Source: Deferrisoma camini S3R1
Lineage (GTDB): Bacteria; Desulfobacterota; Deferrisomatia; Deferrisomatales; Deferrisomataceae
Direction of reading: 5' to 3'
DNA length: 32,000 nt
NCBI RefSeq assembly: GCF_000526155.1
Contig: NZ_JAFN01000001.1
Coordinates: forward strand, 1,605,014-1,637,013
Part shown: positions 1 to 32,000 of the stretch, in pieces
Layout of the letters: the number at the start of each line of letters is the position of its first letter
How positions within the stretch are numbered: position 1 is the first letter of the stretch
Made by a program: the position numbers and the translations under genes
The notes under the pieces: model-generated
What the model was told of the DNA's origin: nothing
The model's input: only the letters and a program-made list of their open reading frames with translations
The model's database searches: none

Positions 1-327
1 CCGGTCCGCCGCTTCCGCGTCCCGGAGCACCAGCCGGATCGTCTTGCCCTGGGCCTCCACGGCCCGGGCCCGGATCCGGGCCTCCCGCAACGCGGCCTTC
101 AGCTCGGCCGCCATGCGTTCCACGGCCTGCTCCACCGCCTTCTCGGCCTGGACCTCCAGCACCAGGTGCATCCCGCCCTGGAGATCGAGCCCCAGGTGCA
201 GCTTCCGCTCCGCCAGGAACCCGGGCAGATTGGCGTCCGACCCCATCAGACTCGGCAACAGGAACACGATCCCCAAAACGGTCACGGCCGCCACGATGGC
301 GGCCCTCCACTTGAGGCTCATGGACAT
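1..327 (-). CDS. secD: SecD protein-export membrane protein, N-terminal fragment (gene continues beyond window start)
   Basis: Open-ended, so absent from the ORF track. My reverse-strand translation from ATG 327..325 gives MSMSLKWRAAIVAAVTVLGIVFLLPSLMGSDANLPGFLAERKLHLGLDLQGGMHLVLEVQAEKAVEQAVERMAAELK. This is an N-terminal TM helix followed by the LGLDLQGG motif typical of SecD. A GGAGGGAGAGG Shine-Dalgarno lies just upstream. Classical tgt-yajC-secD order. Confidence 0.8.
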   Translation of the reverse strand, partial: MSMSLKWRAAIVAAVTVLGIVFLLPSLMGSDANLPGFLAERKLHLGLDLQGGMHLVLEVQAEKAVEQAVERMAAELKAALREARIRARAVEAQGKTIRLVLRDAEAADR

Positions 328-417
328 CGACCTCTCCCTCCTGGCGGTGGGCGGATCCTCGGTACCACGGAACGCCAAGGCCCGCCGACGGATGCCGCGG
401 GCCTTGGGAGCTCCGGC

Positions 418-753
418 CTAACCGCCCCGCTTCTTCACGGTGGCGATCGCCGGCTTGGACACCTTGATCTTGACGTTTGGAGCGATCTCCAGGGTGACGG
501 TCTCGTCGGTGACCCCGGTGACCCTAGCGTGGATCCCGCCCGAGGTGACCACCTCGTCCCCGCGCTGGAGCGCCTCGAGCATGGCCTTGTGCTCCTTCTG
601 GCGCTTCTGCTGGGGCCGGATCAGGAGCACGTAGAAGATCACGAACATCAGGATCAGCGGAAGCAGGCTGACGATGGGGTTGCCCTGCGCGCCGGATCCG
701 GCGCCGCCCTGGGCGCCCATAGCGAACGCGGTGGCGGGGAACAGAAAGTCCAT
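418..753 (-). CDS. yajC: YajC preprotein translocase accessory subunit (111 aa)
   Basis: ORF 418..990 trimmed to the internal ATG at 753 (cat at 751-753). An AAGGAG SD is the revcomp of 761-770. Product MDFLFPATAFAMGAQGG...PIVSLLPLILMFVIFYVLLIRPQQKRQKEHKAMLEALQRGDEVVTSGGIHARV has the single TM helix, the IRPQQKR motif and the GDxVxTxGG motif of YajC. Confidence 0.9.
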   Translation of the reverse strand: MDFLFPATAFAMGAQGGAGSGAQGNPIVSLLPLILMFVIFYVLLIRPQQKRQKEHKAMLEALQRGDEVVTSGGIHARVTGVTDETVTLEIAPNVKIKVSKPAIATVKKRGG

Positions 754-943
754 GACTTGGTTTCTCCTTATAGCTTCGGTCGTTGGTCGTCGATCTGGGG
801 CCTTCGGCCGTATCAGGGGCCAGAATTCAGAAGTCAGTGGAAAGGGAGAAGGCTCTTCGGTGCGTCGAGATGATCCCCCCGGGAAACCGAACTGCTTTTC
901 GGGATTTCCTGTCTTCTGTCCGCTGAAATCTGTCTCCTGACCC
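754..943 (-). repeat. ~190-bp conserved leader element, copy A (runs up to the yajC start codon and contains its SD)
   Basis: The revcomp of 754-943 aligns base for base with 12768-12964, at roughly 90 percent identity by eye. Shared text: TCAGGAGACAGATTYCAGCGGACAGAAGACAGGAAATCCCGAAAAGCAGTTYGGTTTCCCGGGGGGATC...CTGACTTCTGAATTCTGGCCCCTGATAYGGCCGAAGGCC...CGACCAACGACCGAAG..AAGGAG. Confidence 0.85.
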
Positions 944-983
944 GCCGGCCCTGTTGCCCGGCCCAGCAGGGGCCCGAGGCGAG

Positions 984-1252
984 GCCTCATACCAAGTCGC
1001 GTTCAAAGCTATTGCCCCCCTGCCCAGAGGGGCAAGGGTCCTGTCGGAGAGCCGGGCGCGGCCCCTTCGCTCGCCGCGCAGTGCCTCCGGCGTCTGGACT
1101 GCGAAAGGGTGCGGATTCCAACGGGTTGTCATGAAGCCAGCCCCCCGCCCCGTGCCTGCGCGGCGAATCTCAATGCCTGGCTTCGCGCCCGGCCGGAGGC
1201 AGGTCCCTTGCCCCGCCCCCGGCTGGGTATCCTACTGGATGGCAACTTGGTA

Positions 1253-1253
<1 letters not shown>
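984..1253. mobile_element. Foldback MITE-like element, family A, copy 1 (non-autonomous; no ORF)
   Basis: Termini are CCTCATACCAAGTCGCGTTCAAAGC (984-) and GCAACTTGGTAT (1242-1253), which are inverted repeats of each other. Internal arms are also inverted (GGGGCAAGGGTCCTG / CAGGTCCCTTGCCCC; CCGGGCGCG / CGCGCCCGG). A second full copy lies at 17492-17782, with partial copies at 2596-2812, 7451-7534 and 15231-15306. Confidence 0.7.
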
Positions 1254-2428
<1,175 letters not shown>

Positions 2429-2447
2429 GAAGCTCTTCGTAACTTCG

Positions 2448-2489
2448 GTCTACGGTCGTCAGTCTACGGTCGTCGGTCTACGGTCGTCG
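2448..2489. repeat. 3 x 14-nt tandem repeat GTCTACGGTCGTCR
   Basis: Units at 2448-2461, 2462-2475 and 2476-2489, followed by the GGGGCCTTCGGCCC hairpin. Related heptamer strings (NNGACCG / CGACCAA) occur at 775-800, 12913-12940 and 24135-24165. Confidence 0.85.
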
Positions 2490-2524
2490 GTCTGGGGCCT
2501 TCGGCCCGCTAGCCGCCCAGCGGA

Positions 2525-2914
2525 CCGAAGGCCCTAGCCCCGTTCGCGCCCAATCGATCGGTCGGCGGAGCATACCAGGAACCGCGCCAGAGCTAGGGGG
2601 CATGGGGGCTGCTGGAGAGCCGCGTGCGGCTCCTTCGCTCGCCGCGCAGCGCCTCCAACGTTCGCACCGTGAGTTCGTTCGGGCCCCGCCGAACGGTCAT
2701 GAAGCCACCGCTGATGCCCCTGTGCCTGCGCGGCGAATCTCGATGCCCGGCTTCGCGCGCGGCCGGAAGCAGACCCCATGCCCCGCACGCAGCGCAGGGT
2801 TTGGCAACAACCCGAGAGCCGCCTGGCCGCCTAGCAGCCCAGCCGCCCGGCGGGCCGAAGGCCCTAGCCCCCTTCGCGCCCAAGCGATCGGCTGGCGGAG
2901 CATACCAGGAACCG
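2525..2914. repeat. Degenerate family-A foldback (about 2596-2812) bracketed by a 60-bp direct repeat
   Basis: The direct repeat CCGAAGGCCCTAGCCCC.TTCGCGCCCAA.CGATCGG..GGCGGAGCATACCAGGAACCG occurs at 2525-2584 and 2855-2914 with 4 mismatches. The interior, CGCTCGCCGCGCAG...GTCATGAAGCC...GTGCCTGCGCGGCGAATCTC.ATGCC.GGCTTCGCGC, matches 1068-1190 of copy 1. Confidence 0.7.
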
Positions 2915-3000
2915 GGCCGCCGTGCACGGCATCGATGCGTCACCAGAGCCGCACGATAAAACCCTGTCTCTCGACGCAGCGCCCTCCCCACCCGCCCCAG

Positions 3001-3014
3001 CGTCACTACTGACG
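3001..3014. promoter_or_regulatory. Palindrome CGTCA-CTAC-TGACG, candidate enhancer-binding-protein site (UAS)
   Basis: Perfect 5-bp arms centred about 75 bp upstream of the -24 element. The half-site GCGTCAC recurs at 2937-2943. Confidence 0.3.
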
Positions 3015-3079
3015 TATTTTGTGTGCTTCCGTCCTCCGTTTCGCCCTCTTCCATCCCTTTCGCCCCTTGAAACAGGTTT

Positions 3080-3096
3080 TGGCACGACCCCTGCAT
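3080..3096 (+). promoter_or_regulatory. sigma54 (-24/-12) promoter
   Basis: TTGGCACGACCCCTGCAT. GG is at 3081-3082 and GC at 3093-3094, which is the exact 12-nt register. It matches TGGCAC-N5-TTGCA with one mismatch. It lies about 60 nt upstream of the ppsA-like ATG (3155), and an NtrC-type activator is encoded at 21587-23047. Confidence 0.7.
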
Positions 3097-3154
3097 CCCT
3101 TCGCTCCCACCGGTTTTCTGTGTTTCGGTCCCCCTGGAAAAAAGGAGGCACACC

Positions 3155-4996
3155 ATGGCGAACGGCGGCGGCTTTCCCAGTCCCCACGACGTCTTCACGA
3201 TCCCCGGAACCGAGGGGTGGGAGCGGATGTACCCCTACCATTACCGGTTCGGGGCCGACGATCCCGAGCGCAAGGAGTACGAGGCGTCGATGTTCTGGTT
3301 CTACGACGGCCTCCACTACCCGGAACCGATCTACCCCTTCGACATGATCTGGGACGAGGCGTGGTTCCTGGCCCTGTCCCAGTACAACACCCGGATCTTC
3401 ATCGTGCCCCCCGCCCTGGGTGTGGACCACCGCATCATCAACGGCCGCATCTACATCACCCCGGTGCCGGTGAAGGACCCGTCCGAGATCCCCGCCCGGG
3501 TCGAGCATTTCATGAAGCGGGCCGGGTACTACTACGAGAACTGGGACGAGCTCTACGCCAAGTGGGAAACCAAGATGAAGGGTGTGATCGAGGAGCTGGA
3601 CAAGCTCACGATCCCCGAGCTGCCCGACATGGAGGAGGACTCGGTCGTGTTCGACGCCGTGGGCCGGAGCAGCGGCTACGAGCTGCTCACCGCCTACGAC
3701 CGGCTCATCCAGCTCGGCATCCTGGCCTGGCAGTACCACTTCGAGTTCCTGAACCTGGGGTATGCGGCGTACGTGACGCTCCTGGACTTCTGCCAAAAGG
3801 CCTTCCCCGGGATCCCCCTGCAGCGGGTCACCCAGATGGTCAGCGGCATCGACGTGATCCTGTACCAGCCCGACGAGGAGCTCAAGGGCCTGGCCCGCCT
3901 GGCCTGCGAGCTGGGCATCGAGGACGAGATCCTCGTGGAGCGCTCGGTGGAGGAGCTGTTCGAGGAGCTCAAGAAGACGAACGACGGCCGCCTGTGGGAG
4001 CAGCGGTTCGAGAAGGCCAAGTACCCCTGGTTCTACATCTCCACCGGCACGGGCTGGTTCCACCACGACCCGGCCTGGATCGACGAACTGGAGATCCCCC
4101 TGAGCTCCATCCGCATGTACATCCAGAAGCTCAAGAAGGGCGAGTCCCTGGAGCGGCCCCTGGGTGAGCTCAAGCGGGAGCGGGACCGGATCATCTCGGA
4201 GTACCGGGAGCTGCTGGGCTCGGACGACGACCGGGAGATGTTCGACAACTTGGTGGGCACGGCCCAGAGGGTGTTCCCGTACGTGGAGAGCCACCTGTTC
4301 TACGTGGAGCACTGGTTCCACTCGATCTTCTGGAACAAGATGCGCGAGGTGTCGCGCCGCTTCGTGACGGCCGGGTTCTGGGACGACGTGGAGGACATCT
4401 GGCTCCTGAACCGCCACGAGATCAAGCAGGCCATGTGGGACATGGTCACCGCGTGGGCCACCGGCACCCAGCCCATGGGCAGGCTCCACTGGGGACCGGA
4501 GATCGCCTGGCGCAAGCAGGTGATGGAGAAGTTCAAGGAGTGGACGCCCCCTCCGGCCGTGGGCACCCCCCCCGAGACGATCACCGAGCCGTTCACCATC
4601 GTGCTGTGGGGCATCACGAGCGAGACCATGGCCGCCTGGTCCAAGGGCAAGGAGGCCGGCGAGGGCCCGGTGCGGGAGCTCACCGGGTTCGCGGGAAGCC
4701 CCGGCGTGGTGGAGGGCCCGGCCCGGGTCTGCCGCACCGTGTCCGAGATCTCCACGCTGCAGGACGGCGAGATCCTGGTGTGCCCCACCACGAGCCCCAG
4801 CTGGGCGCCGGCGTTCACCAAGATCAAGGCCGCGGTCACCGACGTGGGCGGCATCATGTGCCACGCCGCCATCGTGTGCCGGGAGTACGGGCTGCCCGCC
4901 GTGGTGGGCACGGGCAACGCCACCCAGGCGTTCAAGACCGGTCAGAAGATCCGTGTGGACGGCAACACCGGCGTCGTCTCGATCGTCGAGGAGTAG
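3155..4996 (+). CDS. ppsA: Phenylphosphate synthase subunit A-like protein (PEP-utilizing enzyme, phosphohistidine swivel domain; 613 aa, about 70 kDa)
   Basis: AAAGGAGG SD. The C-terminus GSPGVVEGPARV...ILVCPTTSPSWAPAFTKIKAAVTDVGGIMCHAAIVCREYGLPAVVGTG is the PEP-utilizer mobile His domain. There is no ATP-grasp part. The size and architecture match the 70-kDa subunit described for Thauera aromatica phenylphosphate synthase. Context: ppsB-like and ppc-like genes nearby. Confidence 0.8.
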   Translation: MANGGGFPSPHDVFTIPGTEGWERMYPYHYRFGADDPERKEYEASMFWFYDGLHYPEPIYPFDMIWDEAWFLALSQYNTRIFIVPPALGVDHRIINGRIYITPVPVKDPSEIPARVEHFMKRAGYYYENWDELYAKWETKMKGVIEELDKLTIPELPDMEEDSVVFDAVGRSSGYELLTAYDRLIQLGILAWQYHFEFLNLGYAAYVTLLDFCQKAFPGIPLQRVTQMVSGIDVILYQPDEELKGLARLACELGIEDEILVERSVEELFEELKKTNDGRLWEQRFEKAKYPWFYISTGTGWFHHDPAWIDELEIPLSSIRMYIQKLKKGESLERPLGELKRERDRIISEYRELLGSDDDREMFDNLVGTAQRVFPYVESHLFYVEHWFHSIFWNKMREVSRRFVTAGFWDDVEDIWLLNRHEIKQAMWDMVTAWATGTQPMGRLHWGPEIAWRKQVMEKFKEWTPPPAVGTPPETITEPFTIVLWGITSETMAAWSKGKEAGEGPVRELTGFAGSPGVVEGPARVCRTVSEISTLQDGEILVCPTTSPSWAPAFTKIKAAVTDVGGIMCHAAIVCREYGLPAVVGTGNATQAFKTGQKIRVDGNTGVVSIVEE

Positions 4997-4999
4997 GGA

Positions 5000-6100
5000 A
5001 TGAGCCGAAAAGACATCGCGTGGTTCGAGGAGTGTCGCAAGGACGACACCCCGCTGGTGGGGGGCAAGTGCGCCAGCCTCGGGGAGCTGCTCGCGGCCGA
5101 GATCCGGGTGCCGCCCGGGTTCGCCGTGACCACCGAGGCCTACTACCACTTCCTCACCCGGGCCGGCATCAAGGAGCCCATCTGCAAGGTGCTGCGCCGC
5201 ATCCGCGACGGGGTGCCGGTGCACGAGGTCGGTGAGGAGACCCGCCGCATGGTGCTGGAGGCCCCGATCCCCGCGGAGGTGGAGGCAGGCATCCGGGCCT
5301 CCTACCGGGCCCTGTGCGACCGGTGCGGGGTGGAGGACCTGCCGGTGGCCGTTCGCTCCAGCGCCACCCTCGAGGACATGGCGGACGCCTCCTTTGCCGG
5401 TCAGCAGGACACCTACCTCTGGGTCCGAGGGGAGGACGAGGTGGTGGACAAGGTCAAGCGCTGCTGGGCCAGCCTGTTCAGCGACCGGGTCATCGCCTAC
5501 CGGGAGGAGAAGGGGTTCACCCACGAGAACGTGCGGATCTCGGTGGGCGTCCAGAAGATGGTCCGGGCCCGGACCTCGGGGGTCCTGTTCACCCTGAACC
5601 CGGTGAACGGCGACCGCTCCAAGGTGGCCATCAACGCCGCCTGGGGCTTTGGCGAAGGGGTGGTCTCGGGCGACATCACCCCCGACGACTTCCTGGTGGA
5701 CAAGGTCACCTTCGACATCTTGCGGCGCACCGTGGTGCCCAAGCCCGAGGCCTACCTGCTGGACCCAGCGGCAGGACGGGTGTGCCGGATGGGGGTGCCC
5801 GAGGCCGACCGGGCCAAGCCTTCCCTGTCGGACGACGAGATCCAGGAGCTCACCCGGCTCGCCCGCCGGATCGAGAAGCACTACGGCCGGCCCATGGACG
5901 TGGAGTGGGCCGTGGACGCCGACCTCCCCTTCCCGGAGAGCATCGTGACCCTCCAGGCCCGGCCGGAGACGGTGTGGTCCCAGAAACCGGCCCGAACCGT
6001 GGCGAAGGAGAAGCCCAAGTCGGCCCTGGACGCCATCGTGGGCAAGCTGCTGGCCGGGGTGCCGGTCCAGAACAAGGCCCAGACCGTGGGGGGCGTGTGA
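5000..6100 (+). CDS. ppsB: Phenylphosphate synthase subunit B-like protein (PEP synthase N-terminal ATP-binding domain; 366 aa, about 40 kDa)
   Basis: Starts 4 nt after the ppsA stop. The N-terminus WFEECRKDDTPLVGGKCASLGELLAAEIRVPPGFAVTTEAYYHF and the motif VAVRSSATLEDMADASFAGQQDTYL are the PPDK_N/PEP-synthase nucleotide-binding signature. Confidence 0.8.
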   Translation: MSRKDIAWFEECRKDDTPLVGGKCASLGELLAAEIRVPPGFAVTTEAYYHFLTRAGIKEPICKVLRRIRDGVPVHEVGEETRRMVLEAPIPAEVEAGIRASYRALCDRCGVEDLPVAVRSSATLEDMADASFAGQQDTYLWVRGEDEVVDKVKRCWASLFSDRVIAYREEKGFTHENVRISVGVQKMVRARTSGVLFTLNPVNGDRSKVAINAAWGFGEGVVSGDITPDDFLVDKVTFDILRRTVVPKPEAYLLDPAAGRVCRMGVPEADRAKPSLSDDEIQELTRLARRIEKHYGRPMDVEWAVDADLPFPESIVTLQARPETVWSQKPARTVAKEKPKSALDAIVGKLLAGVPVQNKAQTVGGV

Positions 6101-6546
6101 AAACCGATTCCGCCTCGGCCCGCCCCCAGGGGGCACCGGTGCGGATCGAAGGGGTGGTCTCCTCGGGCAGGGGCGAGGCGGCGGGGTTCGTGGACCTCCC
6201 CTGGGTGGTCGAACAGGTGCGGGAACGGGCGGGGTTCCGCCCGTTCCCGGGCACCCTGAACATCCTGGTGCGCGATCCCGCTTCCCTGGCGCGGTGGCAA
6301 CGGGTCCGCCGGGTTCCGGGGTTCCTCCTGGAGCCCGGCGACCCTTCCTTTTGCTCGGCCGCCTGCTACCCGGTGCTCGTGGCCGACCGGGTTCCCGGCG
6401 TGATCGTGCGTCCCCACATCCCCTCCTACCCCGAAGGCCTGGTCGAGGTGCTCGCGGCCACGTGCCTCCGACAGGAGCTCGGCCTGCGGGACGGGGACCG
6501 GTGCTCCCTGGCCTTATATCAATTTGCGATCAAGATGAGCTCATAG
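6097..6546 (+). CDS. Archaeal-type (CTP-dependent, DUF120/RibK family) riboflavin kinase homolog, 149 aa
   Basis: The GTG start at 6097 overlaps the ppsB stop (GTGTGA). VRIEGVVSSGRGEAAGFVDLPWVVEQVRERAGFRPFPGTLNILV and GVIVRPHIPSYPEGLVEVLAATCLRQELGLRDGD align motif for motif with Methanocaldococcus MJ0056 RibK as I remember it (IEGEVVSGLGEG..F...GFEPYEGTLNLKL ... GAIVVP..T.H...IIEIIAP.KLRE.F.LKDGD). The last ~10 codons (LYQFAIKMSS) are encoded by the MITE-like element that begins at 6512. Confidence 0.8.
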   Translation: MKTDSASARPQGAPVRIEGVVSSGRGEAAGFVDLPWVVEQVRERAGFRPFPGTLNILVRDPASLARWQRVRRVPGFLLEPGDPSFCSAACYPVLVADRVPGVIVRPHIPSYPEGLVEVLAATCLRQELGLRDGDRCSLALYQFAIKMSS

Positions 6547-6741
6547 GGGGGCGATTTGGGGACCGTTGGTCCTCCGCCGGAGAAGACGGCCTAGCCGAAG
6601 CCGCTACGGCTCGGTCTGCTGCGGCGCGTGAGAGCACGCGCCGCGGGCGCTCCCCTGCGCCGAGCGGCTTGAACGGCTCGGCCGGAGCGCTCCGGGCCAA
6701 CGGCCCCCAAATCGCTGGCTTCGGATGCGACCTGGCATTAC
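6512..6741. mobile_element. Foldback MITE-like element, family B, copy 1
   Basis: 230 bp. It is near-identical in inverted orientation to 20277-20505. Termini are CCTTATATCAATTTGCGATCAAGATGAGCTCATAGGGG and, in revcomp, GTAATGCCAGGTCGCATCCGAAGCC. The interior is a long imperfect palindrome (GCGATTTGGGG.CCGT.GGTCC arms; central CTGCGGCGCG-N8-CGCGCCGCGG with one mismatch; the copy at 20277-20505 has perfect CTGCGGCGCG/CGCGCCGCAG arms). Confidence 0.75.
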
Positions 6742-6768
6742 ACCCCCGTTGACCCGAGGAGGGGTTCC

Positions 6769-7464
6769 ATGGTCCGGTGCGTGCTGTTCGATCTGGAGGG
6801 AACGCTCGTGGACTTCCAGTGGAAGCTGGAAGAGGCCGAGGCCGAGCTGCGCCGGGCCGCAGCCGGGGTTCTGGGATGCGGCCCAGAGCGGTTCGCCGGC
6901 TTGAACTACGCGGGCATCTGGGAGGCCGCGATGGAGGCGGGCTCCCCGGCCCTGCGCGCCCGCATGGAGCAAACCCTGGGGCCCATCTACGACCGGTACG
7001 ACCTGGACGCCGCCACTCGCTGGACCCTGCGGCCGGGCGCCGCCCCGGTGCTCACCCGGCTCCGGGAGCTCGGAGTCCCCACGGCCCTCGTGACCAACGT
7101 GGGCCGTAGGGCGGCAACCCACATCCTGAGCCGGCTGGGCATCGATCGGCAGTTCGGGGTGGTGGTGACCCGAAACGACGTGGCTCGGATGAAGCCTGCC
7201 CCCGACGGCATCCGTAAGGCTCTCGACGCCCTGGGCACGACCGCGACCGAGGCCCTGATGGTGGGGGACAGCCTCTCCGACATCGGGGCCGCCCGGGCCG
7301 CCGGCTGCCGGGTGGCCATCGTGCTGGGGGGCGAGAGCACCGAGGCGGCGATCCGGGCCGCCCGGCCCGACCTGGTGCTGACCGACCTGCGGGAGGTCGT
7401 GGGTTCGCTCTGCGAGCCGCTGGAATGCCGGAAAGCCGGAAGGCCAAAAGCCCAAAGCTATTGA
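6769..7464 (+). CDS. HAD-superfamily hydrolase (phosphoglycolate-phosphatase-like subfamily IA), 231 aa
   Basis: GAGGAGGGG SD. Motif I is VLFDLEGTLVD, so the second acidic residue is Glu rather than Asp. Motif II is ALVTN, motif III is RMKPAPDG and motif IV is VGDSLSDIGAA. The 3' end (7419-7464) is made of GCYGGAAR octamers plus a MITE fragment. Confidence 0.85.
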   Translation: MVRCVLFDLEGTLVDFQWKLEEAEAELRRAAAGVLGCGPERFAGLNYAGIWEAAMEAGSPALRARMEQTLGPIYDRYDLDAATRWTLRPGAAPVLTRLRELGVPTALVTNVGRRAATHILSRLGIDRQFGVVVTRNDVARMKPAPDGIRKALDALGTTATEALMVGDSLSDIGAARAAGCRVAIVLGGESTEAAIRAARPDLVLTDLREVVGSLCEPLECRKAGRPKAQSY

Positions 7465-7534
7465 CCCGGCGCTGTCGCTCCCTGCTCGGAGGGGCAAGGG
7501 ACCTGTCGGAGAGCCGGGCGCGGCTCTCCCGCAG
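7451..7534. repeat. Partial family-A element fragment
   Basis: CAAAGCTATTG.CCC...GAGGGGCAAGGG.CCTGTCGGAGAGCCGGGCGCGGC matches 1004-1062 of copy 1. It contains the HAD gene stop codon. Confidence 0.7.
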
Positions 7535-7616
7535 ACCCCAAGCCCCCCTGGGCTTTGGCGCGGTTCGAGAGCCGCCTGGCCGCCTAGCTGCCTAACCGCC
7601 CAGCCGCTTGGCCCCC

Positions 7617-8498
7617 CTAGCTTTCCTCCAGGATCTCCAGGAACGCCTGCGCGGCAGGGGAGAGCACGTCCGGCTCCGGGCACACGATGAACACGTCGAG
7701 CCACAGGCGCTCGTCCCGGAGCGGGATCTCCACCACCTTCCCCGCCCTCAGCTCCTCCTCCACGGCGCACCGAACCAGAAACGAGACCCCCTCCCCCCGG
7801 GCCACCACGTCCTTGATGAACTCCAAATTGCTGGTTTCCACCAGCACCTTGGGCGACACGCCGTGCCGCCGACAGGCGCCGCGCACCAGGGTGCGGGTGG
7901 TCGAGCCCTCCTCCTTGAGGACCATCAGCTCCCCCGCCAGCTCCGAAAACCCCACCTCTCCCCGGCCCGCCAGGGGATGGCCCGGGGCGGCGAACAGCAC
8001 CACCTCCTCCCTCCGGAACGGAACGCACCGCAGTCCCCGGACCGGTTCGGCCAGACCCACCACGGCCATCTCGCTGCGGCCTTCGACCACCGATCGAACC
8101 ACCGCCGCGGACGCCCCCTCGTCCAGCACGATCCGGATCCCGGGGTATGCGGCGTGGAACCGGCCCAGGATGTCGGGCATGACGTACCGGGCGTACGTCT
8201 TGGTGGTGCCCACCTTGAGCAGCCCCTGCCGCACGGTCCGGAGCTCCTCCACGAGCCCCTCGATCTCCCTCTCCAGAGCGAACACCCGCTCGGCCTGCCG
8301 GAACACGAGGGCCCCGGCCTCGGTCAGCACCATGTTCCGACCCCGACGTCGGAACAGGCGAAGCCCCAGGGCCTCTTCCAGGGCCCGGATCTGCCCCGAC
8401 ACGGCCGGCTGGGTGACGCACAGGGCCTCCGCCGCCCGAGTGAAGCTTCCGCTCCGTGCGGCCTCGTAGAACGTTCGTAACTGGTTGAAGTTGAGCAT
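7617..8498 (-). CDS. LysR-family transcriptional regulator (293 aa)
   Basis: ORF 7617..8861 trimmed to the ATG at 8498. The N-terminal wHTH MLNFNQLRTFYEAARSGSFTRAAEALCVTQPAVSGQIRALEEALGLRLF is followed by a LysR substrate-binding domain. The gene is divergent from the UbiD-type operon. No obvious SD. Confidence 0.9.
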   Translation of the reverse strand: MLNFNQLRTFYEAARSGSFTRAAEALCVTQPAVSGQIRALEEALGLRLFRRRGRNMVLTEAGALVFRQAERVFALEREIEGLVEELRTVRQGLLKVGTTKTYARYVMPDILGRFHAAYPGIRIVLDEGASAAVVRSVVEGRSEMAVVGLAEPVRGLRCVPFRREEVVLFAAPGHPLAGRGEVGFSELAGELMVLKEEGSTTRTLVRGACRRHGVSPKVLVETSNLEFIKDVVARGEGVSFLVRCAVEEELRAGKVVEIPLRDERLWLDVFIVCPEPDVLSPAAQAFLEILEES

Positions 8499-8505
8499 GG
8501 CAGTA

Positions 8506-8599
8506 ACGGGTGACGGGTGACGGGTGACGGGTGACGGGTGACGACCTGCGACCTGCGACCTGCGACCTGCGACCTGCGACCTGCGACCTGCGACCTGCG
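8506..8599. repeat. Two abutting heptamer tandem arrays: 5 x ACGGGTG (8506-8540) and 8 x ACCTGCG (8544-8599)
   Basis: Perfect copies counted directly from the sequence. They lie between the LysR start codon and the candidate LysR box, inside the divergent promoter region. Confidence 0.95.
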
Positions 8600-8608
8600 A
8601 CCAACAGC

Positions 8609-8623
8609 ATAACTCCACCTTAT
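8609..8623. promoter_or_regulatory. Candidate LysR-type (T-N11-A) operator ATAAC-TCCAC-CTTAT
   Basis: ATAA-N7-TTAT dyad containing a T-N11-A core. It is positioned between the divergent LysR gene (start 8498) and the first UbiD-type gene (8713). Confidence 0.3.
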
Positions 8624-8712
8624 ACATCAGCGCAAAACATATGATTGGACCCCGCCTCCACCGGGCGCTAGAGTCGCAACCCATCAAACGATTTTTTGCG
8701 AAGGAGGGAGAC

Positions 8713-10128
8713 ATGGACCTCAGGGACTTCATCGCCCGCTGCGAGGAAGAGGGGCAGCTCAAGCGGATCGGCGCCGAGGTGGACTGGGACCTGGAGCTCA
8801 GCCACGTGGCCAAGCTCGTGGAAGAACAGGAGGGGCCGGCCCTCCTGTTCGAGAACGTCAAGGATTACGACAGCCCCGTGTTCACGGGTGCGTTCGCCAC
8901 CACCCAGCGGCTGGCCCTGGCCCTGGACAAACCCACCCATCTGAGCCTGTGCGAGCTCACCCGCGAGTGGATGAAGCTCGCGGTGGACAAGATCATCCCG
9001 GCCCAGGAGGTGGAGTCGGGACCGGTGTTTGAAAACGAGTACAGCGGCGACGACGTGGACATCTTCCGGTTCCCCTCGCCCCGGTTCTTCGAGAAGGACG
9101 GCGGCCGCTACATCGGCACGGCCGTGTTCCTGGTGACCCGCGACCCCGAGACCGGCGGGATCAACCTGGGCACCTACCGCATGCAGGCCCAGGAGAAGAA
9201 CCGCATCGGGGTCCAGATCCTCAAGGGCAAGCGGGGCGACCGCATCCTGAAGAAGTACAAGAAGGCCGGGCAGAAGATGCCCGCCTGCGTGGTGATCGGG
9301 TGCGATCCCCTGCTCATGCTCGCGGGAAGCGCCATGGTGGCCAAGGCCAGCGAGTACGACGTGGTGGGGTCGCTCCGGGGCGAGCCGGTCACGGTCACCC
9401 AGGGCAAGGTCACCGGCCTTCCGATCCCGGCCGACGCGGAGATCGTGCTCGAGGGCTGGATCGACCCCGACGATCTGCGGCCCGAGGGGCCCTTCGGCGA
9501 GTACACCGGGTACTACACCGACGAGCTGTTCCACCCCATTCCCAAGCCCTCCATGGTGGTCGAACGCGTGTACCACCGGAACAAGCCGATCCTGTGGGCC
9601 ACGTCGGTGGGCCGCCCGGTCACCGACAACCATTGGATGCTGGCGTTCGTGCGCGGGGCCACCCTGTGGACCGAGCTGGAGAAGATGCGGATCCCCGGGA
9701 TCGAGTCGGTGTACCTGCCGCCCGAGGCCTGCGGCCGGTTCTGGGCCATCGTGAGCGTGCGCCAGATGTACCCCGGCCACGCCAGCCAGGTGGCGGCCGC
9801 GGTGGTGGCCAGCAACACCTGCACCTACGGCACGAAGGGGGTGATCGTGGTGGACCACGACGTGCGCGCCGACGACCTGCCCCGGGTCTGGTGGGCCCTG
9901 GCCACCCGTTTCGACCCGGCCCGGGACACCCAGATCATCCAGCGCGGCCGCTCCACGCCCTTGGACCCGGCCCTGGACCCCGACTCCAACAAGCTCATCA
10001 CCTCCCGCATCCTGCTGGACGCCACCGTTCCGTTCGAGTGGGAGCAGAAGCCGGTGGAGGTGGCCCTGGTGCCCGAGGTGGTGGAGCGGATCAAGAAACG
10101 CTGGAAGGAGCTGGGGCTGGACGACTGA
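8713..10128 (+). CDS. UbiD-family (prFMN-dependent) carboxylase, phenylphosphate carboxylase alpha/beta-type subunit (471 aa)
   Basis: ORF 8641..10128 trimmed to the ATG at 8713, preceded by AAGGAGGGAG. Contains MDLRDFIARCEEEGQLKRIGAEVDWDLELSHV, GGINLGTYRMQ and the active-site loop EGPFGEYTGYYTD, all typical of UbiD. The ~53 kDa size fits PpcA/PpcB. Confidence 0.85.
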   Translation: MDLRDFIARCEEEGQLKRIGAEVDWDLELSHVAKLVEEQEGPALLFENVKDYDSPVFTGAFATTQRLALALDKPTHLSLCELTREWMKLAVDKIIPAQEVESGPVFENEYSGDDVDIFRFPSPRFFEKDGGRYIGTAVFLVTRDPETGGINLGTYRMQAQEKNRIGVQILKGKRGDRILKKYKKAGQKMPACVVIGCDPLLMLAGSAMVAKASEYDVVGSLRGEPVTVTQGKVTGLPIPADAEIVLEGWIDPDDLRPEGPFGEYTGYYTDELFHPIPKPSMVVERVYHRNKPILWATSVGRPVTDNHWMLAFVRGATLWTELEKMRIPGIESVYLPPEACGRFWAIVSVRQMYPGHASQVAAAVVASNTCTYGTKGVIVVDHDVRADDLPRVWWALATRFDPARDTQIIQRGRSTPLDPALDPDSNKLITSRILLDATVPFEWEQKPVEVALVPEVVERIKKRWKELGLDD

Positions 10129-10467
10129 GAGAACTTCCTGAGAAGCCCCTCCAGGCCCCCTGCGGGGCCCGGTACGAGGAAAGGTAACGCTTGGTGGTCC
10201 TGGGGCCATCGGCGGCGGGGCATGGGTTTCAGGGGACAGGAGCCAGAAGAGGGGCAAAGACACTGGGGCCAAAGCGGCGTCGTGGGACCACGCCCTGCCC
10301 ACTGACGTCTGTCCTCTGACTCCTGATCCCCATGCCCCCGGACTGTGAGGTGGAGGCGAGGAGGCATGGGGATGCCTAGAAGGCGCGGGAATCCGAGAGG
10401 TTTTCAGACCTCCCAACGTCCCAGCCTCCCAGCGTCCTAGCGGAAGTTACATGAAAGGAGGCATTCC
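10129..10467 (+). repeat. Mosaic intercistronic element, copy 1
   Basis: Modules in order: GGCCCCCTGCGGGGCC hairpin (10154-10169); a diverged leader-like segment; GGACTGTGAGGTGGAGGCGAGGAGG box (10340-10364); CCTCCCAR octamers (10409-10440); GGAAGTTAC (10442-10450); AAGGAGG SD; ATG at 10468. Modules are shared with 11011-11230 and 30389-30640. Confidence 0.8.
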
Positions 10468-11010
10468 ATGGCCTACGACATGATGGATGCGATCGAGCGG
10501 GCCAAGCGCGTGAAACTGGTGGTCCTGGACGTCCACGGCGTGCTCACGAACGGCATGGTCCTGTTCAACGAGGACGGCGTGAAGTTCCAGGTGTTCCACC
10601 ACGACGACGGGTTCGGGGCCAACGTGCTGATGATGTCGGGCATCGAGGTGGCGCTGCTCACCCGCAAGTCCAAGATCGTGTTCGCCCGGGCCCAGGAGGT
10701 GGGCATCAAGCGGGTGTACGCGGCCAAGGAGAAGTGGGCCAAGATGGAGGAGATCATGGCCGAGATCGGCATCGGCCCCGACGAGGTGTGCTACGTGGGC
10801 GACGAGGTCATCGACCTGGGCGCCATGCGCCGGGTGGGATTCGCGGTGTGCCCGGCCAACGGGGTCCCCGAGGTCCGGGACGCGGCCCATCTCATCACCC
10901 ACAGGGCCGGCGGCGAGGGCATGCTGCGGGAGCTGGCCGAGTTCATCCTCAGGGCCCAGGGCCGATGGGGCGCCCTGGTGGAGAAGATCGCGAACATGGG
11001 CTGGGGCTGA
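10468..11010 (+). CDS. ppcD: KdsC-like HAD phosphatase, phenylphosphate carboxylase delta-subunit candidate (180 aa)
   Basis: Collinear with E. coli KdsC as I remember it (KLVVLDVHGVLTNG, DGFG, GDEVIDLGAMRRVGFAVCPANG, GGEGMLRE). Its size and its position between two UbiD-type subunits fit the 18-kDa phosphatase-family subunit of the Thauera enzyme. Motif I is DVHG instead of DVDG. Confidence 0.75.
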   Translation: MAYDMMDAIERAKRVKLVVLDVHGVLTNGMVLFNEDGVKFQVFHHDDGFGANVLMMSGIEVALLTRKSKIVFARAQEVGIKRVYAAKEKWAKMEEIMAEIGIGPDEVCYVGDEVIDLGAMRRVGFAVCPANGVPEVRDAAHLITHRAGGEGMLRELAEFILRAQGRWGALVEKIANMGWG

Positions 11011-11230
11011 GGCCTCAGAGCCCCGGCTCCACGACGAAAGCTCCATCAGGCCCCTGCGGGGCCGTCTAGAGACTAGAAACTAGAAACTAGACCATGCTTT
11101 CCGGACCGTGAGGTGGAGACAAGGAGGCGTGATGATTTCTAGAACGCATGGGAATCCGGCAGGATTCCAAGCCTTCTAGCCTCCTGGCATTCCAGCCTTC
11201 TAGCGGAAGTTACATGAAAGGGAGATCCCC
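11011..11230 (+). repeat. Mosaic intercistronic element, copy 2
   Basis: Modules in order: GGCCCCTGCGGGGCC hairpin (11049-11063); CTAGAAACTAGAAACTAGA tandem; GGACCGTGAGGTGGAGACAAGGAGG box (11103-11127); CTTCTAGC/CCTCCTGG/ATTCCAGC octamers (11165-11204); GGAAGTTAC (11205-11213); AAGGGAG SD; ATG at 11231. Confidence 0.8.
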
Positions 11231-12679
11231 ATGGCGTACCGCTACTACAAGGACAACCGCGAGTTCATCGAGGCCCTGCGGGCCACCGGAGACCTGGTCA
11301 CGGTGGAGCCCGAGGTGGACTGGGACCTGGAGCTCGGGGCCATCGTCCGGCGGGTGTGCGAGCTCCAAGGCCCGTCGCCCCACTTCAAGAAGATCAAAGA
11401 CTACCCCGGCTTCGAGGCCCTGGGCGCGCCCTTGGCCACCTACCGGAAGCTGGCGGTGTCCCTGGGGCTTCCGGCCGACACCCCGATCCCGGAGATCGGC
11501 AGGGCCTATGTGGAGCGCACCGAGCGGGGCGAGCCCCTCAAGCCCAGGGTGGTGGACCGCAGCCGGGCCCCGTGCAAGCAGAACGTGTGGACGGGCGACG
11601 ACGCCAACCTGTTCAACCTGCCCGCGCCCATGGTCCACGACGGCGACGGCGGCCGGTACCTGGCCACCTGGCACATGGTGGTGGCCAAGGACCCGGACAC
11701 CGGCGAGGTGAACTGGGGCATGTACCGCCAGATGGTGTTCGACGAGAAGACCATGGTGGGCCCGGTGCTGCCGTTCTCCGACATGGGCAAGATGTTCTTC
11801 AACAAGTACGTGCCCCGAAACCAGCCCATGCCGTTCGCCACGGTGATCGGCATGGACCCGCTATCCGGCGTGGCCGCCTGCGCGCCCTCGCCGATCCCGG
11901 AGGACGAGTTCGCGAGCCTCCTCATGGGCGAGGCGGTGGAGGTGGTGAAGTGCGAGACCTCGGACCTGCTGGTGCCGGCCCACGCCGAGATCATCATCGA
12001 GGGCGAGGTGCTGCCGGGCGTCTGGCTCGAGGAGGCGCCGTTCGGGGAGTACACCGGCTACCGCACCTCGCCCCGGGAGCGGCGCACCGTGTACCGGATC
12101 CGGGCGATCACCTTCCGGGACAACCCGATCCTCACCGTGTCGAACATGGGCGTGCCCACGGACGAGGGCCAGCTCCTACGATCGTTCTCCCTGAGCCTCG
12201 AGATGGAGAAGCTCCTGCGTAGCCAGGGCATCCCGATCACCGGCGTGTACATGTGGCCCGAGTCCACCCACCACATGGTGGTGATCGGCACCCGCCACGC
12301 CTACACGGGCATCGCCCATCAGATCGCCAACCTGGTGTTCGGCAGCAAGCTGGGCCCCTGGTTCCACATGGTGGTGGTGGTGGACGAGAACACCGACATC
12401 TACAACAAGAACCAAGTGATCCACGCCCTGGCCACCCGGTGCCATCCGGTCAACGGCATCCACATCTACGAGAACGACGTGGGAACTCCCTTGAACCCCT
12501 ACGCCACCCCGGCCGAGCGACGCCTGGGCAAGGGCGCCAAGGTGCTGTTCGACTGCCTGTTCCCGCGGGACTGGCAGCCCTCTGACATCCCGATCCTGGT
12601 GGCGTTCGACACGGTCTACCCCCAGGAGGTCCGGGACAAGGTGTTGGCCAACTGGAAGGCATACGGGTTTTCCGAATAA
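11231..12679 (+). CDS. UbiD-family carboxylase, second phenylphosphate carboxylase alpha/beta-type subunit (482 aa)
   Basis: Contains FIEALRATGDLVTVEPEVDWDLELGAIVRR, NWGMYRQM and EAPFGEYTGYRTS. It is a paralog of 8713-10128. Confidence 0.85.
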   Translation: MAYRYYKDNREFIEALRATGDLVTVEPEVDWDLELGAIVRRVCELQGPSPHFKKIKDYPGFEALGAPLATYRKLAVSLGLPADTPIPEIGRAYVERTERGEPLKPRVVDRSRAPCKQNVWTGDDANLFNLPAPMVHDGDGGRYLATWHMVVAKDPDTGEVNWGMYRQMVFDEKTMVGPVLPFSDMGKMFFNKYVPRNQPMPFATVIGMDPLSGVAACAPSPIPEDEFASLLMGEAVEVVKCETSDLLVPAHAEIIIEGEVLPGVWLEEAPFGEYTGYRTSPRERRTVYRIRAITFRDNPILTVSNMGVPTDEGQLLRSFSLSLEMEKLLRSQGIPITGVYMWPESTHHMVVIGTRHAYTGIAHQIANLVFGSKLGPWFHMVVVVDENTDIYNKNQVIHALATRCHPVNGIHIYENDVGTPLNPYATPAERRLGKGAKVLFDCLFPRDWQPSDIPILVAFDTVYPQEVRDKVLANWKAYGFSE

Positions 12680-12767
12680 GCCCCGTGAGGCCCCTGCGGA
12701 GCCCTACAACGGGGAAGGGTAACGTTTGTTGGTCCGAAGCCTTCACGCCGGAGGCATGGGGCCGACG

Positions 12768-12964
12768 GTTCAGGAGACAGATTCCAGCGGACAGAAGACA
12801 GGAAATCCCGAAAAGCAGTTTGGTTTCCCGGGGGGATCCTCTCGACACACCGAAGATCCTTCTCCCTGTCTACTGACTTCTGAATTCTGGCCCCTGATAT
12901 GGCCGAAGGCCCAGACCGACGACCAACGACCAACGACCGAAGTTACCGGTAAGGAGTCCGAACC
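12768..12964 (+). repeat. ~190-bp conserved leader element, copy B (runs up to the start codon at 12965 and contains its SD)
   Basis: See copy A (754-943, inverted). It ends ...CGACCAACGACCAACGACCGAAGTTACCGGTAAGGAGTCCGAACC-ATG. Confidence 0.85.
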
Positions 12965-13219
12965 ATGGCTGAATACGACGCGTTTTTCGAGAACCTGCAG
13001 GAGGTCCCCCAGGACGAGGAGATCCGCCTCGTGATCCGGGACCTCACCCCGGGCCGGACCAAGTACCGGTGCCAGGTGGTCCGGGCCCAGGTGTCGAGTG
13101 AGCCTTCCAAGTACCCGGAAAGGCTGTGGCCCCGCCTGGGCCGGGGGCAGTGGGTGGGCGAGCCCTGGTCGATCCGGGTGGTGGAGGAGGTGGACCCCAT
13201 CCCGGAAGCGTGGCGGTAG
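12965..13219 (+). CDS. Small protein (84 aa, about 10 kDa), candidate phenylphosphate carboxylase gamma subunit
   Basis: TAAGGAG SD and strong GC3 bias. Its size and its position directly after the UbiD-type subunits fit the 10-kDa subunit of the Thauera enzyme. I cannot verify sequence similarity from memory. Confidence 0.5.
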   Translation: MAEYDAFFENLQEVPQDEEIRLVIRDLTPGRTKYRCQVVRAQVSSEPSKYPERLWPRLGRGQWVGEPWSIRVVEEVDPIPEAWR

Positions 13220-13232
13220 GGGAGCACGGATC

Positions 13233-14576
13233 GTGGCGTTCCGCGACCTGACCGGGGTGCTGGAGTTCCTCCGGGCCACCGGCCGCCTGGCGGAGGTGGG
13301 GGGCCCCGTGTCGGTGCGACACGAGGTGGCGGCCCTACTCCACGTGGCGTCCCGGCAGCATCGAGCCGTGCACGTGGGTCGGACCGACCGGGGCCCGCTG
13401 CCGGTGGTGGGGAACGTGCTGTGCCACGACGAGGTCCTGGCCCTCGGCCTGGGCGTGCCCTCGGAGCAGGCCGGCCGCGCGTTCGTGGAACGGTGCACCG
13501 CCGAGGTCCCGCCGCGAACCGGGACCGACGGCCCCGTGCTCGAACGTTCGATCGAGCCGGCAGAGATCGGGGAGTTTCTGCCCGTGCTCACCCACTACGA
13601 GGGCGACTCCGGGGCGTTCCTCACCACGGCCGTTGTCTCGGCCGTGGATCCCCGCACCGGCGCCGTGGCCCGGGGCGTCCACCGCATGGAGCAACGGGGA
13701 CCGGATCGGTTCGGCGTAGCCCTGCTGAACCCGCCCCTGTCCGATGTGTACGCCCAGGCCAGGGCGGCGGGCCGGCCCCTGGCGGCCGCTGTGACCCTGG
13801 GGCACGAGCCGCTCACCTTTCTCGCCGCAGCCCTCAAGGGGCGCGCCGGCGAAGACAAGATGGCCGCGGCCGGCGCCCTGCGGGGGGAGCCCGTGGACCT
13901 GGTGAGCGCCCCCCACACCGGTATCCCGGTGCCGGCCGAGGCCGAGATCCTGCTGGAGGGCGAGATCGACCCCTCGGACGAGCGCCCGGACGGCCCGTTC
14001 GGGGAGATCAGCGGGTACCACGTATCGTTTTCCGCCACGCCCACCTTCGTGGTGAAATCGGCCCGGTGCCGGCAGAGCCCCCTGTACCACGCCCTCCTCC
14101 CCACCGGGTGGGAGGCCGACCGGCTCCTGGGCATGGTGGCCGAAGCGTCGGTGCAGGCCCTGGTCGGTCCGGCGCCGGTCGAGGTCACGGCGGTCCGGGC
14201 CGTCCCGTTCTCGTACGGGGCTTCGGTGGTGGTCCGGCTCGCTCCGGCAACGCCGGACCGGATCCGGGCGTTCCTGGAGATCCTGCTGCGCGAGACCCGG
14301 GTGAAGCAGGTGGTGGCCGTGGCCGAGGACGTGGACGTGGAAGATCCCTGGGACGTGGAGTGGTCCGTAGTGAGCCGCAGCCAGCCCGATCGGGACTGGG
14401 TGATCCTGCCGGGCCTCCGGGGCCAGCCCATCGACCCTTCGGCCCACGAGCACGCGGTCACGGCCAAGGCGGCCGTGGACGCCACCGGGTACCACCGGGT
14501 ACCCGGACGGCGGGCTCGGGTGCCCCAAGGGGCCCTGGAGCGGTGCCGGGCGTTCCTGACGAGGAGAGAGCGATGA
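13233..14576 (+). CDS. Divergent third UbiD-family decarboxylase/carboxylase paralog (447 aa)
   Basis: GTG start at 13233 with a GGGGAG SD 8 nt upstream; the ORF track frame is 13098..14576. Contains LEFLRATGRLAEVGGPVSVRHEVAALL, GVHRMEQ and DGPFGEISGYHVS. It is clearly more diverged than the other two paralogs. Confidence 0.75.
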   Translation: MAFRDLTGVLEFLRATGRLAEVGGPVSVRHEVAALLHVASRQHRAVHVGRTDRGPLPVVGNVLCHDEVLALGLGVPSEQAGRAFVERCTAEVPPRTGTDGPVLERSIEPAEIGEFLPVLTHYEGDSGAFLTTAVVSAVDPRTGAVARGVHRMEQRGPDRFGVALLNPPLSDVYAQARAAGRPLAAAVTLGHEPLTFLAAALKGRAGEDKMAAAGALRGEPVDLVSAPHTGIPVPAEAEILLEGEIDPSDERPDGPFGEISGYHVSFSATPTFVVKSARCRQSPLYHALLPTGWEADRLLGMVAEASVQALVGPAPVEVTAVRAVPFSYGASVVVRLAPATPDRIRAFLEILLRETRVKQVVAVAEDVDVEDPWDVEWSVVSRSQPDRDWVILPGLRGQPIDPSAHEHAVTAKAAVDATGYHRVPGRRARVPQGALERCRAFLTRRER

Positions 14577-15169
14577 GTGCACCCCGCAGAATGGTGGTTG
14601 GCATCTCCGGGGCCACCGGCCCCCAGTACGGCATTCGGCTCCTGCAGGTGCTGGGAGAGCTCGGCGTGGAGACCCATCTGGTCCTCTCCAAGGCCGCCCG
14701 GCGAAACATCCGGCTCGAGAGCGACTGGACCCCGGAGCGGGTGGAGGCCCTAGCATCCAAGGTCTACGACCCCGAGGACGTGGGCGCGGCCATCGCCAGC
14801 GGATCGTTCCTGACCGAGGGAATGGTGGTGGCCCCCTGCTCGGTCAAGACCGCCTCGGCCATCTCCAACTCGTACAACGACAACCTGCTGGTGCGGGCGG
14901 CCGACGTGACCCTGAAGGAGCGCCGGCCCCTGGTCCTGCTGTTCCGGGAGACCCCGCTGCACAAAGGGCACCTGGACATCCTCCGCCGGTGCGCCGACAT
15001 TGGGGCGGTGATTCTGCCGCCCATGGTGGCCTTCTACCACCGCCCCCGGACGGTGGAGGAGATCGTGGACCAGACCGTGGGCAAGGTGCTCGACCAGCTC
15101 CGCATCGAGCACAACCTGTTCCGTCGCTGGAAGGGCAGCGACGTGAAGGTGCTGTCGGCGGGAGGATGA
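14573..15169 (+). CDS. ubiX: Flavin prenyltransferase UbiX (prFMN synthase), 198 aa
   Basis: The ATG overlaps the upstream stop (ATGA). Contains RMVVGISGATGPQYGIRLLQVL, MVVAPCSVKTASAISNSYNDNLLVRAADVTLKERRPLVL and RETPLHKGHL, which are canonical UbiX/Pad1 motifs. Confidence 0.95.
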   Translation: MSAPRRMVVGISGATGPQYGIRLLQVLGELGVETHLVLSKAARRNIRLESDWTPERVEALASKVYDPEDVGAAIASGSFLTEGMVVAPCSVKTASAISNSYNDNLLVRAADVTLKERRPLVLLFRETPLHKGHLDILRRCADIGAVILPPMVAFYHRPRTVEEIVDQTVGKVLDQLRIEHNLFRRWKGSDVKVLSAGG

Positions 15170-15230
15170 GCCCCTTGGGCCTTCGGCCCGCTGGACGGCT
15201 CCCCCGCCGCGCCGAAGCTCAGTGAGGCCT

Positions 15231-15306
15231 GGGGCCTGGTTCCGGCCGTGCGTGAGTGCCGAATGCAGCGACTGCAGGAGCCACGCCCGGCGCTCCACCA
15301 GGCCCC
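15231..15306. repeat. Internally deleted family-A element fragment (inverted relative to copy 2)
   Basis: GGGGCCTGGTTCCGGCCGTGCGTGAGTGC...GCAGCGACTGCAGGAGCCACGCCCGGCGCTCCACCAGGCCCC is the revcomp of 17701-17739 joined to the revcomp of 17542-17583. Confidence 0.7.
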
Positions 15307-15393
15307 AGGCCTCCCCGACTTGTGGCGTCGGCGCAGCGCTCAGAGATCGCGGAGGTTTTTGGCTTTCCAGCTTCCTAGCCTCGGAGAGGACCT

Positions 15394-16737
15394 ATGCCGT
15401 ACCCGGAAACCGAGTACTGGAACCCGATCACCGAGACCCTGGACCCGGACCGGCTCCGGGAGATCCAGCTGGCCAAGTTCCGGCGGGTGTTCGCCTGGGT
15501 ATACGAGCGAAGCCCCATGTATCGCCGCAAGTACGACGAGGCCGGCCTTCGGCCGGAGGACGTGCGGACCTGGGACGACCTGGCCAAGGTGCCCCTGGTG
15601 ACCAAGGACGACTACCGATGCCAGGGCGCGGACCCGTTTCCCTACGGCGACACCCTGTGCGTGCCCCTGGAGGAGGTGACCGAGTACCACCAGACCTCGG
15701 GCACCACCGGCACCCCCGTGTATCAGCCCGACACCTGGGCCGACTGGGAGTGGTTCTCGGAGCTCTGGGCCACGATCCTGTGGGCCCAGGGGTACCGGCC
15801 CACCGACCGGGTGTTCTTCCCCTTCGGGTACCACGTGTTCATCGCCTTCTGGACCGCCCACTACGGGGCCGAGAGGCTCGGGTGCGAGGTGGTCCCCGGC
15901 GGGGTGCTGGGCACCCGGGAGCGGCTGCTCAAGATGCGCGAGCTCAAGACCAACGCCTTCATGGCCACCCCCACCTACGTACTGGGCATGGCCGAGACCG
16001 CGCGCAAGGACCTGGGCGCCGACCCCCGGGAGTGGGGCATCGAGCGGATCACATGCGCCGGGGAGCCTGGGGCCTCGGTTCCAACGACGAAAAAGCGGAT
16101 GCAGGACGCCTGGGGCTGCCCCGTGTACGACCACGTGGGCGCCACCGAGGTCGGCGCCTGGGGGTTCGAGTGCCGGCACCAGCCCGGGGGCCAGCACGTG
16201 ATCGAGTCCATGTTCCTGGTGGAGCTCCTGGAGTTGGATGCGGATCGGCCCGTGACCCGGCCCGGGGTGCCGGGACGGATCGTGATCACCGCCTTCGACC
16301 GGAGGGCCCAGCCGTGCGTGCGGTTCGACACCAAGGACGTGTCCATGTGGGCCGCGGACGGATGCGGGTGCGGCCGCACCTGGCGGATCCTCGAAGGTGG
16401 GGTCCACGGCCGGGTGGACCACATCACCAAGGTGAAGGGGGTGCTGTTCTCCCCGGTCACCGTGGAGGAGGTGGTCCGATCGTTCGAGGAGCTGGACGGC
16501 GAGTTCGAGATCTTCGTGGAGAAGCGGGGGGACCTGGATCACATCACCCTCAAGGTGGAGCTGCCCGACGGACTGGCCCCGCCGGACCGGGACAACCTAC
16601 TCAAGGAGCTGGCCAGCCGGCTCCGGTGGAAGACCCAGCTCAACTTCGACATCCAGCCCCAGCCCTACGGCAGCCTGCCGCGCTACCAGGTCAAAGCCCG
16701 CCGGTTCCACGATCTTCGCAAGAAGGGAGGCGTGTAA
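15394..16737 (+). CDS. PaaK-family adenylate-forming aryl-acid CoA ligase (phenylacetate-CoA ligase / F390 synthetase family), 447 aa
   Basis: Contains LREIQLAKFRRVFAWVYERSPMYRRKYDEAGL, VPLVTKDDYR and the P-loop-like HQTSGTTGTPV. The ~50 kDa size is typical of PaaK and shorter than benzoate-type ligases. Confidence 0.85.
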   Translation: MPYPETEYWNPITETLDPDRLREIQLAKFRRVFAWVYERSPMYRRKYDEAGLRPEDVRTWDDLAKVPLVTKDDYRCQGADPFPYGDTLCVPLEEVTEYHQTSGTTGTPVYQPDTWADWEWFSELWATILWAQGYRPTDRVFFPFGYHVFIAFWTAHYGAERLGCEVVPGGVLGTRERLLKMRELKTNAFMATPTYVLGMAETARKDLGADPREWGIERITCAGEPGASVPTTKKRMQDAWGCPVYDHVGATEVGAWGFECRHQPGGQHVIESMFLVELLELDADRPVTRPGVPGRIVITAFDRRAQPCVRFDTKDVSMWAADGCGCGRTWRILEGGVHGRVDHITKVKGVLFSPVTVEEVVRSFEELDGEFEIFVEKRGDLDHITLKVELPDGLAPPDRDNLLKELASRLRWKTQLNFDIQPQPYGSLPRYQVKARRFHDLRKKGGV

Positions 16738-16922
16738 TGGCTCCGGACGATCGGATCCGCGAGGTGGCCGAGGCGTTGGACCGGGTGGCCTCGGCGTTGA
16801 GGGAACTGGAGCGGGCCGGAGACGGCATCCCGGCGGTGGAGCGGAACGTGCGCCGGATGGAGGGGACCCTGTGGGTGCTCCGGGCCCACTTCGAGCCGCC
16901 TGCCAGGGCGGAAACGCCGTAG
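16737..16922 (+). CDS. Hypothetical small helical protein (61 aa), translationally coupled to the ligase
   Basis: The ATG overlaps the ligase stop (TAATG). A GGGAGG SD lies 6 nt upstream. GC3-rich. No recognisable motif. Confidence 0.5.
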   Translation: MAPDDRIREVAEALDRVASALRELERAGDGIPAVERNVRRMEGTLWVLRAHFEPPARAETP

Positions 16923-16945
16923 CCCGGCCCGACGGGCCCGTTCCC

Positions 16946-17494
16946 ATGGAGGTCCATTTCGGGCACCGGGTGTCCCGGGAGGGGTGGTGGAGCTTCGAGA
17001 CCCACCCCCACATGGTGCGCACGAAGCGCCGCATCCACGAGCGGTGCCTGCCGTGCCTCGCCGGGCTGCTGGATCAGCTGAAGACGGACCGGAGGGAGAT
17101 CGACCTGCCCCATGCCTGGGACTGCTGGAAGGTGGTGGCCGTGGCCCCGGACGAGGCGACCTGCATGGAGATCCTCGACCGGCTGGCCGAGGACCACCCG
17201 GACCTATACCTCCACGGCAAGCTGGGGGGCCGGCGGGATCGCTACGGGACCTCGGCCCTGGTCCTCCACGCCGAGGGGGAGGCCGAGCGGGACCGGCTGG
17301 TGGGCTGCCTGCGAAAGACATTGGAACACCATTTCCCGCAGGTACCCCTCCAGCTCTCCCGGGCCTGCGCCGACCCCTACGCCGAGCTCCTGGGCCCCTG
17401 GCAGGACTGGACCCTGCCGTGCCCCATTCGGCACCCGGAGGCGGTGCCCCGGGTGGTTCGGCGGCTGCGGGAGCTCCTTTACGGCGCGGGCTGA
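16946..17494 (+). CDS. Hypothetical protein (182 aa), Cys/His/Trp-rich, unknown function
   Basis: ORF 16871..17494 trimmed to the ATG at 16946 (MEVHFGHRVSREGWW...). Strong GC3 codon bias throughout. Weak SD. No family recognised. Confidence 0.5.
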   Translation: MEVHFGHRVSREGWWSFETHPHMVRTKRRIHERCLPCLAGLLDQLKTDRREIDLPHAWDCWKVVAVAPDEATCMEILDRLAEDHPDLYLHGKLGGRRDRYGTSALVLHAEGEAERDRLVGCLRKTLEHHFPQVPLQLSRACADPYAELLGPWQDWTLPCPIRHPEAVPRVVRRLRELLYGAG

Positions 17495-17782
17495 TACCCA
17501 AGTTGCGTTCAAAGCCATCAGACCCCTGAACCGGCGGGGCAAGGGGCCTGGTGGAGCGCCGGGCGTGGCTCCAACAGTCGCTGCCCCCGGCACTCAGCCG
17601 ATACCCGCTCTGCCGGTGACCCGAAATGCATTGCCAACGTTCGCTTTCCTACCGTTCAGGGGACACTCGGGCTGAGTGTCGGGGGCAGCGTGAGTCGGAT
17701 GCTGCACTCACGCACGGCCGGAATCAGGCCCCTTGCCCCGGCCCCCGGATGGATCTCGGTTGGAACGCAACTTGGCATGAGG
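17492..17782. mobile_element. Foldback MITE-like element, family A, copy 2
   Basis: The left end TGATACCCAAGTTGCGTTCAAAGCC includes the stop codon of the upstream gene. The right end is GGAACGCAACTTGGCATGAGG. Internal inverted arms are GGGGCAAGGGGCCTGGTGGAGCGCCGGGCGTGGCTCC and ...GGCCGGAATCAGGCCCCTTGCCCC. Confidence 0.75.
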
Positions 17783-17787
17783 AGGGG

Positions 17788-18900
17788 CTAGCCGGCGTGC
17801 GCGGGCAGCTCCACCACGGCCCAGGCTCCTCCCCCCTCGCGCTCTTCGAGCCGGATCGTGCCCCCCCACGCCTCCACGATGCGGCGGCACACCGTGAGCC
17901 CCAGCCCCCCGCCCTTCTCCTTGGTGGTCACGAACGGCTCGAAGAACCGCTCCGGGTCCTCGCCGCCGAAGCCGGGCCCCCGGTCTCCCACCCGCAGCCG
18001 CACCCGCCTCAGGCGCTCCAGGCGCAGCACCGGATCGAGCAGGGAGTCTCCTCCCCTCTCCTCCTGCCGCTCCACCACGTCGCCCACCACCTCGACCGCC
18101 CCGCCCCAAGGCGTCACGTCCGCCGCATTCAGCAGAAGGTTCAGCACGACCTGCTTCAGCTCCGACGCATCGGCCCACACCGTGGGCAGATCCGGCGGCA
18201 GGTCGGCGTCCACCGACACCTGAGCCCGCTGCAGGCGGTGCCGCACCAGGGGCAGGGTCTCCCCCACCACCACGGCCAGGCGCACCGGCGCGGGGGCGCT
18301 TCCCGTCGTCGCGGAGCGCGCGTAGCCCAGCAACTGGTCGATCAGGGTGCGGCACCGGTGCGCTTCTTCGTAGATGCGGCGGCGGATCGAACCGTCCGGG
18401 TCGGTCTCGGTCTCGCTCCGGAGCAGCGCCGCAAACCCCAGGATCACCGACACGGGGTTGCCCACCTCGTGCACCACCGACGCGGCCAGCTCCCCCAAGG
18501 TGGCCAGCCGCTCGTACTGCACCAGTTTCCGGTCCACCGCGTCCCGCAGGGAGTGGTCGGTGGCCAGCCACAGCCGGCCCGCGGGCCGGCCGGCCGGGTC
18601 CCGGACTGGCCGGGACCGAAGCCGGAGACGCATGGGCCGACCGTCCGCCCGGGTGGCGTCGCACACCATGTCCACCCAAGCGTTCCCCCGGGAGTCCGCC
18701 GGCTCCTCCCCCGGGTTCGGCCGCCCGAGGGCCTCCTGCCACGGCCGCCCCTCCACCTGCGGCGCCAGGCGGCCGGTCAGGATCTCCGCGGCCGGGTTCC
18801 AGCCCACGACCCGGCCCTGGGTGTCGGTCACGAACGCTGCACAGGGGACCCCCTCCCACAGTGCGTCGCCTATGTCGTATTTCAGACCATTTATCGTCAT
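17788..18900 (-). CDS. Cytoplasmic PAS-domain sensor histidine kinase (370 aa)
   Basis: N-terminal PAS (AAFVTDTQGRVVGWNPAAEILTG). H-box LATLGELAASVVHEVGNPV. N-box VVLNLLLNA. G-boxes DRGPGF and GGGLGL. No TM segment. Confidence 0.9.
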   Translation of the reverse strand: MTINGLKYDIGDALWEGVPCAAFVTDTQGRVVGWNPAAEILTGRLAPQVEGRPWQEALGRPNPGEEPADSRGNAWVDMVCDATRADGRPMRLRLRSRPVRDPAGRPAGRLWLATDHSLRDAVDRKLVQYERLATLGELAASVVHEVGNPVSVILGFAALLRSETETDPDGSIRRRIYEEAHRCRTLIDQLLGYARSATTGSAPAPVRLAVVVGETLPLVRHRLQRAQVSVDADLPPDLPTVWADASELKQVVLNLLLNAADVTPWGGAVEVVGDVVERQEERGGDSLLDPVLRLERLRRVRLRVGDRGPGFGGEDPERFFEPFVTTKEKGGGLGLTVCRRIVEAWGGTIRLEEREGGGAWAVVELPAHAG

Positions 18901-19136
18901 TTCCTACCCATGTTTGATTTCTCGTGCTATGATCGGTCGTCGCGAGCGATGCCGGGGCCGAGCTCCTCTCGTGAGACGGGCAACAAGCGGAATCGCCGGA
19001 AATTACCCATGCGCGGACCGGGTCGCCCCCGGCCCGGCCGGCCGTCTCCCCCCGATCGAACTCCCGCCTCTCCACGGGATGGCCCGATGTTTGAATACTA
19101 CCGAACAAAACCCTGTATGGTCCAGGAGGGGCCCTA

Positions 19137-20279
19137 TTGAGCGGCCCGACCCTGGAGACGTTGGCCTTCTCCCCCGGCGATCCGTCCCGATTCGTCCGGC
19201 CGGTGGCGTGGGGGGGGAGCCTGCGGCCGGTGGAGCCCTCGCCCGCCGGGACGGTGTGCGAGGCCGAGGTGCCAAGCCGGCTGCACGCCCTGGTGTTGGA
19301 CATGACCCGCTTCGATCTCGGCCGCCCCGGAGGCGGGGGGGTTGGGTTCGCCGTGGGGCTGTTCTCCCGAGCCCGGGTCATGCTGACCGACGCCCCCGGT
19401 GTTCGGTCCACGGGAAGCCGCCCGCTGCTGGGGCAGCACCTGGCCCACCTGTTCCTGGCCCTCACCGGATACCCAGGCGGGGTGGAGATCCAGACTCGGG
19501 ACCACGGCCGGCGGCACATGGGGCTCGGCTCGTCGGTGGCAACCCTGACCGCGGCCGCCCTGGCCTTGAACGAGGCCCTGGGCCGGCCCTTGGATCTGCG
19601 GGACCTGCGCAAGCTGATCGCCCACAACTACTGCGAGGAGTTCTCGTCGGCCCCGCCCCGGCTGGTGCCCGGGTTCGAGACCAACGTGGGCGCCATGGCC
19701 GGCCTGCACGGGGGACTGGTGGTGGGGTCCGACCGGTGTGAACTGCTGGCCCGGGTCGCCCTGCCCGAGGACCTGCGGGCCCTGCTGATCCTGCCCCAGA
19801 TCGCGCCCGAGGTGTCGTCGGGGGCAGGGGAGTACCGGTCGCTGGTCCAGACCGCCCGTCGGGCGGACGAGCAGGCCGCACCAGCAAAGGTGTACCGGGT
19901 GTTCATGGACCTCCTGCCAGCCGCCCTCACGGGCGACCTCAGGGCCGTAGGAGACGTTCTCTGGGAGCTTTCCCACGGCGGATCCAAGCTGGCCGAGATC
20001 GAGCTCCACGGCGATCGCGGCAAGGAGGTCTGGGCGACCATGGAACGGCTCCGGAACGAGGGGGCAGAGATCGTGGGCATGAGCTCGGTGGGCCCGGCGG
20101 TGTTCGCCCTGAGCCGCGACGCCGGGGTCTGGGCGAAGTGGAAACGGTGGGAGGGTTCCTCGGCCGTGACCTGCTCCGTCACCGTACCGGTGGACAGCCG
20201 TGGCGCCCGGGTCCGCCTGGACGGAACCCCCATCCCGTACCGGTTCGAGCCCTGGTGGTCCGACCCCGTGTACGGCTGA
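19137..20279 (+). CDS. GHMP-kinase-fold protein resembling beta-ribofuranosylaminobenzene 5'-phosphate (beta-RFAP) synthase family, 380 aa
   Basis: TTG start with an AGGAGG SD 7 nt upstream. The GHMP motif HMGLGSSVATLTAAALALNEALG is present. The N-terminal PSRLHALVLDMTRFDLGRPGGGGVGFAV resembles the RxHxxLxDxxGxxGRxxGGxG signature I associate with beta-RFAP synthases. The family call needs an HMM check. Confidence 0.6.
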   Translation: MSGPTLETLAFSPGDPSRFVRPVAWGGSLRPVEPSPAGTVCEAEVPSRLHALVLDMTRFDLGRPGGGGVGFAVGLFSRARVMLTDAPGVRSTGSRPLLGQHLAHLFLALTGYPGGVEIQTRDHGRRHMGLGSSVATLTAAALALNEALGRPLDLRDLRKLIAHNYCEEFSSAPPRLVPGFETNVGAMAGLHGGLVVGSDRCELLARVALPEDLRALLILPQIAPEVSSGAGEYRSLVQTARRADEQAAPAKVYRVFMDLLPAALTGDLRAVGDVLWELSHGGSKLAEIELHGDRGKEVWATMERLRNEGAEIVGMSSVGPAVFALSRDAGVWAKWKRWEGSSAVTCSVTVPVDSRGARVRLDGTPIPYRFEPWWSDPVYG

Positions 20280-20505
20280 TACCAAGTCGCATTCGAAGCC
20301 AGCGATTTGGGAGCCGTCGGCCCGGGGCGCGACGGCCGAGCCGTTCAAGCCGTTCGGCGCAGGGGAGCGCCTGCGGCGCGTGCTCTCTCGCGCCGCAGCA
20401 GACCGAGCCGTAGCGGCTTCGGCGAGGCCGTCTTTTCCAGCGGAGGACCGACGGCCCCCAAATCGCCCCTCTATGAGCTCATCCTGATCGCAAATCGGCA
20501 TGAGG
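20277..20505. mobile_element. Foldback MITE-like element, family B, copy 2
   Basis: The left end TGATACCAAGTCGCATTCGAAGCC includes the stop codon of the GHMP-like gene. The right end is GATCGCAAATCGGCATGAGG. It is an inverted near-duplicate of 6512-6741. Confidence 0.75.
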
Positions 20506-20559
20506 TCCCCCCTGCGGGGAGCCCGGAGCTCCCCCTTCGCAAGGAAAGGAGGAAGGCGC

Positions 20560-21525
20560 ATGAGACGAGGACGCGGCACGACCTGGTGGTGGACCGGATT
20601 GGTCCTGGGGCTCACGCTGTGCGCGGGCTCCGCCGTGGCCGGCGGAGGCCAGCACTACCCCAACGGAGCCGAGGACTTCGTGGTGGGCGCCCTGCCCCCG
20701 CCCGGGGTCTACTTCAAGAACTATCTCGTCTACATCAACAAAGACCGGCTCATGGACAACGAGGGCAAGAAGACCCCGGTGGAGTTCGACGCGAGCGTGT
20801 TCGCGGCGATCCCCCGCTTCATCTGGGTCAGCCCCTACAAGATCCTGGGCGCCTCGTGGGGGGCCCACGTCTTCATCCCGTTCTACACGGCAGACGTCGA
20901 GGTAACCGCTCAGACCCCGGGAGGTCCCCTCAAGGTGGTGAACGACTCGGACGGCGGGCTCGGTGACATCATCTTCAGTCCGTTCATCCTGGGATGGCAC
21001 TTCGGCCCGAACTTCCACGCCGTGTTCGCCGTGGACATCTGGGCCCCGACCGGAAACTACGACAACGAAGACGTATCCACCCAGCTCCTGTCGCGAAACC
21101 ACTGGACCTTCGAGCCGGTGTTCGCGGCCACCTACCTGTGGAACGGGTTCGACTTCTCCGTGAAGCTCATGTACGACTTCAACACCACCAACGACGAGTA
21201 CCTCGTGCCTGACGGAGCCGGCGGCATGAAGGAAGTGGATCTCGACCCGGGCCAGGAGTTCCACTTCGACTGGGCCGTGGGCTGGTCCCCCAAGCCGGGC
21301 TGGCGGTTCGGGGTGAACGGGTTCTACTATTGGCAGACCACCGACGACGAGATCGACGGCACCGAGGACCCCAACCGCAGCCGGCTCGCCGCGATCGGCC
21401 CGGGCCTCAAGTGGTGGCCGAACCAGGGGCGGTTCAGCGTGGTGGCCAAGCAACTTTGGGAGTTCGACGGCAAGAACATGCCCGAGGGATCGAGCACCTG
21501 GATCAACGTGGTGTGGGTGTTCTGA
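20560..21525 (+). CDS. Outer-membrane beta-barrel channel of the 'MetA-pathway of phenol degradation' (Phenol_MetA_deg-like) family, 321 aa
   Basis: ORF trimmed to the ATG at 20560, preceded by GGAAAGGAGGAAGG. Signal peptide MRRGRGTTWWWTGLVLGLTLCAGSAVA. The sequence is aromatic-rich with alternating strands and contains GGLGDIIFSPFILGW. It ends in a C-terminal aromatic residue (VVWVF). Confidence 0.7.
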   Translation: MRRGRGTTWWWTGLVLGLTLCAGSAVAGGGQHYPNGAEDFVVGALPPPGVYFKNYLVYINKDRLMDNEGKKTPVEFDASVFAAIPRFIWVSPYKILGASWGAHVFIPFYTADVEVTAQTPGGPLKVVNDSDGGLGDIIFSPFILGWHFGPNFHAVFAVDIWAPTGNYDNEDVSTQLLSRNHWTFEPVFAATYLWNGFDFSVKLMYDFNTTNDEYLVPDGAGGMKEVDLDPGQEFHFDWAVGWSPKPGWRFGVNGFYYWQTTDDEIDGTEDPNRSRLAAIGPGLKWWPNQGRFSVVAKQLWEFDGKNMPEGSSTWINVVWVF

Positions 21526-21541
21526 CAAACTCCACTTCCAA

Positions 21542-21570
21542 CCCCGGGGCCCCGATCCGGGGCCCCGGGG
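21542..21570 (+). other. 12-bp all-GC hairpin between the OMP gene and the ntrC-like gene
   Basis: CCCCGGGGCCCC-GATCC-GGGGCCCCGGGG. There is no U-tract, so it may be a stabiliser or attenuator rather than a classical terminator. Confidence 0.4.
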
Positions 21571-21586
21571 GCCCTACCGAGGACCC

Positions 21587-23047
21587 ATGGCCCATCCCCG
21601 GCGAGCCGAGAATCCCACGGAACACGTCCCCCGGATCCTGGTGGTGGACGACGAGGTCGGCATGCTCGACCTCCTCCGGCGGGTGCTGGAGCGGGAGGGG
21701 TACGCCGTGGAGACGGCCAGCTCGGCCGAGCAGGCGGAGCTCTTCCTGGCGGGGACCCCCTTCGATCTGGTGATCACCGACCTGGTCCTGGGCGGCCGGG
21801 GCGGCGAGCACGTGGTCCGGGTGACCAAGTCCACCCAGCCCGAGACCGAGATCCTCGTCATCACGGCCCACGCCTCGGTGGACTCCGCGGTGGAGGTGAT
21901 GAGGGAGGGGGCCTTCGACTACCTGCGCAAGCCCCTGCTGCCGGAGGAGATCCTCCACGTAGTGCGCCGGGCGCTCGAGATGAAAGGGCTGCGCGACGAG
22001 GTCCGGACGCTACGCCGGGAGAAGGCCGCGGCGCTGCTCCAGGGGGAGCTCCTGGGCCGCAGCCCGGCCATGCTCCGGGTGTTCGAGCGGGTGCGCCGGG
22101 CGGCCCGTACCGATGCCACGGTTCTGCTGGAAGGGGAGTCGGGCACGGGCAAGGAGCTGGTCGCCCGGGCCATCCACGCCGAGTCCCGCCGGGCCTCGGG
22201 GCCGTTCGTGCCGGTGAACTGCGGGGCGATCCCCGGCGACCTTCTGGAGTCCGAGCTGTTCGGACACGTGCGGGGCGCCTTCACCGGCGCCCATGCCGAC
22301 CGGCAGGGGTACTTCGAGGCCGCCTCCGGCGGCACCCTGTTCCTGGACGAGATCGGCGAGATGGACCCGCGGCTCCAGGTGAAGCTGCTGCGGGTGCTCC
22401 AGGACTCGGCCGTGACCCGGGTGGGCGAGACCCGGCCCAGGCCGGTGGACGTGCGGATCGTGGCGGCCACCAACCGCAGGCTCCTCGATGCGGTGCAGGA
22501 CGGGTCGTTCCGGAACGACCTGTACTACCGGCTCCGGGTCGTGCACATCGAGCTTCCTCCCCTGCGGGAGCGGCGGGAGGACATCCTGCTGCTGGCCCAC
22601 GCGTTCCTCCAGCGGTTCGCCCGGGCCTACGGCAAGGGGTTCGAGGACATCGACCCCCGGGCCGCCCGCACCCTGCAGCGGTATGACTACCCCGGCAACG
22701 TGCGGGAGCTGCGAAACATCATCGAGAGTGCGGTGGTGATGGGGCGGGGGAAGATCATCCACGAGTCCCACCTGCGCGAGGCCATGGGGGAAGAGGCGTT
22801 TTCCCGGGCCTCGGGGGCGCCGGCCGAGTGGGAGCTGCCGTTCGACGAGGCCCTGGCGCGGGTGGTGGAGGAGTTCGAGCGGGCGTATCTGGAGCACAAC
22901 CTGCGGAGGTTCGGGGGTCGGATCAAGAACCTGATCCAGGCCTCGGGGCTGTCGCGCCGAACCATCGAACGCAAGATGGCCCGCTACGGCCTGTCGCGGC
23001 GCGACTTCGTGCCCGGCCGGGGGCCGGGGGGAGGATCGAAGGGGTAA
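21587..23047 (+). CDS. NtrC-family sigma54-dependent response regulator (REC + AAA+ + Fis-type HTH), 486 aa
   Basis: REC domain: RILVVDDE...DLVITDL...LRKP. AAA+ domain: VLLEGESGTGKELVARAIH, the GAFTGA sigma54-contact loop, LFLDEIGEM and VRIVAATN. C-terminal HTH: ASGLSRRTIERKMARYGL. Confidence 0.95.
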   Translation: MAHPRRAENPTEHVPRILVVDDEVGMLDLLRRVLEREGYAVETASSAEQAELFLAGTPFDLVITDLVLGGRGGEHVVRVTKSTQPETEILVITAHASVDSAVEVMREGAFDYLRKPLLPEEILHVVRRALEMKGLRDEVRTLRREKAAALLQGELLGRSPAMLRVFERVRRAARTDATVLLEGESGTGKELVARAIHAESRRASGPFVPVNCGAIPGDLLESELFGHVRGAFTGAHADRQGYFEAASGGTLFLDEIGEMDPRLQVKLLRVLQDSAVTRVGETRPRPVDVRIVAATNRRLLDAVQDGSFRNDLYYRLRVVHIELPPLRERREDILLLAHAFLQRFARAYGKGFEDIDPRAARTLQRYDYPGNVRELRNIIESAVVMGRGKIIHESHLREAMGEEAFSRASGAPAEWELPFDEALARVVEEFERAYLEHNLRRFGGRIKNLIQASGLSRRTIERKMARYGLSRRDFVPGRGPGGGSKG

Positions 23048-23763
23048 CGATCTTGGGCGAACGCCGTGCGGGCCGCGCGCTCCCACACCGCGAACTCCTC
23101 GGGAGAGAGCGACGGCGCACCCCGAAGGTCCGGGTCCAGCACCTCGTCGGTTCGGCACCGTTGCAGGGTCCACCCCACCTCCGCGGCCCGGCTCCGAAAC
23201 CTCCGGCCCAGATCCCGCCCCAGCCGGCACACTTCCTCGAGACTCAGAAGGGCCGGGTGCACCGTCGTGCGGATCTCCAGGGGAACGGCAGCACACTCCA
23301 AGGCTCGCAACGAGGCATCCACGGCCTCCGGATCCGAGCCCGATCCCGCGTTGCGGCGGTAAGGCACGCCCTCCAGGGGCGCCTTCACGTCCAGGGCCAC
23401 CTGGTCCACCAACCCCGCCTCCAGCAGCGACGCCAGCACCCCGGGCCGGGACCCGTTGGTGTCGAGCTTGATCCGGAACCCCAGGGCCCGAAACCGCTCC
23501 AGCAAGGCCGGGAGCCCCGGGTGGAGCGTCGGCTCGCCCCCGGTCACGCACACCCCATCCACCCACCCCCGAAGCCGCACCAGCCGCTTCTCCACCTCGT
23601 CCCATGGCCAGGTCGGCACCTCGTGGGGCGAGGTCACGATCCGGTGATTGTGGCAGTACGGACACCGGAAGTTGCACCGCGCCAGGAACACCACGGCGGC
23701 CACCTGGCCCTTCCAGTCCGTGAAGGAGGTTTCCAGGAATCCTTTGATCTCTGGGAACTCCAC
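22984..23763 (-). CDS. nrdG: Anaerobic ribonucleoside-triphosphate reductase activating protein (radical SAM)
   Basis: CNFRCPYCHN (CxxxCxxC) cluster motif and GVCVTGGEPTL. It lies in an operon with nrdD. The 3' end overlaps the convergent ntrC-like gene by 64 nt. Confidence 0.85.
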   Translation of the reverse strand: MEFPEIKGFLETSFTDWKGQVAAVVFLARCNFRCPYCHNHRIVTSPHEVPTWPWDEVEKRLVRLRGWVDGVCVTGGEPTLHPGLPALLERFRALGFRIKLDTNGSRPGVLASLLEAGLVDQVALDVKAPLEGVPYRRNAGSGSDPEAVDASLRALECAAVPLEIRTTVHPALLSLEEVCRLGRDLGRRFRSRAAEVGWTLQRCRTDEVLDPDLRGAPSLSPEEFAVWERAARTAFAQDRYPFDPPPGPRPGTKSRRDRP

Positions 23764-23783
23764 TTAGGCCTCCGCTCGAACGA

Positions 23784-23811
23784 CGAGGGGCGACGAAGTC
23801 GTCGCCCCTCG
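23784..23811. other. Perfect 12-bp hairpin (CGAGGGGCGACG-AAGT-CGTCGCCCCTCG) between the grx-like gene and nrdG
   Basis: Read directly from the sequence. It is intercistronic within the minus-strand nrd operon. Confidence 0.6.
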
Positions 23812-23862
23812 CTCACCGGACGATCCCGGTCCGTCTCCCTCACCAGGGCGCCACGCCCGGGA

Positions 23863-24117
23863 CTACGCTGCCTGCCCCTCCAGGCCCTCCAGGTACTTAC
23901 GGATCCGCACGGCTCCCGTGAGATAGTTCGAATCCTCCAGCACCAGGATCGGTAGATTCCTCTCGGCCACGTTCACCAGCCCGTGCCAGGCCAGGTGGGC
24001 CAGGGCGTCCGGGTTTTCCGGCCCCAGCTCCTCCACCGCCACGCCCAGGGCGGCCAGATCCACCCGCTCCTTCACGTACTCGCACTTCTCACACCCAACC
24101 TTCGTGAACAGCGTCAT
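23863..24117 (-). CDS. Glutaredoxin/NrdH-like small thioredoxin-fold protein (84 aa)
   Basis: The N-terminus MTLFTKVGCEKCEYVK carries a CxxC motif after the first beta strand. CAGGAGG SD. Located between nrdD and nrdG. Confidence 0.65.
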   Translation of the reverse strand: MTLFTKVGCEKCEYVKERVDLAALGVAVEELGPENPDALAHLAWHGLVNVAERNLPILVLEDSNYLTGAVRIRKYLEGLEGQAA

Positions 24118-24216
24118 GGGATCCTCCTGTAACTCCGGTCTTCGGTCGACGGTCTACGGTCGCCGGTCGGGGCGGCTTTCCGAGCCGCCCGGGGGCCCCA
24201 CCCGACGGGGCCGGGC

Positions 24217-26361
24217 TCACGCCTCTGCCGCGCCGGCCCCGGCGGAGGGGGCGCCGGAGAAGTAGCCCGCCGTGCGCTGCCGGTCGTGAAGCTCGCCGAT
24301 CTTGCCCTTGTTCCAGGAGCTGATCTTGGTGAAGTACCCAGTGATCCGGGTGATCCCCTCCACCTCGTCGCTGCCGCAGTGCGGGCAGGTCTCCGACAGC
24401 CCCCGGCTCGTGCGGGCGCAGGCCACGCAGGTGGTGAACTCGGGGCTGAAGGCCACCTGGTCGTTGTGGGTGTTCCGGAAGATCTTCACCACGAACCGGG
24501 CCAGGCTCTCGGGGTGGGGTCTCTCCTCGCCCAGCCACAGGTGGGTGATCGCGCCGGCCTCGATGAGCGGGTGGAACAGGCCCTCCAGCCGGACTCGGTC
24601 CACGGGGTTGGTGGGGCTGCCCACGTGGAGCTGGGTGGAGTTGGTGTAGTACACCTCGCCCCGGGCCACGTCGCCCCGAACGGCCGCGCCAGCCGCCGGC
24701 GAGTAGTACTTGAGGTCGAGCTTGGCGAAGCGGTAGGCCGTGGACTCGGCCGGGGTCTGCTCCAGCACGAAGTGCATGTCGTGCTTGCGGGCGAGCTTGT
24801 CGGCCGTGAGCTTCATGTGGGCGATCACCTTCAGCCCGAACCGGAACGCCTCCTCGCTGTCGTGGAGCTCCTGGCCGGTGTGGATCTTGATCATCTCGTT
24901 GAGCCCCACCATGCCGAGCAGGTAGCTCACCCGGTGCATCCGCAGGTACGGCTGGCCGTCCCGGTTCATGGTCAGCAACGACAGGGGTCCCCGCTCCCCC
25001 TGGCTCAGCAGGCGCTCGATGAACGCCTTCTTCTGCAGATGGGCCTGGGCGGCCAGCTCCATCATCTCGGTCAGGTGCTGGAACAGCCGGGTGTCGTCGC
25101 CCCCGGCCCGGTACGCGATCCGGGGGAGGTTCAGGGTCACGTTCTGGAGGGCCGAGTACCGCATCCGCCAGGGCTGCTTGGCGTCCTCCAGGTCCGACTT
25201 CTCCAGCTTAAACGCCAGCCGGCAGCACTCGGAGATCTTGGCCGTGTCCCCCCGGTCGAACACGAAGTAGGTGTTGCCCTTCTCGGCCGCCACTTCACAG
25301 ATTCGGTGGAGGAACCGCTCGTGGCCCTCGGTCTGGAAGAACTTCTCCGTGATGTGCACCAGGGGCTTCGGGAAGAAGAACGGCCGGCCCGAGGCGTCGC
25401 CCTCGGCGTACACGTCGAACAGCTTCCACAGGAACCGCTGGGCCTCCTTCTCGTAGTCGCCGTAGGTCTTGCCGGTGTATTCGCCGCCCGGCCCGATGGC
25501 CGGCACGTCCTGGAAGTGCTTGGGCACCTCCCAGTACAGGTTGATGTCCGAGAAGATCGCCTGCCCCCCTCGGGCCACGGCCTGCTGAGAGTACTCGAAG
25601 ATCAGCATCTGGGCGAGCTGCTCCACGTCCCGGTCGGGCAGGCCCTCCAGGTACGGGGCGAAGAACAGGTTCACCGCATCCCAACCGATGGCCCCGGCGA
25701 AGTTGGACTGGAGGGCGGCCGAGAACTTGACCATGTGGGCCAGGAGCACCTCGGGGTGCTTGGCCGGCCGGGCGTTGGCCAGGCTGTTGGGCAGGTTCAG
25801 CCCGAACTTCTTCAGGTACTCCAGGCTCTGGCCCGAGCAGTAGGGCCGGTCGATGAACCCGAGGTCGTGCAGGTGCAGGTCGCCGCGCATGTGGGCGTCG
25901 GCCACCTCTTGGCTGAACACGGCCAGGAGCGCGTACTCCTTCTTGATGTTCTCGGCCAGGGTCAGGTTGGTGGCCTCGGGGCCGTGGGGGACGTTGGCGT
26001 TCTCCTTGTTGGGCGCGACCAGCAGCTCCTCCACGTCGTACAGGGGCATGCCGAGCCGGGTGTGCATCCGGCGGGCGCTCTCGAGCCCCATCTCGATCAG
26101 CTTCGCGTCCACCAGCTCACGGATCAGGGGCGCGGTCAGCACCTGGATCCGGGATCGGTGGATCATCTGGTCCACCGCCTCGGCCACCCGTTCGGCCGTG
26201 TCCCGGTCGAGGAACGTCTCCCGGACCAGGGCCTCCACGATGCGGCTCCGGTCCCAGTTAACGATCTCCATGTCCGAGGTTCGGACGAACAGCACCCGGT
26301 CGGTGGCGTCCGAACCGCGGGGCACCGGACCACCTCGGTTGAGCTCCATGACCTCGCCCAT
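24217..26361 (-). CDS. nrdD: Anaerobic (class III) ribonucleoside-triphosphate reductase
   Basis: 714 aa. N-terminal ATP-cone (VNWDRSRIVEALVRE). C-terminal Zn ribbon CVACARTS...CPHCGS and glycyl-radical motif RITGYF. GGAAGGAG SD. Confidence 0.95.
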   Translation of the reverse strand: MGEVMELNRGGPVPRGSDATDRVLFVRTSDMEIVNWDRSRIVEALVRETFLDRDTAERVAEAVDQMIHRSRIQVLTAPLIRELVDAKLIEMGLESARRMHTRLGMPLYDVEELLVAPNKENANVPHGPEATNLTLAENIKKEYALLAVFSQEVADAHMRGDLHLHDLGFIDRPYCSGQSLEYLKKFGLNLPNSLANARPAKHPEVLLAHMVKFSAALQSNFAGAIGWDAVNLFFAPYLEGLPDRDVEQLAQMLIFEYSQQAVARGGQAIFSDINLYWEVPKHFQDVPAIGPGGEYTGKTYGDYEKEAQRFLWKLFDVYAEGDASGRPFFFPKPLVHITEKFFQTEGHERFLHRICEVAAEKGNTYFVFDRGDTAKISECCRLAFKLEKSDLEDAKQPWRMRYSALQNVTLNLPRIAYRAGGDDTRLFQHLTEMMELAAQAHLQKKAFIERLLSQGERGPLSLLTMNRDGQPYLRMHRVSYLLGMVGLNEMIKIHTGQELHDSEEAFRFGLKVIAHMKLTADKLARKHDMHFVLEQTPAESTAYRFAKLDLKYYSPAAGAAVRGDVARGEVYYTNSTQLHVGSPTNPVDRVRLEGLFHPLIEAGAITHLWLGEERPHPESLARFVVKIFRNTHNDQVAFSPEFTTCVACARTSRGLSETCPHCGSDEVEGITRITGYFTKISSWNKGKIGELHDRQRTAGYFSGAPSAGAGAAEA

Positions 26362-26413
26362 GACCGTCGCTCCTTCCGTAGGGAAAACAGGGGGTTAGGA
26401 GGGAAGAAAAGCG

Positions 26414-26456
26414 CCACATCTTGTGGGCGGCCAAATAATACCACGACATATTGTGG
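26414..26456. promoter_or_regulatory. Candidate NrdR-type operator upstream of nrdD
   Basis: CCACGACATATTGTGG (26441-26456) fits the NrdR box pattern acaCwAtATaTwGtgt at most positions. A second, shorter palindrome CCACA-TCT-TGTGG lies at 26414-26426. The spacing (~28 bp) and the first box are non-canonical. Confidence 0.35.
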
Positions 26457-26610
26457 TGGGCTACCCTTTTTTTGTGCCCAAGGGCCGCACCGGACGACCA
26501 TGCCGATCCGGCCCGGCCGGGGCGGGTTTCTTGCGCAGGGTCGGCCCCTCCTTTATGCTTCGGAAGCCCCGTAACCCCGAGGCCCCCACCCGCATCGTAA
26601 GGATGTCGCA

Positions 26611-27213
26611 ATGGACGAAACCCGGTTGGTGGAGCGGGCCCGAGCAGGCGACTTCGAGGCCTTCGAGGAGCTGGTCACCCGCACCGAGGGCAGGATCTAC
26701 AGCCTGCTGCTGCGCATGACCGGCAACCCGGAGGACGCGCGGGAGTTGCTGCAGGAGACGTATCTGAGCGCCTACAAGAAGCTCGGCTCGTTCCGGGGCA
26801 ACGCCGCATTCTCCACGTGGCTGTACCGGATCGCCACGAACCACGCCCTGATGCGGCTGCGGCGCAAACAGCCCGAGACCGTCTCGTGGGACGAGCTCCC
26901 CTTGCCCTCCCACGAGGAGATCCGGCGGCGGGGGGTGAGCAACTGGGCGGTGGACCCCAAGGAGGCCCTGCTCCGAAGGGAGATCCGGGAGCTGCTGGTT
27001 CGGGCCATCCAGGACCTACCGCCCCTGTACCGGGCGGTGGTGCTGCTGCGGGACGTGGAAGGCCTGAGCACGGCGGACACGGCAAAGATCCTGGGGACCA
27101 CGGAGGGAGCGGTGAAGACCCGCTTGCACCGGGCCCGGATCCACCTGCGGGAAAAACTGAGCCCCTACTTCGCCGACGGCGAGGAACCCGGGGGGCGGGC
27201 GGTGATCCCATGA
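26611..27213 (+). CDS. ECF (group 4) RNA polymerase sigma factor
   Basis: Region 2: FEELVTRTEGRIYSLLLRMTGNPEDARELLQETYLSAYKKL...STWLYRIATNHAL. Region 4: YRAVVLLRDVEGLSTADTAKILGTTEGAVKTRLHRAR. Confidence 0.9.
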   Translation: MDETRLVERARAGDFEAFEELVTRTEGRIYSLLLRMTGNPEDARELLQETYLSAYKKLGSFRGNAAFSTWLYRIATNHALMRLRRKQPETVSWDELPLPSHEEIRRRGVSNWAVDPKEALLRREIRELLVRAIQDLPPLYRAVVLLRDVEGLSTADTAKILGTTEGAVKTRLHRARIHLREKLSPYFADGEEPGGRAVIP

Positions 27214-27467
27214 CCCGGAAACTCACGTGCAAAGAGATCCTGGAGCAGCTCTCGGCCTACATCGACGAGGAGCTGGACCCGTCGATCTGTGCCGAGATCG
27301 AGGCCCACATGGAGGGATGCAACCCCTGCGTGGCGTTTTTGAACACCCTCAAGAAGACCGTGGTCCTGTACAAGTACTCGGCAGAGGGTGACGAGGTGCC
27401 CCGGGAGGTCCACATCGACCTCCACCGGTTCCTCCGGGAGAAGTGCGCCCAGGACGAAGGGGAGTAG
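27210..27467 (+). CDS. Zinc-binding anti-sigma factor (ZAS family), soluble, 85 aa
   Basis: The ATG overlaps the sigma gene stop (ATGA). H-x3-C-x2-C motif (HMEGCNPC) plus upstream Cys7 and Cys27. No TM segment. Confidence 0.8.
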   Translation: MTRKLTCKEILEQLSAYIDEELDPSICAEIEAHMEGCNPCVAFLNTLKKTVVLYKYSAEGDEVPREVHIDLHRFLREKCAQDEGE

Positions 27468-27605
27468 GATGGACGGGTGGATCTGGTTGCTCTTGATCGT
27501 GGTGGTGGGATACTGGACGATCCGAGGGGGCGGCTGAGGCGCATGCTGACCCGCCGGTCGGCGGGCCGCCCTACGACGCGAAACCGAAACCAAGGAGAGA
27601 GCAAG

Positions 27606-27935
27606 ATGGCAGGAGACAAGGTGCTCAACGTGACCGACGCCGATTTCGAGGAGAAGGTCCTCAAGACCGACAAGCCGGTCCTGGTGGACTTCTGGGCGGC
27701 GTGGTGCGGACCGTGCCGGATGATGGGGCCGGTGATCGACGAGGTGGCCGCCGCCTACGACGGTAAGGTGATCGTGGCCAAGATGAACGTGGACGACAAC
27801 CCCCAGACCCCGGCCAAGTACGGCGTGCGCGGCATCCCGAACCTGAAGCTGTTCCAGAACGGCCAGGTGGTGGACGAGGTGGTGGGAGCCGTGCCCCGGC
27901 AGAAGCTCGAAGAGATGCTCAACCGGGTCGTGTGA
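27606..27935 (+). CDS. trxA: Thioredoxin
   Basis: ORF 27477..27935 trimmed to the ATG at 27606, after AAGGAGAGAG. Contains VLVDFWAAWCGPCRM (WCGPC) and RGIPNLKLFQNGQVV. 109 aa. Confidence 0.95.
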   Translation: MAGDKVLNVTDADFEEKVLKTDKPVLVDFWAAWCGPCRMMGPVIDEVAAAYDGKVIVAKMNVDDNPQTPAKYGVRGIPNLKLFQNGQVVDEVVGAVPRQKLEEMLNRVV

Positions 27936-27945
27936 GGGAAGGACC

Positions 27946-28137
27946 ATGCCGCTCTACGAGTTCCAGTGCGCCCAGTGCGGGGAGAAGACCGAGGTGCTGG
28001 TGCGGTCCGGCGACCGGGCCGACGCCCCCAGGTGCCCGGCCTGCGGGGCGCCCATGGAGCGCCGGTGGGCCCCGGTGGCGGCCCACACCAAGGGGGCGGG
28101 GGGCGGGGGCTGCGCTCCCAGGGGAGGGTTCACCTGA
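27946..28137 (+). CDS. FmdB-family zinc-ribbon protein (63 aa)
   Basis: MPLYEFQCAQCGEKTEVL...CPACGAP has the paired CxxC motifs and the MPxYEFxC N-terminus typical of the FmdB family. Confidence 0.75.
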   Translation: MPLYEFQCAQCGEKTEVLVRSGDRADAPRCPACGAPMERRWAPVAAHTKGAGGGGCAPRGGFT

Positions 28138-28173
28138 GGGTAGTGCCGACGGGGCCGGGGGCCCCGCGGACAC

Positions 28174-28214
28174 GGCGCAGGCGCTGGTGGGGCCTGCGCC
28201 TTTGTTTTCCTTTT
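28174..28214 (+). terminator. Rho-independent terminator after trxA-fmdB
   Basis: 9-bp stem GGCGCAGGC / GCCTGCGCC (28174-28182 / 28192-28200) followed by TTTGTTTTCCTTTT. Confidence 0.7.
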
Positions 28215-28236
28215 GGTTCGTTTGGAGGGATCGGTG

Positions 28237-28767
28237 ATGGGCCTGCGATGGGGGAAGGGGTGGGGGGCCGTGTTGGTGGCGTTTTTGCTCGTGGTCGGCT
28301 CGGCCTGCTCCAAGACCGAGGAGAAGGGCCGGGAGCCCAAGCCCGCGCCGGACTTCGATCTGGTGAGCGTCGACGGCAACCACGTGCGTCTGTCGGACCT
28401 GCGGGGCAAGGTGGTTCTCCTGGACTTCTGGGCCACCTGGTGCCCGCCGTGCCGGGTCGCCATTCCCCACCTGGTGGAACTCCAGCGGAAGTACCGGAAA
28501 GAGGGGCTGGTGGTGATCGGAATGAACATGGACCAGGACCCGGACGAACTGGCCCAGTTCATGGCCCGCACCACCTTCAACTACCCCGTGGTCCGGGTGG
28601 ACGAGACCACCCGCATGGCCTACGGGGGCATCTCCTCGATCCCCCAGGCCTTCTTGATCGACCGGGCCGGGTACCTGCGGCACTCGTTCATGGGCTTCAG
28701 CCCCGACATCGGCCAGGACATGGAGGAGAAGGTCCGCCGGCTGCTCGAGGAGAAGCCCGCGGAGTGA
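28237..28767 (+). CDS. TlpA/ResA-like periplasmic thiol:disulfide oxidoreductase, probable lipoprotein (176 aa)
   Basis: ORF trimmed to the ATG at 28237, with GGAGG 8 nt upstream. Signal sequence ending LLVVGSAC (lipobox-like). Contains VVLLDFWATWCPPCR (WCPPC). Confidence 0.85.
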   Translation: MGLRWGKGWGAVLVAFLLVVGSACSKTEEKGREPKPAPDFDLVSVDGNHVRLSDLRGKVVLLDFWATWCPPCRVAIPHLVELQRKYRKEGLVVIGMNMDQDPDELAQFMARTTFNYPVVRVDETTRMAYGGISSIPQAFLIDRAGYLRHSFMGFSPDIGQDMEEKVRRLLEEKPAE

Positions 28768-28786
28768 ACCGAAGAGAAGGGGGACC

Positions 28787-29542
28787 ATGGCTGAGGAACT
28801 CCGACGGTGGCGGGACCTGACCGACCTGGACCCCGACACCCTTTCGCCCCGCAGGCTCGACTGGTCCCGCAAGCCCGAGGCGGTCAAGAGGTATCCCGAC
28901 CGTCCCCGGGTTCCGCTGCCCCGGCCCGGCGCTCTCCGGACGCCCCCGGCCGACCTGTGGGACGTGCTGGCCCGGCGACGATCCCGCCGGGAGTTCACGG
29001 GCGAACCGGTCCCGCTCGAGACCCTGGCGGCCCTCCTGTGGGCATGCCAGGGCGTGACCGCTCGGCAGGGCCCGTGCCTGCTGCGCACCGCCCCCTCGGC
29101 CGGGGCCCTGTACCCGTTCGAGACCTACGTCTCGGTCCAGGCGGTCGAGGGCCTCGACCCGTGCCTCGCCCATTTCGACGTGGCCGGGTTCGCGCTGGAG
29201 GTCCTGGAAGAAGGGCACCACGGACGGCGGATCGCGCTGGCCGCCCTGGCCCAAGGGTTCCTCGCCCGGGCCGCGGCCGTGTTCGTGTGGACCGCGGTGT
29301 ACCCCCGGACCGCATGGAAGTACGGGGACCGGGCCCTGCGCTACCTGGGTCTGGACCTGGGGCATGTGTGCCAGAACCTGGCGCTGGCGGCCGAGGCGCT
29401 GGGCCTGGGCTGCTGCCCCGTGGCCGCGTTCTTCGACCGGGAGATGAACCGGGTGCTCGACGTGGACGGCGAGGAGGAGTTCGCCTACTACCTGGCCGCC
29501 GTGGGCCCGCTGCCTTTGCCGCGGGAGAGGATAGGAGGTTAG
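28787..29542 (+). CDS. SagB-type / nitroreductase-family FMN oxidoreductase (251 aa)
   Basis: Contains [28 protein letters not shown] and [20 protein letters not shown], which are the nitroreductase fold signatures of the SagB/ThcOx subgroup. Confidence 0.75.
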
Positions 29543-29645
29543 ATCTTTTTCTCCTTGCATCCGCCCCCTAAGGGGCGTAGGGTGTGGCTCACAACAAAGG
29601 GGCTGCGACGCGGCTCAAGACGGCAGTTTCGGTGTGCGAACCCAG

Positions 29646-29679
29646 GCGGGAGAGGCGACCGTGGCCTCTCCCGCTTTTT
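29646..29679 (+). terminator. Rho-independent terminator
   Basis: 11-bp stem GCGGGAGAGGC / GCCTCTCCCGC with a 7-nt loop, followed by TTTTT. It lies 100 nt downstream of the SagB-like stop. Confidence 0.8.
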
Positions 29680-29825
29680 GTGTTTCCGCTCACCCGCAGA
29701 TGTTCTTGACGCAATTGGATGGACGTGTTCCGGAGTCTGGGATTTGGTTCCTCGGTCTGGGCTTGGCGCCATCGCGGTTGCACACACACCCGGGATCAGA
29801 GGTCCCAGACAAAGGAGAAGGCAAC

Positions 29826-30029
29826 ATGGCTAAGGGTACTGTGAAGTGGTTCAACGACCAAAAGGGCTACGGTTTCGTCACCCCCGAGAACGGGGGCGCA
29901 GACCTGTTCGTGCACTTCAGCGCGATCCAGGGCGAAGGGTTCAAGACCCTGACCGAGGGTCAGACCGTGGAGTTCGACGCGGTCCCCGGCATGAAGGGCC
30001 CCCAGGCCTCCAACGTCCGGCCCGTGTAG
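29826..30029 (+). CDS. cspA: Cold-shock protein (CspA family), 67 aa
   Basis: [34 protein letters not shown] carries the RNP-1 (KGYGFV) and RNP-2 (VFVHF-like) motifs. AAAGGAGAAGG SD. Confidence 0.95.
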
Positions 30030-30056
30030 AACCGTCGGTCCCCGACGAACGAAACG

Positions 30057-30089
30057 GCGCGGGTTCCCTCAGGGGGACCCGCGCTTTTT
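30057..30089 (+). terminator. Rho-independent terminator after cspA
   Basis: Stem GCGCGGGT / ACCCGCGC, extended by CCC/GGG pairs, followed by TTTTT. Confidence 0.8.
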
Positions 30090-30125
30090 CGTTGTCGGCG
30101 CCCCAACCGAGAAAGGAGCCATCCC

Positions 30126-30335
30126 ATGGCGAGACGCACCAAACAGACCTACCAGAAACGGGCCCGGGAGAAGGCCCGGCAGGAGCGGCGCATGGAGAAG
30201 CAGGCCCGCCGGGCCGAGGCCCGGGAGCGCAAGGCCCAGGAGCCGCCCCGGCCGGACGACGGCGAGGATCCGGACATCGCCGGCATCGTGCCCGGCCCCC
30301 AGCCCCTCCCACCCCAGTTCCGGGACGACGAGTGA
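30126..30335 (+). CDS. Hypothetical small, highly basic N-terminal / acidic-proline C-terminal protein (69 aa)
   Basis: AAAGGAG SD 7 nt upstream. GC3-rich. MARRTKQTYQKRAREKARQERRMEKQARRAEARERKAQEPP... No family recognised. Confidence 0.5.
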   Translation: MARRTKQTYQKRAREKARQERRMEKQARRAEARERKAQEPPRPDDGEDPDIAGIVPGPQPLPPQFRDDE

Positions 30336-30340
30336 TCTCG

Positions 30341-30388
30341 GCTGGAAGGCTGGGATGCTGGGATGCTGGAAGGCTAGAAGGCTGGAAC
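30341..30388 (+). repeat. Tandem octamer array, 6 units: GCTGGAAG GCTGGGAT GCTGGGAT GCTGGAAG GCTAGAAG GCTGGAAC
   Basis: Counted directly from the sequence. It begins 5 nt after the stop codon at 30335. It carries five GGA motifs in the plus-strand sense. Confidence 0.9.
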
Positions 30389-30640
30389 GCCGAGAACTTC
30401 CCTTATGTCCCATATGTCCCAGAGGGTCCAATAGACCTTCCATGTAACTTCCGCTAGGACGCTGGGAGGCTTGAAAACCTCCATGATCTCCCAGCGTTCT
30501 AAGCATCACCACGCTTCTTTGGCACCACCTCACGGTCTCGGGCGGCATGGAGCCTGGTGGAGCGCCCACCTAACGGGCCGGGCTACCCGGAATTTCTCTA
30601 GTTTCTAGTCTCTGTCCGGCCGGCCCGGGCTGCGTGTTGC
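30389..30640 (-). repeat. Mosaic element, copy 3 (inverted; not followed by a gene in its own orientation)
   Basis: The revcomp contains AGAGACTAGAAACTAGAGAAATTCC, GAGACCGTGAGGTGGTGCC, CCTCCCAGCGTCCTAGC and GGAAGTTACATGGAAGG. This is the same module order as 11040-11230. Confidence 0.75.
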
Positions 30641-30713
30641 CCCTGGGCCGGGGCCTGTGGCAAAGTGAGCCGCCGTGTCTCCGTTCTGGCCCGCGAAAGG
30701 AGCGCCGTTCCCC

Positions 30714-31853
30714 ATGAAGATCCTCCTCGTGGTGGGTGCCCGGCCCAACTTCATGAAGATCGCCCCCATCGTCCGCGCGATCCGCGCCTGGAACGGGGCC
30801 CATCCCGACCGATCCATCGAGCACCGCCTCGTGCACACCGGCCAGCACTACGACGAGCGCATGTACAAGGCGTTCTTCGAGGATCTCCAGATCCCGCCGC
30901 CCGATGTGGACCTGGAGGTGGGCTCCGGGTCCCATACCTTTCAGACGGCCCACGTGATGCTGCGGTTTGAAAAGGTGTGCGAGGCCGAGCGGCCCGACTG
31001 GGTGCTGGTGGTGGGCGACGTGAACTCCACCATGGCCGCGAGCCTGGTGGCGGTGAAGATGGGCATCCGGGTGTGCCACGTGGAGGCCGGGCTCCGGAGC
31101 CGCGACCGCACCATGCCCGAGGAGATCAACCGTCTGGTCACCGATGCCGTGGCCGACCTGCTGTTCACCACCAGCCGCGACGCCGACGAGAACCTCAAGG
31201 CCGAGGGCGTGCCCCCGGAGAAGATCCGGTTCGTGGGCAACGTGATGATCGACACCCTGCTCGCCCAGGTCCGCCGGCTGTCGGACCTGGGGCTCCGGCC
31301 GCTGGTGGCCCCGGGCCAGCGCTATGGGGTTCTCACCCTTCACCGGCCCAGCAACGTGGACCGGCGCGAGGTCCTCACCCGGCTCCTGGGCGCCATCGAA
31401 GAGGTGGCCCGGGACCTGCCCATCGTGTTCCCGATCCACCCCCGCACCCGAAAGATGGCCCGCGAGTTCGGGATCGACAGCGGATTCCGGCCCCTTCCCG
31501 AGCCGGAGGGGCGGCTCGATCCAGGGCTGTACGTGACCGAGCCCCTGGGCTACCTGGACTTCCTGAACCTCTGGAAGGACGCGGCCCTGGTGCTGACCGA
31601 CTCGGGCGGGCTCCAGGAGGAGACCACGGCCCTGGGCATCCCGTGCCTGACCCTGCGGGAGAACACGGAGCGGCCGGTCACGATCTGGGAGGGGACCAAC
31701 ACCCTGGTGGGCACGGACCCGGAGGCCATCCAGGCCGAGGCCCGCAAGGCCCTGGACGGCCGGGGCAAGGCCGGCCGCGTGCCGGAGCTGTGGGACGGCA
31801 GGGCCGCCGAACGGATCGTGGCGGCGTTGATGGAAGAGGGGCCGGAAGGCTAG
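30714..31853 (+). CDS. wecB: UDP-N-acetylglucosamine 2-epimerase (non-hydrolysing)
   Basis: ORF 30675..31853 trimmed to the ATG at 30714 (MKILLVVGARPNFMKIAPIV). Contains HTGQHYD, VVGDVNSTMAA, HVEAGLRS, MPEEINR and TDSGGLQEE motifs. Confidence 0.9.
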   Translation: MKILLVVGARPNFMKIAPIVRAIRAWNGAHPDRSIEHRLVHTGQHYDERMYKAFFEDLQIPPPDVDLEVGSGSHTFQTAHVMLRFEKVCEAERPDWVLVVGDVNSTMAASLVAVKMGIRVCHVEAGLRSRDRTMPEEINRLVTDAVADLLFTTSRDADENLKAEGVPPEKIRFVGNVMIDTLLAQVRRLSDLGLRPLVAPGQRYGVLTLHRPSNVDRREVLTRLLGAIEEVARDLPIVFPIHPRTRKMAREFGIDSGFRPLPEPEGRLDPGLYVTEPLGYLDFLNLWKDAALVLTDSGGLQEETTALGIPCLTLRENTERPVTIWEGTNTLVGTDPEAIQAEARKALDGRGKAGRVPELWDGRAAERIVAALMEEGPEG

Positions 31854-31860
31854 CCCGCCC

Positions 31861-32000
31861 CTACCCCACCTTGGCCAGCTCCAGCCGGCCGGCCCACCGG
31901 TCCTGGAGGGCCTCGCGCAGGGCCGGGTACCGGCCGGCCCGCAGGCCCGGGTCCTCGGCGAGCACCCGGGCCGCCAGGTCCCGGGCCACCTGCAGCAGGG
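31861..32000 (-). CDS. C-terminal fragment of an unidentified protein (gene starts beyond window end)
   Basis: My reverse translation ends ...LLQVARDLAARVLAEDPGLRAGRYPALREALQDRWAGRLELAKVG-stop (TAG = revcomp of 31861-31863). The GC3 pattern is consistent with coding. No function assignable. Confidence 0.3.
   Translation of the reverse strand, partial: LLQVARDLAARVLAEDPGLRAGRYPALREALQDRWAGRLELAKVG

Follow-up and report, generated by a model that had tools for sequence, protein, structure and literature searches.

The window, that is, the whole 32,000-nt stretch of DNA analysed, carries an island whose core, judged from its sequence, is a complete Thauera-type set: a split phenylphosphate synthase and a four-subunit phenylphosphate carboxylase encoded in the order beta, delta, alpha, gamma. 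The gene ppsA (3155-4996, + strand) encodes the predicted phosphohistidine/substrate subunit (613 aa, 70.4 kDa). Its sole Pfam match is the PEP-utilizers mobile domain (PF00391, residues 536-606), the motif GGIMCHAAIVCREYG begins at residue 565 and contains His570, and no ATP-grasp part was found in the Pfam domain search, in agreement with the first-pass annotation of a PEP-utilizer phosphohistidine protein lacking an ATP-binding part. PpsA also scores 987 bits against NF006152 (cut-off 723), an unnamed NCBIfam family. The predicted ATP-binding subunit is encoded by ppsB (5000-6100, +; 366 aa, 40.4 kDa), which follows after a spacer of 3 nt rather than the 4 nt given earlier. The PEP-synthase N-terminal homology proposed for PpsB was borne out, as the protein matches PPDK_N (PF01326, 384 bits) and aligns with PEP synthase models over their first 350 residues.

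The carboxylase genes begin with ppcB (8713-10128, +; 471 aa), for the beta subunit, and include ppcA (11231-12679, +; 482 aa), for the alpha subunit. Both UbiD-family products pass their NCBI equivalogs, TIGR02724 for PpcB (694 bits, cut-off 469) and TIGR02723 for PpcA (690 bits, cut-off 565). The ppcB start at 8713 was picked by ribosome-binding site and ortholog length; the longest open reading frame, used in the first-pass annotation, begins at 8641. The delta gene, coding for a KdsC-like HAD subunit (10468-11010, +; 180 aa), lies between beta and alpha, a position kept in all relatives. Delta scores 146 bits against TIGR02726, which is under the cut-off (282) and nearly the same as its KdsC score (143). 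Gamma (12965-13219, +; 84 aa, 10.0 kDa) matches Phenyl_P_gamma (PF09662; 61 bits, cut-off 25) and falls under the cut-off of TIGR02725 (63 bits against 136). Comparison with the NCBIfam equivalog models for Ppc subunits places alpha and beta above cut-off, but delta and gamma below. The earlier description of two UbiD proteins of about 470-480 aa, with a 180-aa KdsC-like protein between them and an 84-aa protein after them, stands. So does the proposed likeness to the Thauera subunit inventory: the computed masses of 70.4 and 40.4 kDa for the synthase and 54.1, 52.7, 19.8 and 10.0 kDa for the carboxylase compare with 70/40 kDa and 54/53/18/10 kDa in Thauera (PMC6114531).

Several genes farther downstream had been overlooked, among them, within 3080-17494, a third UbiD gene, ubiX and two small open reading frames. 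The third UbiD-family paralog (13233-14576, +; 447 aa; UbiD_N, UbiD and UbiD_C) stays below every NCBIfam equivalog cut-off and precedes UbiX in all relatives. The AEIxxEG motif, which carries the catalytic glutamates of UbiD proteins, is kept in all three paralogs (AEIVLEG in PpcB, AEIIIEG in PpcA and AEILLEG in the third). The start of ubiX (14573-15169, +; 198 aa) overlaps the stop of this gene, and its product passes the flavin prenyltransferase models TIGR00421 (244 bits, cut-off 109) and NF004685 (253 bits, cut-off 188). A PaaK-like aryl-CoA ligase follows (15394-16737, +; 447 aa; PF14535 and PF00501). It scores 228 bits against TIGR02155, under the cut-off of 646, and is a candidate 4-hydroxybenzoate-CoA ligase. 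The ligase had been recognized before but regarded as not textbook, a view contradicted by its counterparts in Thauera aromatica (ORF14) and Desulfatiglans anilini (the phenol-induced gene 02049) (PMC6114531); a similar gene also stands beside ppsA in other Desulfobacterota. Next come a conserved 61-aa frame (16737-16922, +), identical by tblastn at 64% to a frame of L087/L088 and at 51% to one of L089, and a conserved 182-aa orphan protein with a CLPC motif (16946-17494, +), which aligns with proteins of L087, L089 and L090. Only five homologs of the orphan were found, and a fold comparison of its AF2 model (pLDDT 90) with the PDB gave no match below E=0.01. The first-pass annotation had likewise missed a gene for a Phenol_MetA_deg outer-membrane protein (20500-21525, +; PF13557, 226 bits), as well as a histidine kinase described below.

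Regulation and the GHMP-fold protein

At a distance of 60 nt, ppsA is preceded by a sigma54-type -24/-12 promoter, TGGCACGACCCCTGCA (3080-3095, +; TGGCAC-N5-CTGCA), with one mismatch to TGGCAC-N5-TTGCA. Its elements are kept in L001, L083, L082, L048 and L002, with a spacer of varying length. A LysR-type regulator gene (7617-8498, -; PF00126 and PF03466) diverges from ppcB, an arrangement kept in L081, L089, L090 and L001, and the intergenic region contains a conserved palindromic box. Farther downstream, the window encodes a cytoplasmic PAS sensor histidine kinase (17788-18900, -; PAS, HisKA, HATPase_c) and an NtrC-type sigma54-dependent response regulator (21587-23047, +; Response_reg, Sigma54_activat, HTH_8). 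The pps operon would be transcribed from the sigma54 promoter, presumably driven by this kinase and regulator, and the ppc operon would be paired with the LysR regulator. Dual control, as suggested in the first-pass annotation, is thus upheld by the LysR gene and the conserved promoter; sigma54 control as such is not a departure, since it has already been described for Aromatoleum (PMC10715001). The NtrC-type gene is real but lies outside 3080-17494, where it had been placed.

The same correction applies to the GHMP-fold protein (19137-20279, +; 380 aa), which we assign by profile and AF2 to the ForT/beta-RFAP-synthase clade of GHMP-fold C-ribosyltransferases. Its family profile matches ForT (6yqq) over positions 39-357 with E=9e-24, and its AF2 model (pLDDT 91) gives TM-scores to ForT of 0.66/0.76. 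Despite this full-length profile and predicted-fold match, the protein is far below the beta-RFAP synthase cut-off (NF040726; 53 bits against 328), and its gene lies, within a phenol island, between those of the sensor kinase and the regulator, an arrangement that recurs in L087-L090.

Predicted pathway and its substrate

By homology and context, PpsB would transfer an ATP-derived phosphoryl group to His570 of PpsA, and PpsA would pass it to phenol, giving phenylphosphate. The UbiD-type alpha and beta subunits, with the small gamma and the HAD-type delta, would then cleave off the phosphate and add CO2 para to the oxygen, yielding 4-hydroxybenzoate, which would be converted to 4-hydroxybenzoyl-CoA, probably by the PaaK-like ligase. 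No genes for 4-hydroxybenzoyl-CoA reductase or the benzoyl-CoA pathway were found in the window; because of this, a complete catabolic route is unproven. In addition, phenol as the PpsA substrate is a context-based assignment because the NCBIfam family of PpsA is unnamed. The substrate range, also among phenolic compounds, is not readable from sequence, and aniline (via phenylphosphoamidate), catechol, hydroquinone or a cresol might take the place of phenol. The third UbiD paralog, below all equivalog cut-offs, would fit such a substrate, and aniline use in D. anilini involves a homologous synthase and UbiD-type proteins (PMC7500099). Nevertheless, the models that PpcA and PpcB pass were derived for the enzyme acting on phenol, there is a gene for a Phenol_MetA_deg channel, and the island has both gamma and delta, which the D. 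anilini aniline system lacks (PMC7500099). A substrate other than phenol is therefore improbable, and the aniline option raised in the first-pass annotation is disfavoured. On the other hand, its assignment of a phenylphosphate synthase and carboxylase island is supported by the PpcA and PpcB equivalogs and the PF09662 match of gamma, accompanied by the ligase and the phenol-type channel.

The same island order adjoins tgt in five related genomes (L001, L083, L081/L087, L048/L089 and L090). Since the arrangement is syntenic in these genomes, it is not due to chance, and the synteny spans Deferrisomatales (Thermodesulfobacteriota). The island represents a known pathway in a new lineage, with a modestly novel accessory module. 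With T. aromatica and Aromatoleum aromaticum it shares the split synthase of 70 and 40 kDa subunits, the four carboxylase subunits (54, 53, 18 and 10 kDa), an extra UbiD paralog, UbiX, a PaaK-like ligase (ORF14) and a sigma54 promoter. Unlike those organisms, its host belongs to a Deferrisomatales-related lineage of Thermodesulfobacteriota, the one-component PheR is replaced by a two-component PAS kinase/NtrC pair plus LysR, and DUF120 and HAD genes follow ppsB in place of the CBS-type PpsC. Clusters of the Desulfatiglans anilini/Geobacter type resemble the island in that ppsA-ppsB is linked with ubiX and with genes for a PpcB-like UbiD protein and a PaaK-like ligase, and in having no PpsC in the cluster; they lack clustered alpha, gamma and delta, whereas the island has the full set of four.

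The DUF120 and HAD-IA pair

The GTG start of the DUF120 gene (6097-6546, +; 149 aa) overlaps the ppsB stop. Its product is a CTP-dependent riboflavin-kinase-like protein (PF01982, 94.5 bits) that matches structures of archaeal riboflavin kinases (3cta and 2p3m) and keeps the kinase motifs GxGE, PGTLN and E-x-x-A; against the ribK_Meth equivalog it scores 50 bits, under the cut-off of 168. The domain and the glycine-rich, PGTLN and C-terminal Glu motifs are common to the archaeal enzyme (MJ0056), but the island protein is bacterial, lacks the wHTH extension, and belongs to a group whose members are encoded next to, or fused to, hydrolases of the HAD or NUDIX type. The partner here is a HAD-IA phosphatase (6769-7464, +; 231 aa; PF00702 and PF13419) whose motif I, D-L-E-G-T, is invariant among orthologs. 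The two genes form a single 355-aa frame in L048, and the fusion also occurs in the representatives P0134 and P0172. The closest 150 cluster representatives of DUF120 include 36 multidomain proteins, with HAD in 26, an FMN-binding PNPOx-like domain in 2-3 and an IDI-2-type FMN_dh in one. We regard the two predicted proteins as one functional pair, a separately encoded version of a flavin enzyme with two domains that is widespread in bacteria; the phosphatase, noted earlier as an extra HAD enzyme, is present as reported but is no separate oddity. The absent clustered PpsC, the PaaK-type ligase and the sigma54 control are each known in other phenol clusters or lineages and so are not unusual; the only real oddity of the island is the pairing of a riboflavin-kinase-like gene with one for a phosphatase.

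What the pair does can be approached through its neighbourhoods. In Deferrisoma, the interval between ppsB and LysR holds genes for a flavin reductase, DUF120, a type-2 IPP isomerase (298 bits against TIGR02151, cut-off 281) and HAD; the window itself has no flavin reductase, IDI-2 or NUDIX genes. LysR-DUF120-HAD adjoins ppsAB-ppcB in L160. Elsewhere, DUF120 stands with UbiX and IDI-2 (L117), with UbiX (L139 and L155) or beside UbiD genes (L096, L094, L109, L135 and L166), and NUDIX homologs occur in 10 further Desulfobacterota pps/ppc loci. Both HAD fusion, so common in bacteria, and one such fusion adjoining ApbE among DnaB and HflX genes (L120) mean that the pair may belong to general flavin metabolism, as a housekeeping riboflavin kinase and flavin phosphatase found in the island by chance. 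This is quite unlikely, as the pair is part of the sigma54-controlled pps operon in all Deferrisomatales genomes seen, and DUF120 accompanies pps/ppc or UbiX/UbiD in at least ten independent metagenomic loci out of 80, a set in which 44 are at least 5 kb long. Chance would give about 1% by a rough estimate that was not computed, a level far exceeded here.

A role linked to the synthase would also agree with the position of DUF120 directly after ppsB, which is the same in two distant lineages. In the unrelated low-GC lineage L107, the genes after ppsA-ppsB are a DUF120-NUDIX fusion and then ppcB-delta-A-gamma, and domain and profile searches found no CBS/AcuB-like gene in the window. DUF120 could then be a new third synthase component in place of PpsC, the CBS-domain protein stimulating the Thauera synthase; the first-pass annotation had rightly located a RibK homolog in this slot. 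We consider this role unlikely. The protein has no similarity to CBS proteins and matches riboflavin kinase over its full length; in Deferrisoma, its gene and ppsB have that of a flavin reductase between them; it occurs without pps genes beside UbiX/UbiD in L117, L139, L155 and L096; and its usual fusion partners are HAD, NUDIX or FMN-binding domains. Moreover, about 70 related Desulfobacterota loci have only ppsAB-ppcB, with no gene between ppsB and ppcB, and the best PpsC match of D. anilini is unlinked and only 25% identical, a clustered PpsC being normally absent outside Thauera/Aromatoleum. Neighbourhoods and fusions point instead to flavin/UbiX chemistry, and a PpsC substitute formed by DUF120 and HAD is disfavoured.

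From gene context, the pair most likely provisions FMN/prenyl-FMN for the UbiD-type carboxylase. DUF120 and HAD-IA would raise or buffer the FMN pool, UbiX would prenylate FMN to prFMN, and prFMN would serve the three UbiD-family proteins that the island would yield in large amounts; the HAD substrate may be FMN, a riboflavin precursor or DMAPP. In sister genomes, the flavin reductase/PhdC-like gene, the type-2 IPP isomerase as DMAPP source and, in one, a NUDIX hydrolase would complete a cofactor-supply line. HpaC-like flavin-reductase-fold proteins such as PhdC can act as prFMN maturases (PMC13040415), and in Escherichia coli the UbiX substrate DMAP is produced by Nudix hydrolases (PMC12359138). 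PhdABC with the PhdC maturase, the LpdD chaperone and the E. coli Nudix/ThiM DMAP routes are likewise cases of extra genes near UbiX/UbiD, whose products help to make or mature prFMN (PMC13040415, PMC10865409, PMC12359138). The candidate helpers of the island would act further upstream, as an FMN-forming kinase and a phosphatase, with IDI-2 in sister genomes; our literature search found no publication on this combination. Altogether, we give a probability of roughly 60% to the whole reading, in which phenol is phosphorylated and carboxylated and DUF120/HAD-IA supply FMN/prenyl-FMN.

Repeats and insertions

Two repeat features were also observed. The DUF120 gene has at its 3' end a MITE-like insertion of 215 nt (6516-6730) that is absent from L001, L083 and L084. 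A duplication of roughly 9-10 bp (CCTGGCnTTA) flanks the insertion, which has an inverted copy, 90% alike, at 20279-20505. The LysR-ppcB intergenic region contains perfect heptamer arrays, (ACGGGTG)x5.4 and (CGACCTG)x8.7 (8506-8602); at this site, Deferrisoma L081 has only single related copies, and the sequence of L001 is different.

A predicted complete phenylphosphate synthase and carboxylase set in Deferrisomatales

Judged from its genes, the phenol island of Deferrisoma camini represents an established pathway, new to Deferrisomatales and here in its full four-subunit form. The G+C content of the window is 63-74% per kilobase and raw ORF lists are therefore crowded with shadow frames, so that genes were called from third-position GC, family searches, and comparison with relatives. 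All the features listed in the first-pass annotation are present in the sequence. It had placed them within 3080-17494; the GHMP and NtrC-type genes lie outside this range, and a third UbiD paralog and UbiX, both inside it, had been overlooked.

The gene order starts with tgt (before 3080, minus strand). The ppsA gene (3155-4996) codes for a protein with the PEP-utilizers mobile domain (PF00391) as sole domain match, with His570 within GGIMCHAAIVCREYG and without an ATP-binding part. After a 3-nt spacer, not 4 nt as previously noted, ppsB (5000-6100) codes for a stand-alone protein matching PPDK_N (PF01326) only. The split architecture of the putative synthase is thus confirmed: a phosphohistidine protein of 70.4 kDa lacking the ATP-binding part, and a separate ATP-binding protein of 40.4 kDa. 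The Thauera synthase subunits have been reported at 70 and 40 kDa (PMC6114531). No gene in the window has a CBS match that could represent the CBS/AcuB-like 24-kDa PpsC after ppsB, and this slot is indeed occupied by the riboflavin-kinase-like (DUF120) protein. PpsC is dispensable for the synthase. It has a stimulatory effect on the Thauera synthase reaction (PMC6114531). The missing PpsC, previously regarded as unusual, is equally a trait of most non-betaproteobacterial clusters.

The carboxylase assignment held when the proteins were compared with equivalog models. PpcA (11231-12679) scored 690 bits on the alpha model TIGR02723 (cut-off 564.6) and PpcB (8713-10128) 694 bits on the beta model TIGR02724 (cut-off 469), both with much lower scores on each other's model and on those for UbiD, VdcC, and menaquinone. 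The start of ppcB is most likely at 8713: this position has an RBS and gives a protein that agrees in length with its orthologs. Gamma (12965-13219) passed PF09662 (Phenyl_P_gamma; 61 bits, cut-off 25) and scored 63 bits on the stricter TIGR02725, below its cut-off of 136. Delta (10468-11010) reached 146 bits on TIGR02726 (cut-off 282) and thus fell short of this model, with a nearly equal score of 143 for KdsC. The assignment as delta relies on gene position: all relatives have this gene between those for beta and alpha. The computed masses of 54.1, 52.7, 19.8, and 10.0 kDa (the last being gamma) bear out the Thauera-like inventory noted earlier, as the subunits of the Thauera carboxylase are reported at 54, 53, 18, and 10 kDa (PMC6114531). 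The third UbiD paralog (13233-14576) is followed by UbiX (14573-15169), which passed both TIGR00421 (244 bits, cut-off 109) and NF004685 (253 bits, cut-off 188). All three UbiD paralogs have the AEIxxEG motif, which we take to carry the catalytic glutamates of UbiD enzymes. There is no solved structure of either phenol-system enzyme for comparison.

Substrate and ligase

Aniline had been offered as an alternative substrate. The characterised aniline system of Desulfatiglans anilini has neither gamma nor delta (PMC7500099), and both are present here. Because of this difference, the island is better read as a putative activation and carboxylation system for phenol or a close phenolic compound. 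Family searches found no 4-hydroxybenzoyl-CoA reductase in the window.

The ligase (15394-16737) is PaaK-like rather than PaaK, to judge from its 228 bits on the PaaK equivalog TIGR02155 (cut-off 646). The view that such a ligase is not textbook does not hold: homologs with 59-61% identity adjoin ppsA in six other loci, and ORF14 of Thauera aromatica is of this type, its best D. anilini match being the phenol-induced 'phenylacetate-CoA ligase' 02049, a proposed 4-hydroxybenzoate ligase (PMC6114531). The accessory genes are in part standard: nothing is unusual about the ligase, the third UbiD paralog, UbiX, or sigma54 control. A 61-aa ORF that overlaps the ligase stop (16737-16922) is conserved in the island and belongs to no family. 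The 182-aa protein coded downstream (16946-17494) is kept across the island relatives, with a CLPC motif and further Cys and Trp residues invariant; it has only five detectable homologs, no family, and no significant fold match.

Conservation and distribution

PpsA is 99% identical to its counterpart on a 'Deltaproteobacteria' MAG contig (L001) and 83% to those on Deferrisomatales and Deferrisoma contigs. Gene order is shared from tgt to NrdD with Deferrisoma sp. (L081/L087) and a Deferrisomatales bin (L048/L089); a further Thermodesulfobacteriota MAG (L090) shares it from LysR onward. Tblastn located the ligase of L089 at the end of its contig, on the opposite strand. Some 70 further Desulfobacterota loci (L004-L080), with PpsA 64-70% identical, show ppsA-ppsB-ppcB with UbiX and often LysR. 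No matches to alpha, gamma, or delta were found in these loci, which belong to Desulfomonilaceae, Syntrophaceae, Syntrophobacteraceae, and others. They agree with the reduced 'strict anaerobe' type known from D. anilini (PMC6114531), whereas the window has the full four-subunit set. The island would place a complete Thauera-type carboxylase in Deferrisomatales, which are thermophilic and strictly anaerobic, while most related strict anaerobes have the reduced set. Our literature search found no report connecting Deferrisoma or its lineage with phenol use.

Of the 70 or so Desulfobacterota loci, 10 have NUDIX homologs and 9 have HAD-IA homologs. The Deferrisomatales bin has five sulfur/redox genes inserted between its DUF120-HAD fusion and LysR (L048 12823-18605 and L089 1-515): a pyridine-nucleotide-disulfide reductase with a rhodanese domain, a nitrite/sulfite-reductase-like protein, an AprA/fumarate-reductase-like flavoprotein, a ferredoxin, and one unknown.

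A recurrent, probably flavin-related module

The genes between ppsB and LysR code for the DUF120 protein (6097-6546) and a HAD-IA phosphatase (6769-7464), formerly listed as two separate items, a RibK homolog and an extra HAD. Both are present; we consider them one unit, because they are joined in sister genomes, in unrelated lineages, and in fusions. The DUF120 protein passed PF01982 (94.5 bits, cut-off 25) and aligns along its length with archaeal riboflavin kinases (3cta, MJ0056), keeping the glycine-rich, PGTLN, and C-terminal Glu motifs. It scored 50.5 bits on the ribK_Meth equivalog NF040694, below the cut-off of 168, and those of its relatives that carry a name come from Deferrisoma. 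Scanning the window for Rfam families and tRNAs gave no matches, and there is no FMN riboswitch.

In the sister Deferrisoma genomes, the interval from ppsB to LysR contains a flavin reductase, DUF120, a type-2 IPP isomerase (IDI-2; TIGR02151, 298 bits vs 281), and HAD. In the Deferrisomatales bin, the flavin reductase is followed by a single 355-aa DUF120-HAD fusion (L048), and a NUDIX gene is added after UbiX (L089). A metagenome scan with the DUF120 profile retrieved loci from unrelated lineages. One of 43% GC (L107) has ppsA-ppsB, a DUF120-NUDIX fusion, an XylR_N/V4R regulator, and ppcB-delta-A-gamma, and another (L160) has ppcB-ppsB-ppsA divergent from LysR-DUF120-HAD. The order CoxE-XdhC-DUF120-UbiX-IDI-2 is found in L117, DUF120-UbiX in L139 and L155, and DUF120 adjoining UbiD genes in L096, L094, L109, L135, and L166. 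Moreover, we surveyed the 150 closest cluster representatives from a search of 1.84 billion proteins. Multidomain DUF120 proteins account for 36 of them, with a HAD domain in 26, in either domain order. Others of the 36 carry an FMN-binding PNPOx-like domain (2-3 cases) or an FMN_dh domain that reads as IDI-2 (P0170). In two representatives (P0134, P0172), the HAD domain is of the unusual subtype found in the window (motif I D-x-E-G-T-L-V-D-F-Q-W). Rarer fusion partners among the representatives P0085-P0230 are an MFS transporter (P0096), a glyoxalase-fold domain, and an LMW phosphatase.

These three lines of context tie the pair to flavin/UbiX chemistry, and not to the synthase. Our results indicate that DUF120 with HAD or NUDIX, at times with IDI-2 and flavin reductase, is a recurrent and undescribed flavin-related module. 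The literature search found no paper in which genes for riboflavin kinase, IDI-2, or flavin reductase are described as partners in UbiX clusters. UbiX uses reduced FMN and dimethylallyl phosphate as substrates. E. coli obtains dimethylallyl phosphate by Nudix hydrolysis of DMAPP or through ThiM (PMC12359138), and prFMN maturases can be HpaC-fold flavin-reductase-like proteins such as PhdC (PMC13040415). The NUDIX partners resemble NudE-type ADP-compound hydrolases, for which FAD and DMAPP are both possible substrates. A role of the HAD as a DMAPP-to-DMAP phosphatase, analogous to NUDIX, was at first favoured. We downgraded it because DUF120-HAD fusions are widespread and also occur outside UbiX contexts, as in L120, where the fusion adjoins ApbE, DnaB, and HflX genes. 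Plants have a fused FMN hydrolase/riboflavin kinase. With this precedent and the L120 context, a flavin is at least as likely as DMAPP to be the HAD substrate.

The simplest reading is that the pair may form part of a cofactor supply line for the UbiD-family proteins of the island. The phenol island would produce three such proteins in quantity and carry its own cofactor support, in which DUF120 would make FMN and HAD would act in the same flavin pathway. The sister genomes would add FMN reduction or maturation, together with DMAPP formation. Bacterial DUF120 'riboflavin kinases' and their HAD/NUDIX partners are now connected to UbiX/UbiD systems in several lineages. These genes are testable candidates for prFMN supply or maturation in strict anaerobes, which is an open question (PMC13040415), and could aid heterologous expression of UbiD-type carboxylases.

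Regulation and the GHMP protein

A sigma54-type promoter with -24 GG and -12 GC elements (TGGCAC-N5-CTGCA, 3080-3095; TGGCACGACCCCTGCA) lies 60 nt upstream of ppsA. Both elements are kept, with a variable spacer, in L001, L083, L082, L048, and L002, a pattern that reads as a phylogenetic footprint. An NtrC-type regulator, that is, an enhancer-binding protein, is coded at 21587-23047. LysR (7617-8498, minus strand) and ppcB point away from each other, and the region separating them contains a conserved palindromic box. Given the conservation of the promoter footprint and of the palindromic box, the dual control by LysR and sigma54 put forward earlier is reasonable. Its sigma54 part is hardly outside the textbook, as this control was already described for Aromatoleum (PMC10715001). 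Two perfect heptamer arrays, (ACGGGTG)x5.4 and (CGACCTG)x8.7, stand back-to-back at 8506-8602, in the stretch that separates the LysR start from the conserved LysR box preceding ppcB. Deferrisoma relatives have single related copies only at this site, and the arrays are possibly a length-variable promoter spacer.

Downstream of the 182-aa ORF are a PAS histidine kinase (17788-18900, minus strand), the GHMP protein (19137-20279), a Phenol_MetA_deg outer-membrane protein (20500-21525), and the NtrC-type regulator, followed by NrdG/NrdD, an ECF sigma factor, thioredoxin, peroxiredoxin, a nitroreductase, and an epimerase. In all four relatives, the GHMP gene comes between the genes for the PAS kinase and the sigma54 regulator, and L090 keeps it with no ligase nearby. 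The protein is tied in this way to the regulators of the island. It is not a generic kinase and appears ForT-like by profile and predicted fold. Its GHMP family profile matched ForT along its full length, with E=9e-24 over positions 39-357, next to a partial homoserine kinase match (6.5e-14), and ForT was the closest structure to its AF2 model (pLDDT 91) by TM-score (0.66/0.76). ForT is a PRPP-dependent C-ribosyltransferase of the beta-RFAP-synthase type; the GHMP protein scored 53 bits on the beta-RFAP synthase equivalog NF040726, short of the cut-off of 328.

Enzymes of the beta-RFAP synthase class use para-substituted benzoates, with decarboxylation, and accept 4-hydroxybenzoate. By analogy, 4-hydroxybenzoate could be speculated to be a substrate of the GHMP protein. 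It seems quite improbable that the protein converts 4-hydroxybenzoate and PRPP, with loss of CO2, into a C-ribosylated phenol phosphate serving either as the true inducer, sensed by the PAS kinase, or as entry to an undescribed anaerobic phenol branch. More distant GHMP homologs are found in unrelated gene contexts. Homologs with 41% identity (L091, 10001-13785) lie in an operon with PRAI (TrpF-like), a zinc alcohol dehydrogenase, and a DeoC-type aldolase, which suggests that this branch of the family serves another pathway. A sigma54-like site upstream of the GHMP gene (19080-19095) was discounted, as it has two mismatches and a broken -12 GC and is only partly conserved.

Shadow ORFs and repeats

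The ORFs at 6294-6752, 7608-8480, 13335-14756 (minus strand), 17626-19140, and 22828-23955 have no family matches and were rejected as shadow ORFs of a 68% GC genome. A repeat of 215-227 nt occurs as an inverted pair (6516-6730 and 20279-20505; 90% alike). The copy at 6516 is flanked by a duplication of about 9-10 bp, alters the last few codons of the DUF120 gene, and is missing in the closely related L001, L083, and L084; the element behaves like a MITE. Several further families of intergenic repeats, of 45-154 nt, occupy the gaps in the ppc operon and around tgt, which are unusually long (798-951/12759-12912, 10338-10476/11101-11239, 2511-2588/2841-2918, and 1018-1223/2586-2793/7480-7524/17525-17569). 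In the gap between ppcA and gamma, L001 has a different element from the window, and the repeat-bearing gaps look like insertion hot spots. Finally, tandem copies of the 14-nt unit TCGGTCTACGGTCG occur in two intergenic regions far apart from each other, at 2445-2493 and 24136-24168.

Follow-up and report, generated by a model that had tools for sequence, protein, structure and literature searches.

Prenylated FMN (prFMN), which UbiX makes from FMNH2 and dimethylallyl phosphate (DMAP), serves the UbiD-family (de)carboxylases, among them phenylphosphate carboxylase and, in anaerobes, the putative carboxylases of benzene and naphthalene. UbiD enzymes are often obtained inactive, with prFMN supply and maturation being limiting. 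Known precursor routes for UbiX are the housekeeping RibF, which bacteria normally already have, for FMN, whereas DMAP is provided by prenol kinases or by DMAPP phosphatases. In plants, a bifunctional FMN hydrolase/riboflavin kinase combines a HAD hydrolase with an ATP-dependent kinase. The latter has the eukaryotic/bacterial RFK fold with its PTAN motif and is not of the DUF120 type, and we know of no link of this enzyme to UbiX. In Thauera aromatica, PpsC, the gamma subunit of phenylphosphate synthase, is a CBS protein. The Thauera synthase has a 24-kDa gamma subunit that is stimulatory (PMC6114531).

The closest described relatives of the protein treated here are the CTP-dependent riboflavin kinase RibK (MJ0056; EC 2.7.1.161) and RbkR, in the latter case its kinase domain; RibK orthologues were stated to be absent from Bacteria (PMC5397151). 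Ligand residues in RbkR/RibK are Thr131, Leu132, Asn133, Leu202, Arg203 and Glu195, the last being the proposed catalytic base of RbkR, while the flavin site comprises Tyr109/Phe, Tyr115, Phe165, Pro185 and Tyr190. Gly102, Gly104 and Gly106 of the triphosphate loop, GxGEG, are highly conserved (PMC5397151).

Here, we describe a bacterial DUF120 gene that lies within an anaerobic phenol island. The window, i.e., the whole stretch of DNA that was analysed, comprises 32,000 nucleotides, and the island runs in the order ppsA, ppsB, DUF120, HAD, LysR, ppcB, ppcD, ppcA, ppcC, UbiD-like and ubiX, with the following features:

3155 to 4996, forward strand: ppsA, phenylphosphate synthase alpha subunit with PEP-utilizer mobile His domain (PF00391; NCBIfam PRK08296.1-4, 987 bits)
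5000 to 6100, forward strand: ppsB, phenylphosphate synthase beta subunit with PPDK_N ATP-binding domain (PF01326, E=1e-114)
6097 to 6546, forward strand: DUF120/RibK-like gene, Trp36/Cys86 ("type B") subfamily, for a predicted flavin kinase that would supply UbiX (PF01982, fold, GC3, ubiX linkage)
6512 to 6741, no strand assigned: palindromic repeat element of ~220 bp, copy 1, an insertion at the DUF120 gene's 3' end
6769 to 7464, forward strand: HAD-IA phosphatase (PF00702 and PF13419; below every NCBIfam equivalog cut-off)
7617 to 8861, reverse strand: LysR-type regulator (PF00126 and PF03466; ORF counted from the first TTG)
8641 to 10128, forward strand: ppcB, phenylphosphate carboxylase beta subunit, UbiD family (TIGR02724, 694 bits, cut-off 469)
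10468 to 11010, forward strand: ppcD, phenylphosphate carboxylase delta subunit, KdsC-like HAD (TIGR02726, 146 bits, under the cut-off of 282)
11231 to 12679, forward strand: ppcA, phenylphosphate carboxylase alpha subunit, UbiD family (TIGR02723, 690 bits, cut-off 565)
12965 to 13219, forward strand: ppcC, phenylphosphate carboxylase gamma subunit (PF09662, E=1e-16)
13098 to 14576, forward strand: third UbiD-family paralogue (PF01977, PF20695 and PF20696; below all equivalog cut-offs)
14573 to 15169, forward strand: ubiX, flavin prenyltransferase, proposed FMN consumer (NF004685, 253 bits, cut-off 188; TIGR00421, 244 bits)

These matches agree with the original prediction, which had coupled the DUF120 gene to ppsB and put it in one island with three UbiD paralogs and a UbiX at 14573. 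PpsA and PpsB are confirmed, the three paralogs are PpcB, PpcA and one further, and ubiX lies 8 kb downstream of the DUF120 gene. The products of ppsA and ppcD are 84% and 91% identical to their Deferrisoma orthologues, respectively. The true start of the LysR gene, which occupies the same position in the Deferrisoma locus L001, is probably near 8500, since the HTH domain begins only at residue 125 of the ORF. Likewise, the third UbiD paralogue probably starts near 13230, because the first start codon of its ORF overlaps ppcC; its Deferrisoma orthologue has 447 aa.

The DUF120 gene encodes a protein of 149 aa, and GC3 of its frame is 0.86, compared to 0.52 and 0.72 in the other two frames. Its GTG start (6097 to 6099) overlaps the TGA stop of ppsB (6098 to 6100), giving a 4-nt overlap at exactly the place given in the original prediction. 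An internal GTG at 6139, with an AGGGGG Shine-Dalgarno sequence 5 nt upstream, was considered as the main start. However, this codon is GTC in an 87%-identical relative (L003/L004), which retains the GTGTGA junction and, downstream of it, differs by an indel of 12 nt that keeps the frame. Hence the GTG overlapping ppsB is the best start call. The gene is probably translationally coupled to ppsAB. Neither an FMN riboswitch nor any other Rfam family was found at gathering score in the window.

PF01982 (CTP-dep_RFKase/DUF120) is the sole Pfam match of the protein, and a CBS domain is absent. The match extends over residues 21-138 and covers profile positions 1-119 of 121 (E=5.8e-27, 94.5 bits, far above the cut-off of 25). 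With phmmer, the protein is collinear with RbkR of T. acidophilum (3CTA/5TRD, E=9e-14) and with MJ0056 (E=3e-9). An AlphaFold2 model (pLDDT 87, pTM 0.80) was compared with known structures by Foldseek and matches RbkR (5TRD; E=1.5e-10, TM 0.76-0.78, rmsd 2.0 A) and MJ0056 (2VBV; TM 0.69), the best unrelated structure following only at E=0.2. The model thus has the same cradle-loop barrel as MJ0056 and RbkR, and the affiliation to the DUF120/RibK family, collinear with MJ0056, has held up at the level of profile, alignment and predicted fold. In contrast to RibK and RbkR, the protein stays below the NCBIfam equivalog cut-offs, with 50.5 bits against 168 for methanogen RibK (ribK_Meth NF040694) and 73.2 bits against 279 for the RbkR type (NF010762).

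The published ligand residues of RbkR/RibK (PMC5397151) were transferred to the window protein via the phmmer alignment. Retained are the GTLN phosphate motif (T53, L54, N55), Leu124-Arg125 of the nucleobase loop and the proposed catalytic Glu117, as well as F31, F85, P106 and Y111 of the flavin site. Within the subfamily alignments, F31, P49, P51, GTLN, P106 and E117 are invariant. In contrast to RibK/RbkR, the window protein has Val37 where RbkR has flavin-site Tyr115; its neighbour is an invariant Trp36, and a likewise invariant Cys86 directly follows the flavin-site Phe. The triphosphate loop, SGxGEG, is degenerate: the window protein carries G24-R-G26-E-A28 (GRGEA) with Ala for Gly106, and its relatives carry SDLGRAG (Binatia-like; Asp for Gly102), GQGRGA or GKGKGA, so that only the middle Gly is general. 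Because of the degenerate glycine loop, the exchange of Tyr115 and the invariant Trp36 and Cys86, donor or substrate specificity may differ from that of RibK.

By these sequence marks, i.e., the two invariant residues Trp36 and Cys86 and the degeneration of the glycine loop next to intact GTLN and catalytic Glu, the window protein is a member of a distinct, mostly bacterial DUF120 subfamily. A large branch of the "archaea-only" RibK family is bacterial, with signature residues and a genomic context of its own. A profile search of a 5.8-billion-protein set gave at least 6136 DUF120 matches; the best 120 of these are all single-domain proteins, and no DUF120-UbiX fusion is among them. A canonical copy and a Trp-type copy occur together in one archaeal locus (L026), an indication that the two are not redundant. 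Some other archaeal loci have solely a Trp-type copy within the stretch examined, and this lone copy may be the housekeeping kinase. The neighbours of archaeal Trp-type copies, among them an acyl-CoA synthetase-like gene and inositol-1-phosphate synthase, are uninformative. Canonical archaeal copies adjoin RibL-like and RibB-like genes, whereas the partners of the subfamily are ubiX, type-2 IPP isomerase (IDI-2), HAD and PNPOx-like genes. In both subfamilies, genomic context thus follows flavin metabolism.

The co-occurrence of DUF120 genes with ubiX and UbiD genes, a check named in the original prediction, was surveyed in 32 bacterial and 48 archaeal DUF120 loci. A ubiX gene lies at most 150 nt from the DUF120 gene in 16 of the 32 bacterial loci, and five further ones carry UbiX or UbiD genes no more than 10 kb away, versus none of the 48 archaeal loci (Fisher's exact test, p=2e-8). 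Twelve of the 16 ubiX-adjacent loci form a single syntenic (Binatia-like) lineage; with these collapsed to one, p=0.002. Apart from the Binatia-like group, direct adjacency occurs in loci labelled Chloroflexota, Alphaproteobacteria, Thermincola and Proteobacteria. The physical linkage of type B DUF120 to ubiX/UbiD is thus conserved across unrelated bacteria. About a third of the bacterial loci have no UbiX or UbiD gene inside 10 kb. Their neighbours, as seen in L013, L019, L024, L068, L074 and L076, are mixed (CoA-transferase, cyclase, Mo-oxidoreductase, poly(A) polymerase-like), and no common alternative partner is apparent in these six.

Recurrent partners of the subfamily are a HAD-IA phosphatase, IDI-2, split-barrel flavin proteins and RibBA. 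The HAD gene is the most constant of all neighbours, ahead of ubiX. It directly follows DUF120 in L003, L005, L090, L091, L092, L093, L094 and L095, and in L063 both are joined in a true gene fusion, which resembles the pairing of kinase and HAD hydrolase in the plant enzyme. PDB and NCBIfam matches of the HAD phosphatase are generic, i.e., phosphoglycolate-phosphatase-like only. DUF120 and HAD could be a general pair for FMN homeostasis or biosynthesis that serves all flavoproteins and hitch-hikes in the phenol island. DUF120 would then be the kinase, and the HAD protein would act either as ARPP phosphatase of the riboflavin pathway or as FMN hydrolase. The pair often occurs without UbiX nearby (L005, L090, L091, L093, L094, L095), a RibL-like cytidylyltransferase is also present in L090, and the plant fusion offers a precedent. 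We nevertheless regard a general pair as rather improbable. At least five independent lineages have ubiX immediately next to DUF120, and at least another five have UbiD clusters; since ubiX is typically single-copy, adjacency by chance is very unlikely. Moreover, DUF120 recurs in four phenol (pps/ppc) clusters with differing gene orders; besides the window, Thermincola L015, L046 and L063 are phenol clusters with this gene.

The other partners are genes of relevance to prFMN. In the Deferrisoma locus L001, ppsAB is followed by a flavin reductase gene, DUF120, IDI-2 (TIGR02151, 298 bits, cut-off 281) and HAD, and then by the ppc genes, a UbiD gene and UbiX. A gene fusion of DUF120 and IDI-2 exists in L027. 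All 12 Binatia-like loci combine DUF120 and ubiX with a PNPOx-like gene, and in four of them (L016, L018, L041, L052) an IDI-2-like gene is located between the latter two. A mevalonate pathway upstream of DUF120-ubiX in these loci was considered and discarded, as the operon consists of coxD/coxE/xdhC-type maturation genes instead. RibBA is found inside the UbiD-UbiX...DUF120 clusters of L039 and L092. Unlike in the known precursor supply of the UbiX-UbiD system, DUF120 and HAD (and, in the relatives, IDI-2, flavin reductase/PNPOx-like proteins and RibBA) belong here to the ubiX neighbourhood, either clustered or fused.

The position of the DUF120 gene directly after ppsB, the place of PpsC in Thauera aromatica, calls for another explanation to be weighed. 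The original prediction had seen the protein in the place of the third synthase protein, and one of its two readings was the recruitment of a RibK fold to phenylphosphate synthase, as a nucleotide-binding accessory that would stand in for the CBS-type PpsC. As to location, this is correct for the window and for Thermincola (L015), where a gap of 38 nt takes the place of the 4-nt overlap. In addition, no CBS-type PpsC was found in the window, neither by Pfam scans of plausible genes nor by tblastn with the CBS protein of L046. PpsC and DUF120 have unrelated folds. In L046, however, a proteobacterial cluster, ppsA and ppsB are followed by a 224-aa CBS-pair protein (PF00571) in the PpsC position, while DUF120 lies beside ubiX at the far cluster end, 7 kb from ppsB. 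The CBS nature of Thauera PpsC fits this L046 protein. Furthermore, the flavin reductase gene separates ppsB from DUF120 in L001, the DUF120-HAD fusion gene of L063 is divergent from ppsBA, and most loci of the subfamily have no pps genes nearby. The third-synthase position looks like operon packing and not like functional replacement, and an accessory role in the synthase is very improbable.

The second reading of the original prediction, a dedicated FMN-to-prFMN supply line, is well supported by genomic context, namely by the ubiX/UbiD linkage in several phyla, the recurrent IDI-2, HAD and RibBA partners, the gene fusions and the arrangement in L046. On balance, we consider it likely that the DUF120 protein is a riboflavin kinase that forms the entry step of a local FMN-to-prFMN supply for UbiX and UbiD. 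The kinase would phosphorylate riboflavin to FMN, which would be reduced and then prenylated by UbiX with DMAP; the resulting prFMN would be loaded into the UbiD-type subunits PpcA and PpcB and into the third paralogue. The adjacent HAD-IA phosphatase would belong to the same module, either as a riboflavin-pathway phosphatase or as a DMAPP-to-DMAP phosphatase. With the DUF120 gene presumably co-transcribed with ppsAB and probably coupled to it, cofactor supply would be induced together with the phenol pathway. Family, fold, conserved catalytic residues, operon position and the ubiX linkage across phyla have been shown above; substrate, phosphoryl donor and flux into prFMN are what we infer here, and the same applies to the need for a second kinase beside RibF. 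A literature search found no paper linking DUF120 or a riboflavin kinase to UbiX, no characterised member of the Trp36/Cys86 subfamily, and no paper on prFMN-precursor genes that form clusters or fusions around ubiX.

The residue exchanges raise the question whether the protein is a plain CTP:riboflavin kinase at all. It could instead be a flavin-site protein of the prFMN module, although we hold this to be unlikely. The same modest probability applies to its variants: a different donor (e.g., DMAPP, yielding FMN and DMAP), a reduced or modified flavin as substrate, or a function as carrier of FMNH2 or prFMN. A carrier would move FMNH2 or prFMN among reductase, UbiX and apo-UbiD. In agreement with such a role are the altered triphosphate loop (Ala for Gly106 and, in the Binatia-like proteins, Asp for Gly102), the altered flavin pocket with Val for Tyr115 and the invariant Trp36 and Cys86, and scores below the RibK equivalog cut-offs. 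The same holds for the fusion or adjacency to IDI-2, a source of DMAPP, and for the Trp-type paralogue beside canonical RibK in L026. On the other hand, GTLN, Leu-Arg and the catalytic Glu are invariant or nearly so, as in ordinary phosphotransfer, and RibBA and RibL-like neighbours suit ordinary FMN synthesis. There is no direct pointer to another donor, and the archaeal loci with solely a Trp-type copy would suit a housekeeping function.

Riboflavin kinase activity as the entry step remains our preferred reading. A much bolder proposal goes beyond it, and we give it only a slim chance: the Trp36/Cys86 DUF120 would be the signature gene of an undescribed, horizontally mobile prFMN-supply module, with the kinase re-tuned for it. 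DUF120, HAD, IDI-2, a split-barrel flavoprotein, sometimes RibBA, and UbiX would, with equally slim odds, be its members. If such a re-tuned kinase existed, it might use DMAPP as donor and thereby provide both UbiX substrates, FMN and DMAP, in one reaction, or deliver reduced flavin straight to UbiX.

The conserved gene set around ubiX (DUF120, HAD, IDI-2, flavin reductase/PNPOx-like) provides testable candidates for the missing prFMN-precursor steps and a ready helper cassette for heterologous expression.

A minor observation concerns the 3' end of the DUF120 gene, where the palindromic repeat element provides the last 8-11 codons and the stop codon. An inverted copy, with ~92% identity to this element, lies at about 20279-20507. 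The element has 22-nt inverted arms, the arm motif being observed four times versus 0.03 expected. Its predicted fold is a long hairpin (-125.6 kcal/mol, z=-4.7). The gap between DUF120 and HAD, opened by the repeat, amounts to 222 nt in the window versus 17 nt in the relative L003, which is without the repeat.

The island of the window was mapped by GC3-guided gene calling together with Pfam and NCBIfam scans. Its genes, which include those of phenylphosphate synthase (pps) and phenylphosphate carboxylase (ppc), make up a complete island for the anaerobic activation of phenol:

418-990 (-), yajC
1253-2380 (-), tgt
3155-4996 (+), ppsA
5000-6100 (+), ppsB
6097-6546 (+), DUF120 gene
6769-7464 (+), HAD-IA gene
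7617-8861 (-), LysR gene
8641-10128 (+), ppcB
10468-11010 (+), ppcD
11231-12679 (+), ppcA
12965-13219 (+), ppcC
13098-14576 (+), third UbiD paralogue
14573-15169 (+), ubiX
15394-16737, PaaK-like ligase
17788-18900 (-), PAS histidine kinase
19137-20279 (+), GHMP-kinase-like gene
20500-21525, Phenol_MetA_deg outer-membrane channel
21587-23047, sigma-54 response regulator

The first start codon of the third UbiD paralogue overlaps ppcC, and thus its true start is probably near 13230. Its product reaches none of the NCBIfam equivalog cut-offs (closest: generic UbiD subfamily, 206 bits vs 245) and shares 67% identity with its Deferrisoma counterpart; for PpcA and PpcB the value is 88-91%. The GHMP-kinase-fold gene, flanked in the island by the histidine kinase gene and the channel gene, bears a weak, below-threshold likeness to beta-ribofuranosylaminobenzene-5'-phosphate synthase and homoserine kinase. 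A small-molecule kinase at this place could bear on the supply of dimethylallyl phosphate (DMAP).

The DUF120 gene encodes 149 aa, and its translation contains the motifs on which the original prediction of a RibK homologue was based. In a window of 68% GC, its frame has a GC3 of 0.86 compared with 0.52 and 0.72 in the other two, which identifies it as coding. The GTG codon at position 6097 shares nucleotides with the stop codon of ppsB (GTGTGA). This junction is kept in an 87%-identical relative (L003/L004), where the sole indel downstream of the start comprises 12 nt and is in frame. An internal GTG at 6139 has a good Shine-Dalgarno sequence, but was rejected because the codon reads GTC in the same relative. 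For these reasons, the overlapping GTG is our best call, and hence translational coupling to ppsB, as had been proposed.

Membership in the DUF120/RibK family and collinearity with MJ0056 were borne out by Pfam (PF01982, 94.5 bits, cut-off 25) and by phmmer against PDB sequences, where the protein aligns end to end with the RbkR kinase domain of T. acidophilum (E=9e-14) and with MJ0056 (E=3e-9). An AlphaFold2 model built with 17 homologues (pLDDT 87, pTM 0.80) has RbkR (5TRD; TM 0.78, rmsd 2.0 A) and MJ0056 (2VBU, 2VBV) as its only significant structural neighbours. The protein falls far short of both NCBIfam equivalogs, ribK_Meth (50.5 bits, cut-off 168) and the RbkR type (73 bits, cut-off 279). 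Ligand residues were transferred from the RbkR-CTP structure (PMC5397151) through the phmmer alignment. In the CTP site, GTLN (T53, L54, N55) and Leu124-Arg125 are retained, Tyr128 is replaced by Phe50, a common variant, and Gly106 of the glycine loop SGxGEG by Ala28. The flavin site retains Phe31, Phe85, Pro106 and Tyr111, as well as Glu117, the proposed catalytic base, while Tyr115 corresponds to Val37, just preceded by Trp36.

An alignment of 89 DUF120 sequences from the fetched loci separates two types. The canonical type A (GxGEGxYY / xxY / xFGxV) takes in MJ0056, RbkR and most archaeal copies. The second, type B, carries Trp36 and Cys86 (xWV / FCxA) and a relaxed glycine loop, e.g., SDLGRAGAF. 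Eleven positions (F31, W36, P49, P51, G52, T53, L54, N55, C86, P106, E117) are invariant in type B in two independent alignments, so its phosphotransfer core is under selection. Its triphosphate loop and its flavin pocket have changed. A Nitrososphaerota MAG (L026) carries two paralogues 2.3 kb apart (7289-7648 and 9995-10366), one canonical (GLGEGAYY) beside a RibL-like gene and the other of the Trp type, which suggests that the two types do not duplicate each other's function.

The decisive evidence came from comparative genomics. GTDB representative genomes were scanned with the subfamily alignment, and the resulting 80 loci were screened by tblastn with the proteins of the window's island. 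A ubiX gene lies at most 150 nt from the DUF120 gene in 16 of the 32 bacterial loci, and UbiX or UbiD genes occur within 10 kb in a further 5; neither arrangement was found among the 48 archaeal loci (Fisher's exact test for ubiX linkage, p=2e-8). Twelve of the 16 ubiX-adjacent loci form one syntenic, Binatia-like lineage; when this is counted once, p=0.002, and p=1e-6 with UbiD-linked loci included. Besides this group, ubiX adjoins DUF120 in loci labelled Chloroflexota (L011), Alphaproteobacteria (L012, followed by a UbiD gene), Proteobacteria (L046) and Thermincola (L015: ppsA, ppsB, DUF120, ubiX, ppcB, ppcD, ppcA and three UbiD genes). Looser linkage is seen in Methylomirabilia (L033), Desulfobacteraceae (L039), a Desulfovibrio MAG (L063), Desulfobacterium N47 (L048, three UbiD-like genes) and the window/Deferrisoma lineage. 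The Trp36/Cys86 subfamily is thus physically linked to ubiX across phyla.

The closest named homologue, from Deferrisoma (70% identity), lies in an island (L001) of the order ppsA, ppsB, flavin reductase (PF01613), DUF120, a 355-aa FMN_dh protein, HAD, LysR, ppcB, ppcD, ppcA, ppcC, UbiD and UbiX. The FMN_dh protein is a type-2 isopentenyl-diphosphate isomerase (IDI-2; TIGR02151, 298 bits, cut-off 281). The 12 Binatia-like loci (L016, L018, L022, L030, L031, L038, L041, L043, L044, L052, L073, L089; e.g., L041:6640-13198) share coxD, coxE, two xdhC genes, DUF120, ubiX and a PNPOx-like gene, with an IDI-2-like gene between the last two in four of them (L016, L018, L041, L052). The upstream genes, a MoxR/CoxD-like AAA, a CoxE-like VWA and two XdhC proteins, are molybdoenzyme maturation factors. 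L033, L068, L027 and L094 also have PNPOx-like genes next to the module. RibBA (DHBP synthase/GTP cyclohydrolase II), a riboflavin biosynthesis gene, is found inside UbiD clusters between UbiX and DUF120 (L039:1338-10378, L092:1-8525); L092 has in addition three HAD-IA paralogues and an IDI-2-like gene.

Immediately after DUF120 comes a HAD-IA gene in the window lineage as well as in L005, L090, L091, L092, L093, L094 and L095. In the Desulfovibrio MAG, both are one 368-aa ORF (L063:478-1584; DUF120, residues 13-130; HAD-IA, 150-355) adjoining divergent ppsBA as well as ppcB and ppcD. In a Thermoleophilia MAG, DUF120 is fused to an IDI-2-like domain (L027:4925-5890, ending at the contig edge) with 59% identity to the Deferrisoma IDI-2. 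These two fusions tie the parts of the module together. The PNPOx-like gene of L027 (4551-4907) is located immediately upstream of the fusion. Several metagenomic or MAG loci encode, directly upstream of DUF120-HAD, a conserved protein of ~106 aa (MHIYxKIYEFAASAGALEGYVY...; L090:3662-3982, L091:3503-3829, L092:3662-3979, L079:3821-4138, L042:281-601, L095:4638-4958) with neither a Pfam match nor a counterpart in the window; identity is 54-61% among the first five, and the L095 ORF is included by size and position only.

A RibL-like gene stands beside DUF120 in 23 of 33 canonical archaeal loci and beside the separate type-A copy of L026, and some canonical archaeal copies neighbour RibB-like genes. 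Together with the bacterial RibBA and other partners, this indicates that genomic context tracks flavin metabolism in both subfamilies; the tie to UbiX is limited to the bacterial one.

The island of the window requires prenylated FMN (prFMN) for its three UbiD paralogues, and co-transcribed with its ppsAB genes is one for a DUF120-fold protein whose phosphotransfer core is intact. Reduced FMN and DMAP are the substrates from which UbiX forms prFMN (cited in PMC7500099). The DUF120 protein is predicted to phosphorylate riboflavin to FMN, which would then be reduced, in relatives by the flavin reductase or the PNPOx-like partner. DMAP may come from a phosphatase, perhaps the HAD protein, together with IDI-2 in relatives; alternatively, the HAD protein could act as a phosphatase of the riboflavin pathway, in keeping with the RibBA neighbours. 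We consider the plain kinase function rather probable; the changes in its glycine loop and flavin pocket would allow for another donor or substrate.

The original prediction had also considered a RibK fold serving as accessory of phenylphosphate synthase, in the place of the 24-kDa stimulatory gamma subunit of the Thauera enzyme, whose function is unknown (PMC6114531). Indeed, DUF120 directly follows ppsB in the window and in Thermincola, and no CBS-domain protein was found in the window's island by Pfam scans of the plausible genes or by tblastn with the CBS protein of L046. In L046, however, ppsB is directly followed by a 224-aa CBS-pair protein (2988-3662; PF00571, 73.5 bits), presumably the classical PpsC, and then by ppcB, flavin reductase, ppcD, ppcA, UbiD, UbiX and DUF120. 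A CBS protein in the PpsC position thus coexists with DUF120, which travels with ubiX. Moreover, the flavin reductase separates DUF120 from ppsB in Deferrisoma, and the DUF120-HAD gene of L063 points away from ppsBA. The accessory role is therefore disfavoured, and the most plausible reading of the position after ppsB, in the window and in Thermincola, is that cofactor supply is regulated together with the pathway.

Family membership as such is not new: annotation pipelines already label bacterial relatives as 'CTP-dependent riboflavin kinase' or 'DUF120 domain-containing protein', and a profile search gave at least 6136 matches. RibK orthologues were stated to be absent from Bacteria (PMC5397151). 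In the literature searched, which lay mostly outside subscription journals, we found no mention of the Trp36/Cys86 signature, the linkage of DUF120 to UbiX and UbiD, its fusions with IDI-2 and HAD, or the implied multi-gene prFMN-supply module.

The window also holds two copies, ~92% identical, of a palindromic element of ~220 bp (~6512-6741, plus strand; ~20279-20507, minus strand, inverted) with 22-nt inverted arms (GCGATTTGGGGRCCGTYGG). It is predicted to form a long hairpin (-125.6 kcal/mol, z=-4.7) and has no match in Rfam. Copy 2 occupies the gap between the GHMP-kinase-like and Phenol_MetA_deg genes. Copy 1 opens a 222-nt gap between DUF120 and HAD and contributes to the DUF120 ORF its final 8-11 codons together with the stop codon; the relative L003 is without it at this 3' end, and its gap measures 17 nt. 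The conserved domain does not extend into the replaced tail, and residues 144-149 have a pLDDT <50 in the AlphaFold2 model.

Follow-up and report, generated by a model that had tools for sequence, protein, structure and literature searches.

The window analysed here, a stretch of 32,000 nt from Deferrisoma camini S3R1, carries the ppc operon of phenol-degradation genes, and both gaps flanking its KdsC-like delta gene are filled by repeat copies. These two spacers (10129-10467, before the delta subunit, and 11011-11230, before the second UbiD-like subunit) align in register over 139 nt at 76% identity, a similarity well above chance, and share the ordered modules that the original prediction had described in them. 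From the stop codon the order is, 5' to 3', a REP-type GC hairpin, then a long element (spacer 1) or a CTAGAAA heptamer array (spacer 2), and then a core of 115-140 nt. Within the core, a purine box is followed by an apical hairpin and then by octamers, GGAAGTTACATGRAAGG and the Shine-Dalgarno (SD) sequence. Purines dominate the left half, and the right half is taken up by the octamers, a G-poor array prone to slippage, (C[C/G]TCC[C/T]AG)n, which ends in GGAAGTTACATGRAAGG. The features of spacer 1 are as follows:

10131..10153, plus strand: post-stop junction box GAACTTCCTGAGAAGCCCCTCCA, related in degenerate form to GAAGTTACATGGAAGCCCCATCA, the box found 5' of the REP hairpin in the L072, L073, L070 and L020 copies
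10154..10169, plus strand: REP-type GC hairpin GGCCCC-CTGC-GGGGCC, without U tract, its CTAC tag degenerate (CGGTAC)
10170..10340, plus strand: long-hairpin repeat element GGTAACG..TTGGTCC..GGGGCATGGG...CCCCATGCCCC (from alignment; the long hairpin is predicted)
10328..10457, plus strand: core copy w1 (nhmmer E = 1e-37)
Parts of w1, plus strand, from sequence: purine box 10340-10369; apical hairpin 10387-10414; octamer array 10409-10441; 3' box 10442-10458
10454..10470, plus strand, from sequence: SD AAAGGAGG at 10454-10461, overlapping the end of the 3' box, then the ATG of the delta (KdsC-like) subunit at 10468

Alignment showed that spacer 1 is made wholly of repeats. Its element of about 170 nt at 10170-10340 is a diverged copy of a family found at 12704-12912, at 798-951 on the minus strand and in L073, and is common to spacer 3 of the operon and the yajC upstream region. 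Spacer 2 has these features:

11049..11063, plus strand, from sequence: REP-type GC hairpin GGCCCC-TGC-GGGGCC, with GTCTAG in the tag position (degenerate)
11064..11092, plus strand: heptamer array CTAGAGA/CTAGAAA of 3.7 units, one unit shorter in the sister strain, also found 5' of the core in L022 and w3/L020
11090..11220, plus strand: core copy w2 (sequence comparison, profile search)
Parts of w2, plus strand: purine box 11103-11134; apical hairpin GGAATCC-GGCA-GGATTCC 11151-11168; octamer array 11172-11204; 3' box 11205-11221
11217..11233, plus strand, from sequence: SD AAAGGGAG at 11217-11224, overlapping the 3' box, then the ATG of the second UbiD-like subunit at 11231

Both start codons were confirmed by comparison: all homologues of the delta subunit have 180 aa at 100% coverage, and all orthologues of the second UbiD-like subunit have 482 aa. 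The GC hairpins, predicted some 25-40 nt past the stops, begin 26 and 39 nt after them. The CCTCC strings noted at 10409, 10425 and 11180 all fall inside the octamer arrays, and the octamers can pair with the purine boxes, to which they are complementary. The 3' box, GGAAGTTACATGAAAGG, supplies the true SD as claimed, since it overlaps the SD in both spacers, and each ATG comes 6 nt after the SD. The purine boxes were also present, and only the two GGAGG strings ascribed to each required correction: spacer 2 has one exact GGAGG, the other string being GGAGA, and its sister-strain orthologue carries AAAGAGG in the purine box instead of GGAGG. A closing helix AACUUCC/GGAAGUU joining the stop and the 3' box of spacer 1 was considered and rejected; it is absent in spacer 2 and in the other copies, and is weakened in the sister strain.

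The same modules occur elsewhere in the window. The exact GAAGTTAC was found five times against 0.14 expected, a count reached in 0 of 100 shuffles, and either it or GGAGTTAC does precede the starts at 12965 and 24117 (minus strand), as had been noted. Tandem Repeats Finder placed 7-/8-nt arrays at 10409-10442, 11066-11091, 12914-12938, 8506-8602, 2388-2493, 24136-24169 and 30340-30387. A third full core copy, on the minus strand at 30437-30552, had been overlooked. The additional sites are:

30389..30634, minus strand: composite insertion in which core copy w3 (30437-30552) is combined with CTAGAAA and (GGGACATAT)n arrays, reverse to both flanking plus-strand genes
12689..12964, plus strand: spacer 3 of the ppc operon, before the gamma subunit (repeat comparison, tandem-repeat scan, alignment)
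Parts of spacer 3, plus strand: REP hairpin with CTAC tag 12689-12707; long-hairpin element 12704-12912; GACCRAC heptamers 12914-12938; GAAGTTAC 12939-12946; then the SD
2388..2504, minus strand: tgt leader with a heptamer array, GAAGTTAC at 2439-2446 and an octamer array that stops 7 nt short of the ATG (2380)
24129..24169, minus strand: heptamer array, then GGAGTTAC, before an 84-aa gene (ATG 24117); in its place, the sister strain carries a module of octamer type
15337..15383, plus strand: degenerate core remnant, GGAGGTTTTTGG followed by CTTTCCAG CTTCCTAG, directly 5' of the SD of an AMP-ligase gene (ATG 15394)

With the three core copies of the window, at least 14 non-orthologous copies were collected, the others lying in related contigs of MAG JALUTY01 / metagenome Ga0256830 and of MAG JAADGT01. 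The set comprises copies with an intact 3' box plus nhmmer matches nearby, in about 135 kb of related sequence, and its size and the share of start-adjacent copies are biased by this reliance on the 3' box. Copies were found before unrelated genes, in 3' regions and in reverse orientation. Thus the modules, originally described as a feature of the ppc operon, are indeed present there and yet are not specific to it, belonging instead to repeat families that are dispersed in a lineage of the Deferrisomatales. In seven copies before unrelated genes the 3' box runs into the SD, and the ATG follows 3-18 nt past the box. The purine run that ends a sense, gene-adjacent core is the gene's SD, so that the delta and second UbiD-like subunits owe their translation-initiation regions to the repeat.

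The REP palindrome GGCCCC(C)TGCGGGGCC is present at 10154, 11049 and 12689, with related copies in other loci, and the hairpins begin 9 to 39 nt past the stop codons of three ppc genes in a row. Directly 3' of the stem, CTAC (the complement of GTAG) is present in spacer 3, in L020 (two copies) and in L069, L070, L072 and L073; it is degenerate in spacers 1 and 2. Members of the GTAG-tagged REP superfamily lie downstream of ORFs (Di Nocera et al. 2013, PMC3733652). The likeness to REP/BIME mosaics, already suggested by the original prediction, was borne out by the ordered modules and by this mostly tagged, stop-proximal hairpin family (GGCC...GGCC, then CTAC). As in REP/BIME systems, a short GC-rich extragenic palindrome just 3' of ORFs, followed in most family copies by the GTAG complement, is joined with other conserved motifs in ordered mosaics: spacers 1 and 2 keep the same order, and the composite of long element and core recurs in L073. 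Here too the palindrome is plausibly transcribed and would form an RNA hairpin rather than a terminator. Enterobacterial BIMEs carry their REP units as alternating Y/Z pairs. Such pairs were not encountered in the ppc spacers, each of which has a single REP that is unrelated in sequence to the enterobacterial families, and the mosaic differs further in its 7-8-nt tandem arrays and its SD-bearing terminal box.

Pneumococcal BOX elements have the structure boxA-(boxB)n-boxC, with an internal unit of about 45 nt. Like BOX, Correia and ERIC elements, the repeats studied here are small, non-autonomous and intergenic, with conserved end modules, variable internal tandem units, presence/absence polymorphism and hairpin potential; Correia and ERIC elements can alter mRNA fate (reviewed in PMC2229807 and PMC3184786). 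They differ in that the internal unit is 8 nt long and an SD lies at the end. Moreover, the core ends have only CCATG...CATGG in common (predicted to pair at a mean P of about 0.5-0.7), and no target-site duplication was visible at the w3 junctions.

Comparison between strains showed that the modules have moved recently. At the orthologous site, three sister contigs (L081, L082 and L084) lack the w3 composite of 246 nt and have 61 nt of other sequence. Upstream of the 84-aa gene, strains differ in having a heptamer-type or an octamer-type leader module, a swap that has left GGAGGATCCCATG in place. Four arrays change by whole units between strains 96-97% identical (ACGGGTG from 5.4 to 2, CGACCTG from 8.7 to 1.7, CTAGAAA from 3.7 to 2.7 and GACCRAC from 3.6 to 2.6); the unit number of the w1 and w2 octamer arrays is unchanged. 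In the sister strain, two substitutions in the REP hairpin of spacer 1 are uncompensated. The spacers diverge by 2.4%, more than codon positions 1+2 (1.1%) and less than position 3 (4.6%), an intermediate value suggestive of some constraint. Also active in this genome is an unrelated TIR element of 227 nt.

Orthologous ppc operons have kept the gene order, with delta subunits 73-79% identical to that of the window. The corresponding spacers of relatives are 54-254 nt long and carry other 7-8-mer arrays at the same places, so that arrays occupy the same operon positions in four genomes although their unit sequences differ. None of these orthologous spacers in other Deferrisomatales has the GGAGG/CCUCC arrangement. 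In the relative L077, (TAACTGA)3 itself lies 5' of the delta SD.

Within 45 nt of a start we counted 23 start-proximal 7/8-mer arrays, several of them homologous and hence non-independent copies. On the sense strand G is below C in 21 of the 23 (mean G 0.22, C 0.42), a bias that would mean less if leaders of this lineage were C-rich in general. In Beggiatoaceae, Cyanobacteria and Bacteroidetes, TAACTGA heptamers are known to form direct repeats 5' of start codons (MacGregor 2015, PMC4679880). The arrays described here resemble these and other long simple sequence repeats (units of 5-11 nt) in being forward tandem 7-nt units of variable copy number, a few nt from the starts of unrelated genes. 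They differ in having many unit sequences and also 8-mers, in usually retaining the SD rather than replacing it, and in being embedded in larger modules, often with a complementary partner arm.

Three other readings of the spacers were rejected. The hairpins are not intrinsic terminators, because the U tract is absent: no GC hairpin with a U tract was found in any ppc spacer. A promoter (TTTTCAAG ... GTTACAT) was dismissed because its spacing shifts with octamer number and because a sigma-70 promoter scan of the spacers found no site. A small ORF (MVMPRT.GNPGGFQASQ...) was discarded because of early stops in L013 and L072, the missing ATG in L073, and a frame that shifts with the variable octamer number.

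Folding predictions were compared with shuffled sequence. The spacers have z-scores of -1.0 and -2.2, marginally better than shuffles, and the core copies fold somewhat better than theirs (z -1.9 to -2.9). RNAalifold on the 14 copies gave a weak consensus of -11 kcal/mol, to which the covariation term contributes only -0.83 kcal/mol. Covariation scores of the candidate helices were 0.115 against 0.110 in shuffles, and 0.088 against 0.101; none of those tested (P1 CCAUGC/GCAUGG, Ha GGAAUCC/GGUUUUC, Hb GGGAGG/CCUCCC and the 3' hairpin) covaried above shuffles. By eye Ha looked compensated in w2, L065a and L013, short of significance. A search of Rfam returned no match at the gathering score, and the sole match at E <= 1 was a spurious match of the long hairpin to a miRNA hairpin. 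When the minimum free energy (MFE) of the two strands was compared as a test of selection on RNA, the sense strand had no advantage and the antisense strand folded as well or better. Selection on structure at the RNA level is thus unproven, and the hairpins could matter only at the DNA level or not at all. In spacer-length and whole-core contexts the predicted partner of the octamers is the purine box and not the SD; the exception is the isolated w1 core, whose MFE structure pairs octamer CCUCC with the SD.

These results bear on the mechanism that had been proposed for the spacers, an SD-sequestering switch in which the CCUCC octamers would be paired to the true SD in the off state and to the upstream GGAGG-type purine box in the on state, with temperature, a ligand or a protein setting the balance. 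CCUCC is present in 13 of the 14 copies, and RNA thermometers and riboswitch platforms also combine CCUCC near the SD with a second purine-rich competitor upstream. Predictions for spacer 1 have the expected two states, the octamers pairing with the purine box and leaving the SD unsequestered in the full spacer, and GCCUCC pairing with SD GGAGGC at P 0.56-0.73 when the 5' end is truncated; the prediction for L009 resembles this behaviour. The remaining evidence argues against a switch. CCUCC-SD pairing is about 0 in full spacer 1, removal of the left arm barely alters SD accessibility, and SD:octamer pairing is predicted in only two of seven start-adjacent copies and never in spacer 2. The purine box lacks GGAGG in 8 of 14 copies, and copies also lie reversed and away from starts. 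In contrast to thermometers and riboswitches there is no conserved helix, no covariation and no curated family match, z-scores are weak, and the arrangement is not kept across copies or in the orthologous spacers of relatives. We therefore abandoned the anti-SD / anti-anti-SD interpretation: a signal-responsive switch in the ppc spacers is unlikely, and the specific pairing scheme is very improbable. By analogy with the ssRNA-binding-protein platform proposed for the Beggiatoaceae repeats, for which one CSD per 7 nt was discussed (PMC4679880), the G-poor 7-8-nt arrays or the UUACAUGGAAGG box might instead bind S1, a cold-shock protein or CsrA and so modulate initiation. The position of the arrays immediately 5' of the SD or start, their orientation bias, the heptamer register and the (TAACTGA)3 of L077 would agree with such a role. 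The 3' box resembles the CsrA SELEX consensus, RUACARGGAUGU, and UUACAUGGAAGG may be a candidate site for CsrA. However, the arrays are gained and lost between close strains, and their unit sequences are wholly different between loci and genomes, so that no sequence-specific binder fits all of them; we regard protein binding as improbable.

Two further explanations concern the repeats as such. The modules may form a processing and stabilisation cassette, in which long imperfect hairpins of a purine arm and a tandem-array arm would serve as RNase III substrates, or the AU-richer GAAGUUACAU as an RNase E site, while REP hairpins protect the new 3' ends and the stoichiometry of the ppc subunits is uncoupled. 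A precedent is the (ATCTTTC)n hairpin of the H. influenzae hmw1A 5'-UTR, a hairpin with a simple-sequence-repeat arm that is cut by RNase III (PMC12721329). As there, a pyrimidine-rich tandem array and a G-rich arm are predicted to form a long hairpin, and repeat number varies between strains; here the order of the arms is reversed, and ppc encodes no phase-variable surface protein. Complementary or inverted arrays are predicted as long spacer-spanning helices at several independent loci, namely the w2 core, L022, the L078 delta spacer (z = -6.0) and the L077 gamma spacer (z = -3.0), and U tracts are missing from the REP hairpins. Yet the helices of w1 and w2 are short and interrupted (for w1 on its own the prediction is weak), folding of the antisense strand is equally good, and the array partners of the lysR-ppc region, in the lysR leader, are no better than shuffles (z = +0.4). 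We consider processing doubtful; cleavage would be expected to generate discrete 5' ends at GAAGUUAC or inside those helices, with 3' ends falling at the REP hairpins. Slightly less doubtful is that the spacers are purely selfish or neutral DNA, REP/MITE-like elements and slippage products in tolerant intergenic space, start-adjacent only because the purine-rich end recombines at or substitutes for the SD, and with no RNA role beyond harmlessness. The presence/absence and module-swap polymorphisms, the unit-number changes between close strains, the uncompensated hairpin changes, the lack of covariation and of a sense-strand folding advantage, and the activity of the TIR element all suit this explanation. 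It does not readily account for the strong orientation bias of start-proximal arrays, their recurrence at the same operon positions in four genomes with differing units, a spacer divergence slower than that of third codon positions, or the fact that the repeat is the sole SD source for two subunits of an enzyme complex.

The best reading is that the ppc spacers are a BIME-like mosaic repeat that donates the ribosome-binding site and a G-poor leader. That they are a mosaic repeat and donor of this kind, with no dedicated switch, we hold with considerable confidence. The explanation as a whole, in which the two spacers are concatenated dispersed repeat modules, specific to the Deferrisomatales lineage and recently mobile, and have an RNA role, is on balance probable; what the modules would do at the RNA level is put forward more tentatively, and we would not give it even odds. 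The modules would be transcribed inside the ppc polycistronic mRNA and would act constitutively, with no response to a signal. The REP hairpin, lacking a U tract, may be a barrier that protects the 3' end. The core would fold on itself, with the octamers paired to the purine box, so that the SD and the AU-richer GAAGUUACAUG box would lie at the hairpin's foot, within a leader that is poor in G and weakly structured. Array length and module choice, rather than ligand or temperature, might then determine how strongly each cistron is expressed.

A broader generalisation, which we judge unlikely, is a leader-module system throughout the Deferrisomatales: slippage-prone, G-poor 7-8-nt arrays ending in a GAAsTTAC box would be repeatedly placed immediately 5' of the SD or start, often with a G-rich array complementary to them just past the preceding stop codon. 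Such modules would be exchangeable and tunable in length, and would set expression cistron by cistron through translation or processing. Array position is kept across genomes while unit sequence turns over, a pattern that would point to composition and periodicity, not sequence, as the target of selection.

In annotation, the ppc spacers belong with lineage-specific mosaic repeats, and the labels riboswitch and thermosensor of phenol metabolism should be avoided. That enzyme subunits receive their SD from a repeat family illustrates how mobile or slippage-prone DNA can rewrite translation-initiation regions within an operon, and the rapid swapping of array modules directly 5' of starts teaches the same lesson. 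Start-adjacent heptamer arrays, previously described from Beggiatoaceae and cyanobacteria, are hereby extended to a high-GC, deltaproteobacteria-like lineage, whose natural array-length variants provide material for the idea of tuning by repeat number.

The window (G+C 68.5%) carries a phenylphosphate synthase/carboxylase (ppc) cluster, which also includes a third UbiD paralogue and a UbiX-like flavoprotein. The features needed here are as follows.

3155-4996, ppsA-like gene
5000-6100, ppsB-like gene
ending at 10128, first UbiD-like subunit
10454-10461, SD of the delta subunit, AAAGGAGG, overlapping the final bases of the common GGAAGTTACATGAAAGG box
10468-11010, delta subunit, HAD/KdsC-like
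11217-11224, SD of the second UbiD-like gene, AAAGGGAG, likewise overlapping the final bases of the common box
11231-12679, second UbiD-like subunit
12965-13219, gamma subunit (Pfam Phenyl_P_gamma)

The closest public sequence was a MAG contig (JALUTY01 / Ga0256830_1000545) with 96-97% nucleotide identity across the ppc genes; farther delta-subunit homologues (73-79% identity) were labelled Deferrisomatales. Constant orthologue lengths of 180 and 482 aa confirmed the start codons of the delta and second UbiD-like genes. By contrast with these two, the first UbiD-like gene probably does not begin at the ORF start of 8641 (region examined, 8641-8720): orthologues have 469-470 aa, not 495, and the ATG falls within a box, CTTATAC..ATATGATTGGACCCC, shared with L077 and L078, the orthologous operons of two other Deferrisomatales. 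This box matches TTATATGAATTGACCCC upstream of the same gene in both relatives and is probably a LysR site or a -35 region.

The spacers before delta (spacer 1, 10129-10467) and before the second UbiD-like gene (spacer 2, 11011-11230) had been described in the original prediction as sharing ordered modules, and every item was found in its place. Their 3' parts align over 139 nt with 76% identity. The window contains five exact copies of GAAGTTAC, with 0.14 expected (0 of 100 shuffles reached five); as predicted, this sequence precedes the gamma-subunit start at 12965, with the variant GGAGTTAC before an 84-aa gene at 24117 (minus strand), and it is also present in the tgt leader. Two GGAGG-type strings per purine box had been expected, and on this point spacer 2 fell short with one exact GGAGG only. 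A third full copy of the shared core, beyond the two predicted, was found on the minus strand at 30437-30552.

A scan for GGAAGTTACATGRAAGG in one genome per species gave mostly chance single matches; MAG JALUTY01 had seven, spread over six of its contigs, and MAG JAADGT01 ("Deltaproteobacteria bacterium") had two. Scanning metagenomes yielded another two copies, both from the metagenome that JALUTY derives from, and a profile search of the collected loci revealed more, diverged and truncated. The core is represented by at least 14 non-orthologous copies of 115-140 nt, with the consensus CCATGCCCCC GGACCGTGAGGTGGAGGCGAAGAGGCATGGTGATGCCTAGAACGC-TGGGAATCCGGGAGGTTTTCAAG-(C[C/G]TCC[C/T]AG)2-5-CGGAAGTTACATGGAAGG; its left half looks like a decayed purine-rich partner of its own octamer array. 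At L065 4782-5003 (= L049), a locus outside the window, a full copy is followed in tandem by a 5'-truncated one. The two copies are joined where GGAAGAG of the first one's 3' box meets GTGATGCC of the second, which suggests recombination between the two purine-rich boxes.

In seven copies (those of spacers 1 and 2, L009, L013, L022, L023, and the second L065 copy) an ATG lies 3-18 nt beyond the 3' box, so that the SD is either provided by the repeat or adjoins it; the genes downstream are mutually unrelated. Two ppc subunits take their SD from the core. Elsewhere, what comes after the 3' box is a REP module (L072, L073), the tandem second core (first L065 copy), or a terminator and then a convergent tRNA gene (L020). 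A putative 68-aa membrane protein with an SD of its own starts 35 nt beyond the L006 core, and the 30437-30552 copy is oriented opposite to both of its plus-strand neighbors, a 69-aa ORF and wecB.

By sequence, the rest of both spacers is repeat DNA as well. The stop-proximal hairpin belongs to a family, GGAAGCCCC..-GGCCCC-TGC-GGGGCC-CTAC-AACGG..GGTAACG, most copies of which bear a CTAC tag, degenerate in spacers 1 and 2, that is the complement of GTAG, the tag defining the largest REP superfamily, whose members lie mostly downstream of ORFs (PMC3733652). Within spacer 1, 10170-10340 is a diverged copy of a long-hairpin element that recurs in spacer 3 (before gamma), ahead of yajC, and in L073; in L073 it adjoins a core in just the arrangement of spacer 1. 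In L022, L020, and the minus-strand copy, the core is preceded by the CTAGAAA heptamer array that is also present in spacer 2. The "ordered modules" are composite units of dispersed repeats, which bears out the suspected mosaic, BIME-like organization.

Repeat DNA was also observed elsewhere in the window. A 154-nt repeat of the long-hairpin family (798-951 / 12759-12912) has 94% identity, and the 190-aa yajC ORF appears overlong owing to its upstream repeat copy (YajC domain, residues 108-183 only). The 775-nt tgt-ppsA divergent region (2380-3155) consists nearly throughout of repeat modules, with duplicated blocks (2511-2588 / 2841-2918, 91%; 1029-1139 / 2597-2707), AGCCGCCC octamers, and, ahead of tgt, arrays of heptamers and of octamers; no SD was recognizable for tgt after the octamer array. 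At 30336-30430 a G-rich octamer array, (GGCTGGAA)6, begins right after the stop of the 69-aa basic ORF, downstream of a cold-shock gene, followed by GAACTTCC (near reverse complement of the GGAAGTTAC box) and (TCCCATATG)2.6. The order G-rich array, GAACTTCC, AAGCCCC recurs in the sister strain and in post-stop spacer 1.

The original prediction proposed that CCUCC can pair either with the SD or with upstream GGAGG decoys, as in a translational switch. CCTCC was kept in 13 of 14 copies, with neighboring units CGTCC, CTTCT, or CATCC. Eight of the 14 have no decoy GGAGG in the purine box, where the consensus is GAAGAGG, and GGAGG was lost from the sister-strain orthologue of spacer 2. The RNAalifold consensus was -11.0 kcal/mol with a covariation term of -0.83. 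For specified helices (CCAUGC/GCAUGG; GGAAUCC/GGUUUUC or, alternatively, GGGAGG/CCUCCC; and a 3' hairpin), covariation equaled the shuffled expectation in 14 sequences of 81% identity, a set of limited power: 0.115 vs. 0.110 (reached by 162 of 500 shuffles) and 0.088 vs. 0.101 (444 of 500). Spacer 1 folded no better than shuffles (z = -1.0); values were -2.2 for spacer 2 and -1.9 to -2.9 for the cores. In most cases the reverse complement folded equally well or better, so nothing indicates selection on sense-strand RNA. In full spacer 1 the octamers were predicted to pair with the purine box, not with the SD (P 0.00-0.09), and GCCUCC-SD pairing was predicted only for RNAs truncated at 10328 or 10387 (P 0.56-0.73); CCUCC-SD pairing was never predicted in spacer 2. 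Among the seven start-adjacent copies the SD was predicted to pair with the octamer array in two, and removal of the left arm changed predicted SD accessibility little. Three other Deferrisomatales genomes retain the ppc gene order with spacers of 54-254 nt; a diverged core precedes delta only in the closest, L079, the other two having different leaders. The switch logic can be drawn for spacer 1 and is not conserved across the element or the operon; we consider SD sequestration very improbable.

The relatives' spacers are also full of 7-8-nt tandem arrays with different units. In L077 (2297-2395) (AACCAAC)n grades into (TAACTGA)3 before the delta SD, and CGTCCCAA octamers lie upstream of the second UbiD gene; L079 has (GCTGGGAA)8 and (CCGCCCAG)4. 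In L078 (3890-3986) a post-stop (GTCCGTK)4 and a (CAACGGA/CAACTGA)4 before the SD are inverted and span the spacer. The window and related loci contain 23 arrays with a period of 7, 8, or a multiple that lie no more than 45 nt before a start. In 21 of them the sense strand has less G than C (binomial P = 3e-5; several are homologous, not independent), with means of 0.22 and 0.42. The arrays are prone to slippage, and their orientation makes the sense strand the G-poor one. This pattern matches the TAACTGA repeats, present as such in L077, that directly precede start codons in Beggiatoaceae and cyanobacteria, for which binding of S1, Csp, or CsrA has been discussed (PMC4679880); a protein-binding leader is quite unlikely here. 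G-rich post-stop and start-proximal arrays were predicted to form a long helix across the spacer (z = -6.0 in L078, -3.0 in L077), resembling the H. influenzae hmw 5'-UTR, where a G-rich arm is the partner of (ATCTTTC)n, the hairpin is cut by RNase III, and expression is tuned by the number of repeats (PMC12721329). A processing and stabilization cassette, which overlaps our main reading in part, is unlikely.

These modules turn over between strains; the spacers are pieced together from dispersed repeats that were mobile recently. The 246-nt composite bearing the minus-strand core is missing at the orthologous site in three sister contigs, which have 61 nt of other sequence instead. The leader of the 84-aa gene, next to nrdD, is swapped (24117-24210 vs. 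sister contig L081 4243-4384): the window has a heptamer array and then GGAGTTAC, the sister strain an octamer-type degenerate core. Both have GGAGGATCCCATG, and the break lies immediately 5' of it. Comparison of the two strains shows whole-unit differences in four tandem arrays of the ppc region; one of these differences, of 70 nt, is in a block (ACGGGTG)n(CGACCTG)n. Outside arrays, spacers 1-3 diverge by 2.4% vs. 1.1% at codon positions 1+2 and 4.6% at position 3 of adjacent genes (P about 0.01 each way), an intermediate level that suggests weak constraint. That the spacers are neutral or selfish DNA is, of the alternatives, marginally the most probable, and still unlikely.

That block, at 8506-8602 between the divergent LysR-type gene and the ppc operon, consists of perfect adjacent heptamer arrays, (ACGGGTG)5.4 and (CGACCTG)8.7, against only about 2 and 1.7 units in the sister strain. 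Read on the minus strand it is (CAGGUCG)n(CACCCGU)n-GUUACUGCC-AUG and lies in the lysR leader, where no SD precedes the ATG at 8499. A 227-nt element with terminal inverted repeats of about 19 bp (GCGATTTGGG..CCCAAATCGC) occurs in opposite orientations at 20284-20506 and 6512-6738 (90% identity); the former copy is precisely absent in L081, L082, and L083 and is a clean MITE-like insertion polymorphism.

In our main reading the modules would share the operon's transcript and act constitutively. The REP hairpins, which have no U tract or terminator signature, would serve as 3'-end barriers. The core would fold on itself, presenting the SD and the AU-richer GAAGUUACAUG box within a leader that is poor in G and has little structure, and the output of each cistron would be set by module choice and array length, not by a signal. 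These are new element families, confined to a single lineage, but of kinds already known (REP/BIME-type mosaics, MITE-like repeats, start-proximal short tandem arrays). What is unusual is the SD-bearing end of the core and the exchange, between close strains, of array modules directly upstream of starts. Tentatively, and at rather long odds, these may form a lineage-wide system of exchangeable, length-tunable leader modules.

Follow-up and report, generated by a model that had tools for sequence, protein, structure and literature searches.

The GHMP-fold protein gene at 19137..20279 (+) of the window, as we call the analysed stretch of 32,000 nucleotides from Deferrisoma camini S3R1, forms a trio with genes for a histidine kinase (HK) and a sigma-54-dependent response regulator (RR), and the three are inherited together, next to genes of anaerobic phenol and 4-hydroxybenzoate metabolism. 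The invariant partners of the GHMP gene are the kinase and the sigma-54 regulator, not ppc or ubiX. We tentatively suggest, with a little less than even confidence, that the GHMP protein provides the signal input, as a third component, to a two-component system that responds to phenol. A role in phenol sensing is more likely than one in 4-hydroxybenzoate metabolism, because the gene always lies between the HK and RR genes beside phenol genes.

The comparison covered 17 loci, that is, the window and 16 related loci. The GHMP gene adjoins a divergent PAS histidine-kinase gene in all 17; the sigma-54 regulator gene follows on the same strand wherever the contig extends far enough, immediately 3' in 13 of the 16 related loci, and in loci with no intervening channel gene the gap between the two is 11 to 91 bp, or the genes overlap. 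Orthologues of the kinase form only 21 clusters, with no match between E 6e-79 and 1e-40, and these clusters share contigs with the GHMP clade. No kinase orthologue was observed apart from the GHMP gene, which was also present in all three loci retrieved via the kinase alone (3/3). The GHMP gene thus shows the two features expected of an accessory component, a constant position next to a single HK/RR pair and joint inheritance with it. The gene of an orphan 182-aa protein with a CxxC motif (unk182; 16946..17491, +), which follows a PaaK-like ligase gene and a conserved 56-aa ORF, adjoins the kinase gene in 16/17 loci, the exception being L002, a 3.5-kb contig that ends within the kinase gene; unk182 yields a confident structure model, yet no significant PDB match.

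In the window, the divergent neighbour encodes a soluble, NtrB/AtoS-like PAS-HisKA-HATPase kinase (17788..18900, −; Pfam, NCBIfam), in which no membrane segment is evident by eye. On the other side lie genes for a Phenol_MetA_deg outer-membrane channel (20500..21525, +; Pfam) and for an AtoC/NtrC-like regulator with receiver, AAA+, and HTH_8 domains (21587..23047, +; Pfam, NCBIfam). Pfam confirms the placement of the GHMP gene between sensor kinase and channel, as described in the earlier note; the position of the channel gene between the GHMP and RR genes is limited to the window lineage (window, L001, L002, and L007). A 214-bp MITE-like element with terminal inverted repeats (20282..20495, +), with a second copy at 6522-6735 (92%), sits as an insertion between the GHMP gene and the channel gene, and is missing from the same site in all related loci. 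The gene had been taken to be flanked by such elements; the downstream one indeed adjoins it, while the upstream one (17495-17790) lies beyond the kinase gene.

The HK/GHMP/RR loci lie alongside pps, ppc, ubiX, CoA-ligase, or 4-hydroxybenzoyl-CoA-reductase genes. In the window this catabolic context (3155..16737; + strand, LysR on the − strand) comprises ppsA, ppsB, DUF120, HAD, LysR, ppcB, ppcD, ppcA, ppcC, a third UbiD, UbiX (14576-15169), and the PaaK-like ligase; 4-hydroxybenzoate is the product of these neighbouring genes. Co-occurrence with ppc/ubiX genes, proposed earlier as a check, is strict for genes of the pps/ppc type and incomplete for ubiX, as a scan of 16 loci located it a few kb away at most in 11 of them; L003 has neither UbiD nor UbiX within 10 kb. 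Synteny with regulators is in itself no proof of a regulatory role. The GHMP gene is also always close to catabolic genes, and might thus have a catabolic or cofactor-related function and share its transcript with the regulator gene.

The promoter signals differ between the GHMP gene and the catabolic genes. The divergent intergenic region between the kinase and GHMP genes (18901..19136), whose function is a matter of prediction only, contains an extended −10-like sequence GTGCTATGAT at 18924-18933 (+), the form of which is kept in most orthologous loci though not evidently in L013. It also contains a sigma-54-like sequence TGGCCCGATGTTTGAA at 19080-19095, which is weak and lacks the −12 GC. 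A search of this region for canonical promoters of the GHMP gene, of either the sigma-70 or the sigma-54 type, found none, and across the orthologous loci no conserved promoter of this gene could be assigned with confidence. A sigma-54-type promoter TGGCACGACCCCTGCA is located at 3080..3095 (+), 60 nt 5' of ppsA, and is a likely target of the response regulator; comparable sequences lie ahead of the ligase gene in L003, L008, and L088. As the sigma-54-type promoters stand before ppsA or the ligase gene and not before the GHMP gene, the latter appears to belong to the regulatory unit rather than to an induced catabolic unit.

The assignment of the gene rests on the ORF, motifs, HMMs, AF2/Foldseek, and the tree. 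It encodes 380 aa, the same length as in its Deferrisoma orthologues, and has, as noted earlier, a TTG start with a strong Shine-Dalgarno sequence AGGAGG (19124..19129, +) 7 nt upstream; both are retained in the L007 relative (96% identity). The codon-position GC of 0.73/0.54/0.90 matches the coding pattern of the window (68% GC). Both motifs reported earlier were located: the GHMP P-loop-like motif HMGLGSSVATLTAAALALNEALG at residues 127-149 and the N-terminal RLHxxxLDxxxxxLGRxGGGGxG segment SRLHALVLDMTRFDLGRPGGGGVG at residues 47-70. The GHMP fold is borne out by PF00288 (GHMP_kinases_N; 29.2 bits vs. GA 22.3) and by an AF2 model (pLDDT 90.5) that matches GHMP structures (ForT, homoserine kinase (HSK), IspE, MVD) at Foldseek E ~1e-16, well past chance; the C-terminal domain PF08544 scores 17.2 bits vs. 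GA 21, and the structural match spans the full length. All residues invariant in the family are retained (R48, H50, D55, H127-G-x-G-S132, E167/E168, E181-T182, E232, K284, E287, and S316-S317), so that the alignment shows a predicted phosphate-binding loop and predicted active-site residues that are intact. Some pocket positions, e.g., N183 and A162, are clade-specific, and the same is true of the C-terminal tail and of a number of further positions (L361, P365, W374). Retention of the invariant residues together with clade-specific pocket positions would fit an active enzyme of altered specificity.

The protein belongs to an uncharacterised family of ~160 clusters (50% identity, E<=1e-30) that occurs in sulfate reducers, Firmicutes, and numerous methanogens and whose members are currently labelled 'beta-RFAP synthase' or 'sugar kinase' in databases. 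In the tree, the family stands apart from RFAP synthases and ForT (bootstrap 100), and the window protein is a member of a small monophyletic clade within it (bootstrap 100), of which a metagenome scan gave a single extra locus. The sister clade occurs in operons with TrpF-like, Zn-ADH, and LsrF-like aldolase genes. Independently, L035, a locus from Chloroflexota, has a family member immediately after a GntR/UTRA regulator gene, near pps and UbiD genes, which speaks for the proposed signal-input role.

The earlier note called the protein beta-RFAP-synthase-like, and this holds as far as beta-RFAP synthase and ForT outrank homoserine kinase as its nearest NCBIfam and solved-structure matches; a family-only profile likewise finds 6yqq and 8ap0 (ForT/RFAP type) as the best solved structures, at E 4e-12. 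Identity with beta-RFAP synthase is rejected by both HMMs (53 bits vs. cutoff 328 and 38.5 vs. 113.5 for NF040726 and TIGR00144, respectively), and the family is a separate one: P0044 of the sister clade reaches 80 bits with the RFAP-synthase HMM, below the cutoff of 113.5, and the family profile in turn gives true RFAP synthases only 83-97 bits. The target shares with ForT/RFAP (RHP) synthase the fold (TM 0.73), PxRLH with R48 (ForT R19), the HxGxG loop, E232 (ForT E211), K284 (ForT K263), and E287 (PMC8183095, PMC9832568). The residues corresponding to the ForT pyrophosphate loop (H99-S104, R19) are invariant in the family as H127, G129, G131, S132, and R48, and so are E232 and K284, the counterparts of essential residues; ForT E211 is catalytically essential (PMC8183095, PMC9832568).

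Unlike these enzymes, the target lacks equivalents of ForT R135, T106, T138, and the S174 loop. In ForT, R135 and T106 bind the PRPP 5'-phosphate, both being essential by ITC (PMC8183095), and both are conserved in the RFAP synthases aligned; here they are replaced by H163 (H/Y/N/F/L in the family) and V134 (V/I/S), respectively, although the family-invariant R158 may substitute for R135. The S174 loop, which orders on the aryl carboxylate (PMC9832568), is located within a 22-residue insertion of ForT that is deleted across the whole family; T138 corresponds to E181, and the equivalent of Mth R26 is Gly. The target has an extra 15-residue segment NYCEE...GFETN and N- and C-terminal extensions, and its genomic context is regulatory, whereas that of ForT/RFAP synthase is cofactor or antibiotic biosynthesis.

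These substitutions bear directly on the proposal that the protein joins PRPP and 4-hydroxybenzoate in a CO2-releasing reaction that yields 4-(beta-D-ribofuranosyl)phenol 5'-phosphate. A passage of PMC8183095 on RHP synthase, citing White 2011, does state that the methanogen enzyme accepts 4-hydroxybenzoate, the compound made by the adjoining genes; the closest characterised relatives and their common residues are in line with such a reaction, and the pairing of the sister clade with a TrpF-like isomerase suggests phosphoribosyl-type products. We nevertheless consider it very improbable, given the HMM scores far under the cutoffs, the absence of the PRPP 5'-phosphate residues and the aryl-carboxylate loop, and the lack of methanopterin-type genes near the GHMP gene. 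Decarboxylative ribosylation would, moreover, reverse the carboxylation step that costs ATP, and the ATP spent on it would be wasted.

Membership in a standard GHMP kinase clade was rejected as well: the scores against equivalog cutoffs are 31.7/194 and 22.7/168 for thrB, 27.9/126.9 for archaeal shikimate kinase, and 11.5/163 for mevalonate kinase, and none of the homoserine, mevalonate, shikimate, or galactokinase cutoffs is reached. The fold does not distinguish ForT-like proteins from kinases, as ForT, HSK, and IspE all give TM 0.68-0.76; direct phmmer comparison with PDB yields weak HSK matches only, and profiles are required for more. Like homoserine kinase (ThrB), the target has the GHMP fold (4p52, E 8.5e-17), and its middle segment aligns with HSK free of gaps, E168 corresponding to the second Glu of MEGE, the Mg-binding Glu position, and T182-N183 to D-N of HADNVAP. 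Motif 1, however, is PSRLH, unlike PATSAN of HSK, and there is no threonine-pathway context.

The gap-free alignment to a kinase could speak for an ordinary auxiliary enzyme of phenol degradation whose gene just happens to be in one operon with the regulator gene, e.g., an ATP-dependent small-molecule kinase that provides the precursor of a cofactor, as DMAP is for UbiX, or acts on a phosphorylated by-product. The constant proximity of pps, ppc, ligase, or hcr genes, the frequent presence of UbiX, the further cofactor-type genes in the cluster (UbiX and the DUF120 riboflavin-kinase-like gene), and the fusions of some family members to adenylate-kinase-like domains are all compatible with it. 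We find this reading unlikely, as the linkage to HK/RR is tighter than to any catabolic gene, the L003 locus lacks UbiD and UbiX within 10 kb, and the GHMP gene has no sigma-54 promoter. Against DMAP in particular, the mevalonate and isoprenoid GHMP clades show no affinity by HMM, and NUDIX genes, the usual DMAP source, are present in L088 and L035; the earlier suggestion of a prenol-to-DMAP kinase for UbiX receives no support from synteny.

In the preferred signal-input role, the protein probably produces a phosphorylated ligand or binds one. The enzyme would convert phenol, phenylphosphate, 4-hydroxybenzoate, or a related metabolite, with ATP or PRPP as the donor, to a non-diffusible ligand carrying a phosphate or phosphoribosyl group; this tagged ligand would be detected by the PAS kinase in the cytoplasm, which would phosphorylate the regulator, and the regulator would then switch on the sigma-54 promoters before pps and the CoA-ligase operon. 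The strict form of this scheme, with the GHMP protein as an obligate third component that tags a phenolic metabolite, so that the PAS kinase senses an enzyme-made second messenger and not phenol itself, is possible though doubtful.

The proposed logic resembles that of the AI-2 system, in which an enzyme phosphate-tags a small molecule and a regulator senses the tagged form; there the enzyme, LsrK, belongs to the FGGY kinases, and the regulator, LsrR, is a repressor of the one-component type. The LsrF-like aldolase of the sister-clade operons echoes the Lsr system; unlike in LsrK/LsrR, the GHMP protein has a PAS-type histidine kinase and an activator of sigma-54 promoters as partners. Gal3p, the yeast GHMP-fold transcriptional sensor, and PII-NtrB-NtrC provide another parallel, with a GHMP-fold or small sensor protein as switch input and HK/RR here NtrB/NtrC-like, while the sequence kinship does not go beyond the superfamily and the catalytic motifs here look intact.

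By analogy with Gal3p, the protein might bind a phenolic or phosphorylated metabolite and a nucleotide and, with turnover dispensable, switch the PAS kinase or the regulator in the manner of PII and NtrB. Synteny and co-inheritance with HK/RR agree with this reading just as with the enzymatic one; the clade-specific C-terminal tail, the soluble NtrB-like kinase, and the existence of eukaryotic GHMP-fold sensors also favour it. As the catalytic-site residues are all kept and the degeneration typical of non-catalytic GHMP proteins is not seen, we regard it as quite unlikely. To our knowledge, there is no precedent for a GHMP-fold protein within a bacterial two-component system, and none was found in the literature; searches on GHMP in phenol clusters, RFAP with 4-hydroxybenzoate, COG1907/DUF2148, and the GHMP/TrpF/aldolase operon gave nothing relevant.

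The profile scores show that the label 'beta-RFAP synthase' on members of this family is wrong by the RFAP-synthase family's own criteria, and its correction matters for inferring the methanopterin pathway in genomes. Anaerobic phenol sensing is known from Aromatoleum, where the one-component sigma-54 activator PheR is the proposed phenol sensor (PMC10715001). If the signal-input role is true, a kinase-fold enzyme between HK and RR would represent another way of detecting an aromatic compound that is toxic and passes through membranes. The GHMP protein gives an entry to a family that comprises 160 or more sequence clusters and, if the proposed role is true, would be the first functional handle on this large unstudied sister family of C-glycoside synthases.

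The gene at 19137-20279 (+) encodes a GHMP-fold protein of 380 amino acids, with a TTG start and an AGGAGG sequence 7 nt upstream of it (19124-19129, +); both motif strings quoted for this protein in the earlier note are found in the translated ORF. The GC content of its three codon positions (0.73/0.54/0.90) follows the coding pattern of the window (68% GC), whose closest relatives are Deferrisoma and Deferrisomatales MAGs, and orthologues that share its length (380 aa) and N-terminus occur in Deferrisoma (75% identity) and in one MAG (96-97%). The protein scores above the gathering score of Pfam GHMP_kinases_N (29.2; 22.3) and slightly below that of GHMP_kinases_C (17.2; 21). Its AlphaFold2 model, obtained with an alignment of 25 family sequences, has high confidence (pLDDT 90.5, pTM 0.91) and matches ForT, homoserine kinase, IspE, and mevalonate-diphosphate decarboxylase over the full length (E 1e-16 to 1e-13, TM at most 0.76).

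The top NCBIfam models are those of beta-RFAP synthase (NF040726, 53 bits, cutoff 328; TIGR00144, 38.5, cutoff 113.5), followed by homoserine kinase (31.7, cutoff 194) and then by archaeal shikimate kinase and mevalonate kinase. As all these scores are far below cutoff, the HMM comparison suggested in the earlier note, beta_RFAP_syn versus other GHMP clades, assigns the protein neither to RFAP synthase nor to a standard kinase clade. A profile built from the protein's own family only retrieves, among solved structures, ForT (6yqq, 8ap0, 8aoz) at E 4e-12 and homoserine kinase 4p52 at E 4e-10; ForT is the PRPP-dependent C-glycoside synthase of formycin biosynthesis. Against 1.84 billion representatives, this profile yields 816 clusters at E<=1e-10, of which 160 reach E<=1e-30; true RFAP synthases score 83-97 bits, and each of the 150 best clusters at least 127 bits. 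The neighbour-joining tree (109 sequences, 60 bootstraps) places RFAP synthases and ForT outside the family (104 sequences; support 100), and the 12 proteins linked to a PAS histidine kinase and a sigma-54 response regulator form one clade, also with support 100. Its sister is a bacterial clade of 30 sequences (support 90), while archaeal members occupy other branches. These tests do not justify calling family members "beta-RFAP synthase" or "sugar kinase", as databases do.

Both neighbours claimed for the gene, a sensor kinase and an outer-membrane channel, are present by domain match: a PAS-HisKA-HATPase kinase (17788-18900, -) and a Phenol_MetA_deg channel (20500-21525, +), the latter followed by a sigma-54 response regulator (21587-23047, +; domain match). 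Upstream of the GHMP gene lie ppsA-like (3155-4996) and ppsB-like (5000-6100) genes; a small DUF120/CTP-dependent riboflavin-kinase-like ORF 3' of ppsB (~6139-6546, +; PF01982, 94.9 bits), masked by a longer ORF in a simple ORF list and possibly a PpsC-like or flavin-supply gene; a HAD hydrolase gene and, on the minus strand, a LysR regulator gene; ppcB (TIGR02724, 694 bits), a ppcD-like gene, ppcA (TIGR02723, 690 bits), and ppcC, with ppcB and ppcA scoring above cutoff; a third UbiD paralogue; UbiX (14576-15169, +; PF02441, 133 bits; 93% identity to Deferrisoma UbiX), in frame with, and masked by, the long spurious ORF 13421-15169; and a PaaK-like CoA ligase gene. The reading of the island as a 4-hydroxybenzoate producer, from phenol via phenylphosphate, is sound.

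The window also carries repeats. A 214-bp element occurs in two copies, 92% identical and in opposite orientation (20282-20495 and 6522-6735), the second of which provides the last codons and stop of the DUF120 ORF. It has 22-nt terminal inverted repeats and a predicted hairpin of -115 kcal/mol (z -3.85), and is MITE-like, since it is absent from its two sites in L007, a 96%-identical relative, and in all other loci. The largest copy of a nested palindromic, REP-like intergenic element (17495-17790) separates the 3' end of the kinase gene from an orphan gene; partial copies are at 992-1253, 2753-2785, 7487-7526, 15231-15317, and 30544-30566. Perfect or near-perfect intergenic tandem repeats of 7-8-nt units are seen at 8506-8602 (between LysR and ppcB; ACGGGTG x5.4, then CGACCTG x8.7), 2388-2504, 7570-7607, 10409-10442, 11066-11091, 12914-12938, 24136-24169, and 30340-30387.

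Crystal structures, ITC, and kinetics of ForT (PMC8183095, PMC9832568) supplied the reference residues that were mapped onto the protein. R19 (here R48), the pyrophosphate loop H99-S104 (H127, G129, G131, S132), the essential E211 (E232), and K263 (K284) are kept; S139 (T182) and Q266 (E287, with Glu also in RFAP synthases) are counted as kept. In contrast, T106 is replaced by V134 (V/I/S family-wide), R135 by H163 (H/Y/N/F/L family-wide), and T138 by E181; the loop that binds the carboxylate (S174) is deleted, and R26 of the Methanothermobacter enzyme (PMC6787355) becomes Gly62. In ForT, T106 and R135 hold the PRPP 5'-phosphate, and PRPP binding needs both (PMC8183095, PMC9832568). Family-invariant R158, sharing a helix with H163, might replace R135. 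The family segment NYCEE(164-168)...GFETNVGAM(179-187) has no counterpart in ForT or RFAP synthases and aligns without gaps to MEGE...SAHADNVAP of homoserine kinase, a segment that contains the Mg-binding Glu and the Asp-Asn binding homoserine. N183 occurs only in the kinase/regulator-linked clade; all other family members have Gly there. Further family-invariant charged residues are R95, H101, D122, H123, R158, E167, E168, D199, R241, D244, and K251. Judged by alignment, the phosphate-handling core is intact, with ATP and PRPP both candidate donors, and the acceptor pocket is unlike those of both ForT/RFAP synthase and homoserine kinase. Decarboxylative ribosylation of the island's 4-hydroxybenzoate, as proposed earlier, would be energetically futile, and the protein lacks the residues for the PRPP 5'-phosphate and the carboxylate, so we consider it very improbable. 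A non-catalytic sensor, Gal3p- or PII-like, is distinctly unlikely, as all family-invariant site residues persist.

Related loci were collected by exact-protein look-up, a one-genome-per-GTDB-species scan, and a metagenome scan, and, independently, via orthologues of the histidine kinase; gene maps were made by tblastn with the window's proteins. The PAS kinase gene, followed on the opposite strand by the GHMP and sigma-54 regulator genes, is seen in the window and in 16/16 loci (L001-L003, L006-L014, L087-L090), the contigs of L002, L011, and L090 being cut off ahead of the regulator gene or within the kinase gene. A channel gene separates the GHMP and regulator genes in the window, L001, L002, and L007 alone; otherwise these genes are 11-91 bp apart or overlap. 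The kinase orthologue group (21 clusters) is as narrow as the GHMP clade, with no match between E 6e-79 and 1e-40. The orphan gene (16946-17491, +; 182 aa, CxxC motif, only 5 homologue clusters found) adjoins the kinase gene in 16 of 17 loci, the short contig of L002 ending inside the latter. Its product has no Pfam match, and its AF2 model (pLDDT 89.9) has no significant match in PDB (a weak PII/ACT-like half); a conserved ORF of 56-61 aa (16737-16904, +) precedes it. Catabolic genes vary: ppc and ubiX flank the clade's gene in 11 of the 16 loci scanned, L003 has pps and ligase genes with no UbiD or UbiX within 10 kb, and L089 has 4-hydroxybenzoyl-CoA-reductase-like and ligase genes.

By sequence match, a good sigma-54 promoter, TGGCACGACCCCTGCA (3080-3095, +), lies 60 nt 5' of ppsA, and comparable sites lie 5' of the ligase gene in L003 (5894-5909), L008 (747-762), and L088 (2046-2061). 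No sigma-54-type promoter was found 5' of the GHMP gene; the kinase-GHMP intergenic region contains a putative extended -10-like motif, GTGCTAtnAT, whose form is kept in most of 12 aligned loci and is not evident in L013. Because kinase and regulator are the sole invariant association of the clade, and because the GHMP gene belongs to the regulatory transcription unit and not to the sigma-54-driven catabolic ones, we rank highest, if tentatively, a signal-input role of the GHMP protein with these two partners; that it is an ordinary accessory or cofactor enzyme, sharing an operon with the regulator, is unlikely.

The sister clade (Desulfobulbaceae, Desulfosarcina, Desulfonema, Pelotomaculum, Desulfotomaculum, gammaproteobacterial MAGs) has a different context, a conserved four-gene operon GHMP/PRAI (TrpF-like)/Zn-ADH/DeoC-family aldolase in sulfate reducers, Firmicutes, and gammaproteobacterial MAGs (L004, L015-L043, L091-L097; e.g., L092 8001-11640). 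PRAI is found in 27 loci, Zn-ADH in 20, and the aldolase, LsrF- or ADH-synthase-like (270 bits, cutoff 297), in 19, plus five more loci from metagenomes. The sister clade's earliest-branching member, from a Chloroflexota MAG, directly follows a GntR/UTRA regulator gene (L035 8244-10285); pps, UPF0261, and UbiD genes lie ~6 kb away, beyond two NUDIX genes and a gene for an MFS transporter. In 30 loci, methanogen members lie directly 3' of a DUF2148 gene. The paralogue that follows this ferredoxin-domain gene in Methanothrix and Methanomicrobiales (among L005, L044-L084) is distinct from the true RFAP synthase, and some of these loci have a DUF447 gene near it. In Methanocorpusculum loci the paralogue is present and no DUF2148 neighbour was detected. 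Some family proteins carry an additional adenylate-kinase-like, methyltransferase, or PrnB-like domain by fusion (P0071, P0093, P0099, P0102, P0138; P0143; P0164, P0174). The TrpF-like partner hints at phosphoribosyl-type products, and the adenylate-kinase fusions at kinase cascades. Separately, two true RFAP synthases of Methanothrix (P0056, P0057) carry ahead of the GHMP domains a PF01947 domain, presumably chorismate pyruvate-lyase-like; in that case 4-hydroxybenzoate would be a fitting substrate for them.

In the signal-input role, the GHMP protein would be an enzyme making a phosphorylated ligand, which the cytoplasmic PAS kinase would sense. This logic resembles that of LsrK/LsrR, with its enzyme-made ligand, and of aromatic regulons with CoA-thioester inducers. 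The GHMP superfamily and its PRPP-using branch are already known, and the literature searched contains no description of this family or of its embedding in a two-component system; where anaerobic phenol sensing is known, it relies on a one-component regulator, PheR (PMC10715001). The clade has a narrow taxonomic range, and its mechanism is inferential; the finding itself is real, and its context is unusual and testable.
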